Shown: one piece after another, positions 1 to 64,000 of the stretch
Layout: each line of letters starts with the position of its first letter
Position numbering within the stretch: the first letter of the stretch is position 1
Assembly: GCA_034780895.1 (NCBI GenBank)
Contig: JAUZTB010000081.1
Location: 11,132,050-11,196,049 of the forward strand
Reading direction: 5' to 3'
DNA: 64,000 nucleotides
Source: Rhynchobatus australiae
Lineage: Eukaryota
Notes under the pieces: generated by a model
What the model saw: the letters and a program-made list of their open reading frames with translations, nothing else
The model's database searches: none
What the model was told of the DNA's origin: nothing
Translations under genes and position numbers: made by a program

Positions 1-294
1 GTGACATGTTTCTGACAAATGTTCAAGCCGCATCACAGTCTCCGAAATTGTGAATATTTTCCCCTTATATTATATATCTAGCTTCAGACTTTATTTGTAA
101 CTGATACGAGACGGAAATAAACTAATATGTAGGTCAATACATGGCTCAACCAATGTAGAAAGCGCCCGTTCAGGACAAACCACAGTAATTGGCCCATTTT
201 CCATTTGCTGACGAATGAAATTGATGAAATACCTGTTTACATCTTACCAATTGAACCGTGATCAAATGCATATATTAAACATTGCATAATTAAT

Positions 295-358
295 GTGATT
301 GAATAATTCCAATCATCGTTTGTGCTGAATACCCTTCGAGGCTGCTCTGAGATATAAG
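295..358 (+). promoter_or_regulatory. Putative core promoter of GPCR gene 1 (TGATTGAATAATT-CCAAT ... GATATAAG TATA-like box)
   Basis: The same motif order recurs before all five visible exon-1 starts. Here GATATAA at 351 is 81 nt upstream of ATG 432; the range across copies is 73-81 nt. Confidence 0.6.
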
Positions 359-431
359 TAACATCAAATTTTACCAATCAGGAGATCCGTGTAGCTGTCA
401 GACGAACCAGAGTCGTAGATTCCCTCCGATT

Positions 432-501
432 ATGAAAACGCCTGTGATCCTGCAGACGGAAGCTATTTACTATCCTATTCTTGGAGCCATTGGGATTCCA
501 G
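432..501 (+). CDS. GPR139/GPR142-like GPCR gene 1, coding exon 1 (joins 2979-3898)
   Basis: The ATG frame reads MKTPVILQTEAIYYPILGAIGIP plus G, then donor gtaaat at 502. It is 70 nt, phase 1, and homologous to exon 1 at 50141 and 55008. The ORF track misses it. Confidence 0.88.
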
Positions 502-1379
502 GTAAATCAGTCATAGAACGGTTTGGCAGATATAAGTTGAAGTGTTTGACTCCCGATGTGAACAGACAACGACAATGATATCTGAAAAAAAAGTGTTTTA
601 GGATCCCATCATAGTATTAACGCAAACACCTTACTGAAGTAAAATTAGTCTGACTGCTCGTCATCAGTAATGCACACGATTGTCAACAATGTGCTTGGGT
701 CATTTGTGTACTGGATTGAGCTATGAAAATGCTAGTGTTTGAATATATAGAATAAGGGTAGATAATAATTTGCACTTCAGTTATGTTCACCGAGCAGAAA
801 TAAACATCCCTTTCAGCTCCAAGAAAATAAAACAGTCTGCCACAGGAATGGTGGATTGCATGCTTCAAATAAAGGATTTTTGTGAAAATGTTGCATTTCA
901 TGCATTTCAGTTTAGATTCCATGGAGTAGTTTCGACCCAGCGTCACTGAACAGATAGAAAGTAAATGCAACCGTATATTCCGCACGTTGTTTCTCAACGT
1001 CAGTATTTATTGATAATTTCAAATTTGGAGGTCATGGCAGAAACTGAACAGCTGCAAAATCATATTGATGGATTTTCTTCAGTGCATTCTGTACTTCTGC
1101 AGGAGAATATGCTTGTCGTGCAGAACCTTCCGTAGAGAGTTGTATTCAATTTTATTCAAATCGAATGAAGAAAGTAATTGCCATAGACAGAGTTCCGTGA
1201 CGATTCACAGATTTGATTCCTCAGATGGCGGTTTGCAGGATGGGGAGACAGTAACGAGAGTGAGATCTAGTACAGAAATGGAAAGATAAGCAATGTTATC
1301 ACTGAAAGAAATAATTGGCGAATCAACCGATCAGATACAAAAAAATATTTCAATTACGTGAACAGGTTTAGGAAACTGG

Positions 1380-1620
1380 CCATCGAAAGAATGAGGTAGC
1401 TTATTTCAGATTTAGTCGCAGAAAAAAAATTCTTCGTCCAGAGTTTGGTGAACCTTTGAAATGCTCGATTTCAGAGCACAATCAAAGCTTAATCAACTCA
1501 TTTAAACGCTTGCTGACAGGTTTCAGCGCAAAATGAAGGAGTATGAGACACGAGGATAACGCGGAGAAAATGTCACTGAGATATCAGATTGCCAGGATTT
1601 TACTGAATGGAGGATATTTT
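1380..1620 (+). mobile_element. Degenerate CR1-like LINE 3' fragment in the intron of gene 1
   Basis: aaattcttcgtccagagtttggtgaacctttgaaatgctc resembles the CR1 ORF2 C-terminal FFSQRVVNLWNSLP region seen better at 41040-41110 and 63250-63306. Confidence 0.4.
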
Positions 1621-2978
1621 TGTCACCTACTGTTGTGCTCTGAAAGATTTTCTGCAAAATCTGTGTTCAGCTGTACCAAGAATGCACGCGTTCAACTGCG
1701 ATCGTTTTTTTTTTCCTCAGCAGTGGTTGTATTTAATCATGTAAAATGAGTTTGCAGCCAAGTCCTCTTGAACTCATTTTTTACCATGAACCTGAGACCA
1801 AACTTAGTGCTCATCACCTCAATATTTATTCAGTAGATGTGGAATTAGCCTATTTACCGATTTTACTATGGTTTTCATTTCAATGTTTTAATATTTTATT
1901 GAAACTTTTANNNNNNNNNNCTTCAAGCTAACGTGAGTGTTGTATACGGAAACACTGCCACGAGAGATGTAGTAAGAGTTATTCCAAAGAATAATTAATG
2001 ACCCAAATGAAATTGTAATTGGTTGTCGGAAACAGTAGAACATTCTCAGTTTAGAAAGTATTTCAAAATTTGTTAATTCAAGCTGCACTTCCCAAATATT
2101 TTATTTCAAAGCTTCACAAACACTACTGATAGAAATAAGTTTTTTTTTATAGTTCTGATAGGATTTCTTGTCAAATAACTCTACATCAACTGGTGAAATT
2201 GTGACATAGGAATTATACGTCGCATATACATATCCAGAAAAACAAACCCGGGACAAATATTGCGACGGTATTCAAGGAAGGTTACTCATGTAACCTTAAA
2301 TTTGCTCTGTGTGTTGAGTTGCTTCTGTTGAATGTTTGTCTGTGCGCAACCGAACCACACGGGAGATAGTTGAACAAATGTCTAATGCATTGTGTATGGA
2401 CCAGCTGAGTAACCATCAATTTGTGGACTCGAACTGAGGGTACTCACCAGCCATATTAGCCATCTCCAGATGTAAAAAGAACAATACGTTACAAATCCAC
2501 TCATTCCATTCGAACCTGCAGTGGAGATAACAGAAGAAGAGCAACATTTCCAATATGAAGTTTGGTTGAACAGCGGAACACAGATGCGATGAATATTTAT
2601 TGTTTTTAATTGAATTACAATGGCCCTGAGATAAAATGAATATAACTGTAAGCTTGGTTGATATGATGTTGGATAACGAACTGTAGGTAAAATGAAGCAC
2701 ACATTGGGACGATTAAATTAGAGCAACATATAGATCTGCCGAGATGCAAATACTTAATATTTTTCCACAGTATTTTATTTTATAAACCGTACTGCGTGCA
2801 GGCAACAAAAAAAATCGAACAAGTCAGGGATGGTTTCGCAACCATTGTTTTATATTTTTTAATTTACTTTAAATGCCCTGAAGGAATAAAAATGGGGATA
2901 AAATTTTGACCAAGGAACGCCCTGTTTTTTTTCCTATTAAACCTTGTTTCTAAAGAAATTTGTTTTCTTTGTTTGCAG

Positions 2979-3898
2979 CTAATTTGATGGCAATGGTCAT
3001 TCTGTCCTCTGGAAAATGCGGTCTCTCCAGATGCATCATCAAGTATCTAGTATCGATGGCAGTTGCTGACCTCATGGTTTTGCTAATTAATGTAATGGTG
3101 AATGAACTGAAAGAGTCGTATTTTCCGTATTCATTCTTGAATTACACGCCTATTTGCAGTCTTATTGTTCTATTGATGTATATTTCTCTTGACTCCTCTG
3201 TCTGGTTAACGGTCGCTTTCACACTTGATCGATTTGTTGCGATTTCTTGCCAGTCGTTGCGGGCAAAATATTGCACGCCGAAGATAGCATCGAGGGTTAT
3301 AGCAATGGTTTTCTTGTTAAGCATCTTGGAAAATATCCCAATTTACTTTATATTTGAACCTCGGGATATAATTAACCAGATACCATGGTCTTGTTACGTA
3401 AAAGAAAGCTTCTACACCTCACCTGCTTGGATCGTATTCTTATGGATCGAAACAGCCTTAACCCCTTTTGCACCATATGTGTTGATTCTTCTGCTTAATT
3501 CATTGACCATAAAGAATATAATATTGTCCAACAGAGTCAGGAGCAAATTACGAGGAAACAACAAAGAGGGTTGCCAGAATGATCAAGAGACTGACAACAG
3601 AAGGAAATCAATCATTTTGCTCATTGCAATATCTGGCAATTTTATTCTCTTATGGATGGTAAATCTCGTGTGCTTCATCTGTGTGCAGTTCACCGACACT
3701 CAGTTTTGGGACTCAGATGCTAACGATGCTTTCACCATTGCAGAGAAATGTGGGTACATGCTAAGGTGTTTGAGCACTTGTACAAACACCTTCATTTATG
3801 CGATATCTCAGAAAAAGTTCAGAGAGGAAATGAAGAATATGATTAAGCGTCTCATTTTTCCTACCGGTAATTTATGCAGGCACTGTATGTTTCTTTAG
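2979..3898 (+). CDS. GPR139/GPR142-like class A GPCR gene 1, exon 2; spliced product 329 aa, intact
   Basis: Acceptor tgttttctttgtttgcag at 2977-2978; G|CT rebuilds the TM1 motif GIPAN. Further motifs: MAVADL (TM2), C3.25, FTLDRFVAI (TM3), PWSC (ECL2), PFAP (TM5), RRKSIILL..W (TM6), NTFIY (TM7), helix 8 KKFREE. Total 70+920 = 990 nt. Confidence 0.92.
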
Positions 3899-4550
3899 CA
3901 CTTAAAGAACTGTATCGAAACTAAATGAACTAACTGATGTGAATTGATCGCAGAAAAATCCCTTAAATTAACTGATTGTGGCATCGATTCCCTTTCTAAC
4001 ATTTCTCCGTATCTATCATTATTTTCAGTTATAATCAAATAATAGTGAAGCGACGCGCATTATTTTCAGATATGAAATCAATTAATTGAAACAAGTACAT
4101 TTGTTTCATTTAACTAAGGTAAACACCACAACTATGTGAGAGAATGCTGACATCCACGGGATGGGATGCGTTTTTGAATGGAATAATATTCCGCAGAATA
4201 TTTTACATTTGACATAGACCAGTNNNNNNNNNNNNNNNNNNNNNNNNNNNNNNNNNNNNNNNNNNNNNNNNNNNNNNNNNNNNNNNNNNNNNNNNNNNNN
4301 NNNNNNNNNNNNNNNNNNNNNNNNNNNNNNNNNNNNNNNNNNNNNNNNNNNNNNNNNNNNNNNNNNNNNNNNNNNNNNNNNNNNNNNNNNNNNNNNNNNN
4401 NNNNNNNNNNNNNNNNNNNNNNNNNNNNNNNNNNNNNNNNNNNNNNNNNNNNNNNNNNNNNNNNNNNNNNNNNNNNNNNNNNNNNNNNNNNNNNNNNNNN
4501 NNNNNNNNNNNNNNNNNNNNNNNNNNNNNNNNNNNNNNNNNNNNNNNNNN

Positions 4551-5290
4551 CCCCCCCTTATTAAACCTATGCATTCCCGTATTTTCGATTTCTGTCCCGG
4601 AGGAAAATAATCACTGATAATTTATCCTGTCTATGCGTCTCATAATGTTCCAAACATCTATAAAATCGCCCTTCAGCCTCTGATGCTCCAGAGAAATCAA
4701 ACCATATTTGTCCAACCTCTCCTTTTAGCTTTTTTACTGTCGTCCAAGCAACATCCCAGTGGATATCTTCTGCATCCTCTCGGCCTCCACATCTTTTTAA
4801 AAATGCAAAGACCAGAACTGTACACAGCATTCCAATGTGGCCTAAATAAAGTTTTGCACAGCTGCAGCATGACTTCCTGAATTCTACACTGAACGCACCG
4901 AAAGAATATAACAAATCAACTTTACTCCTTCTTTACCGCCCTTTCTACTTATTTTGCCACTTTCATAAAGATGTGGTTTTCTCCACAGCATCACTCTCTA
5001 ATCACTCTCTATTTTAGTGCTGCATAGGGTCCTGCTATTTGTTCTATACATCCATCGTGGATTTGCCCTTGCAAAGTGTAACAACACGCATTTGTCCGGA
5101 TTAAATTTATCTGTCATTTCTCTGACAAGATGTCCAACATCGATATTGTGCTGTATCGTTTTGATATAATTCCTCAATATCCACAAAATAGCAATTTTTG
5201 TGTCATCTGCAAATTACTCATCATCCAACCTACACATCCTCTCAAGGCATATATGTATATCATCTGCAACATAAGTCCCAGTAATAATCA
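4551..5290 (-). mobile_element. CR1-like LINE ORF2 3' relic
   Basis: Minus-strand peptides such as DKFNPDKCVLLHF match the CR1 copy at 36431-36901 (MKFNPDKYESLHF). Confidence 0.75.
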
Positions 5291-5292
5291 AA

Positions 5293-5532
5293 CGAAATGC
5301 TGGATGAGCCCCGCAGGTCAGGCAGTATCAATGGAGGGAAATAAACAGCGGACCTTTTGTGCCGAGACCCTTCATCAGCTCTGATGAATGGATGAATGAA
5401 CTCTGCCCGAAATATCTACTGCCTGACTTGCTCAGTTCCATGGATGAACATTCATAGATGCTGCTTGACCTGCCGTGTTCCTCCAGCATCTTCTGGATGA
5501 TTTCAACATCTGCAGTGTTCCTTGTGTCCCAG
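5293..5532. mobile_element. Inverted-repeat (head-to-head) Penelope-like terminal repeat with degenerate hammerhead-like cores
   Basis: Arms aaatgctggatgagccccgcaggtcaggcagtatc and gatgctgcttgacctgccgtgttcctccagcatc are inverted around the centre ttcatcag-ct-ctgatgaa (5371-5388). Confidence 0.6.
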
Positions 5533-5787
5533 CAATTATCCTTGGGAAACACCACTGGCAACAACAGTTACAATAACGCCGTTGCGCCACTACCTTCCGC
5601 CTTCTGTGGCCAATCTAATTTTGAATTCAATCCACTAAGTGATCAGGGATCCCGACTGTGTTAATCTTCTGTATATGCATAACATGANNNNNNNNNNNNN
5701 NNNNNNNNNNNNNNNNNNNNNNNNNNNNNNNNNNNNNNNNNNNNNNNNNNNNNNNNNNNNNNNNNNNNNNNNNNNNNNNNNNNNNNN

Positions 5788-6420
5788 GTTGCTCCACTAC
5801 CCTTCGCCTTCTGTGGCCAATCCAATTTTGAATTCAATCCACTAAGTGATCAGAGATCCCGTCTGCGTTAATCTTCTGTCTATTCATAACATGAAGGACA
5901 TTGCCGAAAGCTTTAGTAATGTCCACAATAACTATTTCCGTACACTAATCTGTCATCTTCGACGTCTCCATACAAAACTCAATAAAGTTTGGATGATTTG
6001 AACTGCCTCGCAGAGAATCATGCTGACTATAACTGTTCGGTCTATGCTTTTCAAGATGCCAGCAGATCATAATTCCCATCTGCTCTGCCAACCTTCCGAC
6101 CAGTCTACCAATGGGGTTAATTTTTAAAGTCTTACTCAAGTCGCCTTCAATTCTGCCTTAACCAATATTCCCAGATCGCTCCTCAAAATCCTCAACCAAA
6201 TTAATCACGAGATTTCCTTCACAGAAAACCATACTGTCTGTCCCTCATCAGCAGCTTCTTTTCCAAATGCTCCTAAGACCTGTGGCGCTGAATTTATTGC
6301 AGTGATTTTGCTTCTGATAATGTAAGGACCGCAGTTCTATCGTTACTTGACTGATCCCTGTTGCTATTCTTAAAGAAAGGACTCACTATCATTCGCTATC
6401 CTACAGACTTTGTGACCTCA
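5788..6420 (-). mobile_element. CR1-like LINE RT-region relic
   Basis: Minus peptide WHLEKHRPNSYSQHDSLRGSSNHPNFIEF parallels YWHLEKHRLLMDSLHGFVRGRSCLTRLID in the 35803 CR1 ORF. Confidence 0.7.
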
Positions 6421-9400
6421 GCAATGACCACCAAAAATGGAAAAATAACCATGAAGGCTTCATGTATCGCATCTATTGCTTCCCATGACACGCTGCAGGA
6501 GATCTCATTATCCACGATCAATCTTTTTGTTTTATCAAACATAATGCACTCATTAAAACAGCTCCACTTTCCTTACACTGATAGATTACATGCTACCTTG
6601 GTTTCCCTCACTGAAATCACCATTTTCCACGTCCATATCCTTGGTCAATTCAGATGAGAACGAACCCAGGCTCACATCCCGCGGCTAGAAACATACATTC
6701 CTCCTTTAATCCCGAAGAGTCCCCAAACTTACCCTCGTTACATTCTTACTCCAGATATACTTAAATAATGTCTGTATTTTCTCTTTATTCTTAGCTGCCA
6801 AATGTATTTCATGGCCTTTTTTGTCCTGCGTAATGTCCATTTTAACTTGTATCATTGTGTTATTCTTTATGAGATTCATTCAATTCCAATTGCTTACACC
6901 TGTTATATGCTTACTTCTTTTCCCCAATCACACGTTTGACATATATTCTTATTCCTGGTTTCCTAATCATACCAAGCTCCGCCTTGCATCATTATCGGAC
7001 ATTACTGAACGTAAGCTCCTCATACCACTCTTCTGAAAGGCCCCACTTTTCGCCGCAAGCATATGCTCTGAAACGTCTTTAGCCAGGTTGCCTCTTATTG
7101 TATTAAACTAAGCTTTCCGAAATCCTTGGACCAGAATTTGAGGACTAAACTTTACATTTGTTTAATTATGGACTCTATTCTCACAGTGCCCCCTACAGAT
7201 ACTTACACGATCACACAATCTACTCAGTTTTATTTCTTCAGATGAGGTCCAGCAATGCCCCGTCTCTACAGATTAGCTTTTGGACGCACTTTTGAAAGAA
7301 AGTCCCATCAATGCAGGCTCCACACACGAAGGCAATCCCTGTCAATATTGGGAAGTATAATGCCGACTGTCGTGACGCTGTTTTGACTCTATTTCCCATA
7401 CACTTTCCTGCTGGCCATTGGGGCCTAGNNNNNNNNNNNNNNNNNNNNNNNNNNNNNNNNNNNNNNNNNNNNNNNNNNNNNNNNNNNNNNNNNNNNNNNN
7501 NNNNNNNNNNNNNNNNNNNNNNNNNNNNNNNNNNNNNNNNNNNNNNNNNNNNNNNNNNNNNNNNNNNNNNNNNNNNNNNNNNNNNNNNNNNNNNNNNNNN
7601 NNNNNNNNNNNNNNNNNNNNNNNNNNNNNNNNNNNNNNNNNNNNNNNNNNNNNNNNNNNNNNNNNNNNNNNNNNNNNNNNNNNNNNNNNNNNNNNNNNNN
7701 NNNNNNNNNNNNNNNNNNNNNNNNNNNNNNNNNNNNNNNNNNNNNNNNNNNNNNNNNNNNNNNNNNNNNNNNNNNNNNNNNNNNNNNNNNNNNNNNNNNN
7801 NNNNNNNNNNNNNNNNNNNNNNNNNNNNNNNNNNNNNNNNNNNNNNNNNNNNNNNNNNNNNNNNNNNNNNNNNNNNNNNNNNNNNNNNNNNNNNNNNNNN
7901 NNNNNNNNNNNNNNNNNNNNNNNNNNNNNNNNNNNNNNNNNNNNNNNNNNNNNNNNNNNNNNNNNNNNNNNNNNNNNNNNNNNNNNNNNNNNNNNNNNNN
8001 NNNNNNNNNNNNNNNNNNNNNNNNNNNNNNNNNNNNNNNNNNNNNNNNNNNNNNNNNNNNNNNNNNNNNNNNNNNNNNNNNNNNNNNNNNNNNNNNNNNN
8101 NNNNNNNNNNNNNNNNNNNNNNNNNNNNNNNNNNNNNNNNNNNNNNNNNNATAGCACCAGCAAAATCATCGCCCTTCATTTATTCTTAATTTCTCCGTAT
8201 ATGGCTGCATTCGACGATTCCGCCAGAGTATATTCTCTAACTGAACCTCTGATTTCCATATAACGAGAGATTTCCTTCACACGAGGGTTCCCGAAACTAC
8301 GATTTTAGTCCATAGGGTTGGGGTACCACCATCATTCACTATAAGCTCTCAGCAGGCGGCGGTATATGTTTGTGAATGAGAAATTGTTTGGTGTCTTAAC
8401 GTTGAAGAATAAAAGGGCACATACCGTGTAGGGCACGTGGATGGGCATAGTGAAAATAAACCACTGAGCCAAAGGAAGCTATAAACATTCCAAGAGGCGG
8501 AGTACACAATGATATCACTGGCGCTGGAGGTATAAAACTGGAAGTAGCAAAAAAACAGTGTCAAGCAGAAAAAAAAAACTCAGCGACAAGTAATGTTGTT
8601 TTACAATGAAATCTAGTGTACATCTTTGAGACAGGGTACGGCAACCTTTCGGAAGGCAATGCGTCGAAAGACTCTGGAGGGCATGCAACCTGACAAGATG
8701 ATACCACTTACTCTCTGAGAGACAATAGTCTGACAGTTAATAGTGCAGGAGCAATCCAGGTGAAATCATGATGACGTGACAAATAACGGCTTCTAAAATG
8801 TTGCACCAAAGCGATATACACAAAGCGTTCCATTTTGCAACTTCGATTTTCCGAAGAGGGAACAGCACATATTGTTGAATGTAGGGTTAGGTGTTGCATG
8901 GCCTTATGAAAGCTTTTGTTTTGCTCTGGTCACCCTGAAGATAGATAAGATTGAAAAGCTGAGCATGTGATATGATAAATGCAAGTTGGAATTGTTGAGA
9001 ACAAAACATACATCGAAGAATTGCGGATGGAGTTCGGGATGTCTATTCATGCGTAACGCACAGCGACCAAACCATTGATGGTTTGCATTTCCCTAAAAGG
9101 GAAAGAGAAAATGTTGCTGCAGGATGGAAATTGACAATGTGAGGAATGTGAGGGAAAAAGGACAGCTTTCGCCCGCCCTAAATGTTGACTCTTTCCCACA
9201 GATGTTCCTTGACCTATTGATTTGCTCCGGCACTTTCTGCTGCTTTTTTGGGGTTTCCAGCATCAGGACTATAGTTTTCTTTTTCAGTTTTCCCTCTCCT
9301 ACCGGACTTAATGTAAGCTGTACATAGGTTAAGCAACTGCATTTTTCTTACAGTCAGGAAGGGGAATGACCAATTATAATTTAATTGCAACAACCACGTT

Positions 9401-10409
9401 TGAGAAATGTTCTGATTCAGTTATTCATAATCACGAAAGAAATGTGTCCAATTGACTTCACCGTGTATGATTCTGGGTCATCTTACCTTTCACCACGATT
9501 TTTTTTTCTCAATTGTTTCTGCCGATTACACTATTAAGTTGGACCGGGATTGGTTGCCGTAATGTTCAGTAAAGAAACGAAAAATATGGAAGAATGTTAC
9601 ATTGATTTATCGTGACATATTCTTTCCACTGTTCTGTGATACATGATGGATATTCCTTTAATAGCTTCTGTAATTTCCATCGTACCAGATTTTTATTTAA
9701 AAGAATGGAGTACAAGGCAGTGGCTTCATGGTTCATCATGGAAAATACCTGAATTTGCGGTTACACTGGTGTGAGATAAAACCATATCGTGCTGTATACA
9801 AAATAAATAAATATAAGTAAATTCAATCGAAACCGCTCATGCCCTTCCAGCAGACAATAATTATGAACTCAGTTCATCGTGCTGTAAAGTTGAAATAACT
9901 CAAGTGCGTGGAAAAGATGTCCAGGAGAAGTGTTATTCTAAAATTATGAGCACACTTTCGGAAAATCTGTTAAAATTAGCGTATTCGAAAATCGACATGA
10001 CTTTTTTTTTGCAAAGAAGCAAAGAATAAAATGTTAATACTTCCGATTGAACCTCCAAAATCGTACGAGCCATTCTTTGTTGTGCATGGTTTTTAAGATA
10101 AGTAAAGTTGCCGTGATCAAATATCTTCAGGGACTGCAAGTTATACACTAAAGTTGATACAAATGGAAGACGCTTCATGGCTTTCGTTTTCGCAGTGATA
10201 GTTAATGTTGATATAAAATGGAGTCAGCAGCAACTATCCAGAACCCTGATAGATATCTTTTGCAAATTATGCCGGCAGAGGATTTGTTCTTATCAATACA
10301 ACGTCGGACAACGAGTATCGTTGGTTTGCATATCATTGACCTCTGACCAATGCGAGAGCTTAAGATCGCTTCTATGCATCGACAAAAAAAGTCGAGGAAA
10401 ACACATAAA

Positions 10410-10900
10410 ATATGAAATTAGGAATAAAATCATGCCAGACAGCCCACCGAGACTGCTCCACCATTCAGGACGACTTTTGCTACATTGCGTTTGGTCTCAT
10501 ATCTTCGTACGTGCCTTGATTTTTCAAAAAAATCGACTTCCCCATTAAATATCCAGAATGATTTAGCCTACATATCTCTCCAGAGTAGAGGATTACAGAG
10601 GCTCCCTGTCCTCTACGAGAAGAAACGACGAAGCATGTCTGAATAATTTGACGGATCCTAATCTTGTAGCAAAGTTTCCCAGATCCAGATTCGTCCAAAT
10701 GTCGTAAATTATCGACAACGAACTTGCTCTTCCAACTGAAGTTCTCATGTTTCAAAAAGATAGCCTCATTCTTATGAACGCTAAAGAATACGGACCTATA
10801 TGTTTCTCCTTATGTGACAGGAGAATCCTCTCATCCCAGTACTTAGCCTGATCGCCTTATTTAGTCTGACAGCAGAAAACACAACTGTTGACAAATATGA
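10410..10900 (-). mobile_element. Degenerate CR1-like 3' end, duplicated at ~13980-14480
   Basis: gaaattaggaataaaatcatgccagacagcccaccgagactgctccaccattc resembles the minus-strand CR1 3' ends at 40865 and 63055. Confidence 0.5.
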
Positions 10901-11203
10901 ACTGCAGCACTGCGGACTTGTTGCTCTACAACATATCATATAGTAACTTCACAAGGATACGACCTATTCTAGACTCATGACACAATAAAAAGTTCGGCCA
11001 GACAGGGGAAAAATCCTCATGCTGTTTCAACACTTTAGATTTTTTTTAAGAAGTAATCACTCGCAGCAGTGAATGGTTTCGGGGTGCTGCGGTGGAGAGC
11101 TGCNNNNNNNNNNNNNNNNNNNNNNNNNNNNNNNNNNNNNNNNNNNNNNNNNNNNNNNNNNNNNNNNNNNNNNNNNNNNNNNNNNNNNNNNNNNNNNNNN
11201 NNN

Positions 11204-11404
11204 AGGCCCCGACACAAGATGGCGCGGGGCACTCCTTCTTTGTTGGGCTAGTGGAGCCCGCGCGCGGGAAGGTCACGTGACATGTGCGTGACGTCAGCGC
11301 GGGACCTGTGTTTATTAAAGGGGCAGCGCACCCCAGTCGTTCATTCAACTCTTGGATTCCAAACAAGTGTCTCGTGTCTTTATTCAGTGTAGCTAGCCGC
11401 TACA
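11204..11404 (+). mobile_element. GC-rich LTR-like segment (3' end), 5' part hidden in a gap
   Basis: Abruptly GC/CpG-rich, ATTAAA, ends ...gtctcgtgtctttattcagtgtagctagccgctaCA. It is absent from duplicate copy A. Confidence 0.5.
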
Positions 11405-14400
11405 CTTCCTTGTTTTCCCCAATGAAACGTTTGATTTATTTTCATATTCTTGGTTTCCTAATCATACCAAGCTCTGTCTTTCATCCTTATCGGACATTAT
11501 TGGCCCTAACCTCTTAAACTCACTCTTCTGAATGTCCCAGTTATTGATGTCGTTTTCACCGCAGACAGATGCTTCGAAGGTACTTTAGCTAAGTTGCCTC
11601 TTATTGTATTGAATTCAGCTTTCCAAAATCCTTGGGCCAGAGTTTGAGGACTAAACTTGATAGTTGCCTAATTATTGTCACTTTTGTCATAGTGCCCCCT
11701 CCCCCCCCCCCACCGTTACTTACTCAATCTGTTCATTTTAATTTCCTCAGAAAAATTCGAATAGTCCCCTGTCTCTACATATTTGCTCTTGGACACACTT
11801 ATCAAATACAGCCCAATCAATGCAAACCCCACACGCCAAGAATATCCCTGTCAATAGTGGGAAAGTATAATCCCCGACTGCCATGAGGCTGTTTTAACTC
11901 AATTTCTCTTACACATTGCGTCTGATCATTGGGACGTGGACAATAACTCCAGCAAAATCACCGCCCTTATTCTTAATTTCTCCATATCTTGCTGTATTGG
12001 ACGATTCTGCCAGGGTATACTCTCTAACTGAAACTCTGATTTCCATACACAAAGAGAATTCGTTCACACGAGCTTCCCAAAACTACGATTTTAGTTCGGG
12101 ATTTAGAAATAGGTTTGGGGCACAGCCATCATTCACAATAAGCGTTCAGCGGGAGAAGGTGTATGTTTGTGAGTTGGAACTTGTTTGGCGTTTTAACGCA
12201 GAAGAATAAAAGGGAAGACGATGTAGTACACGTGGATGGGCATAGTAAAAATAAACCACTGATCCAAGGGAATCTAGAAATATTCCAAGGGGCGGAATTC
12301 ACTATTCAAGAGGTATAAACTGGAAACAGCAAAAACACAAGTGTCAATCTGAACAAAAATAGTTTGCGACAAGAAATGGCTAAAACTGTTGTTCCACAAT
12401 GAAATCCAGTGTACATCTTTGAGACAGGATTCTATAATCTTTCGGAAGGCAATGTGTCTGAAGGCTGTGAAGGGAATGCAACCTGACAAGATGATGCCAC
12501 TTACTCTCTGAGAGACAATCGCCTGATGGTGAATGGTGCAGTATTATTCCAGGTGAAAACATGATGGCATAACAAAGAACGTATTGTTGAATGTGGGGTG
12601 AGACTTGCATGCCCGAATGAAAGCTTTTTCTTTGCTTTGGTCACACCGAAGACAGATCGTAGTTAAATTCTGAGCAAGTGGTGTGACTGATGCAAGTAGC
12701 AATTGTTGACAGCAAAACTTACATCAAAGAATGGCGGATGGAGGTTGGGACGTCTGTTCATGTGTAACGCACAGATACCAAACCTTTGATGGTTTCACCA
12801 AACTGTTGCCATGTTTTGAGGGGGGTTTCAGCATCTGGACTATTATTTTCTTTCCACTGTCCCTCTGCCACCGGATTTAAGGTGAGCTGTGGTAAAGCAA
12901 CTGCATGCTTTTCTTTAAATCAGGAAGGGTAATTAGCCAATACTACAGTCATTTAATTGCAATAAACACGTCTGGAAAATGCTATGACGAAGTTATTCAT
13001 AATCACGAATGAAATGTATACAAATTGACTTCACCATCTGTGATTATGATTCTGGGTTATTTAATCTTTCACCACGATTTATTCTTAATTGCTTCTGTCG
13101 ATTTCACTGTTAATTTGGACCGAGTATGGTTGCCGTAATGTTTCGTGAAACAAACGAAACTCATGGAAGAATATTACATTGATTTACCGTGACATATACC
13201 TTTCATTGTTCTGTGATACATAATGGATATTCTTTGAAGCGCCTATGTACCTTCCATTGTACATTTTTTCTCTTAATTTAAACAGATGGAGTACAAGGAA
13301 GTGGCAGCTGTCATTGGCGTCATGCTTCATCATGAAAAATAACTGAATTTGTGGTTACACCGTATCGTGTTGTATACAAAATCACATGCCTGGTATATTC
13401 AATCGAAACCTCTCATGTCCTCTTGCTGACTATAATTATGAACTCAGTCCAGAGTTCTGAAACGGTCGAAATAACTTAAGTGTATGGAAGAGATGTCCAA
13501 GAGAAATGTTATGATAAAAAGATGAGCAAACTTTCGGAAGTCTGTAAATACGAGCGTATTCTAAAATCGACATGACTTTTATTTTAGCAAAGAAGAAAAT
13601 AATACAACGTGATTACTTCCGATTCAACCTCCAATATCCAACAAGCCATTCATTGCTGTGAAAGATTTATCAGCTGGTAAAGTTGCCGCGATAAAATATC
13701 TTGAGAGACTGCAAGTTTTATACTAAAGTTGATTCAAATGGAAGGTGCTTCAGGGCTTTAGTTCCACAGAGATAGTGAATGTTGTTATAAAAAGGAGTCA
13801 TCATCAACACTATCCAGAACCATGATAGATATTTTCCTACAAATGATGCCGGAGGGGGATTTCCTTTAATCAATAGAAGGTCGGACAACGAGTATCGTTG
13901 GTTTGCGTGTCGTCGTCCTTCAATCAATGAAGATCGCTTCAATGCATCGACAGAAGAATCCCGAGGAGAGAACATAAAATATGAAATTAGGAAGATAATA
14001 AAGCCAGACAGCCCATCGAGACTGCTCTACCATTCAGGATGACTTTTGCTGAATTGCGTTTGGTTTCATTTCATCGTATGTGCCTTGATTTTTCAAAAAA
14101 AAAACGAATTCCCCTTTAAATATCCAGAATGATTTAGCCTACACAACTCACCGGGGTAGAGAATTCCAGAGATTCACTCTCCTCGACAAGAAGAAACTGC
14201 GAAGCATATCTGAATTATTTGACGTATCCTCATCTTGTTACAAAGTTTCCTCGATCCAGATTCGTCAGGATGTGGAAAACTCTCAACAGCAAACTTGCTC
14301 CCTCACCTCAAGTTCTCATGTTTCAAAAAGATAACCCCTCATTCTTAAAATGCCAAAGAATACAGACCTGATATCTTTTACCTCAAATAATAAGAGAATA

Positions 14401-15099
14401 TTCTTATCCCAGGACTTAGACTGATCGTTTCCATTTAGCCTGGCAGCAGGAAAAAAACTGTTGACAAATATATACTGCTGCACAACTGACGCTGCTCTGT
14501 AAAATATCATATGATACACCTGGAAATGACTTATTGCAGACTTATGACACAATAAAAAGTTCCGCCAGACAGGGACAATATCCTTATGTCATTTCAACAC
14601 TTTAGATTTCTTTTAAAAGCAATCACTCGCACCTGTAAATGGTGGTGGGGGCTGCCATAGAGGGCTGTGCATGTACCATATTTACCGGTTCCNNNNNNNN
14701 NNCTTTACTTGCATTATATTTCCATAAATCTTCCACTGTTAAGAGCTCAATCAAACTTCATTTGTTGTTTGATTACCACAATCACGGCAAAACAAATGGA
14801 CAATTCTTCTGCAACTATATTGCATTCTCCTTCATTGGACAGGCTTTTACATCTCACAAGTAGATTAAAACAACATTTTAACGTGTTAAATTATGCACAT
14901 GCATGGGGATGCGGATTAGTAGTTTGCGGAACTGTCCAGAGGATCGCTATTTCAGGAACAATAGCTGCACATACTTAAAGATACTCACCATTCTGACTTG
15001 GGCCACATTTATTAAGATATCTAAATGGAGAAGTATGCCTTGCAGAAAAGAAAATACACACATAAAAGGAAGTAAATAAATTGCAGCATCATCGATCAA

Positions 15100-15276
15100 A
15101 CGATTCAATAACTCCAATGATCGTGCAGTGTTCATGTCAACTTAGGGACTTCTCTCAGATATAAACGGGAATTAATTTGAAAGCAAGAGATCTATGCATT
15201 TGTCGAACTAACCCGAAGCATAACTGCTCTCTGATTATGGGACAGCCAGTGGTTCTACAGATCGAAAGTATTTACT
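15100..15276 (+). pseudogene. Promoter plus 3'-truncated exon-1 relic of a GPR139-like gene (ATG 15237, MGQPVVLQIESIY)
   Basis: cgattcaataactccaat, then GATATAAA at 15158, then gattATG 79 nt later. Thirteen codons match exon 1 at 50141 and 55008, then homology breaks (TTT AGA TAA) with no splice donor. Confidence 0.8.
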
Positions 15277-15551
15277 TTAGATAAAATTAAGACGGCAGGG
15301 ACTGACAGACAAACTGCATTTCCCACTTTGGCCACCATACTACTGGAAAACTCAATAATCCGCTCTATACAACGACATCACATTTTATTTCTCACAGGTA
15401 GAATCATACCAAACGTTCAAATTTCAGCAGGTAAACGTGAAAGAGGGTTCATGTAAGTCTTTTGTGTCATTGCCGAGGGGAGCATTCACCAAGAAGCAAA
15501 GTTCCATGCATTTGATATAACATAGTAAGTGACTGTTCCCCATGAAATACC

Positions 15552-15656
15552 NNNNNNNNNNNNNNNNNNNNNNNNNNNNNNNNNNNNNNNNNNNNNNNNN
15601 NNNNNNNNNNNNNNNNNNNNNNNNNNNNNNNNNNNNNNNNNNNNNNNNNNNCCCTG
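15552..15656 (+). CDS. GPCR gene 2 exon 1 (inferred; mostly inside the N-gap, only cCCT-G|gtaagt visible)
   Basis: 15280-15551 matches the upstream regions of genes 5 and 6 (49620-49890, 54530-54800). After the gap, ccctg|gtaagtc..cggaatagatgtattt matches cccg|gtaagtc..cggaatatatgtattt at 55074. Confidence 0.7.
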
Positions 15657-16099
15657 GTAAGTCCTTACCCAAAAGACGGAATAGATGTATTTTTGTATGT
15701 TTTGTATGTTTTGATTTTAATTTCAAGACGTCATTAACTGGAATAAAATGGTAATGAAATGTTTTTTAAGTGTTTTTATCAACTTGTTCAAGTAAATATT
15801 GTGTTGGCTACTGACTGTCAGCAATCAAGTTCAGAAGCCATTCTCAATTGATGCCAGTTATATTACAATGTGGAGAGAGTATGTACCTCAGAAAATGCTT
15901 CAATAGCGTGCTGGAAACCACTCAGAACGTTCTATTTGATACCTCCCTTTAAATACATTTCCATTCAGTAGAGAGCAAGGGGCATATTCCGTGGTCAAAA
16001 GATTGAATCGACCTAAACTGTTAAAGTCATAATAAGTATACTGATTGTATTCTCTTTCGACTGTACCCAAAAATTCAGCTGAAATATTTGGCAGTACCA

Positions 16100-19000
16100 T
16101 TCACAGGCAAAGAGAGATAATGGCCACTGCGCAATCCAATGGTATCCTGGTTCCGACATCCGCCGTTAGATGCAAGACAGCGACAGGCAGCAGATAAACA
16201 ATTTACAATATTAGGCGTCCTGTTCTAAGGGTACAAACAAGTATGTTTGGGACGACAATTAGTTCGTCTTTCCTCACCTGTTTCGAGCAGAAGAAATGAA
16301 ACACCAATACAAATGCAATTAATGGAATTTCGCAATGAACTTCTTACGGTACTGACATTCAACTGTGCAATCATATCCCTACCCTACATTTTGGGAGCTT
16401 GGTCAACAAAATGTGCTTTTAAAATTGGTTCCGCAATTGGAAAGGTTTGGGCGTCATGCGTACAAATGCTGTTGCCAGACTATGCAACCAGTTCGCGTGA
16501 CTACTCAAAATATCTTTGCCAGTACAATATTACACACTTACCTTCGAACACAACGGGCAAATACATCGGAAGATTAGTAGTAGTAAAACTATTTGTGAGG
16601 ATAGGCAATGGACTCTCAGATAGCACTGCGTCTTCTTAACATTCATGGAATGGTATCCACTTCTACGTTGGATGAAGGTGAAGAAAGAAAGTCATTGTTT
16701 ATGTTAGTGCGATAATCACAGTCTCTGCATCTATTTTCTGGCTCTAAGTTCAGGGAAGTGGCGATCATGTCTCTGTCCATTAATTTGTCTCAAACGTAAA
16801 TTTTCATTTGTGAATATCAGGGATATAAAGGGCTCCTTATTTACATACGGAACTAATCACAGCCTACAATAACGTCCATACCTTTCTTCCATTTCTGAAG
16901 ACCACAGAGTCAATGTATTCAACTCTTTTGGGAATATCTTTGTGATAACTAGTTTCAAAGGAAATTCAATTATAATTATTAATTCGAAACATTATAATAT
17001 TGATATAGAGTCATGCATCGGGGAAACAAACCCCTTGGCCTAACAAGGTTGATGCACCTGGCATTAACCATCTATATACACAAATACTGCATTTCAACCA
17101 GTTCTATTCATCAGTACCCCCGCCCCCTTCCGAATGTAACACTAAACAGCATACTTGGGACGGAATCACCACTAAGCTGCACACGAGGGGAAATTTATAG
17201 TGGCAATTAACCTACCAGCCATACATAAGAAACTGGAGCACCCAGAGGAAACTCACGCGGTCACACGAAGAACGTGCAAACTCCTGGAAGGCAGCAGCAC
17301 AAGTCGAGATTGAACTCGGATCTCTGGCGCAGTGAAGCAACCTGGCTATCAGCTGCACCACTGCTCTCAAGTATTCTCACTATTTTCGTTCTGCTATTAT
17401 TTCACATATATTTAAGTCTGTGGCATCCATCTCTACAACAAAAAAAAAATTGCTAAAGTGCAAATACAGAAAATGTTCTGTGCCATTATTGTTGGGATGG
17501 CTAGATTTTAGACGGAAAAGGAATTAACCGAAATAAGCAAGTAGAGGGTAAAAGAGTGAGATATAATTTCATTGAAAGGCACATAAAGATTGATGGCATA
17601 AGTGCGGAGCGTATGCTTTCTGCAGACTCTGAATTCAGCCAGTGTCACTGTAACAAAAATGGTAGTTTTCAATTGTGGATAGAGAGGTAAACAAATNNNN
17701 NNNNNNNNNNNNNNNNNNNNNNNNNNNNNNNNNNNNNNNNNNNNNNNNNNNNNNNNNNNNNNNNNNNNNNNNNNNNNNNNNNNNNNNNNNNNNNNNACCA
17801 TGCACAAGCAAAGTGAGCGAATGGCCACTGCGCAATCCAATAGTTTCCTGGTTCCGACATCCGCCGTTAGAAGCAAGACAGTGGCAGGCAGTAGATAAAC
17901 AATTTACAATATTAGGCGTCCTGTTGTGAGGGTACAAACAAGTTTGTTCGAGACGACAATTAGTTCGTCTTTCCTCACCTGTTTCGAGCAGAAGAAACGA
18001 AACACCAATGCAAATGCAATTAATGGAATTTCGCAATGAAATTCTTACGGTACTGACATTCAACTGTGTATTCAGATCCCCACCCTACATTTTGGGAGCT
18101 TAGTCAGCAAAATGTGCTTTTAAAATTTGTTCCGCAATTGGAAAGGTTTGGGCATCATGCGTACAAATGCTGTTGCCAGATTATGCAACCAGTTCGCGTG
18201 ACTATTCAAAATATCTTTGTCAGTCCAATATTATACACCTTCGAACACAACGGGCACATACATCGAGAGATTAGTAGCAGTAAAGCTATCCGTGAGGATA
18301 TGCAATGGACTCTCAGAGAGCACTGCGTCTTCATAATATTCATGTAATGGCATCCACTGCTACGTTGGGTGAAGGTGAAAAAAGGAAGTCATTGTTTATG
18401 TTAGTGCGATAATCAAAGTCTCTGCATCTATTTTCTGGCTCTAAGTTCAGGGAAGTGGTGATCATGTCTCTGCCCATTAATTTTTCTCAAACATAAATTT
18501 TCATTTGTGATTATTAGGGATAAAAAGGGCTCCTTATTTACATATGGAACTAATCACAGCCTTCAATAACGTCCATACCTTTCTTCCACCTTCTGAAGAC
18601 CACAGTCAATGTATTCAACTTTTTTGAGAATATATTTGTGATAACTAGTTTCAAAGGAAATTCAATTATAATTATTAATTCGAAACATTATAATATAGAT
18701 ATTGAGTCATGCATCGGGGAAAGAAACCCTTTGGCCTAACAAGGTTGATGCACCTCGCATCAACCACCTATATACACAAATGCTGCATTTCAACTAGTTC
18801 TATTCATCAACACCCCCACCCCCTGCCGAATCTAACACTAACCAGCTTACTTGGGACGGAATCACCTCTAAGCTGCACACGAGGGGAAATTTACAGTGGC
18901 AATTAACCTACCAGCCGTACATAGGAAACTGGAGCACCCGAACGAAACTGATGCGGTCAGATGAAGAACATGCAAACTCCTCGCAGACAGCAGCACAAGT

Positions 19001-20390
19001 CAATAATGAACTCGGATCTCTGGCGCTGTGAAGCAACCTAGCTAGCAGCTGCACCACTGCTCCACCACCGTTCTCAAGTATTCTCGTTCTGCTATTATTT
19101 CACATATATTTACGTCTGTGGCATCCATCTCTACAACAAAATAAATATTTGCAGAAGTGCAAATACAGAAAATGTTCCGTGCAATCATTGTTGGAATGGC
19201 AAGATTTTAGACTGAAAAGGAATTAACCGAAATAAGCAAGTAGAGTATAAAAGAATGAGATATAATTTCATTGAAAGGCACATAAAGATTGATGGGAAAA
19301 GTGCGGAGCGTGTGCTTTCTGCAGACTCTGAATTCAGCCAGTGTCACTGTAACAAAAATGGTGGTTGACCATTGTGGATAGAGAGGCAAACAAATATCTT
19401 CACCCAGAGGGTAGTATATCGATGGATATTCTATTCATGCGAGGGCTCGTTCAAGTGAAGCTGAAGAGCAAAGATTCAGCACCGCCTCTGGAGACTTAAT
19501 TTATACCCACTGACTGCTCCGCTTTCAGCGCTAAACAAATGTACGACTCGTCTAATTCGTTCAGAGCTGTAAGTCGACAAAAGGATGGAAATATATAACC
19601 AAATGACTAACTTCCGGAATGGTGGACTACTCAAGGTGCAGACTATTACAAGCTTTCTCGAACCATTTATGTGCTCATCCTGCTCTCCATCATCGAGCTG
19701 AATGAACAGTGATGCTCCGGGACAATGTTTTATTTTCTCCATCGATAGCATCCAAACACATTTATGACTTCTACACGTGTGTATTTCAGCTTGAAGTCTG
19801 AGCTAAGCTGGGTGTCAGTTGCCCACTCACNNNNNNNNNNNNNNNNNNNNNNNNNNNNNNNNNNNNNNNNNNNNNNNNNNNNNNNNNNNNNNNNNNNNNN
19901 NNNNNNNNNNNNNNNNNNNNNNNNNNNNNNTTTCAATTGTGGATAGAGAGGTAAACAAATATCTTCACCCAGAGGGTAGTATATCGTTGGATATTCTTTT
20001 CAGGCGAGGATTCGTTCAAGTGAAGGTGACGAGCGAGGATTCAGCACTGCCTCTGGAGACTTAATTTATACTCATGACTGCTTCGCTTTCAATGCTAAAC
20101 AAATGTACGACTCGCCTAATTCGTTCGGAGCTGTAAGTCGACAAAAGGATGGTAAATATATAACCAAACGACTACCGGAATGGTGGACTACTCAAGGTGC
20201 AGACTATTACAAGTTTTCTCGAACCATTTATTTGCTCATCCTGCTCTCCATCATCGAGCTGAATGAACAGTGATGCTCCGGGACAATGTTTTTTCTCCAT
20301 CGATGGCATTCAAATACCTTTATGACTTCGACACGTGTGTGTTTCAGGTTGAAGTCTGATCAAAGCTGGGTGTCAGTTGGCCACTCATAG
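16100..20390 (+). repeat. Interleaved duplicate intron segments: 17797-19830 duplicates 16100-17696 plus 19931-20388
   Basis: High collinear similarity. 17667-17696 is identical (30 nt) to 19931-19960. Confidence 0.85.
17010..17366 (-). mobile_element. V-SINE (HE1-like tRNA-derived SINE with CR1-like tail); duplicate at ~18705-19070
   Basis: aaactggagcacccagaggaaactcacgcggtcacacgaagaacgtgcaaactcc is the reverse complement of the V-domain; B-box-like gagattgaactcggatc follows. Confidence 0.75.
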
Positions 20391-21407
20391 ACCTGCGGGC
20401 GCATCTGCTGAAGCTAAAATCAAAATCCTTGAATATGGAGTCAATAGATGTCAGACGATTCACACTGTGCAGCCGCACTTAGCAGAAATTAATTACGTAA
20501 GAATGGGGGAGTCTAGTATTGAGGAGCCCATTAGATTGTCCCAGTGCACTTACAATCGGAAGTTACGTCAGTAAATGCAGGCGAATGCTTAACTATTGTC
20601 TGTTTATACCTCGAATTAATGGATCCTAATGTGACAATTTTTCTTTTCACTATTAAACTTATATTTTAAGTACTATCACTTGAAAGATTATTTGTATTTC
20701 ATTTGAATGTTTTTATTTATAATTTCGTCAGTCTCTGTGTTTATCAGAAACTATCGTCATTGGTAACGATGAAATGTTCTCAAACTTCCCAGTGCACCCG
20801 CCATAAAGCCACATTCAGTCCCTCGTTCTGTAAAAAAAACGTAAGAGTTATCATCAGTTGTGTGTTAGGTTGCTTGGGCAACACAATTAAAATAAATATA
20901 ATGCAGTCGGGGTGAATATATTGGTGGAGATTCGGTTCTGGAGTCTCGGTTCAAACTATTCCAGAAGAAGGAAAGAAGTACCTAGATGGCTCCTGGAAGT
21001 ATCTCCTCAAACCATACAATATAGATTAGCACATCGAATCCTATATGGATCTGGAGGGGCGGAAATATATTTTAAGATTGTTCTTGGCATGGATTTGCAG
21101 CATGTTTTGAGGATTAATGCACACATTTAGAGCAACATCAAAAGCAGCGGGAAGAATTGTAAATCAGCTGCTCTTCTTGTAAATTCACATTGACGTGCGT
21201 CTCATCAAATGTATCGAAGTTATTCTGAAACTGTTGAAAATCTGCAGTTATTCGAATATGTGTATGATTGTCTCTAAAACATCGGGTTGATTTCAATAAA
21301 AGTGGAAGACAGTTTCGTGCAACAAACAACGACAAATTTCCTGAAAAAGATGTTGATTGCTCGATTTTTAAGAGGAGGAATTATAATATAGTCCTTCTAT
21401 TTTACAG

Positions 21408-22321
21408 CTAACGTAGTGGCAATTGCCATTCTCTGCCGGGGGAACTGTGGTCTTTCAAAATGCATCACCCGTTATCTGGTGGCCATGGCAGGAGGAGATC
21501 TGATGGTTCTGATAGTTCACGTGATCCTGTATGAAATCAAGAATGTGTATTTCTCAAATTCTTTCCTGAATTATACCCCTATTTGCAGTCTAAATCTGAC
21601 CCTTCTGTTTGTTTCCCTTGATTGTTATGTCTGGTTAACCGTTGCTTTCACCTTTGATCGATTTATTTCAATTTGCTGTCAACGTCTCCGAATCAGATAT
21701 TGCACTGAAAAAACTGCATCTATTGTAATAACCATGGTATGCTCCTTCAGCGTTTTAGAAAATGTGCGAACTTACTTTACGTATGAACCACGAGAAATAA
21801 TTGACAACACGCCATGGTTCTGTGCTGCAAAAGCAAGCTGCTTTACCTCACCTGTGTGGATTGCAGTTCTTTATCTTGAGGTTATCTTAAACCCATTTTT
21901 GCCATTTATTTTGATCCTAGTACTTAATTCAATAACCATAAGACATATTTTAGTGGCCAATAGAGTGAGGCAAGGACTTCTAAAACGCAATAATAATGAG
22001 GGAGCAGCTGATTGCGAGATTGATAATCGAAGGAAATCCATAATATTGTTGCTGGCAATAACCGGTAGTTTTATACTACTATGGATGGTAATTTTCGTTT
22101 GTTTTCTAACTATGGCATTTACAGATAATCAGACATTATTAACAACTTACAATGATCCATTCACTATTGCTGAGAAATCCGGTTACATGCTGAGGAGTTT
22201 AAGTGCTTGCACAAATACTTTTATTTATGCCGTATCCCAGGCCAAATTCCGGCAAGAAGTGAAGAATATGGTTAGGTATCCTATAAATCTCCTCAGTAAT
22301 ATACTGCAATATATCCAATAG
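21408..22321 (+). CDS. GPR139/GPR142-like GPCR gene 2, exon 2 (intact; ~327 aa with a 70-nt exon 1)
   Basis: Acceptor ctattttacag|CT AAC GTA GTG. Open frame with CGLSKCITRYL, AGGDL, FTFDRF, PWFC, PFLP, RRKSIILL and NTFIY. Confidence 0.9.
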
Positions 22322-22354
22322 CTTCGCAGAACACTGGAGTGTTACATTCCACAA

Positions 22355-24790
22355 CCACATTTTTTTTCTTGTTGTCATGTTGTCATAGTGACCTCGAAGA
22401 GACCGGGGTCATTTAAGCAAATTCTGAATTATGCTTGACATCTATACCACCAAATTGTCAGGGTATTATTCCTTTTGCACAGATCATTTCATTTCGGTTC
22501 TAACACCTGACGTTTCCTTACAACGAAATCAAATCAATGAAACAAATTTGTGTATGCTATTTTGACTGATTCGTTGCCTCGCAGAACAGTTGAAGTCATC
22601 TTTCATTACGAAAATACACGTCCACTCTCCATTTCCTACAGAAGTTCCCCATCCAAATGGTACTTGAAACCACTGGTAAGAAGGTACAATCTAATTCAAT
22701 GCATCTCGGAATCGAAGTTCGCATTACAAGTCTGGAGCAGTTTAAGTGAATGGTTCANNNNNNNNNNNNNNNNNNNNNNNNNNNNNNNNNNNNNNNNNNN
22801 NNNNNNNNNNNNNNNNNNNNNNNNNNNNNNNNNNNNNNNNNNNNNNNNNNNNNNNNNACCGCATTTTTTCCTGTTGTCATGTCGTCATAGTGACCTCGAA
22901 CAGACCGGGGTCATTTAAGCAAATTCTGCATTATGCTTGACATCTATACCACCAAATTGTCAGGATATTATTCCTTTTGCACAGATCATTTCATATCGGC
23001 TCTAACGCCTGACGTTTCCTCACAACGAAATCAAATCAATGAAACACATTTGTGTATGCTATTTTGACTGATTCGTTGCCTCGCAGGACAGTTGAAGTCA
23101 TCTTTCATTACGAAAATACACGTCCACTCCACATTTCTTTCAGAAGTTCCCCTTCCAAATGGTACTTGAAGCCACTGGTACGAAGGTACAATCTAATTCA
23201 ATGCATCTCAGAATCGAAGTTCGAAGTACAAGTCTGGAGCAGTTTAAGCGAATGGTTCAGACATTTGAATCAAAGATACATTCAGAAAACAAATGTATAA
23301 AATCAAATTACCGATATATTCGCCGTAAACATTCAATACCTCAGAAGAAAGTAAAAGAATATTAAAACACGAGAAACTATGAACACATTTCAGATAAAAA
23401 AAATCAATGGCGAATGACTTTTTTACTGTGCATTTGGGGCAGATCGCAGAAGCCCAATTGTAATTCACAGTCATTAGCAGTTGCGCTTCCGCACTTTCTT
23501 GAGCCGAAGGTTTACGTTTATGTCACATCCCTCACTTATATTTAATTTCAGCGGCCATGTCCGAATGATGAATTGGCACATCCAAACCAACTCCCAGAAT
23601 CCGCAACAACGTGCAATGAGCACTATCTTTTCCCAATCTATCACTTATTACATTTTTAAAAAATCGCAGGCTATGCAGGATAGTTTATCACCAAAACAAG
23701 TGAAGAAAATGGTGAAAAGGGATCAGGTATGGGACAGAAGTTAAAATAACTGTGCTGAGGAATAATTGAACGCATTTGACTAAAATATGCATTGATATTT
23801 ATTGTTTTCCTTCAAAAACTGGTGGATTAACCAATTTGAAATCTATGGGTTTCCTTGCTCTACGACATACATGAGATATTTCAAACTTGAGATTCATCTT
23901 GAAGGCTTTTCCAATTTGCACTCCGCAGCTGGTAAAAGTATTACAATCTTTACCTCCAATGCATCATACTATCCGTGCAGTGGAGCTCTTTAACACAACT
24001 CTTCAAGCCAGTACGATGATAAGTGTAGAGCAAGGGAAATGTGTGATATCATGTTTCCTTAGCCTAAGGTTGGAGAGCATGAGCAAATGTGTGGCCTCNN
24101 NNNNNNNNNNNNNNNNNNNNNNNNNNNNNNNNNNNNNNNNNNNNNNNNNNNNNNNNNNNNNNNNNNNNNNNNNNNNNNNNNNNNNNNNNNNNNNNNNNCA
24201 TCCCTCACTTATATTTAATTTCAGCGGCCATGTCCGAACGATGAATGGGCACATCCAAACCAACTCCCAGAATCGGCAACAACGTGCAATGAACACTATC
24301 TTTTCCCAATCTAACACTAATTTTACATTAAAAAACATCGCAGGCTATCCAGGATAGTTAATCACCAAAACAAGTGAAGAAAATGGTGAAAAGGGATCAG
24401 TTATGGGACAGATGTTAAAATAACCGCGCTGAGGAATAATTGAACACATTTGAATAAAATATGCATTGATATTTATTGTTTTCCACATAAACTGGTGGAT
24501 TAACCAATTTGAAATCTACGCGTTTTCTGGCTCTACGACATCCCTGAGATATTTCAAACTTTATATATCTCATACCTGAGATATTTCATCTTGAAGGTTT
24601 TTCCAAATTTCAATCCGCAGCTGGTAGAAGTATTACCATCTTTACCTCCAATGCATCACACTATCCGTGCAGTGGAGCCCTTTAGCACAGCTCTTCAAGC
24701 CAGTACGATGATAAGTTTAGAGCAAGGGAAATGTGTGACATCATGTTTCCTTAGCCTAAGGTTGGAGAGCATGAGCCAATGTGTGGCTTC
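22355..24790 (+). repeat. Near-identical gap-separated duplicates of the gene 2 3' flank (22355-22757 vs 22858-23260; 23526-24098 vs 24199-24790)
   Basis: Direct comparison. The duplicated junk ORFs MYAILTDSLPRR at 22550 and 23052 reflect the same duplication. Confidence 0.8.
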
Positions 24791-26049
24791 CACGTTCAAT
24801 TGATTCCAAATTAAAGCCACACTGGATGATTCCCGCGTTGGTCTCCATGAATGTTCAATACTGTAAAGGACTGAATAAGTATATGGCAACACGTCAGCAA
24901 GTTTACACTTTTGACAAAATGTTACTGATGAATTTTACTGTGTATTTAAAGCAGTTCTCATTGAACGGATTCGGATTTACTCTCAAAACCCATCGTCTGC
25001 ACATTTAAGATAAGAAAGCAGAATGTATTTGTTCCGTTTTGGATAACTGGCGAAAGTCAGAGAACGTTATCCTTGGACAATAAGGTCTAAAGTATCTACA
25101 TGGAGGTGTCTGATTGTAAAGTGAGAATTAAAACGGCTGTATTGGAATGACCACGCGAACCTGCAGTCTGGGCCTTCAGTGAACAACAGGACTCTCAATA
25201 AAAGAAAGTATAGCCGGTTTAAATTCCATTCGGCTACTAACAATAAAGCGTTGTTCCATCTTTAATTAATCTTTGGTGGTAAGAAATTCTAGCCAACCTT
25301 CGACTTAGGATCGTTGTTGAGATTACTTGCACGTGACACTTTGCAGAGTTGCTTCAAAGCGAAATGTAATGACATATTGGAGGTGAGGGTGAAGGATGTA
25401 TGTTGATTTTTCAACGGCAAATTATAAATAGTCAACCATTAGTTGAGTGGATTGTCCGGGGAAGCTGTTGACCACGTCCATGATAAATAGGCTGAGGTAA
25501 TCAGACATAAGTAATCAAAACCATGAAGGTGTGGGCGGGAAACAAAAAAAAAGAGGAAAGTTAACATCATATGTTGGAAATCCGTTCAAAATTCCAAGGG
25601 AAACGGGCTGCAGAACCAACGGCGAGGAGAAAAACAATGCAATATTTTGTGTCAATCCAAACTGACCTAGTATGTTTAAAATTTCCGGACTGGTCGGAAC
25701 TGGCAGTCGAGATATCAGTTGGAAAATCTGCCCAAAATTTTAGTTGCAGTTCGTTCAACTGACATATTTGGTACTATGTTTTTATTTTCAGAATAGCTGT
25801 ATCCCGGATATACCTTGACTCTGAAGTCTGGAAAATGAAATTTATTCTCAAAAAGCGGCTCCCTCTCAGCCATGCTTGATGGAGACGCCTCAGGCATGTA
25901 ATTTCCTCCACATCCCACACGTCTGCTCTCACACGTCTCTCCATATATAGAGCACAGCACAATTACATTTATTGTCACCTTTCAACTATCTTCTTCTGCA
26001 CCAAACCTGTATTCCTCCCGACATTTCCTCCAGCTCCCGAATTGACCCG

Positions 26050-26500
26050 ACTGCCAGTCAGACTTTCCCCTTTCTACTCTCCCCCACGACATTTCTGTGC
26101 CTGATTCCCCGATCCGCCTATCCATCACCATCTACCGCTAACGACCACTGGAACTGTATCCCGCAACCGGACGATGCGTCATATCCGTCCGTCACCGTCT
26201 CACTACCAACATCCAGTTACATAAGCAGCTCTCCGAATGTGGAAAGGGTTCACCGTCACCACTTCTACTCTGGCCTACTACATTTGGTCACTATCTGGCT
26301 ACTCTCTATTACTGAAGCCAACTGTGACAGGACACAGATTTCCGGAGCATCTGCGAACAGACCAAAACGGCCATCAGGCAATACGGTTTCCAAGTCACTT
26401 TACGTGGAAAGATACTCGATTTCTCGCTCTTCAGGATGAAAAGCAAGGAGAGAAGGAGATTATGTTCCGTTTCCGCAGGCGTCAAAACTTAAAACACAGA
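26050..26500 (+). mobile_element. Penelope-like element relic (GIY-YIG endonuclease region)
   Basis: YYIWSLSG...GHRFPEHLRT...PSHFT...EKEIMFRF resembles the Penelope GIY-YIG pattern YCIRCSRCG..GDRFAEHLRS..ATHFN..EQHLIFRL, recalled from memory. Confidence 0.6.
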
Positions 26501-28526
26501 AAATGACAACCGTTTGGCAAAGAACCCAAACGTCGCATGCAGAAAAGATTGTGTTTCGCTTGGATTAGATTTCTGGTGTAGCGATCGCGAAGTTTTGAAA
26601 TATGTTGGATAATGTTCTGGAAATAAATCATTTTCATAGATATATTGAGAACTGGGGGGTGGGATCAGCTGCATTAGTCATAGACGGAACCGGTAGATAC
26701 TCAATGCATCTGGTATTATTCTGTGATCCTGTGAATGTATCACCATTCTGAATAGCGTTTACATGGAAAATGACGATAACCATTAAAATACTATCAATTT
26801 AATCTCTCAGCATTTGGAAAATGCACCATCTCCTCGACAGTGCTTACCATCTGTAAAATAATGATTAACCTAGCCTGAGATATATTCATATTACAAGAGT
26901 GGGAACATTTTCAGTATTGAAAATCCAAGAAGTATTCAACTTCTCAGAAAGAGAAATCAATATATATTCCTTTTATTGTCTTTGATATCCTCGCAGAAAT
27001 AAAGAAGAACATTCTATTCCGAAGCATTAAAAAACAATTCTGCCTTGCTGACGGCGGTTTCCTGTTACGAACCAGAAACAAAAGAAACACACCGAGAGAC
27101 ATGTATAAATGTGACAAACTACTTTAGTAATAACTAATGATAATAAGTAAAATAAAAGTAAAAATGTTAGAATGTTAGAAGTAAAAATGTTAAACCCCGA
27201 ACATTAACTCCCANNNNNNNNNNNNNNNNNNNNNNNNNNNNNNNNNNNNNNNNNNNNNNNNNNNNNNNNNNNNNNNNNNNNNNNNNNNNNNNNNNNNNNN
27301 NNNNNNNNNNNNNTACCCTAGCCTGAGATGTATTCGTATTACAAGAGTGGGAACATAAATGTAAAATTTGCACCGATTCTCGCCGGTAGACTGAGGTGGA
27401 TGTGGTATCCGGCGATTTTATATCTCACCACGGCATCTACCTTACGACTGTTGCAGATCTATTGTGGATCGAGCGGTGTCTCCTAATATTACTTGAGACG
27501 ATCAGACCATAAGAAAAATCTACGTATCCTGGAAATTTCAATATCCTAAAATATTTTAAAAGAGCAGCACCGCTCTGGTCCTTGCACTTTTCACGTAAGC
27601 TCCAATGCATCAAAAGGAAGTATTGCCCTTTCTACAATTCACAACCTCATCACGTGTATTGTAGTGACGACGGCAGATTCGCAAGTGCAAATTAGCTTTA
27701 ACAGATTTGTCAGAAGTCGTCACAGGTTGCTGCCAATTGTGCAGTAAAATCACCTGACAAAAAATTCACAATCTTCAGGAACAATACAAGACAGCAAATC
27801 GTAAGAGATGTGTTATTGGGAATAGTGGAAGGATACTTTTTCTATAAAGCAATATACCAAATGACAAACAGTTCCCTGAGCCCCCAGAATACACGTCATA
27901 AGCTTGGTCCAGATGCAAGGTCTGGATAACTAAAGTCCAAATAGATTCGTTTTATTTTTATTGCGGGCTATATTATTAGGGAATAGATAAACAGGAATCC
28001 CGAGAAACGGAGGAAACGTGGGAGCAGCCTCCAAAAATGCAATTGCTGTTATAAACTAGAAAATGTAGCGGGGTAATCTCAGAGATGGTTTGGAACAGGG
28101 ACTGTACCTACGTTGCCAAACAAGACGCAGCTCGGACTTTTGATGGTTCCGATGGCAATACCTTTGATTTCTCATCTGTGTTGACTGCGATGAACCTCCT
28201 ATCCTGAGACGCTGCTACACCGTTTGTGTGTTCAATGCATTTAGTCAAGAATGTTTGAATTGGCCATGACCTTAATGTACTGTTGTTGCTTCTGTGAATG
28301 ATCAGGCTTCTTCGCTTGTTAATTTTCTCCAGTTTGTCCTCTGGCTCAACTGATACTTACTGGGTAGAAATGGCTTCAATGAGAATACCTTGAAGGAAAA
28401 ACACATATTATAGGCTACTGACTCATTCTTAATTTATTGTGGAATGTGGATGATGATTATTTGTTGCAATCTACGACCACAAAGTTCAGATTCTGTAAAT
28501 AAAACTCGTCTTGATCATGGAAATCG

Positions 28527-28729
28527 AGTGATTGAATAATTATAGATATTGTGCAATACTCATACTATTCTCGCGGTTTCGGAGAGATATAAATCAGACA
28601 TCAATACGCGGTTTGTGTTTTTGTTGAATTATTCAGGAAATACTGCTTTTTGTCCCATAATGTGAGAGCTTTTAACTCCGCTAATAAAATGCGTTTTCTA
28701 TTCTATTTATATAGAAATTGCCATTCCTA
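28527..28729 (+). pseudogene. Degenerate promoter and exon 1 (28660-28729) of GPCR pseudogene 3
   Basis: gtgattgaataatt (as before gene 1), GATATAAA at 28586 and ATG 74 nt later. Exactly 23 codons + 1 nt align to the intact exon 1 (M*ELLTPLIKCVFYSIYIEIAIP), with GGA>TGA at codon 2 and the donor destroyed (a|ctatgc). Confidence 0.7.
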
Positions 28730-29041
28730 CTATGCCTCCCATGGAGTGATATACTTTCTTTTGTACTTGATTACAAGTAGGAATAAGAAATGATTTCAGG
28801 TCTCTGCAAAATGGTTGATGCAACAATGGAATGGAAACAAAAAATATAAAACACTGCAATCGATTCGGGATTGGTGCCAGTGTCTTCGTTTCAGCATTGA
28901 AAATCCAACAAGTATTCAACTTCTCAGAAAGAGAAAGCAATATATATATTCCTTTTATTGTCTTTGATATCCTCGCAGAAATAAAGAACTTTCTGTTCCG
29001 AAGCATATAATAACACTTCTGCCTTGCTGACGGCGATTTCC

Positions 29042-29843
29042 TGTTACGTACCAGCAACAAAAGAAACACACCGAGAGACATGTATAAATGTTAAAAACTA
29101 CTTTACTAATAACTACTTATATGTAAAATAAAAGTAAAAATGTTAGAGTGTTAGAAATAAAAATGTTAAACCCCGAACATCAACTCCCAAAAACTAACTA
29201 AGCTTGTGGTGTGTGTGTGGCAAATTCCCAAACTCCACGTTCAGTAATGGTTCTTAAAATTCAGTTCAGCAAGCCATAATGTAAAACATGAGTAAAGACT
29301 TCTTCAATAACCACCGTTGTCNNNNNNNNNNNNNNNNNNNNNNNNNNNNNNNNNNNNNNNNNNNNNNNNNNNNNNNNNNNNNNNNNNNNNNNNNNNNNNN
29401 NNNNNNNNNNNNNNNNNNNNNTACCTGTTTCCTTCTACAGGTCAACAACCAAGTGAACTCCACTTCTTCATTTCGATGTGTCTGCCACACCCTAGAGCAT
29501 CCATGCCATGGTCGTCCACACCAACTACTTGTTTTCCTCCACAGGTTACCGACAAAGTGAACTCCACCAGATTACTCTCAACAATCCATACGTGGATTGC
29601 AATGACAGTCACAGTTATTGTTTCTCATCCATTGATAGAGATAACAAGCAAGCTGGTGTCTCTCTCTCTCTCTCGTTCTTCTGTCTCTCTCTCTCCTTCA
29701 GAGTGACTCCGACCGGTTGTTTCAACAACAACAACGTCATGAAGTTCTTCAGCTTCTGTTGACGTAAACACACCCCCTCCCCCCTCCCCACACACACATA
29801 CGGTTTTAAAGGAACTTCACTAATTGTAACCTAGTCCGTAACA
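29042..29843. mobile_element. LTR-like element bounded by TGTTACG...CGTAACA (spans a gap); partial duplicate at 27063-27213
   Basis: 7-bp inverted termini with TG..CA ends; flanks ttcc/ttac form an imperfect 4-bp TSD. 26905-27213 duplicates 28890-29190. Confidence 0.5.
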
Positions 29844-30859
29844 TTACGCACTTCCAGCGACTGGACTACACGCAGTCACGAAAAGAGCAATGAGGTGCCT
29901 ACACTTCCTCATTGCCCTGTTTATTTAATTTTATAACTTTTGCTACTTTTTCCTTGCACTGATGCCGCAAAACAACACTTTTCACTACATATTGCTGTGC
30001 AAACAAACCTGCTTCTGATTCTTAAAACGTTGTTGCAGCTTCTATCACGAATAACTTTAGTGTTAATCCTGCAGTCCCCGAAGACATTTGATTGGGGTCA
30101 ATTTAACCAGATGTAAGAGAGGAATGGGTGGAGACAAAGTGTTTTCCTTGATAGAGGAATCAAGGATTCTGCAATATGGAAGACACCGTTCAACAAAAAT
30201 ATCATCATCAGCATGGGGAATGCCAATATTTTCTCAATCGTGTGTCAAACCTATCCTGTTGTAATTTCTCGAGTCAGATCCTGAAGTAGATTTATGTGTC
30301 GTGTACGGAACAGCGTCTTCATACGTAACTAGAAGGACATCAAACTTTTAGATATGGGCAGAATGTGGACGGGGATTAGTTGGTCGGTCACTTTATTTTT
30401 AAATTATTTTATTCTTAGTGTGAAATGGAAAAAAAATGCTATTCGATCCATGATATCCCGGCCACCTTCCAGGGCAGCGATCTTATCTGTCCGATGGGAA
30501 TTATCCCCTTTCTTGCACAACTGTCGTTTAACCTCTTAATGGACATCAATGCACTTTTCAATGCAGAACAGAAACAAACATGAGGCTGGAAGAAATCAAC
30601 GGTATAACAGCTTCTGTGGTGTACAACGAAATTTCCGGTCGACAATGTTTATCAAGTCTGACAGACACTGAAATGATTGCCGTTTGTATCAGAAAGAAGA
30701 GAATCGTGTGTCATTAAGATTGGAAACTGATATGGTAAACACATGGGGGAAGTGTGATGGGTGGATGGAAACAATTTGGGGAGGAAATGGGATGGTATGC
30801 AAAGAGATAACGAAACAAGTTGGACATTGAGTATTCTTGGACAGAAAATACTGCATTAT

Positions 30860-31150
30860 TGGTTGCGTGAAATTGATTTCATGGATTCTGATCCACAGGT
30901 TCGATTTCTAAATTGGAGCAAATTGAATTTTGATGGTAGGAGACAGGAGAATGAGAGTTTGATTGGAGTAGATTGTTTGAGGGAAATGGCAACACAAGAA
31001 AGTAAGAGGCTTTTACCGTGAGACGGTGAGAAGTCAAAGTCTGCATGTCCCTGTGAGAGTGAATGGCAATCCTTGTAGGAGTAGGGAACCCTGGATGACA
31101 AGGGATATTGACGCTCTGGCAAGGGCAAAAGGAGACATGGCTCATGTAAA
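30860..31150 (+). mobile_element. CR1-like ORF2 fragment
   Basis: PQVRFLNWSKLNFDGRRQE resembles the CR1 linker region after the endonuclease domain. Confidence 0.45.
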
Positions 31151-31157
31151 ATCATCT

Positions 31158-32200
31158 AAACATAGAGTATAGAACAATAGATCACAGTACAAGCATTTCG
31201 GCCCACGATGTTGTGCCAGTATTTTATCCTGCTCAGAGATCTATCATACCTTTTTCCTCCAACATATACTGACATGTCTCTATCATACATATGGCAATCT
31301 AAGATCGTTTAAATGTCCCTAATATATCTGCCTCCGCAATCTCTGCCAGCAGTGCGTTCCACTCACCCATCACTCAATCTGTTCAAAAAATCTTACGTCT
31401 GACATACCCCCAAGCCTTCCTTCAATCACATTAAAATCATTCCACTTCGTGCTACCTATGTTTACCCCAGGAAAAACATCTCGATCTCTGTCTCTTATCA
31501 TCTTTTACACCTCCATGAAATCACATCTCATCCTCTATCTGTCCAAAGAGAAAATCCCTAGCTCAATCAACCAATCCTCACAATACAGGCTCTCCAATCC
31601 AGGCAGCATCCTGGATAATCTTCTCTGCACCCTCTCTAAAGCTTCCACATTTCTTCCTATAATGAAGAGACCAGAACTTAACACAATACTCCAGGTGTGG
31701 TCCAAGCAGAGTGTATGGAACTGCAGCATTACCTCGCAGCTCTTGAACTTAATGCACCAACTAATGAAGCCAACATTCCATACGCCTTCTTAATAGCCCT
31801 GTCGACCTGAGTGGCAACCTTGAGAAATCTATGAACGTGGGCACCAAGATCTTTCTGTTCCTCCACGCTGCCTTTAATCGTGTGTTCTGCCTGCAAATTC
31901 GATCTTCAAAAGTGTATCCATTCACAGTTTTCCGGTTTGAACTCTATCTGCCACTTCTCAGCCCAGCTGTGCATCCAATCAATGCCCTGTTGTAACCCAT
32001 AGCAAATTTCTACACCTTACACAACACCACCAACCTTCGTGTCATCATCATACTTACTGCCCCATCATTCCACATCCTCATTCAAGTCATTTATAAAAAA
32101 AAAACAAAAAGCAGGGGTCGATAAACAGAACACAGTGCAACAACACTTGTCACACACCGGCAGGCAGAAGTCGCTCCATCGAGAACCACCCTGTGTTTCC
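31158..32200 (-). mobile_element. CR1-like LINE 3' portion
   Basis: Minus peptide VEALERVQRRLSRMLPGLESLYCEDWLIELGIFSL; 3' tail catagagtatagaac. Confidence 0.85.
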
Positions 32201-33659
32201 TACGCTAAAATAGATGGCATGACAGAAAGCTATAATCATGGAGCAGGAGCGGGGAACTGGTTCCATCTCTGAAGGCTTGTACATTATTCAATGACCACCC
32301 GCTTTGATGGGTGGCCGCATGATGCGGCCTGTTCAGCTCACTGAAAGTCGACAAAAACAGGGAAAACAACCAATCGACAAACTTGGGGAACGAGAGGCGG
32401 AATACCTCAGACTGATTCATTCTCCTTGCCCTAATCGTGATGGGTGAATGATGGTGCTCGAGGAGATCGATATTTTCGCAGTGTCTGGCATTCAAGTCAT
32501 TTCTGATTTCTGCACGAGTGTGCTGAAGATGGACTGCTGAGTTGAGTGGGTGGCAGATGCACGCTCACTTTGCAGACGACTCTTCTGTTTCAATGAAAAA
32601 CAAGATGCTGGTAGAACTCAGCAGGTCAAGCAGCATTTGTGAAACCTAAAGTTGCACGATGACGTTTCGCTTGAGACTTTGCACCAGGACACTTCTGAAA
32701 TTACCTACGAATGCAGGGATGGACTACTTCTATACTAAATAGTGAGTAGGATGCAATCCCAATTCTCAAACCCCGCCAGGAAATGCAGCGAAATGCTTTA
32801 CCACTGTCTGTTAAAATTTGGACTGAGTAATTTTGAATATTTTGTGTTTTCATTTCATTATCAAATTTATACCTGAAGCAACATTACTTGATGAATTTAA
32901 TTTATGTTTAACCTATGTGGTTATTACTTCAAAAGCTGGAAGTAGTGGGAGTGACGTCATATGCTGTAAAACTTTCCATCGGTCTGGCCATAAAGCAGAA
33001 TCCAGTCCCGACTTCTGATGAAGACCGCAGAGTTATAATTAGTTGCAAGTTAACTGGCCTTGCCCACTATAGCGAAAAAAAACCAGACAATACAATCGGG
33101 GTGAATCCGTGAGCAGCCATTCTACGTTGTCGGCTCTGTTTAGAGTAATCTGGACCATTACACGGTAATTTGATAAAGAGAAGTACTGAGCTAACATTTT
33201 GGAGTCTCTCCTTATCATACACAAAACATATTAGCACATTGGGTACAATATGGTACACACAATGAAGATACGAATCTGGAGGGACGCAAACATAATTTAA
33301 ATTGGCATATCTTCGCACAGAATTGCAGCTGGTATGTGGATTAATTCACATAATCAGGGAAACATCTAAAGCAGCGGGAAAACGCACGGTGTATTTTTAG
33401 GAGGATTTGTAAATCGTCCATCCTTGTTGTAACTACCCAGTCACGTGTTTCTCATGCAGTGAACTGAAATTATACTGAGACTGTACAAATTCAGCAGTTA
33501 GTTGCAAATGCCGATGTGTGACTTCAGGACAACAGCTGCATTTAAATAAAGGGAAAGGCACCTTAATGTAACAATAACGACAATTTTCGTGCAAAGAATT
33601 GTTGAACTCTCGTTTTCCGAGAGTAGCAAGTGTATAATATTTTCTCTTCTCTGTCACAG

Positions 33660-34558
33660 CTAACATATTGGCAATTGTCATTCTCTGCCGTGGAAACTCT
33701 GGTCTTTCCAAATGCATCATCCGTTGTCTGGTGGCCTTGACAGCAGGTAGTTTCGTGGTACTGATCGTTCACTTGGTACCATACGAAATCAAGAACGCTT
33801 ATTACTCCAATTCATTTCTAAATTGTACTCTCATTCGCAGTTTCAATCTGACACTTCTGTTTGTTTCCCTTGATTGTCCCGTCTTTTTAACCGTTGCATT
33901 TGCCTTTGATCAATTTATTTCAATTGCTGTTTCCGAATTAAATGCTGCACTGAGAAAACGGCACCTATTGAGATAACTGTGATATGTTCCTTCTGTATGT
34001 TAGAAAATGTGTTCACTTACTTTATATATGAATTCCGAGAAATAATTGACAATATGCCATGCTGCTGTTCTGTAAAAGCAATCTGTTTCACCTCACCAGA
34101 ATGGATTTCATTTCTGTATGTTTATCTTGTTTTCACCCCATTTCCGCCACTTATTGTGATCCTACTACTTAATTCCATAACAATAAGACACATCTCAGTG
34201 GCCAACGAAGTAACACGGACTTCGATAGCAGAAAAATATCGGAAAGGCTAATGATCCCGAGGTAGAGAATCGAAGGAACTCTCTCATTTTATTACTCGCA
34301 ATAACCGGCAGTTTTCTCCTGCTGTGTATGGATATTTAGGTCCGTTTCCAAACATTGACATACACAGATAATCATTCATTATCTGCAAATGTTAACGATT
34401 TCTTTACTATTGCTGAAAAATATGGTTATATCCTGAAGAGTTTAAGTGCTAATACAATTACATTAATTTTTAGTGCGGTGCCCCAGGGCAAGTTCTTGGA
34501 AGAAATGAAAAATATGGTTAGATGTCCCCTAAAGCTCATCGTTAGTTCACTGAAGTAA
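33660..34558 (+). pseudogene. GPR139-like pseudogene 3, exon 2
   Basis: Acceptor ctgtcacag|CT AAC. Homology is split across three ORFs (33668, 33979, 34355), with frameshifting deletions near 33930 and 34210, DRF>DQF, C>S in CGLS, a TAG near 34338 and a degraded TM7. Confidence 0.9.
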
Positions 34559-35419
34559 ATCCAGTGGCTTCACAGAACGAAAGGTGAAAAAAAAATCTAT
34601 CAATCAGACATATTTGTTCAATTGCATGCTGATCACTAAAAGTCCTGTACGATTTATGGAGGATCCTGAATTATTCATCATATCCATAACATCAAAAGAT
34701 TAGGATATTGTTACTTCAAAAATACTTAAAGGCACAGATCTCCTCAGTTCTGTTCAAGACACTGACGGTTCGTTTTCTGAGAACGGAATAAACTCAGTGA
34801 AACAAATTCATCTGAATTGCGGAAGTACTGTTGAAGTATTTGAAGTATTCTTTCTTCGTGAAAGCATATTTCCAGTCTAGAGTATTTACTTTCAATTTTT
34901 TTTCCCACACATATGTCTTTGTAAATCCAAATTAATCAGGTGTCGCTGTGCCACGCAATTGAACATAATTCAAGAACACGTTAACACGAGAAAATAAAAT
35001 CTAATGAAATTTATTGTACATTTGGGGCAGATCTTCCTGAATCAAATAGAATTCACTCCATTTCCATCTATATATCAGCACTTCCTTGAATCGAAGGCTG
35101 ACTTGAATCCGACACACATCACTCATAAAATTTCAGCGATAATGTCCGAACGATGACGAGGCACATTCAAATAATTGTGACAATAGTTAAGAACGTGAAA
35201 GGAGGAATATCGTCTGCTAAACTGTCACCTAATAGGCATTAACATCGATACCCCGACAATGCCGAACAGTTACACCCTAAAACCTTTACAGAAAATGATG
35301 AAAAGTATATGTTGTCGAGCAGCAGTTCAAATATATTATTAATCGTTGAGGAATAGTTGAAAATATTTGATAGGATTCTATCCTGCAGGATTCGTTGTGG
35401 ACAGTGACGAAGTATCCCT

Positions 35420-37245
35420 TGGCAAGAGAAATAAGGAAGTTCACCTGTTGTTCAGGAAGCATGGATCACCGAGGGCTCTGGAGAGTTACAAGGGAGCCAG
35501 TAAGGATATAAAGAATGGACTTAATAGAGCTGGAAGGAGGCATGAGAATGCATTGGCACACAGGATTAAGTAAAACCTCAAGGCGTTCTGCACGTTTGTG
35601 TAGAAGAGTGAAGGGAATGAAGGGAGTGAAGGACAAGTTTGAAGGGAGGACCGATCAAGGACAAAAGTGGAAACGTGTCTGGAGTCGGAAGATGTAGCGG
35701 AGGTCATAAATATATATATTACTTCAGTATTAACTAGTGAGAGGAATCTTGAGGTTTGTGGGAATGACGGACAAATAGGCTGAAACGCTAGGCCATGTTG
35801 ACGTGACGAAGGAGGGTGTACTGGAACTTTTGAAAAACCTTTGGATAGATAAGTCTCCGGGGCCAGATGGGATATATCCATTGTTATCACTGGAAGTGAG
35901 GGAAGAGAATCCTGCGCCTTTGGCGACGATATTTGCGTCCTCACTGGCCACAGGAGCAGTGCCAAATGTTTGGTTGGTGGCAAATGTTGTTCTTTTTTTC
36001 AAGGAAGGGAGTCGGGATAACCCTGTGAATTACAGACCAGTGAGTCTGACTTCAGTGGTGGGCCAATTCCTAAAGATTCTTATAGACAGGATTTATTGGC
36101 ATTTGGAGAAGCATAGGCTACTGATGGACAGTCTCCATGGTTTTGTGAGGGGCAGGTCTTGCCTCACGAGACTTATTGATAATGCACATTGATGAAGGTA
36201 GGGCAGCTTATGTGCTGTACTATATATTTGGTGTTTGATAATGTAATATTCCTCATGGAACGTTCATTCAAATGTCAGAAGTCATGGGATCCATGGAAAC
36301 ATGGCTGTGTGGATTCAGAATTTGCTCGAACATAGAACACAGAGCTTATTCGGTTGTTGATGACACGAAGGAGGGTGGTGTTGGCGATTGAGTAGAAGGT
36401 TTCTGTAGATTACAACAGGACAGTGATTAGATGAAGAGCTGGGCTGAGAAGGGTCACATGAAGTTCAATCCGGACAAGTATGAAAGTCTACACTTTCGAA
36501 AATCAAATTTGAAGGCAGAATGCAAGGTTGAAGGCAGGACTCTCGGCAATGTGGAAGAACAGTGGGATCTTGGCGTACACGTCCATAGATCCTTCATGGT
36601 TGACGTTCAGGATGATAGGGTGGTGACGAAGGCATATAGTGTGTTGACCTTCATTGGTCGGGGTATTGAGTTCAGGAGCTGCGAGAGAATGTTGCACCTC
36701 TGTAGAGCTATGATTAGACCACACTTTGTGTATTGTGTCCAGTTCCTGTCGCCTCATTATAGGAAGGATGTGGAAACTTCAGATAGGACGCAGAAGAGAT
36801 TTACCAGGATGCTACCTGGATTGGAGAGCGCGTCTTATGACGACAGGTTGAGTAAGATAGGGCTTTTCTCTTTAGAGAAAGGAGGATCAGAGGTGACTTG
36901 ATGAAGGAAAAGAAAATGACAAGAGGCATTGATCAAGCGGACAGTTAAAGACGTTTTCACAGAGCAAAAGTAGCTGATATGAAGGTGCATAATTTTAAGG
37001 TGATTGGATGTCGGTATAAGGGGAATATCAGGGGTCTCTTACACAGACCGCTGTGTGCATGGAACGCACTGCCGGCAGATACATTAGGGACATTGAAGAG
37101 ATTGTTAGTTAGCGACTTGCATGACAGAGAAATGGAGGCTATGTGGCACGGAAGGGTTTGATGGATCTCAGAGCAGGATACAATTTTAGCAGAACATGAT
37201 GGGTCGAAGGGCATTTACTGTGCTGATATGTTCTATGTTCTGTGT
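35420..37245 (+). mobile_element. CR1-like LINE ORF2 remnant with internal deletions and 3' tail
   Basis: DKSPGPDGIYP, NYRPVSLTSVVG, HGFVRGRSCLT, MKFNPDK, DLGVHVH, RPHFVYCVQFLSPHY, QKRFTRMLPGLE; ends atgttctatgttctgtg. Confidence 0.9.
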
Positions 37246-37448
37246 TTTAAGTTCATTGCATAGCATTGAAGACTAAAAGAGGCATACAGGCAGAAGAAAA
37301 AAAACACATGTTACCAAACAAGACCATCCCGCTGCTGGTCTAACTGGAGGAAGATGTACTGCTAATTAGGTTTCCTTTTTCTGCAGGCAATTGGGTGACA
37401 ATATCCAATCTGAACTCAGGAAATAATATTTTCCTTCTTCTTTTCCAG

Positions 37449-38353
37449 CTAATTCGGTGACAATCTATATACTGAGCTCAAGAAAGTGTGGTCTCTCAGG
37501 CTGCATCATGCAATATCTGAGTTGGATGGCAGTAGCTGATCTGATGTTCTTGATACTGGGCACAGTCAATTATCATATTAAAGAGGCGTACATTCCGCAT
37601 TCATTCCTCAATTACACTCCTGTGTGCAGTCTTCACATTGCCCTCATGTACGTCTCTATTGATTGCTCTGTCTGGTTCACCGTCGCATTTACCTTTGATC
37701 GATTTGTTGCAATTTGTCTCCAGACTTTTCGAAAGAAATATTGCACAAAAATAATTGCTTCAAAGGTCATAACAGTACTTCTTGTGTTGTGCATTTTAGA
37801 AAATATTCCAGTATATTTTGCATTCGAACCTTGGGAAATAGTTAATAAGATGCCATGGTCTTGTTACGTTAAAACAACTTTCTACACATCACCTTTTTGG
37901 GTTACGTTCTTGTGGTTAGAAACGATCTTTACCCCCTTTCTGCCATTTCTGTTGATCTTCTTGTTCAATTCTTTAACCATAAGGAATATTATAGTGACTA
38001 ACAGAATCAGGAACAAACTTCGAGGAGCGCACAGTGATAACAACCAGACGGATCAGGAGATACAGAACAGAAAGAAATCAATCATTTTATTGGTCTCAAT
38101 ATCCAGCAATTTTATTTTGCTATGGATGGTAACGTTTGCGTGCTTTATCTCTGTACAGTTTACAGATACACAGTTGCTGGAAACAAATTACAACGACTCT
38201 TTCACCATTGCAGAAAAAGTTGGCTATATGCTTAGGTTTTTGAGTACTTGTTCTAACACATTCATTTATGTGGTCTTGCAGCGCAACTTCAGAGAAGAAT
38301 TGAAGAAAATGTTTCAGTGCCCTTTTGCTCTCATTACCAAGTTATGGCAATAG
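37449..38353 (+). CDS. GPR139/GPR142-like GPCR gene 4, exon 2 (intact ORF; no cognate exon 1 found)
   Basis: Acceptor ttcttttccag|CT AAT TCG GTG. Uninterrupted frame with MAVADL, FTFDRFVAI, ENIP, PWSCYVK, PFLP and NTFIY. Most similar to gene 1. Confidence 0.8.
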
Positions 38354-38500
38354 GTTACGCAGTTTTACAACAGTAAACGGCTCATAAGCATGCAACGAAA
38401 TGCTATACAGTTCATTCACATATACATTCATAAATCCACAAGGAAAAAATATTGCATATATGTGTTTCTGCAACAATCTTGGGAACTATTATTTTAGTTT

Positions 38501-38909
38501 TGTCATGGTTCTGAGTACTGGTCCTTGATTTGGCCACTTAAGGTGTCTTGCTGTACAGCACATGGATTCCATGTTGGACTGATTTTATAATGACACTAAC
38601 CTGAGCCCCATCAGGGGCCTAGCATAGGTACCTGGGTTTCTCTAGTACTAGTTGCCAGAGTATTGGTCTACCTTTGAGTATACTTTGGCTCCTAGCTGCT
38701 TAGAGTGGTCTACTTTAGAGCAGTCCTGTGTTCTCTATTCCTTTTTGAAAATTCAGTTTGTGTAGGGATTCCTCCTCAGATTTCCAAGGCAAGATTCCTT
38801 CCAGTTACTGCATATGTGCTGTTCTGAGGAAGTATCCTGACTCCAGTCTTGTATCGGTGTGCCGCATTTGGGTTCTCTGCGAGCTTATTCTTTGATCAAC
38901 ATTGTGACA
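38501..38909 (+). mobile_element. Solo LTR (~400 bp, TGTCATG...TGTGACA), family copy 1
   Basis: Homologous to 44572-44961; flanks agttt/aattt form an imperfect 5-bp TSD. Confidence 0.75.
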
Positions 38910-39714
38910 AATTTATATCATCAATAAGCCTATTTCATATCACAATCAATCCACAGCAATTTTTTGAAGTTGAAATGAAATAATTCCGAAGAAGATTTTC
39001 CGCTGCTCATACATGAATTTAAGTCAGTACGAGTTTCGTTATAAGGTAGGTATTCTTCAATTAATTAATGGACTGGTGAATCGCTGAAATTGGCCGATAT
39101 TTCTGGAAAAGCTCAACGTACCAGCCAATACCAAATGAAAAAGAAATGGGGTTTATCGTTTCAGATTGTTTATCTTTCGTCGCCAGGAAAAGCAAAGGTA
39201 GTCATTAAAAATCTTTTCAGATACAGACAAGACATAGAAGTAGATAGCATCGGCAGGTATTGTCTGCCTTTGTGCAGGTGACTAAGAAGCGAATGTCCTT
39301 AGTAGTCGTTGTGTCAGATTAGAGATTGTTGCGAATGATTCTTAGTTGAAACCGTTTTGTCCGAAGGAACTATTACTAGAAGGCGATACTGAAAGGAAGT
39401 TAGTATGGCGTCTATTTTTCACGGAGGTGCAAATAAAAAATGCAGCATATCTGAAATAAAAGTGAATAATTGAAATGCGCAACATCCGTTGAGAGAAGAA
39501 AACAGAATTAAAATTACCAGTTGATAACCAATCATCATCAATGGAAGTTTCTTATACTAAATTCAAATTCGATTGTTTAAATTTGACGTTGTAATTTGAA
39601 GATGAAATGCTGTTCTCTGTACTTCTATTATACTTCACTTCAATCGTGTAAGACGTAAAATACGTATAGATCGTAGAGGAAGTGGAGAGAAAACTAAAGA
39701 GGCAAGCAACTGGT

Positions 39715-39830
39715 CTCAGTGTCGCTGGAAGTGTGGCGACACTTGCAGGATGCCCCCAGAACACTCTACGCAAAAGATGCATTTCACTGTCTGTTTCGAT
39801 GGACATGTGACTCATAAAGATGTCTTATCT
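39715..39830 (+). mobile_element. SINE 3' fragment, same family as 43645-43940
   Basis: gctggaagtgtggcgacacttgc..ccccagaacact..catttcactgt..catgtgact matches 43830-43920. Confidence 0.65.
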
Positions 39831-39889
39831 TGTATGCCTGCTGCTGGACTGAATGTGTTCTGTAAAGAGCAATAGCCAAGAGTAAAGAT

Positions 39890-40235
39890 GTCATCCAATC
39901 TGCATCTGTTTTCATTTTCCAAAATAGAGATCATACTTTGAGTACAACATATTAAATTGGAATAAATACAAGTGATTTATTCTTCAGGCTAAAGAGAACG
40001 TCCTGTTTGGAAGCGTAGTGGTGTTACATTTCGCGCGATGGCATGGAAAACACAATATCACAGGAAGAGTATCTGTGATTTGATTGGAAAAGAGAATTGG
40101 GGAATCGACGAGAAAATATGTCTTGCGCAATAGTGGAATGGAGGGGTAGAATATGATGATTCTAGTGGTGACATCACATTGAAGGCGAGAGAAGTTTCAA
40201 AATATGATACGTTGAATGTGCAAGGTTTTGGCAGG
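39890..40235 (-). mobile_element. Highly degenerate Penelope-like fragment (related pieces at ~46040-46110 and ~46480-46830)
   Basis: By-eye similarity to the antisense GIY-YIG region, e.g. aagccgtcgcccactctgcattt at 46644 and caatctgcatctg at 39897. Confidence 0.35.
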
Positions 40236-40861
40236 GAAGGGAATCCTTACAATTACACTTCACATTCAGTCACCTTTGTGCCAGTGAAGACTGGGTTAAA
40301 CAGAAATGAATTTAAACATATTTTAAATCTGTTTGATCTTTCTGTGGTCAATAAATACAACTACTTACATATCCATCCAAAATGATGCAGCAATGACCAA
40401 GCAGTATGTAATTTGTTTTATTTTCCCTCAAGCTGTTTACAATTCACCGGTACAGGTATTGAACAACGCAAACGTTAACAGAGGTAAATAGTATTTTGAA
40501 GTCGAAGAATGATGATTTCCAAATAGATGGTGGGAATTGGTGCAAATTACAGCTCGATTTGCTGCATTTAGCAGTGACAGATACTTGTTCTTGAACAGAG
40601 CTGTGGAGTTGAGATCCGAAATTCAGGACGGTGAAGAAGGGCGTTGAGGGTCCTTTCAACGCCCGCATTTCAGTCATGATCAATCTTTATTTCATTATCA
40701 ATTTTAATGTTGCAAGACTCCCAGAAATATATCGAGTTCATGATATTTTGCAATAACTAGTCGTTTATACTTCTCACACTTTTCTCACACTTTTATAGAT
40801 TAACAGTCAGGACCAGGGAGCAATTCGTTTTAGGTAATACACAAAACGTTATGTATTATCA

Positions 40862-41295
40862 CAAAATCACAAGATAAAGGTGCAGAAGTAGGCCATTCGT
40901 CCCATCGATTCTGTTCCATGAACTAAGCTAAAACTATTCTTCTCTAGCCCCAATTTCCGGCCTTATCCCCATATCCCTTGATACCTTGACTAATTAGATA
41001 CGAATAAATCTCCTCCTTAAGCGCACTCAGTGATTGGGCCTCCACAGCTGTACGTGGCAAAGAATTCCATCATCTCACTACTCCCTGGCGAAAGAAATTT
41101 CTCTTCATATCGGTTTTAAACCGGTGCCCTCCAAATCTAAGATTATGCCTTCTCGTTCTGGATTCACCTACCAAAGGGAACAGCTGAACTGCATCTACTC
41201 TGTCCAGTCCTTCCAACATTCTAAATGTTTCAATGAGGTCCCCTCTCATCCTTCTGTACTCCAGTGAGTACAGTCCAAGAGCCAACAAACGCTCA
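40862..41295 (-). mobile_element. CR1-like LINE 3' end
   Basis: Minus peptide ERLLALGLYSLEYRRMRGDLIETFRMLEGLDRVD...RNFFRQGVVR. Confidence 0.9.
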
Positions 41296-41918
41296 TTATT
41301 ATTTTCTTGGGAAAATAATGTGAGTATATCCAGTATACGAGACAAACAGAAAACATGTGGTAATGTAAATTTACAGAGGCTACGAAGTTGTACTGCACAG
41401 AGGGGGATTTGGAGGTGCCTTCAGGCGTTGATAGCAGGGAATAGGGAAGACAAATGGAACATCACCGTGTACTACGACAGGAACGGAGAACAAAAATAGA
41501 AAGAAGATCAGGCAGTCTGATTCTTGTGACAAATAAGTTGACTAATACATGCAAGTTGGCCCTATATTCAGTGGAGTTTGGAATATATAACATGTGAATG
41601 GTTGCATAACAACATATATGATTCGTAGGGATCGTTCACAAGGCAGGAGCTGATGCAATACGTCATCTCTCAGACGAATATTGAACTGAGTTTAATACTG
41701 CCGCAATAAAGGGCCATCTTTTAAGGATGTAGATAAGGAACAAAGTCGTTTCTTCGAGGATTTTGTTCATTCGAATTCTCTTCCCACAATGCTGCAGAGG
41801 TCAGATGATTCATGACATTCCAGACGTCTTTTTTGTACTGTTGGTGGACTTCTTGGCATGGAAAGGAAAGTGGGCGTGAGGCTAGTATCATATCAAGCAC
41901 GACTTGTTCACTTGCGAT

Positions 41919-41920
<2 letters not shown>

Positions 41921-41966
<46 letters not shown>
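41921..41966. repeat. (GT)23 microsatellite
   Basis: Perfect dinucleotide run. Confidence 0.97.
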
Positions 41967-41968
<2 letters not shown>

Positions 41969-43644
41969 TCGCTTGTTTTTGAGAGAGGCAACGCATCGAA
42001 GATGCCTGTGCCTATTCACCGTACTCCTACTGCTGCATATTATGCACAGTCCATAGCTTCAACTTGTAAGGGAAGCCAAGATAAAGTATCGACGATTCTT
42101 GTGGAAAAATACGATTGAAACGTGGCAAGAAGTGATTCATGCATTCGATTCCCAAATCATTTAAAGCCGTAAAGGAACAATGTATTTAATCATTCCTCAA
42201 ACAGGAACTCGGTTCTGCTTACCGTATACACACACGAATCGGCTGGTTGCTTGCAGCAGGTTGTGCATATATTTCATTTTCTCAGCGTCCAAACTTTTTA
42301 TTCTCCTGTGCGTCTTCAAAGTTGCTGTTCACCAAAATTAAATGCTTCTCAATGAAAGGAACTAAGAGTTTCGTATCTACTTTTCGTTGTATCGTATGAG
42401 CTAATTGCACCTTCTACATATTCTGACGGAGTCAAAGAATACATCCATGCACGAAGCACAACCGGCTGTAATCGGACAGGTTTTAAAACATGTTCATCCT
42501 TTTTTTTCTGAAAGAAAATGCGTTTTAATATTTTTTCTTAGATTTCCACATCCATGCGTTAACTTTCATTTATTTCAAATAACCAAGTTACTTTCCCCAA
42601 TCATACAGCAACACATTGACTTCCAAACATTTTGTTTCCTTGCTATGGTGCAGTAAATTTGAGGAACTAGTGTTTTGCATCGTTCGAAATTCAGTGGCTC
42701 GATCATCAGATGAAACATCCTGGATGTCGCAAAGGGCGGTATTCTATGCTATCAAGGGCCGTATCTTACAATCGATGCGAGTAAAAATTGAAATATACCG
42801 CAATCTATTGACAAATTATGGGGCGAAATGCACTTTCGGTTGAACCTAATCCCCCTCCCCAACCTCCAACCACTCCGAAATTTTACACCACAATGCTGAT
42901 AAAATTGAAGTAAATATATCAACATTTAACAACAGTCATACAGTTCAGCCACAGGAAGACAAGAAAATACATCTTTTAATTAACTACATTCTCTCTGTTA
43001 ACGCTCAAAGAATACAATTAACTTTACTAATAAACTGGATTAAAAACTGATCTGGCGCCAGTGAAGAGAGAGTTGAACAGAACAGAAGTAACTTCTTGAA
43101 AATGTATTTGTTTCTCCTGTATTCGGCAACATCAAACCCCTGTGTATGCATAACAAATGTGGTAACAATGACATGGCAGCATGTAGTTTCTTTTATTTTC
43201 CCTCAAAGTGTTTAAAATTCATTTAATGTTCGGTCGATATAGTGGTCAATTTAAATGTTATCCAAAGAAGACGGACGTTTGCAAACCAGACTAATGCTTT
43301 CCAAAATGTTGATGTGCTTTGATGTAAATTAAGGGTCAACATGCTGCATTTGTCTTTGATAGATGAGTAAAACTACCTATCTCAATAAATACACAAGGCG
43401 TTACAACAGCTGCATGTGAAGCATTTAGCAGAGGCAACAATACATTTTCAGAATTCATACTGGCAAATCTACATTTTGTTCGAATTGGTTTGTTTTCAAT
43501 TATGTGCCTATTCACAAATGATTTGAAAGTAACAATGCTTCGAAACTGCCACTAATATAAATTTCACTTGGGATGCGTGACACTTGTTTGAAAATGGTGA
43601 ATATTCGATTTTTCCTCCTAACTTCGAATTTCACTTGAGACCTC

Positions 43645-43940
43645 ATGGTCGTATTGCGGTTACGGTGACGGCATTACATCGCCAGCGACTCGCGTTCAAT
43701 TCTGTTAGGTGCTTTTAACGAGTTTGTACGTTTTACCCGTGTCTGTGTGGGTCTCCTCCGAGTGCTCTGGTTTCCTCCCACATTTCAAAGACGTGCGAGT
43801 TAGGAAGTTGTGGGCATGTTATGCTGGCGCTGGAAACGTGGTGACACCTGCTGGTTACCCCCAGAACACTATACGCAAAAGACGTATTTCACTGTTTTTC
43901 GATGTACATGTGACTAATAAAAATATCTGATCTGATCTGA
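43645..43940 (+). mobile_element. Near full-length V-SINE
   Basis: tRNA-like head (cgcgttcaattct B-box-like), V-domain gtgtgggtctcctccgagtgctctggtttcctcccacatttcaaagacgt, and tail gtgactaataaa plus (tctga)n. Confidence 0.8.
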
Positions 43941-44571
43941 GTTATAACAGCAGTCATTCATTCAATAAGATGTGATAGTGTTTTATACTTCGTTCGCAGT
44001 TATTGAGCAAAGCAGTTTGATTGTCTCGATTTTTTTTTAAATTCCGGCTGAGTGAGCAGAACAACGAAGTGTAAGACTGAGCTGGAACAGGAATAGTCCG
44101 ATTCCGCCCAGTGCTCGCTGATATTCTGCATTGTTTACAATCGAACAATGTGCTGTGCACGAATTTCAGGGAGGAGAAAATAATCTAAAATGAAGTAGAA
44201 TTTTACAAGCAGCTTCAGCCCACAAAACGTTTTATATTGCTTGTATGAGGACAGTTCTGGACAGTTATCGTCTCCGAGGAACATCGTCATTTAATTGTTC
44301 TTAACCATTTGATCAAAACATTCGTCATTTGTATTTCAATAATTACGTTATTGTGGGCAAGATATAGGGAAGGAACAGAGCGATACTAAAGATAAATAAG
44401 TTGCTGACATGAGTCTTAAATGCACAGGACCGTGAACAAAATCCAGTTTATGGATGCACTTCACAAATGATTTACCATCGAGGTAAGGTAATGAATTGAT
44501 ATATTTCAAATGGCTTGTATTTTATTTGGGAGTTATATAAATACAGTTTGCTGCTTATCGTTATATAAATT

Positions 44572-44961
44572 TGTCATGATTCTGACTACTGGCCCCAGAT
44601 TTGGTTCCTTTGATAACTGGTTGTACAGCACATGGATTCCATGCTGGACTGATTGTATAACGACACACAGCTGAGCCCCATCAAGGGCCCAGCATAAGTA
44701 CCTGGGTTTCGCTAGCACTAGTTGACAGAGTAGTGGTCAACATTTGGCTGCTGGTTGCTTTGTGTGGTCTACTCTAGAACAGGCCTGTGTTACTCTTTGA
44801 GTATCCAGTTTGTATTGGGATTCCTCCTCAGATCTCCAAGGCAAGATTCCTTTCAGTTGATGCCCGTGTTTGCTCCTGAGGAAGTATAGTGACTCCATTC
44901 TTGTACCAGTGTGCTGCATTTGGGTTCTCTGTGAACTTGATCTTTGCTCAACATTGTGACA
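44572..44961 (+). mobile_element. Solo LTR, family copy 2, with perfect 5-bp TSD AAATT
   Basis: aaatt|TGTCATG...TGTGACA|aaatt; homologous to 38501-38909. Confidence 0.85.
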
Positions 44962-47900
44962 AAATTAGCATGACACATATTATGCAGGATTTTTTATTCT
45001 ACCCAAAACGTCATATAATTCAGCATCTGTCACGAAGACTGCGTAGCCTCATGTCTTTACAAATTATTGGAATACTCCGAGACCTTTCTCTCACGTACAA
45101 AACAGAAGCATAACACTTTCCTGAAGGGTAATTGACCGAGTGGCTTGATCATTTATTCCATCTTCATCGTTCCTGTCTGACCTGCTGCCTGTTTCCGCAT
45201 TTGCTCTTTTGATTTCAAATTCCCCGCCATCTCCCTATATAATAGAGGCCGCCTATTCGGATTTCCATGATTCAGAAAATGAATCTGGTTGAGTGTGCAG
45301 CGAATGTTTTCAAGTCAATTCCACTGACGAGAGAAGTTTCGGAGAAAATCAGTTTCAGAAACTTGGTACAGATATTTCTTTTCACTGATTAGAGGAATAA
45401 GGAGTTAAAATATTCTGGGAGTATTTGTCAGGATATATGCGGAAAAGGTAGTTGTCTCTCGTACAAAGTCCAAGATATGATAGGTAGAATTACAGGAAAA
45501 TGGCTCATCCAGCTAGGTAAATGAAGAAATGGCCCTTTGCAAATCTTCATAGTTACCGATGGCCGAATGTCGTGAATTCTCTGTGTTTGTGTATTCCTGG
45601 ATGAAATCGACAGATTTTTGAGAACATAGTAATACATCAATTGATCGAAAACATGTAAATTTAGCAACAGTAATACCAATTATTCTGAAAGGTTGGTAGT
45701 TGCGGAGATGTCCATTGCCTTGCACTCTTTGTATCTTGAAGGTTACTTACTAGTTTTCAGGTTAGATTTCAGTGTTCTGTTGTTTTTTCTGCATGCAGAC
45801 AATGACTATTTTAATTCCTCCGGAGTTTTGAATGTATAATTCCAACCTTTGGAGCGTTTCCCCTTGATGCTATTTAATTCTACTTTTTAGCATGTTCTAT
45901 CATGCATTCTCACCCAAGAGCTGTTCTATCCTCAAGGCCTTTTTTGTTCATCACACCACTTGAATTTAAACTCTGTCGTCCATGACTATAATGTATGGAA
46001 TCGTTTGATGGTCCAGAAACCTAATTCGGAAAACCAAAATCCTAAAATCTCTAGCAACCTCTCAGCAGGGCAGGTAATATTCCATGAAATAGAAAGATGA
46101 CAGTATTATCATTTGGATTCAAGTCCTGTCATGTGAATTACTTTGACTACACGATGTTCTTCAAGTTGCAGGAATGACATGGGAGAGGGATAATAGACTC
46201 TGGTGGCTTGGTGAAACAAATTGATTTTTTTTCTGACAAAGGAAGCCAATTGCTACTCAGGTATTTTCATATTGAGGGATGGAGAGGCTTTTAAATGCCG
46301 GGCAGCGCTGTTGTGAGACAACAAACGAAAAGCATGAAATTTCCAGCATATTAGAGGATGCCAATGAATACAGAAAATTGAGCGAATATTACAAAATAGA
46401 TTATATTACAACATAACTGGCTAATTAAGGAAGACAGATGGAAAACGAAACTGTTCAAATCGGTCCGTGGGCTAAAACACGGTCAAGCGGAAGCGGGTGT
46501 TGTTCCTAATCGTACGTTAGGTGTCGTCATAATGGGGCAGGGGTCCATGGAATAACGTGTCCGAGTGGGAATGAGATGATATCTGAAGAGGGTGGTTTAG
46601 TAACTCAGGCTCGTCTCTACGTGTTGAATGAATCTGTTCGATTAAGCCGTCGCCCACTCTGCATTTAATTGCTTGATATTTTGCATATCATATCACGCGC
46701 TTTATTTACGATGCACTAAATTGGAAGAAGAGTAAATGAATTCTTTCTTCGCCTGTAAGGACTACATAGACCACTCGATATGGAAAAATACCAGGTAAAA
46801 GTTCATGCATCTCATCTCTGGCAAGTGCCTGGCTAAGTCTCTTCACAAGGGGAGTGATTTCTGGGTACGGAAGAACGGACAAGGAAGTCGCAAAATTCTG
46901 GTCTCTGCTGAGCGTTCGATAATCACTTCACAATAGGACTTAACCGACAGCTTCCAGGATTTCGCTGTTGCTTGAAGGGAAACTAATGACATAATTGCCA
47001 GACGGACTAAAACACGAGATTCCGAGGACATTTTGCATACCTAAAGAGTAAAATACAGAAATGCCATTTGAAGAATGTTAAAACTGTCTCGAAACAGCAG
47101 AACCATGACCACAATGAACGTAGAAAAAGTGGGATTTCCTGATGATTTGCTGAAAGTGGCAATATTTAAACGGTAGTGTCCGCTTCATTTTCACCTGTAT
47201 ATTTACAGTCTACAAACGTCCAAATTACTTAATTCCCAGAAATCTACAAAGGTATGTAGCTTCATCAACAAATGTATCACTTTCTATTTTCCCACTTGTT
47301 TACAAACTTAATACATGCAAAGAAGGGCAAACAAGCCCTTCTGTGGAAAACGCTGGTACCGTAAAATTTCACCAGCATTCAATACCAATATGTAGTCTTT
47401 CTAGGGTGCTCAGGAAATAACCGGTGCAGAAAAGCACAAACCCCGATGCATCGTCATGGCAAATGGAAGTAAGCATCAAACAGCAAACATAACTCCCGAG
47501 GCATGGCAGATATCGAGATGCAAGCAGTTTTCAAATGGTTCAGCCAACGTCTAATTAAACAGAATTATATCAGGTGTGATGTCTTCTATTTTTTTTTCAT
47601 ACCAGACACACGGTTTGTCGTTTCTCCGAATTGATTGTCAGATCAAGTATCCAACTACTTCCAAAAAGAATTATTACCGTTTCCACTTTCATTATTCCAA
47701 ATGTAAACTCCCCCTCCCCCCTAAAAAATAGAAATCCTATTAAGAACAAACGAAGGCTATTGCCACATTGCTGCCAGTTGGTTATCGCTCCAATAGTACA
47801 ATTAATTCCTTGTTAAAATTTTATGATGACCGCATAATGCTACGCAATTGAAATTAAACATTGTCCATATCACCATTAATTGCTCGTTTCACGTCAGTTA

Positions 47901-50007
47901 ACAACAGAAAATCGAACAGCTCGGCGTATCTGTGGAACTAATCACGTATGATGGAGGAGGAGAAACTGTAAAATATAATGGAGATCTTAGAGGAAATTGG
48001 TTGCAGGGACAGTGATTAGAATTGTAGGATTCCATAGGCATGCAGATTATCATCTGCATCAGTGATCGAGCTGAAGAGGAAGGGAAAGGACATAATAGAA
48101 ATTGGCAGCATAACTTGTAAAACACTGTGATTCTGTGTGGCAACAGAAAACAATACCGATGCATTCATCGATGGATATGTAAACGTTGTGAGGGAGGATG
48201 TCTAATAGAACTGTAACAGTTCAAATAAAAGGCCTTGAGGATACTTTTCCGCCCGCGGATAGCAATAAATTCACTTAAAAAATGAACAGCATGACGAGAG
48301 TTAGATGGTGAATCAGGTCTTTTCTGGCCTATGTACATCGAAGGAGCAAAATACAGTCAGGCCATCCTGGGTAGCAAGAGGAATTGGACCGCCATGGTGA
48401 AAATGAGGCAATTAAAACAACGAAATAGGAAATTGCCAAAGTGCAGAAGCACATGAGAGGAATTGCGGAGAGAATTTCGGAGGTACAAACAACAGAAAAA
48501 AATCCGGAATAAGGAAAAATCGTTGTTTCTCGCGACAAAATAACACTGATAAAAATCAATGTTGTCTTGTTGTTGGAACTTGGGAGGAGATAGAGTCGAG
48601 TTATGGTTGGAGGACACCGTGAATAAGGGTTATGGAGAGAATGCAATGAGATAAAATGGGACTATGATTGTCTGGCAGAAAATAACCCGATGTGCAATGG
48701 TGACTTCATAGTCCAGTGGAACCTGCTGCATTGGATAAGTGAGCAACTTACAGTAAAATTACGTCAGCTTGCAGCTCGGATATCAAGGCATCCATGCTGG
48801 CGATGTCTGTCCACCGTCTAAGTTAATGTCTGAATATTTTAATGAATTTACGCTTGTAAAATTGGTATTGCGACAGTTGTGTATAATCTGTAGACAGGGT
48901 TGATATTCTTGAAACAGACAAGCTTGTGAGGGGATGTTGTCGAAATGCGAAAGAAAATTTTAATTTAGGTCGTTCGTGAAAAGATAAAGATTGGCCTGGT
49001 TGAAAATCTAAACTAAGAACATAAAATAGACCGAATTTCCATTCATCTTATGATAGTACATCAGAGTGAGAAACAGAATCAGAAGAAGGTTTATTATCAC
49101 AGACATTTGTTGTGAGATTTATTGTTTTGCAGCAGCAGTACGGTGCAAGACATAAGTACATAAACAAGTAAGTGCAAGTTACAAAAATGAGTAAGTAATG
49201 CAAGTGAGGATTCTCGCTCACCCCAGTATTTTGCCTGATTAAGATTCAGTGGGCGAACAGGAGACAACTGATACTGGTAAATACATACATCTTCCACAAC
49301 TGACATGTCGCACTTGTATCTCACAAATAAATGCACATGGACACGACCTTCCCTCGGGCTTATACGATGACAATAGGTTTCTCTCAGACAGAATACTCCA
49401 CTGAGGTAGTTCCCAGAATCTAACATTTTTAAAATATTCTGTTGCGCCTTTGAATTAGGTGGGGCGGAGGTATTGCTAGATAGGAGGATCTATAGCGTTT
49501 ACACAGACTTCGGCTTGGTCTAAAGAAATACCCTGGTTGAATTGCTAACCTGAAACATAATTCACACTTCTGCACATTTTCCCCAACAAAACAGATGGTC
49601 TTCATTTCTGTGTCACATCCACATAAAATTACGACTGAACAGAATGACAATCAAACTTCATTTTCCCACTTGGCCACCAGACAGTTGGCAAACTTATTGA
49701 GCCGCCCTGTACAATCATGTTTTACCTCTCACAGGTAGAATCATACCAAGTGTTGAAATCTCCGCAAATAAACATGAAAGAGGGCTCAGGTCAGTCTTCT
49801 GAGTAACGACTGAGGGGAATATTCGCCAAGATGGAAAGTTCCATGCATTTGATATAACATCGTAAATCAATGTTCACAGTGTAATACCCAGCGTTCTGAC
49901 AAGTGTTCCATTTAATGAGAAATCGAACTGTGGACGTATGTTTTGCAGAAAAAAGTTGTGAACACATTCGTCGAAGAGAAAACAAACCGTGTTGTCTCTT
50001 TGCTCAA

Positions 50008-50072
50008 GTGATTGATTGAGTCCAATTATCATAAGGGAGTCAATCCTCCTTGGGGTTTCTCGCAGATATAAG
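50008..50072 (+). promoter_or_regulatory. Putative promoter of gene 5 (TGATTGATTGA-CCAAT...GATATAAG); paralog at 54879-54942 for gene 6
   Basis: GATATAAG lies 76 nt (gene 5) and 73 nt (gene 6) upstream of the ATG. Confidence 0.6.
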
Positions 50073-50140
50073 TGAGACTTAAATTGAAAACAATTTCTGC
50101 GACTCTGAGGAACTCACCAGAAGCATACTTCTCTACGATT

Positions 50141-50210
50141 ATGGGGCAGCCAATAATCTTACAGATAGAAAGCATCTACTATCCTATTCTTGCAATAATT
50201 GGCGTTCCCG
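50141..50210 (+). CDS. GPCR gene 5 exon 1 (MGQPIILQIESIYYPILAIIGVP-G|gtaagt)
   Basis: 70 nt with a canonical donor at 50211. Confidence 0.85.
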
Positions 50211-51349
50211 GTAAGTCATTTATCGAAACGCGGAATATATTTATTTGCATGCATTTGTTTCATGGACGTTAATGTCGAGCAGTAACATGTCTGAGGAGTT
50301 CTAAAATTTTACCAATTTGTTCATAATAACAACCCATATGCTACATTGTGTCAAAAGTAACATTCACATGGCTTTGCCTTAATTCCTATCCTTGTTTCTG
50401 GGCCATTTCACAATTAAATAGGCATCTGCCATTAAACAAGGTGCAGTTCGCTGTACTCCATTCACAAAGGCCAATTTGCTACTTCCTATTAGATTTATTT
50501 TCACCCATAATAAGAAAAGAAGCTCTTTCTGCGATCGCAAAACCAATCTACATTAACTGTTGGAATCTTAGAATGTTGTTTGCCTTCATTCTGGTTCGGT
50601 GAACACGCAATCTTCAGACAAACATCTTGGCAGTCCGTGAACAAAAACAGTGAGCTTTTGGTCAACCCGTTCTCCAATGATATTTTGCTTCAAGGATCGC
50701 CCTCAAGAAACGAGACCACAGCATACAGCATATGAACAATTTACAATACATGGTGTATTGCTTCGATGATAAAAAGTGCCTCTCAGAGTGAATAGGCAGT
50801 GGATTCTGTACCTGCACCATTTTGCAAGCGTAATCTCAAAGCTGCGAAATAACCTTTGCCGGTCTTTGTCCTTTGGTTTCCCTGCTTGGATGAGAAGTCA
50901 TGGAACTTTAATCGAACATAACACGTTGATTATTCGGAATGATCTATTTTATAGAAAACACATTCAAGCTTAAATTCATATCCATAATCATCAATTTTGA
51001 TCGCTTGGTCTGTAACAAGGTGTTTTGCCATTGCTTATCATCGGGAAACGGTATGGGTCTGCGTCTTGTATTCCTCTAATCCATGTACTGGTGAATATGT
51101 ATCTCTGTTAACATCTGCCCATTCGCATTTTGAATGTTGGATATTGGATTCATACGTAGTCGATTTCTAATGAGTGAATTATTGTTAATAATTGTAACTA
51201 TGTGCTTCTTATATGTAATTATTTTGTTTAATTTCTAAATCGTCTATTTATCATAGAATCAATTTATTTTAACTCTTTCGGGAATACGTCCGACGGCGAA
51301 GTTTCCTTTTCAATTATATTTCAATTGGCATTAATATTTCGAACTTCAT

Positions 51350-51712
51350 TGTCATACAGTCACGGAAGCATACAGCACCAAACAGGCAATTTTGCCTAAC
51401 GAGTCCGTGTCGACGATCAACGACATGTACATTAGTACTGCATTAATCTTTTTTTTCTCCTCACGTTCTCATAAACATCTCTCCCTCGCAGATTAATTTA
51501 CAAAATTATATGATAAGGTCAATTCTCTATTCTAATTAACCTACTAGCCTGCGGGACCTTTGGGTTGTGGGAGTACAATGTAAAACCCGAATGAAACCCA
51601 CACGGCTACAAAGAAACTTAAAAACTCCATACAGAGAGCACCCGAGATCAGGATTGGACACGAGTTGCTGTCGCTGAAAGATATTGCCGTCTGTGCCTCT
51701 TCCATGACCGTC
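51350..51712 (-). mobile_element. Degenerate V-SINE in the gene 5 intron
   Basis: gaaacccacacggctacaaagaaacttaaaaactccatacagagagcacccgagatcaggattgga; flanks are homologous to those of the SINE at 17010. Confidence 0.65.
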
Positions 51713-53807
51713 CTGAAATATATTCAGTATTTTAGTCCTGCTATTATTTTAATTGCATTTCACTCTGCCGATAATCCTTCCTGAGGATATAATATATTTG
51801 CGACAGAGCGGAAGTTACCTGATGGATTCCCAGGATGGCGAGATTTTCAAATGAAGAATAAAATGGAGGAGGCAAAAATTGTTCCGAGGATTTGGAGATG
51901 ATTTCAATGAAATACGCACGAAACTTAAAGAGCTCGCCAAGATAAATGCTGCAGTTTGCCCGGCCCCGTAGTTTAGCCGGGATCATAGTATCAAAATAAG
52001 TGTTGACAATTAATGACAGAGAGAAAAATAAATGTCTTCGTTGCAAAGGTAGTTACACCTTGATCGTTTTATGAAAGTGAGTGTTGTTCAAGAAAGACTG
52101 GCAGAGGCCATGAGCGCTTGAAGAAATGTACTGATTTCCTTCAAGATAAAGCATGATGGTTTTTAATGGAGGACTAAATGCAAGGGTCCGGTAGCCGACT
52201 GCTTCTTTAACTTCTTGTTTTCTTGATTTTAAAAGAACATTGTTGAAATAATGGGATAAAAATGTTCACGATTTCCCGGAAAAAAAAACATCAGCAGGCA
52301 GCAGGAATGGGGAATTAGCTCCATTACTGGAGGCTGAATTCTCAGTCATCGACCACTCTGTTTCGATAGGTTGCGCATTTACGACCCGTGCAGGACATTC
52401 AGAAGTGAAAGTCTGGAAAGAGGAAAAATAAAAAAAAATCAAAGAAGTGACAAAATTGAGAAATGGTATGCTACTCGAGTTGTGGGCTGTTGCAAATATA
52501 TTCAGACCATGGAATTGTCATCGTATTAGCCCTAATCATGCTGAGCAACTGATGGAGCTCTGGAGGCATTGCCTTCTCTGAGCCAATAGCAAATAATTCA
52601 ACATATGACCAACCCGCCGATAAGCATTTGCCTGCAGTTGAGAATCAGAAGTCCACTCAGACGCTTTATTGTGCAGAATGGTACTCCATCCCTGGAGCCA
52701 ACACTACTTTTAGCCATAGCATGCACCTTAAGGACACACGGCATCCGAATTCCAGCTCAGTGCAGACTTGCACAATTGCAACATTTATGACTCCAGCTCG
52801 CGTGTCATTGATTCCCGGAGTAGAGTACTGATATAATCAGGACAGTAATAGTGTGCATTTCTGACTCTTCACTCACACCAGATAAATTAACGGGAAATCT
52901 TATGCCTGGATTGTTTACATATTACTATTTTCTGTGAATATTTGCATTCAATTATTGCGCTTATTGTTAACATATTCTCACTTGATCCGTTATTTTCTTA
53001 TTATTGTAGGAATATTGTTGTTTCCTTTTACCTGTATACTTACTGTTTCTAAAGCTTCCGAGAGTCAGAAAGGTGTTAAATGGTGTTGAACTTTCCATCC
53101 GTCCGGCCATGAAATGTAATTTTCGACATTAATATTTATACAACGGCACGTTCCCAAGGAGTAGAGATTCCGACTCCATTGCTCACCATTAGAGAAAATA
53201 AAGACCATGCAGTTGAATACATGAGTGGCTACTCTGGATAGGAGGCTCGGTAAAAGATAGCCTAACCCATTACATGGGTTTTGGTATATTGAAATACCGA
53301 GAAGGAATCTGGACGCTGTTCAACATCTCATACGAAACAAAATAGATTAAATATCGAATTATGTGTATCATACAACATAGCAATGAAACCGTGGAAGGTC
53401 TTAAGTGTATTTTAAATTGGATCTTGGCATAGATCTTCAGTATGTTCTGTAAAACCATGAACACAATCAAAGCCCAATGACTACGACAACATGAAAGGCG
53501 GACAGAAAAATTCCGGCACGTGTTTTCTGCAGGAGATTACACAATCAACTACTAATTTTGTATTTCCCAACCATCTGCTTCTAATGAAGTGAATAGAAAC
53601 TATAATCTCCATAATAATTTACATTTAATGCATGAGGATCTCATGCTTCTCCAGCTTGTCGCACACACCAATTTAATTCCAAACCAACTGATACATGTGA
53701 AGACCGTTTTTTTGCAACAAACTATCCCTCATATTTGCGGTAATGAATTATTGATTTATCTTTTTCTAACAGTTGGAAATGTAATAAATTGTCCTCCTAT
53801 TTTACAG

Positions 53808-54387
53808 CTAACCTGGTGGCAATTGTCATTCTCTGCAGTGGAAACTGTGGTCTTTCCAAATGCATCACTCGATATCTCGTGGCGATGGCAGCAGGTGATC
53901 ACATGGTCCTGATATTTGACGTTATCCTGTATGAAATCAAGAATGCACATTTCACAAATCATTCCTGAATTATACTCCCATTTGCAGTCTCAATCTGACC
54001 CTTCTATTTGTTTCTCTTGATTGCTCTGTGTGGTTAACTGTTGCCTTCACATTTGATCGATATATTTCTATTTGCTATCAACGATTCCGAATCAGATATT
54101 GCACTGAAAAATCTGCAACTATTGTGATAACAGTAGTATGCTCATTGAGCGTGTTGGAAAATGTGCGCACTTACTTCATATATGAACCACGAGAAATAAT
54201 TGACCATGTGCCATGGTTCTGTTCCATAAAGCCAAGTTGTTTTAGCTCTCCTGTATGGATTGCAATTCTTTGGTTGGATACAATCTTAAACTCATTTGCA
54301 CCTTTTGTTTTGATCCTGCTGCTTAATTCCCTAACCATAAGATATATTTTCATTGCCAACAGAGTGAGAAAGGGACTTCGACAACAG
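53808..54387 (+). pseudogene. GPCR gene 5 exon 2: 1-nt deletion near 53959 (stop TGA 53966); 3' part interrupted by a gap
   Basis: acaaatcattcctga versus acaaattcattcctaa in gene 6. The downstream frame (54028 ORF) is intact up to the gap. This is either a young pseudogene or an assembly error. Confidence 0.75.
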
Positions 54388-55007
54388 NNNNNNNNNNNNN
54401 NNNNNNNNNNNNNNNNNNNNNNNNNNNNNNNNNNNNNNNNNNNNNNNNNNNNNNNNNNNNNNNNNNNNNNNNNNNNNNNNNNNNNNNTGCTTAGATTTAA
54501 AACAGATGTTCTTCATTTCTGTCTTACATCCACATAAGACTGCACAGAATGACAGTCAAAATGCATTTCCCACTTTAGCCACCATACTGCTGACAAACTC
54601 AATGAACCGCCCTGTACAACTACATCATATTTTATTTCTCACGGATAGAATCACACCAAGTATTGAGATTTCAGCAAGTAAATATGAAAGATGGTTCACG
54701 TCAGTCTTTTGTGTCACAGCCGAGGAGAACATTCACCAAGAAGGAAACGTCCATGCATTTGCTAGAACATAGATAGTGAATGTTCCCCATGAAATACCCA
54801 GCGTTCTTACACGTGCTCCGTTGAATGAGGAATCTAACTGTGGATATAAAAACAAACCGTGCTTTTTGTTTGTTCAAATGATTGATTGAGGCCAATTTTC
54901 ATGAGGGACTAAATCCTCCTTGGGATTTCTCGCAGATATAAGTAAGACTTAATTTGAAAACAATATTTAGAACTCTGGTAGACTCACCAGAAGCATAGCT
55001 TGTGATT

Positions 55008-55077
55008 ATGGGACAACCAGTAATGTTGCAGATAGAAAGCATTTACTATCCTACCCTAGCAATAATTGGTGTACCCG
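55008..55077 (+). CDS. GPCR gene 6 exon 1 (MGQPVMLQIESIYYPTLAIIGVP-G|gtaagt)
   Basis: 70 nt with a canonical donor at 55078. The ORF track misses it. Confidence 0.85.
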
Positions 55078-57566
55078 GTAAGTCAATTTTTGAACCGCGG
55101 AATATATGTATTTGCATTTGTTTGCTTCATAGACCTTAATGTCGATCAGTAAAATGTCTGGGCAGTTTTAACATTTTACCAAGTTGCTCATAATTACACC
55201 CTATGTACTATATTGTATCAACAGTAACATTCAGATCACTTTGCCTTAATTCCCAATGTTGTTACTGAGCCATTTCGGAATTAAATAGGCATCTACCACA
55301 AAAACATGGTGCAGTTCTCTGGAATCCATTCACAAAGGGCAATTTGCTACTTCATATTAGATTTATTTCCACCCATCAGAAAGAAAGAAGCTATCTCCGT
55401 ACTCGTAAAACCAATCTACATTGACTGTTGGAATCATAGATTGTGGTCCACCTTCATTCTCGTTGGTTGTACACGCAATCTTCAGACGAAATTCTTGGCA
55501 GCCCGTGAAGAGACAGACACAGTGATTTTTTTGGCCAACCGTTCTCCAATGATGACTTGCTTCAAGGATCGCCCTCAGCAAAGAGACCACAGCGTGCAGC
55601 ATATTTACAATTTACAATACATGCTGGTTTTCCGGGATGGTGCACTTGCCATATGAAGAATGAGATGGAGGAGGCAAAAATTGGTCCGAAGATTTGGAGA
55701 TGATGTCAATGAAATACGTAGAAACCTGAAAGAGCTCGGCAAGATCAATGCAGAAGTTTTCCTGGCTCTGTAGTTTAGCCGGGATCACAGTTTCAAAATA
55801 AGTGTTGACAATTAATGATAGAGAGAAAAATAAACGTCTTAATCGCTAAGCCAGTTAATCCATGATCGTTTTATTACACTGAGTGCAGTTTAAGAAAGAC
55901 TGGCAAAGGCCATGCGCGCTTGAAGGAAAGTATAAAAGAAAGCATGATGGATTTTAATAGACGACGAAATCCAAGGGTCCGATCGTCTACTGCTTCTTGA
56001 ACTTCTTGCGTTCCTGATTTTAAAATAACATTATTGAGATAATGGAATAAAAATGTTCACGACTTTCCAGAAGATTATGAGCAGGAGCAGGAATGGAGAA
56101 TCAGCTCCATTACCGGAGGCTGAATTTTCAGTTATCAGCCGCTCAGTTTCGATGGGTTGCCGAATTTACGACCTGTGCAGGGGATTTAGATGTGAAAGTC
56201 TGTAAAGGAAAAAAAAACAACAAAGTGACTAAATTGGGAAATGGTATACCACTTGAGGTGCAGGCTGTTGCAAATATATTCAGGCGATTGACTTGGCATC
56301 GTATTAGACCGAATCACGCTGAGTAACTGAGGGAAACCTGGAGGCCTTCCCTTCTCTGAGCCAATAGCAATAATTCAACATAGAACAACCAGGTGATAAG
56401 CATTTGCTTATAATTGAGAACCATTCAGATTCTCCATCAGAAGCTTGATTGAGCACAATAATACTCCATCCCTGGAATCAATGCTACTTTTAGCNNNNNN
56501 NNNNCCAAGGTGACTCGGCATAGCGTAAACTTGCACAATTGCAAAATTTCTGACTCCAGCTCGCGTGTTGTTGATTCCAGGAGTACAGTACTGACATGAT
56601 CAGGAGACTAATGATGTGCATTTCTGACTCTCCACCCACACCAGATAAATGCAGGAGAGCGCTTACGACCGGATTGCTTATATATTCCTATTTTCTGTGA
56701 ATAATTTCATTCAATTATTGCGCTTATTGTTGAAAATTTCTCACTTGATCCGTTATTTTCTTACTATTGCATGAATTTTGTTGTTGCCTTTTATCTGTAT
56801 AGTTATTATTTCAAAGGCTTTCGACAGTCAGAAAGGTGCCAAATGCTGTCGAAATTTCCATCCTTCGGGCCATGAAACTGATTCTTCCCCACTAATATGT
56901 TCCCAAGGAGCAGAGATTCCGAATCCATTGCTCACCAGTAGAAAAAGAAATAGACAATGCGGTTGAGTACGTGATTGGCGACTCTGGGCAGGAGGGTCTG
57001 TTCAAATTATCCCAGCCCATTACAATGTTTTTTGATCAATTGAAATGCCGAGAAGGAATCTGGAAAATATTCATCTTTTTATACGAGACAAAATAGATTA
57101 AATATCGAATTATGTATATCATACACCATGAAAATTCTTCCCTGGAAGGTCGTAAGTGTATTTTAAATTGGATCTTGGCATAGAGCTTCAGTATGTTCTG
57201 TACAGCCATGAACACAATCAGAGCCCAATAAAGGCGACAACATGAAAGGCAGCCGGAACAATCCTGCAGTTGTTTGTGCAGGAGTTTAGACAATCAACTA
57301 CCAATTTTGTATATTTCCATTCATCTGCTTCTTATGAAGTGAATAGAAACTATAATCTCGATAACAGTTTACATTTCATGCATGAGGAGCGCATGCTTTT
57401 CCAGTTGGTCGCATATACCAGTTTAATTCCAAATCTTCTGATGCATGTGAAAAGATGGAAAGACAGCTTTATGCAACAAAACATCCTTCATATTTGCAGC
57501 AATGAGTTTTTGGTTAATCGTTTTGTAACAGTTGGAAATGTAATACAATGTCCTGCTATTTTACAG

Positions 57567-58581
57567 CTAACCTGGTGGCAATTGTCATTCTCTGTCGTGG
57601 AAAATGTGGTCTCTCCAAATGCATCACTCGTTATCTTGTGGCGATGGCAGCTGGTGATCTCATGGTCCTGGTAGTTGATGTGATCCTATATGAAATCAAG
57701 AATGTGCATTTCACAAATTCATTCCTAAATTATACCCCCATTTGCAGTCTAAATCTGACCCTTCTTTTTGTTTCTCTTGATTGCTCTGTGTGGTTAACTG
57801 TTGCCTTCACATTTGATCGATTTGTTTCAATTTGCTGTCAACGATTCAGAATTAGATATTGCACTGTGAAAACTGCATCTATTGTGATAACAGTGATATG
57901 CTCATTGAGCGTTTTGGAAAATGTGCGCACTTCATATATGAACCACAAGAAATTATTGACCATATGCCATGGTTCTGTTCTATAAAGCCAGGTTGCTATA
58001 CCTCACCTGTATGGATTACAATTCTTTGGTTGGATACAATCTTAAACCCATTTGCACCTTTTGTTTTGATCCTGCTGCTTAATTCCCTGACCATAAGATA
58101 TATTTTCATTGCCAACAGAGTGAGAAAGGGACTTCGACAGCAGAATAATATAAGGGGGAGTGGAACCGACCCGGAGATTGAGAATCGAAGAAAGTCTGTA
58201 ATTTTATTACTCGCAATAACCGGTAGTTTTATACTCTTGTGGATCGTAATTTCCATATGTTTTCTGTCTATGTCGTTCATTGGCGAACAAACATTAGCAA
58301 CAAATTATAACAATCCATTCACTATTGCTGAAAAATCTGGTTATATGCTGAGGAGTTTAAGTGCTTGTACAAATACTTTTATTTATGCCGTGTCCCAAAT
58401 CAAATTCAGGGAAGAATTGAAGAATTTGGTAAGGTATCCTCTAACTCTCCTAAGTAAATTCCTTAAAGAAATTCAACAGCTTCACAGAATGGAAGTTAAG
58501 TATAGTCCTGAACAGCAAATGTTGTTTGGTTTTCCATCTGACCAGTTTTCAATGGTATTTCCAAGTACTTGGGCGATTTGA
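57567..58581 (+). pseudogene. GPCR gene 6 exon 2: 4-nt deletion (ACTTACTT>ACTT) at ~57929, otherwise intact
   Basis: gtgcgcacttcata versus gtgcgcacttacttcata in gene 5. ORFs 57548-57985 and 57859-58581 together cover the whole receptor. Confidence 0.8.
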
Positions 58582-59267
58582 GCAGACCTTGTATCGTGTG
58601 TCATAGGAACAACATAAAAATGTAACAATATTATTTCTTGTGAGGACCCCTGAAATTAATGATCTCCGACGTTCGGTTCAAGCACTTGACTTAATGTCAA
58701 ACGAATTAAGATCGAAACAAAAGCAGAGCATTTATAATCCTCTTCCTTCACGGATAAATATTGCCACATGCCGAAAATACATTTTTTTTCCAATCCAACA
58801 ATTCTGTTTAAACCCCCGTACTCCATTGGCATTTGATACACTGTATATGTAGGTACAATCTGTTTTCAAGCATGTCATCATTAAATTACAATGTTGCGAT
58901 TTCAGCACAGAATGCCGAAGAGTCCAGACATTCCAATCAACGACATATTCGATAAACATCGGTACAAAAGTCAAAATCAAAGTCAAGTTATTAATCATTT
59001 GCCCAAGTACATGTATGTACAGGTTTCATGAAAACTTTCAACAACATCACTGGTACATAGCACCAGATACGGAGCACTCAGAAGGAAACAACATGAATTA
59101 AACATGAATCATACTTCTTTTTTCCAAGAAAGAACAATATTAGAACAAAGAAAAAAAGTCAATTGTAGTGCAGAGTGTTCAAAGTTGTCAGAGTGTTGCT
59201 GTACTGAGATGATTACTGAGGTTGTGCAGGTGGGTTCACGAACCGAACAGCTGAAGGAAAGTAGTTG

Positions 59268-59350
59268 TGTCACAATGTTGATCAAGAGCAAACTCACAGA
59301 GAACCCAAATGCGGAACACCGATACAAGACTGGAGTCAGGATACTTCCTC
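59268..59350 (-). mobile_element. Solo LTR family copy 3, 3' end; its other end is at 63407-63479
   Basis: Reverse complement of the end of 38501-38909; 63407-63479 is the reverse complement of its start. Flanks agttg/agttc. Confidence 0.8.
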
Positions 59351-59450
59351 NNNNNNNNNNNNNNNNNNNNNNNNNNNNNNNNNNNNNNNNNNNNNNNNNN
59401 NNNNNNNNNNNNNNNNNNNNNNNNNNNNNNNNNNNNNNNNNNNNNNNNNN

Positions 59451-59849
59451 GTTTTGATCCTGCTGCTTAATTCCCTGACCATAAGATATATTTTCATTGC
59501 CAACAGAGTGAGAAAGGGACTTCGACAACAGAATAATATAAGGGGGGAAACCGATCCCGAGATTGAGAATCGAAGAAAGTCTGTAATTTTATTGCTCGCA
59601 ATAACCGGTAGTTTTATAGTCTTGTGGATGGTAATTTTCGTATGTTTTCTATCTGTGCCGTTTACAGGCGAATATACATTAGGAACAAATTATAACAATC
59701 CTTTCACTATAGCTGAAAAATCTGGTTATATCCTGAGGAGCTTGAGTGCTTGTACAAATACTTTTATTTATGCCGTGTCCCAGGTTAAATTCAGGGAAGA
59801 ATTGAAGAATATGGTAAGGTATCCTATAATTCTGTACAGTATTTTTTAA
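59451..59849 (+). CDS. 3' fragment (TM5 to C-terminus) of a GPR139-like exon 2; probably the missing end of gene 5, or a seventh copy
   Basis: Open frame VLILLLNSLTIRYIF...NTFIYAVSQVKFREE...YSIF*. Its first 81 nt overlap the contig end 54307-54387 with one mismatch. Confidence 0.75.
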   Translation, partial: VLILLLNSLTIRYIFIANRVRKGLRQQNNIRGETDPEIENRRKSVILLLAITGSFIVLWMVIFVCFLSVPFTGEYTLGTNYNNPFTIAEKSGYILRSLSACTNTFIYAVSQVKFREELKNMVRYPIILYSIF

Positions 59850-60599
59850 AAATAAACTCAACAGCTTCACAAGCGGGTTAAATATACTCCTGAACAGTAC
59901 ATGTTATTTAGTTTTCCATCTAACCAATTTTTATTGGGATTTCCAAATACTCCAGCGATTTCAGCAGACCTTGTATTGTGTTTCATAGTCAAAACATCAA
60001 AATGTAACAATATTATTTCTTCTGAAAACCCCTGAGAACAATTATCTTTTACCTTCGGTTCAAACACTTCACTTGTTGACAGAAACAATTAAAATCAATA
60101 AAATGAATCCACCTTCCATAGTTTTAACTGATCAAAACACTTGCGGGGCAGTTAAGATCCACTTACTTCACGAATACATATTGTCACATTCCGAAATATA
60201 TTTTTTTCCAATCTATCTACTAATTTTGCTTAAATCTTCCGTACTCCATCGGCATTCAAAACTTTGAATACGAAGTTACAATCTGTTTTAAAGCGTGTCA
60301 TCATTAAATTATATTTTTGCGATTTCAGCACAGATTTGCTGAAGCGTTCATACATTTCAATCAATGACATATTCGATAAACATAAGTACAAAACTCAAAA
60401 TGAAAGTCAAGTTGATAATCAGATACAGGAGTACATACATGTGCAGATTTATTGAAAAACTTGCAACAGCATCACTGGTAGATAGCACCAGATACGGATC
60501 ATTCAAAAGAAAACAACATGAATTAAACATGAATTATGCTCTTTTTTCAAGAAAGAAAATTAGAACAAAGATTTTTTTTAAAGTCCATTGTAGTGCAAA

Positions 60600-62400
60600 G
60601 TGATCAAAGTTGTCAGAGTGTTGCTATACGGAGATGCCGATTAAGGTTGTACAGGTGGGATCAAGAACAGAACAGCTGAATGAAAGTAACTGTTCTTGAA
60701 CTTGGTTGTGTGGGACTTCAGACTTCTGTACCTTCTACCCGATTGCAACGACGAAAAGAGGCAATGCTCGCAAGGTGAGGATCTTTGATAATAGATGATT
60801 CATTCTTGAGGCACCGATGGTGGATAGTGATACAATGGGCTGCGTCAACTACCCTCTGCAGCTTTTTACGTTCCTGTGCATTCGGTTTCTCAGACCATAA
60901 TGATTTAACTGTACTTCTTCACAATTTTGTCAGAGAGTTCGGTGACGTGCCGAACCTCCTAAACCTTCTCAGAAAGAAGAAGTGCTGGCGCACGTTCTTG
61001 TGGTTTTATCGATGTGTTGGGGAGAGGAGAGGTCATCCGATATGTTAACGCCCAGGAATTTAAAGATGATGGCTCTCTGAACCAGCAATCCTCCAATATA
61101 GACTGGTGTATGTTCGCCCTCCTTTCTCTTCCTAAAGTTAACAATCAGCTCCTTAATTCTACTGAAAGTTTGTTGTTGGGACATCTTTTACCTGTTGTTA
61201 AAACTCGCTCCTGAATGCAGACTCGTCACCACGTGATTTCTTCAACAATGGTGATACCGTTGGAGAATTGGGATAACAACATTGCAGTTTTGCATAGCGA
61301 CGCAAACAATTATGTACACAGAGGAGAGAAGGGGATTAAGCCTGAATCCTTGATGTGCACTTCTGTTGATCGTACGTGAAGAGGTGTTGTTTCTATTCCT
61401 CAGGGACATAGCTCCGCTGATGAAGATTTGGGGGATCCAGTTGCTGAGCGAGGTACAGAGGTCCAGGTGTTGAAGCTTGATGAGATGATTGCGTTGAATG
61501 CTGCAGTGATGTCGAGTCTGAGGATTTGGTACTGTTTCCAGGATACCCAGAGCATAGTGAAGAGACAAACAATCGCATATGTTGTTGACCTGTTGTGGCC
61601 GACGCCAAAATGAAGTTGATCCATTTCATCACTGAGCCAGGAACCGATCTGTGAAAACACGTCATTATGGTTGGTGTGAGCTTTATCGGACGTTAGGTAT
61701 TGAGGCAGGTCACCACCCTGTGTTTGGGCACCGGTGCAGCCGATGACCTTTTAAAGCAATTAGGACAAGTTGGACCAGACACCTTTCGTGAGTTCACCCT
61801 CATGGAGGATACCAAGATAACGGCTTCACAGACGAAGATTACAGCGTCATTCAGAAATATTAGGGCATGTGTTAGTGTGCAATAGTTTTCGCTATCAAAC
61901 TGTGCATAAAAGGCATTGAGATCATCGGAGAGTGATGGGTGCTTGCCAGTTATCCTAACTGATCTTACCTAGTGCGAAGTAATATTTTACCAGACCTGGC
62001 ACGACTGTCTAGACTCCATCTGTCATTCCATTTCAGTCTAAAGTTCCCTCTTTGCTCCCGCAATGACGTTCCAGGGGTCATATCTGAAGTTTTAATATGA
62101 GTCCTAGTCGTCATCTCTTTACGCCATTGATCTCGCCCCCATCAGATTCGGAATCTGTTGGTTCATACAAGGTATCTGGTTGGGAAGACGCGAAACGTTG
62201 CTGTAGGCATACAGGCATCCACCCATGACCTTATGATGTCAGAAACTACAGTGGCATATGGATTTATGGTCACTGAGGAATCCTTGTAAATTGTCCAGAC
62301 CATCGACTCCAAGCAAACCCAAATTCGCTATTCCGCTTCTGCCGTCCAGCTCTCAGTAGTCCTCTTCACCAGTGCTGCACTGTTCAGTCTCTGTCTGTGC
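60600..62400 (-). mobile_element. Rex1/Babar-like LINE remnant
   Basis: Minus peptides KELIVNFRKRKEGEHTPVYIGG...FKFLGVNISDDLS and LDITAAFNAII (RT motif DxSSAFNTI). Confidence 0.75.
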
Positions 62401-63051
62401 GCAGGCAGAAGAATCATCATGGCAATATCATGCATAAAACTGAACCAAAATAAAATCACATTCAGAAATTACCAGAATTGACAGAAATATATTTGATAGT
62501 TTTCGCGGTGCATTTGGCCAAATTGCATTAGTCCAAATGGATTAATTGTCTTTCACAGATACATTTCCGCACTTAATTAGTTTATAAGCACAGAGGAATC
62601 TCGCGTGCGACAGTCAGGCGTGATTTCAACAGTGAAGTCCGAACGAGGACCACAGAGACCTAAAATTATTCTGTCAATAAGCAACTCTATAGAAGGTCAT
62701 CTATTTTCTATCAAAATCTTAACTTACTTAAAAGTTAAAATCTAACAATCACATACGGTTGAGCACCAACACACGAAGTAAATGGTGTCGAAACAGTTGT
62801 AGAACAAACAATTAAAATACAACATAAAATCTTGAGAACTAACTGAAAGCGTCTCACTAAAGTTCGCGTTGAATCTTATTTTTCTCCCTTCTGTTTTGGC
62901 CGATAATAAAATTTTAAATCAACGGCTTTTATATCCCGCGCGAAACAAACCACGCAGATTTTTTTTCAACTGAGTCACGTTGTCCACAAACCTCAATATT
63001 TATTTGATCCCACATGTTACTTCACATCTCTGTATTGCAAATTATGTTCTG

Positions 63052-63306
63052 TATCACAAGATAAGGGAGCAGAAGAAGGCCATTCGGCCCATCGAGCCTG
63101 CTCCATGGAAAAGGAAATAAGAGGGAGAAGTGCCGGGGGGAGGTAAGAAAAGAAAAAAAATCCCCAATTTCCTAACTTTTCCCCATAACCCTTGATAACT
63201 TGACTAATTACAAATCTGTCTATCTCCTTCTTGAATGCACCCAATGATCTGGCCTCCACTACTGTACGTGGCAAGGAATTCCACAAACTCACTACCCTCT
63301 GGCTGA
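63052..63306 (-). mobile_element. CR1-like LINE 3' end
   Basis: SQRVVSLWNSLPRTVVEARSLGAFKKEIDRF; similar to 40862-41100. Confidence 0.85.
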
Positions 63307-63479
63307 NNNNNNNNNNNNNNNNNNNNNNNNNNNNNNNNNNNNNNNNNNNNNNNNNNNNNNNNNNNNNNNNNNNNNNNNNNNNNNNNNNNNNNNNNNNNNN
63401 NNNNNNGCATGGAATCCATGTGCTGGACAACAAGGCATTAAAGGAGCCAAATTGAGGGCCAGAACTCAGAACCATGACA

Positions 63480-64000
63480 AGTTCTTTTTGAACCTGGGTG
63501 TGTGGTACTTCAGACTTCTGTACCTTCAACCCCATGACAAATACGAGAAAAGGCACGGCTCGGATGGTGACTATCTTTGATGATAGATGTTGCAGCGCCT
63601 CATGTTGTTCCCACCGATGTTGGCTAGTGATGTATTGTGCTGTGTCGTCTAGTCTCTGCAGAGTTTTACTTTATTGCGGATTCGTTTTCTCAGACCATGA
63701 TAATTTCAACTGTACATCTTCAGAATTTTGTCAGAGATTTCGGTGACGTGCCCAACCTCATTAACATTCGGAGAAAGTAAAAAAAAGGTGCTGGCGTGCC
63801 TTCTTGTGGTTTCATCGACAAGCTGAGCAGCGGAGAGATCATCCGATATGTTAACGACCAGGAATTTAAAGCTGCTGACTCTCTGCACGACAGATCCCCA
63901 AATTTAGACTGACGTTATGTTCGCCCTCTTCTTCTTCCTAAAGTTAGCAATCAGCTCCTCAGTTCTACTGGCATTGAGCGACAGGTTGTTGTTGGGACAT
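63480..64000 (-). mobile_element. Rex1/Babar-like remnant, paralogous to 60690-61185
   Basis: QRVSSFKFLVVNISDDLS; collinear with the 60690 copy. Confidence 0.75.

Follow-up and report, generated by a model that had tools for sequence, protein, structure and literature searches.

A tandem cluster of elasmobranch-expanded orphan class A receptors in Rhynchobatus australiae: an overlooked candidate chemoreceptor repertoire

Cartilaginous fishes have large olfactory organs, and the olfactory surveys known to us counted only the six known receptor families. The olfactory repertoire of these fishes is the smallest known (mean 43.8 genes, range 20-62; PMC10869828), as a first-pass annotation of the DNA studied here had supposed, and a genome paper reports a paucity of GPCRs in the group (PMC8455134). 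The OR, TAAR, V1R/ORA and T2R families form tandem clusters of compact genes with birth-and-death turnover and a short N-terminus, and their pocket is variable. The receptors found in a 64,000-nucleotide stretch of Rhynchobatus australiae (the whole stretch is called the window here) resemble them in clustering, turnover, compactness and N-terminus, and their pocket positions differ between paralogues. Unlike those families, however, the present one has an intron inside TM1, its window proteins match only 7tm_1 in Pfam, and its origin lies in a separate, peptide-receptor branch. Table 1 of PMC5207463 lists receptors as 'Orphan 139-like' and 'NMOGPR', which are orphan, GPR139-related and non-mammalian, with members and ligands given there as unclear or unknown; those rows mention no expansion, unlike the elasmobranch family. 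Three single-copy clades of our analysis (P0210, P0220 and P0251/P0264) fit that description and may be the same receptors, a match made by description since the table carries no sequences.

GPR139 and GPR142 are single-copy, whereas the present family is multi-copy and clustered. All share the YY..L...G.PAN start of TM1, the lack of the NPxxY proline, an aromatic residue at 3x33 and W6x48; the C3.25-ECL2 cysteine pair is kept in the family, while GPR139 aligns none. Among solved structures, GPR139 was the top match by sequence (E 8e-10 with a single sequence, 8.5e-18 with a profile) and the first Foldseek hit. With the family profile, human GPR139 scored 67.6 bits versus 125-143 for amphioxus and 108-119 for invertebrate receptors, and three vertebrate single-copy clades also outscored it; this is a ranking by score, the trees having been built without GPR139 and GPR142, neither of which a motif search found among 386 proteins. 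The pocket residues of GPR139 are F3x33, H5x43, W6x48, R6x51 and N7x38 (PMC5430874). Two of the five are kept in 100 family sequences (F/Y at 3x33 in 86%, W6x48 in 98%) and three are replaced (E/D at 5x43 in 88%, 6x51 variable, Y at 7x38 in 90%). The closeness to GPR139/GPR142 named in the first-pass annotation is thus not supported as a guide to the ligand, GPR139 being only the nearest solved structure. Judged by these sequence comparisons, the window receptors are not GPR139/GPR142 orthologues and belong to a chordate orphan 'GPR139-like' lineage.

The array is a mixture of working and broken copies: six class A GPCR units in the same orientation. A tblastn search of the window with the spliced gene 1 product found seven pieces of exon 2 and four matches to exon 1, each on the forward strand, and a DNA profile added a fifth, decayed exon 1 with promoter (28417-28727, E 4e-7). 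Gene 1 has exon 1 at 432-501 (23 codons plus one base, including the start of TM1, with a GT donor at 502 and likeness to the N-termini of homologues) and exon 2 at 2979-3898. GT-AG splicing in phase 1 gives an open frame for an intact 329-aa class A GPCR (7tm_1, E 5e-20) that is 84% identical to Hemitrygon protein P0001, as suits DNA of an elasmobranch and probably a ray, and the model is backed by a Hemitrygon 329-aa protein with the same N-terminus. Gene 2 has an open exon 2 of 303 codons at 21408-22321. Its upstream segment (15281-15661) contains a 100-N gap (15552-15651), right after which come the last exon-1 codon and donor (CCTG followed by GTAAG, 15653-15661); the promoter and most of exon 1 lie in this gap. 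Tblastn and the DNA profile also detected a partial promoter copy with the first 14 exon-1 codons (14981-15280, ATG at 15237), previously annotated as an exon-1 relic. Because the sequence after these codons is that which stands upstream of the promoter in genes 5 and 6, it would be a partial tandem copy, or a mis-assembly, of gene 2's own promoter. The decayed promoter and exon 1 at 28417-28735 (a TGA stands directly after the ATG at 28660, and the donor is gone) probably belong to gene 3, whose exon 2 (33660-34570) is an old pseudogene with 7-bp and 2-bp deletions, an in-frame stop and loss of D2.50, C3.25, R3.50 and W6.48. Gene 4 has an open exon 2 of 300 codons (37449-38353); a donor scan, shuffled local alignments and profiles of both protein and DNA recovered no exon 1 for it in the gap-free stretch 29422-37448. 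Gene 5 has exon 1 at 50141-50210 and the 5' part of exon 2 at 53808-54387, as far as a gap, with a 1-bp deletion near 53959. Gene 6 has exon 1 at 55008-55077 and exon 2 at 57567-58581, with a 4-bp deletion at 57929 and a later frame that passes the usual stop and runs to 58581. The seventh piece, a 3' part of exon 2 (59451-59849), shares an 81-bp overlap with that of gene 5 (one mismatch, 80 identical), and each adjoins a 100-N gap. The two are therefore most likely halves of one gene (gene 5/7), with contig 54488-59350, which carries gene 6, wrongly placed between them; the units accordingly number six, not seven.

The six co-oriented units of the first-pass annotation therefore stand, but both exons are visible in only three of them (genes 1, 5/7 and 6). 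Its mixture of intact, single-lesion and old-pseudogene copies was also confirmed, although only gene 1 is provably whole and intact (gene 2 probably is too); genes 3, 5/7 and 6 are broken, and gene 4 has no visible exon 1. The window contains 17 gaps, several with near-duplicate sequence at their flanks (5.6-8.4% different), and several of these repeats are likely assembly duplicates. The possibility that the whole array duplicates one or two loci in the assembly, which had been named as fatal to the first annotation, was ruled out for the six units: exon-2 DNA identity was 59-92% in 20 of 21 piece pairs (the 21st being the gene 5/7 overlap), and the closest pair of distinct genes had a dS of 0.21. 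Open frames and Pfam revealed no flanking gene in the window (nothing above the cut-off in ten other open frames), and Rfam gave no match. Tandem repeats amounted to two trivial rows.

The family promoter carries TATA-like and CCAAT-like boxes. In gene 1 the conserved block (296-357, forward strand) contains TGATTGA at -136, CCAAT at -123 and the TATA-like GATATAA at -81; the motifs are at -132, -119 and -76 in gene 5 and at -129, -116 and -73 in gene 6. This common order and near-fixed spacing bear out the shared promoter proposed earlier, with alignment scores of 37-73, whereas 2000 random stretches of the window reached at most 30, and the promoter was kept between copies at dS >1. The O/E-type site pattern had no match in the five promoters, and a TAATT[AG] site was present in two of the five.

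Pfam 7tm_1 was above the cut-off in all three products tested (genes 1, 2 and 4). N1.50, D2.50, C3.25, D/E-R3.50, P5.50, W6.48 and N7.49/Y7.53 were present in 91-100% of 100 family sequences, while P6.50 and P7.50 were replaced (V, T). The structure model of P0001, the Hemitrygon orthologue, showed seven long helices plus helix 8 (pLDDT 84.8), with helix 1 starting at residue 5. The intracellular signalling face was kept (D2.50, DRF, N5.58, R6.30, W6.48, NTxxY and helix 8). Y1.39 was residue 14 in 56 of the 65 sequences with the motif (100 examined), so the N-terminus is indeed very short, as first annotated. It is no sign of a sensory shift, because the single-copy relatives have equally short N-termini (14-17 residues); this comparison indicates that shortness is ancestral. 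Membership of the known families was also considered. The OR family was rejected since the window proteins match only 7tm_1 at E<=0.01 and have an intron in TM1, rather than being intronless; TAAR, since 3.32 is L/I/N/V/M with no Asp and aminergic receptors score far below GPR139; V1R/ORA and T2R, since Pfam V1R and TAS2R gave no match (E<=0.01 for window proteins, E<=1 for P0001).

The family had 558 database matches at E<=1e-10. Among the best 120 of these, 110 rows were named, all elasmobranch and from 18 species; the elasmobranch limit rests on these named rows, and deep branches could include holocephalan, lungfish or coelacanth members. At least 27 of the best 120 were from Heptranchias, at least 21 from Heterodontus (20 on one contig), at least 16 from Pristiophorus and at least 15 from Rhinoraja (14 on one contig). 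It was also in chromosome-scale assemblies that the cluster reappeared in other species. The tree contained species-specific clades, including one of genes 2, 3, 5/7 and 6 (support 100), together with subfamilies common to sharks and rays; genes 1 and 4 have orthologues in other rays. Two proposals of the first annotation are thereby upheld: tandem birth-and-death, seen in six divergent units, species-specific clades and broken copies, and an uncharacterised, lineage-expanded family. This is a large elasmobranch receptor expansion, undescribed so far: no description of it was found in the literature searched, PMC11886862, PMC5818035, PMC13113109 and a manta preprint yielded no GPR139 passage, and two of the three supplementary files of a little skate paper gave no match.

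The family, amphioxus receptors and non-mammalian vertebrate GPR139-like receptors formed a clade (100/99) against seven invertebrate outgroup rows. The sister clade of the family (P0210) had one row per amphibian species and one sturgeon row (100/99); an alternative pairing with the P0220 clade was not rejected (AU p 0.062). The likely bony-vertebrate counterpart thus looks single-copy in amphibians and sturgeon, and the apparently single-copy Xenopus counterpart would offer a laboratory route to the ancestral ligand. The P0220 single-copy clade covers coelacanth, sharks, ray-finned fishes, amphibians and reptiles, and the P0251/P0264 clade includes a lamprey row. The nearest non-chordate profile matches (those at 108-119 bits) are protostome receptors of the FMRFamide/MIP (sex-peptide) type, a label taken from atlas cluster names and inspection, and served as the tree outgroup. 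We know of no vertebrate peptide ligand of this receptor type, from which the nematode Srw receptors may derive. The amphioxus relative P0254 was above the Pfam cut-off for Srx and weak for Srw. As a lead only, atlas neighbours included clusters in which a minority of the proteins carry the Pfam Srw/Srx serpentine-chemoreceptor families.

The copies diverge under purifying selection, with a dN/dS of 0.17-0.41 in 20 of 21 piece pairs (the 21st had no amino-acid change). Pairwise counting revealed no positive selection (no dN/dS >1; 0.27-0.35 in the outer half). The presumed pocket positions, whose list and generic numbering were set by offsets, not taken from coordinates, were 1.34-1.58-fold as variable as all TM positions. 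Against outer-half positions the ratio was 1.01-1.21 (p 0.2-0.9), so by this stricter control the pocket is only unconstrained, not hypervariable. In two single-copy clades the entropy ratio between pocket and other outer-TM positions was 0.62 and 0.36, whereas the family reached 1.02 (all six comparisons gave an interaction p of 0.003-0.02). The pocket is thus constrained in single-copy relatives and clearly released in the expansion, which suits a repertoire for varied ligands. Any receptor family whose paralogues bind different ligands would show such a release too.

We tentatively favour the reading that this tandem cluster works as an overlooked chemoreceptor repertoire, although our confidence stays somewhat below even. 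The two-exon genes share one core promoter, are copied in tandem and are frequently lost, purifying selection acting on them as they diverge; the signalling face is kept while pocket positions vary between paralogues. In the mechanism we propose, each paralogue would bind different small external molecules or short peptides in a TM3-5-6-7 pocket, where the conserved acids (D3.37, E/D5.43 and E7.35) would probably hold a basic group and variable positions, 3.32, 6.51 and 7.43 among them, would determine specificity. All paralogues would signal via one common G protein and, least surely, might be sparsely expressed in chemosensory cells, either solitary ones or those of nose or taste buds. Such a family, clustered and turning over fast, masked by the automatic label 'probable GPR139' and represented in each of four species by at least 15-27 close members, is an obvious candidate sensory repertoire of cartilaginous fishes. 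A bolder version, which we consider doubtful, is that jawed vertebrates have a fifth family of olfactory-type receptors, which sharks and rays recruited from an orphan peptide-type GPCR; each chemosensory cell of the nose, or of skin and gill, would express one receptor, and the family would rival or exceed the known OR+TAAR+V1R+V2R in size. If true, it would overturn the view that these fishes smell with only about 44 receptors. Against the sensory reading, V2Rs already mark many olfactory neurons (PMC10116579), and the 50 most abundant and specific genes of a catshark brain and olfactory epithelium library include no GPCR, though this list (PMC11979771) does not test sparsely expressed genes. 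The lack of O/E-type matches and of any dN/dS >1 also counts against it, as does the window's single provably intact unit out of six. Even a non-sensory family would be a large undescribed receptor expansion.

An unlikely alternative is an immune or barrier repertoire, in which receptors on leukocytes or epithelia would recognise peptides and metabolites from microbes or damage, like the mammalian formyl-peptide or Mas-related clusters. Clustering, turnover and pocket release fit such families equally well, and the gap-flanking duplicates, if alleles, fit old divergent haplotypes; the positive selection signal is absent, however, and GPR139 far outscores the receptors for chemokines, C3a and leukotrienes. 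Chemokine receptors dock their ligand by the N-terminus, which is too short here for docking in that style. Cartilaginous fishes have no MAS1-related receptors according to PMC8455134, leaving room for a substitute. Less probable still are internal sensors, diversified to suit elasmobranch physiology, that would detect nutrients, endogenous peptides or osmolytes such as urea and methylamines in gut, gill, kidney, rectal gland or reproductive tract. In favour are the kinship of the lineage with GPR139 and with protostome receptors of the MIP/FMRFamide type (PMC12208981) and the frequent expression of catshark OR and V2R genes in gut, rectal gland or testis (PMC11979771), but hormone or nutrient receptors do not usually come in dozens of copies that are often lost; it is the single-copy relatives that resemble these, with a fixed pocket, which the family lacks. 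Amplification that was mostly neutral, in an unstable region rich in repeats, with assembly duplicates swelling the count and most copies redundant or dead, is very improbable: the broken units, the missing exon 1 and the gaps with near-duplicate flanks suit it, but it is already largely refuted by the dN/dS of about 0.2-0.4, the promoter constraint, the shark-ray subfamilies, the gene 1 and 4 orthologues in other rays and the chromosome-scale clusters elsewhere. True GPR139/GPR142 co-orthologues sensing tryptophan and phenylalanine are scarcely credible, since the database name 'probable G-protein coupled receptor 139', the structure ranking and the kept aromatic 3x33 and W6x48 are opposed by the bit scores, the three replaced pocket residues and the cysteine pair. 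A whale shark supplement carries only an orthogroup label, GPR142.

The window is AT-rich animal DNA (64 kb) with 17 N-gaps. Gene 1, spliced from 432-501 to 2979-3898, is intact, with an open frame of 329 aa. A search with gene 1 located seven exon-2 pieces and four exon-1 matches, all on the + strand; a DNA profile added a fifth promoter and exon 1, decayed, at approximately 28.4-28.7 kb. The piece at 53808-54387 ends, and that at 59451-59849 begins, at a 100-N gap, with a mutual overlap of 81 bp (one mismatch), and the contig that separates them carries a whole paralogous unit whose non-coding sequence is 13-16% divergent. The simplest reading is six genes, with gene 6 scaffolded inside gene 5 (hereafter gene 5/7). 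The first-pass annotation had counted at least six co-oriented units; the six stand, and two of the exon-2 pieces are probably one split gene. Its mixture of intact, single-lesion and old-pseudogene copies was also found: alongside intact gene 1, gene 5/7 carries a 1-bp deletion, gene 6 a 4-bp deletion, and gene 3 is an old pseudogene. Exon 2 is open in gene 2, whose exon 1 end and donor lie just after the gap at 15552-15651, and in gene 4, for which no exon 1 was found.

Pairwise dN/dS was 0.17-0.41 for 20 of 21 pairs; gene 5/7 and gene 6 are separated by a dS of 0.21. The array copies are therefore paralogues under purifying selection, and the single lesions of gene 5/7 and gene 6 are recent, or else errors. 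The shared compact promoter proposed earlier was confirmed: GATATAA is present in all five upstream regions (-73 to -81), and TGATTGA (-129 to -136) and CCAAT (-116 to -123) in four each. Similarity of the gene 1 upstream region to the other four was above that of all 2000 random window stretches.

Pfam 7tm_1 was the sole match for the window proteins. The homologue search returned 558 proteins at E<=1e-10 (1323 candidates). Among the best 120 of the 558, the 110 with a species name were all from sharks, skates or rays, most were named 'probable G-protein coupled receptor 139', and the best match was a Hemitrygon akajei protein (P0001, 329 aa, 84%). This match suggests that the window probably comes from a stingray-like ray. 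Rows of these 120 were concentrated on apparently one contig per species (Heterodontus 20/21, Rhinoraja 14/15, Heptranchias 16/27), suggesting that clusters like this one exist in these genera too. The family is poorly annotated in databases, as the exon-1 junction motif is present in just 62 of 120 models (P0001-P0120) and many begin at an internal Met or read through the intron. In one model, P0160, a family member is joined to a sequence that by eye resembles a voltage-gated sodium channel; the fusion probably arose in annotation and reveals a neighbouring gene.

A profile from 70 sequences gave 138 representatives of 50%-identity clusters at E<=1e-30. The trees were built without GPR139 and GPR142. 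The 216-row tree, which left out rows below 250 profile positions and most second-search matches, showed species-specific blooms; genes 2, 3, 5/7 and 6 form a window-specific clade, gene 1 groups with the Hemitrygon protein and gene 4 lies near a Narcine protein. In a 61-row IQ-TREE analysis the expanded family comprised 33 rows (support 95/92), 'elasmobranch only' being true of the named rows alone (14 of 33 lack a name); no chimaera row was seen. The sister of the expanded family (100/99) is a receptor for which each amphibian species contributed a single row, as did sturgeon; an alternative sister pairing was not rejected (AU p 0.062). Next to these are the amphioxus proteins and two further clades, one including a lamprey row and the other again with a single row per species (coelacanth, sharks, ray-finned fishes, amphibians, reptiles). 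This one-per-species clade (P0220, P0269-P0386) is a conserved GPCR that occurs roughly once in each species, the range running from sharks to reptiles; the 120 rows listed of its 145 include no mammal or bird. Two of the rows carry an annotation as TMEM183A isoforms, suggesting that the receptor gene adjoins TMEM183A. The locus numbers of the amphioxus relatives P0246, P0254, P0408, P0412, P0416 and P0418 lie close together, a hint of a small tandem array of independent origin.

The model of the Hemitrygon orthologue (pLDDT 84.8) has seven helices from residue 5 and a helix 8, with almost no N-terminal domain, which argues that the helical pocket would have to be the site of ligand binding. 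Motifs on the intracellular side hardly vary. The 35 positions taken to line the pocket were more variable in the family than other TM positions (ratio 1.34-1.58), and not significantly different from 53 outer-half positions (1.01-1.21). The pocket to outer-half ratio was 0.62 and 0.36 in single-copy clades ('single-copy' meaning 90%-identity clusters among the matches listed, not genome counts), and the difference held in 6/6 permutation tests (p 0.003-0.02); this contrast shows that the ancestral pocket constraint has been released in the family. Many receptors with varied ligands might then feed one output. Acids are conserved at 3.37 (D, 95%), 5.43 (E/D, 88%) and 7.35 (E, 90%), and the basic residue at 6.51, R or K in all rows of two single-copy clades, is lost; these features suggest a cationic ligand group.

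In its behaviour the expansion resembles a sensory or an immune repertoire; the family lies outside all known chemoreceptor families. External chemosensing is the reading that we tentatively favour; a new olfactory receptor family would be a doubtful candidate. Immune or barrier sensing, to which a repertoire of this kind could equally belong, is unlikely, and a role in internal physiology rather more so. Neutral amplification, set beside the purifying selection on the array copies, is improbable.

The first-pass annotation had called the receptors GPR139/GPR142-like. Human GPR139 was indeed the best solved-structure match; however, with a profile of the same alignment it scored 67.6 bits, below invertebrate peptide-type receptors (108-119) and amphioxus proteins (125-143). 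Among the GPR139 pocket residues described in PMC5430874, F3x33 and W6x48 are kept in the family, whereas H5x43 is replaced by E/D, R6x51 is variable and N7x38 is replaced by Y. The family also has C3.25 and an ECL2 cysteine, neither aligned in GPR139. The database name is therefore a misleading nearest-hit label, under which the expansion is already present in databases; that these receptors sense Trp/Phe as GPR139 orthologues is highly improbable. GPR139 is related to MIP, proctolin and FMRFamide receptors in PMC12208981, and PMC5207463 lists 'Orphan 139-like' and 'NMOGPR' as families whose membership is unclear and whose ligands are unknown.

The window holds a real cluster of a large, apparently undescribed elasmobranch GPCR expansion; no earlier description was found in the literature searched, which excluded most subscription journals. 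The olfactory receptor repertoire of cartilaginous fishes is described as small and V2R-dominated in PMC10116579, PMC11979771 and PMC10869828, which in the parts seen deal with known receptor families only; a paucity of GPCRs is noted in PMC8455134. Term searches found nothing relevant in PMC12294341, PMC11886862, PMC5818035, PMC13113109, a manta preprint and skate supplements.

Several other features lie in the window. Repeated sequence flanks 100-N gaps at 5581-5894, 16096-19395, 19371-20387, 22362-23259, 23526-24790 and 26866-29189 (5.6-8.4% substitution, few indels). These repeats are either haplotypes that are unusually divergent and were left uncollapsed, or tandem copies of very recent origin. 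Comparing 26866-27213 with 27314-29189, one copy lacks about 1.5 kb holding the decayed exon 1 (28660), possibly a deletion polymorphism removing a dead promoter. A non-coding tandem duplicate of about 4 kb (6910-11102 vs 11405-14667, 16-20% divergent) contained no detectable receptor exon. Decayed LINE-like reverse-transcriptase remnants, presumably CR1-like by their motifs, form an inverted pair at 35489-37247 and 31158-32050 (70% identity) and had no Pfam match. One stops about 200 bp short of the gene 4 acceptor, perhaps marking where that gene lost its exon 1. About 62 bp upstream of the same acceptor, at 37370-37470, there is another acceptor-like site with a degenerate copy of the opening codons of exon 2 after it. 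A 500-bp repeat links 60693-61184 with 63485-64000 (78% identity), and a (GT)23 microsatellite is located at 41921-41967.
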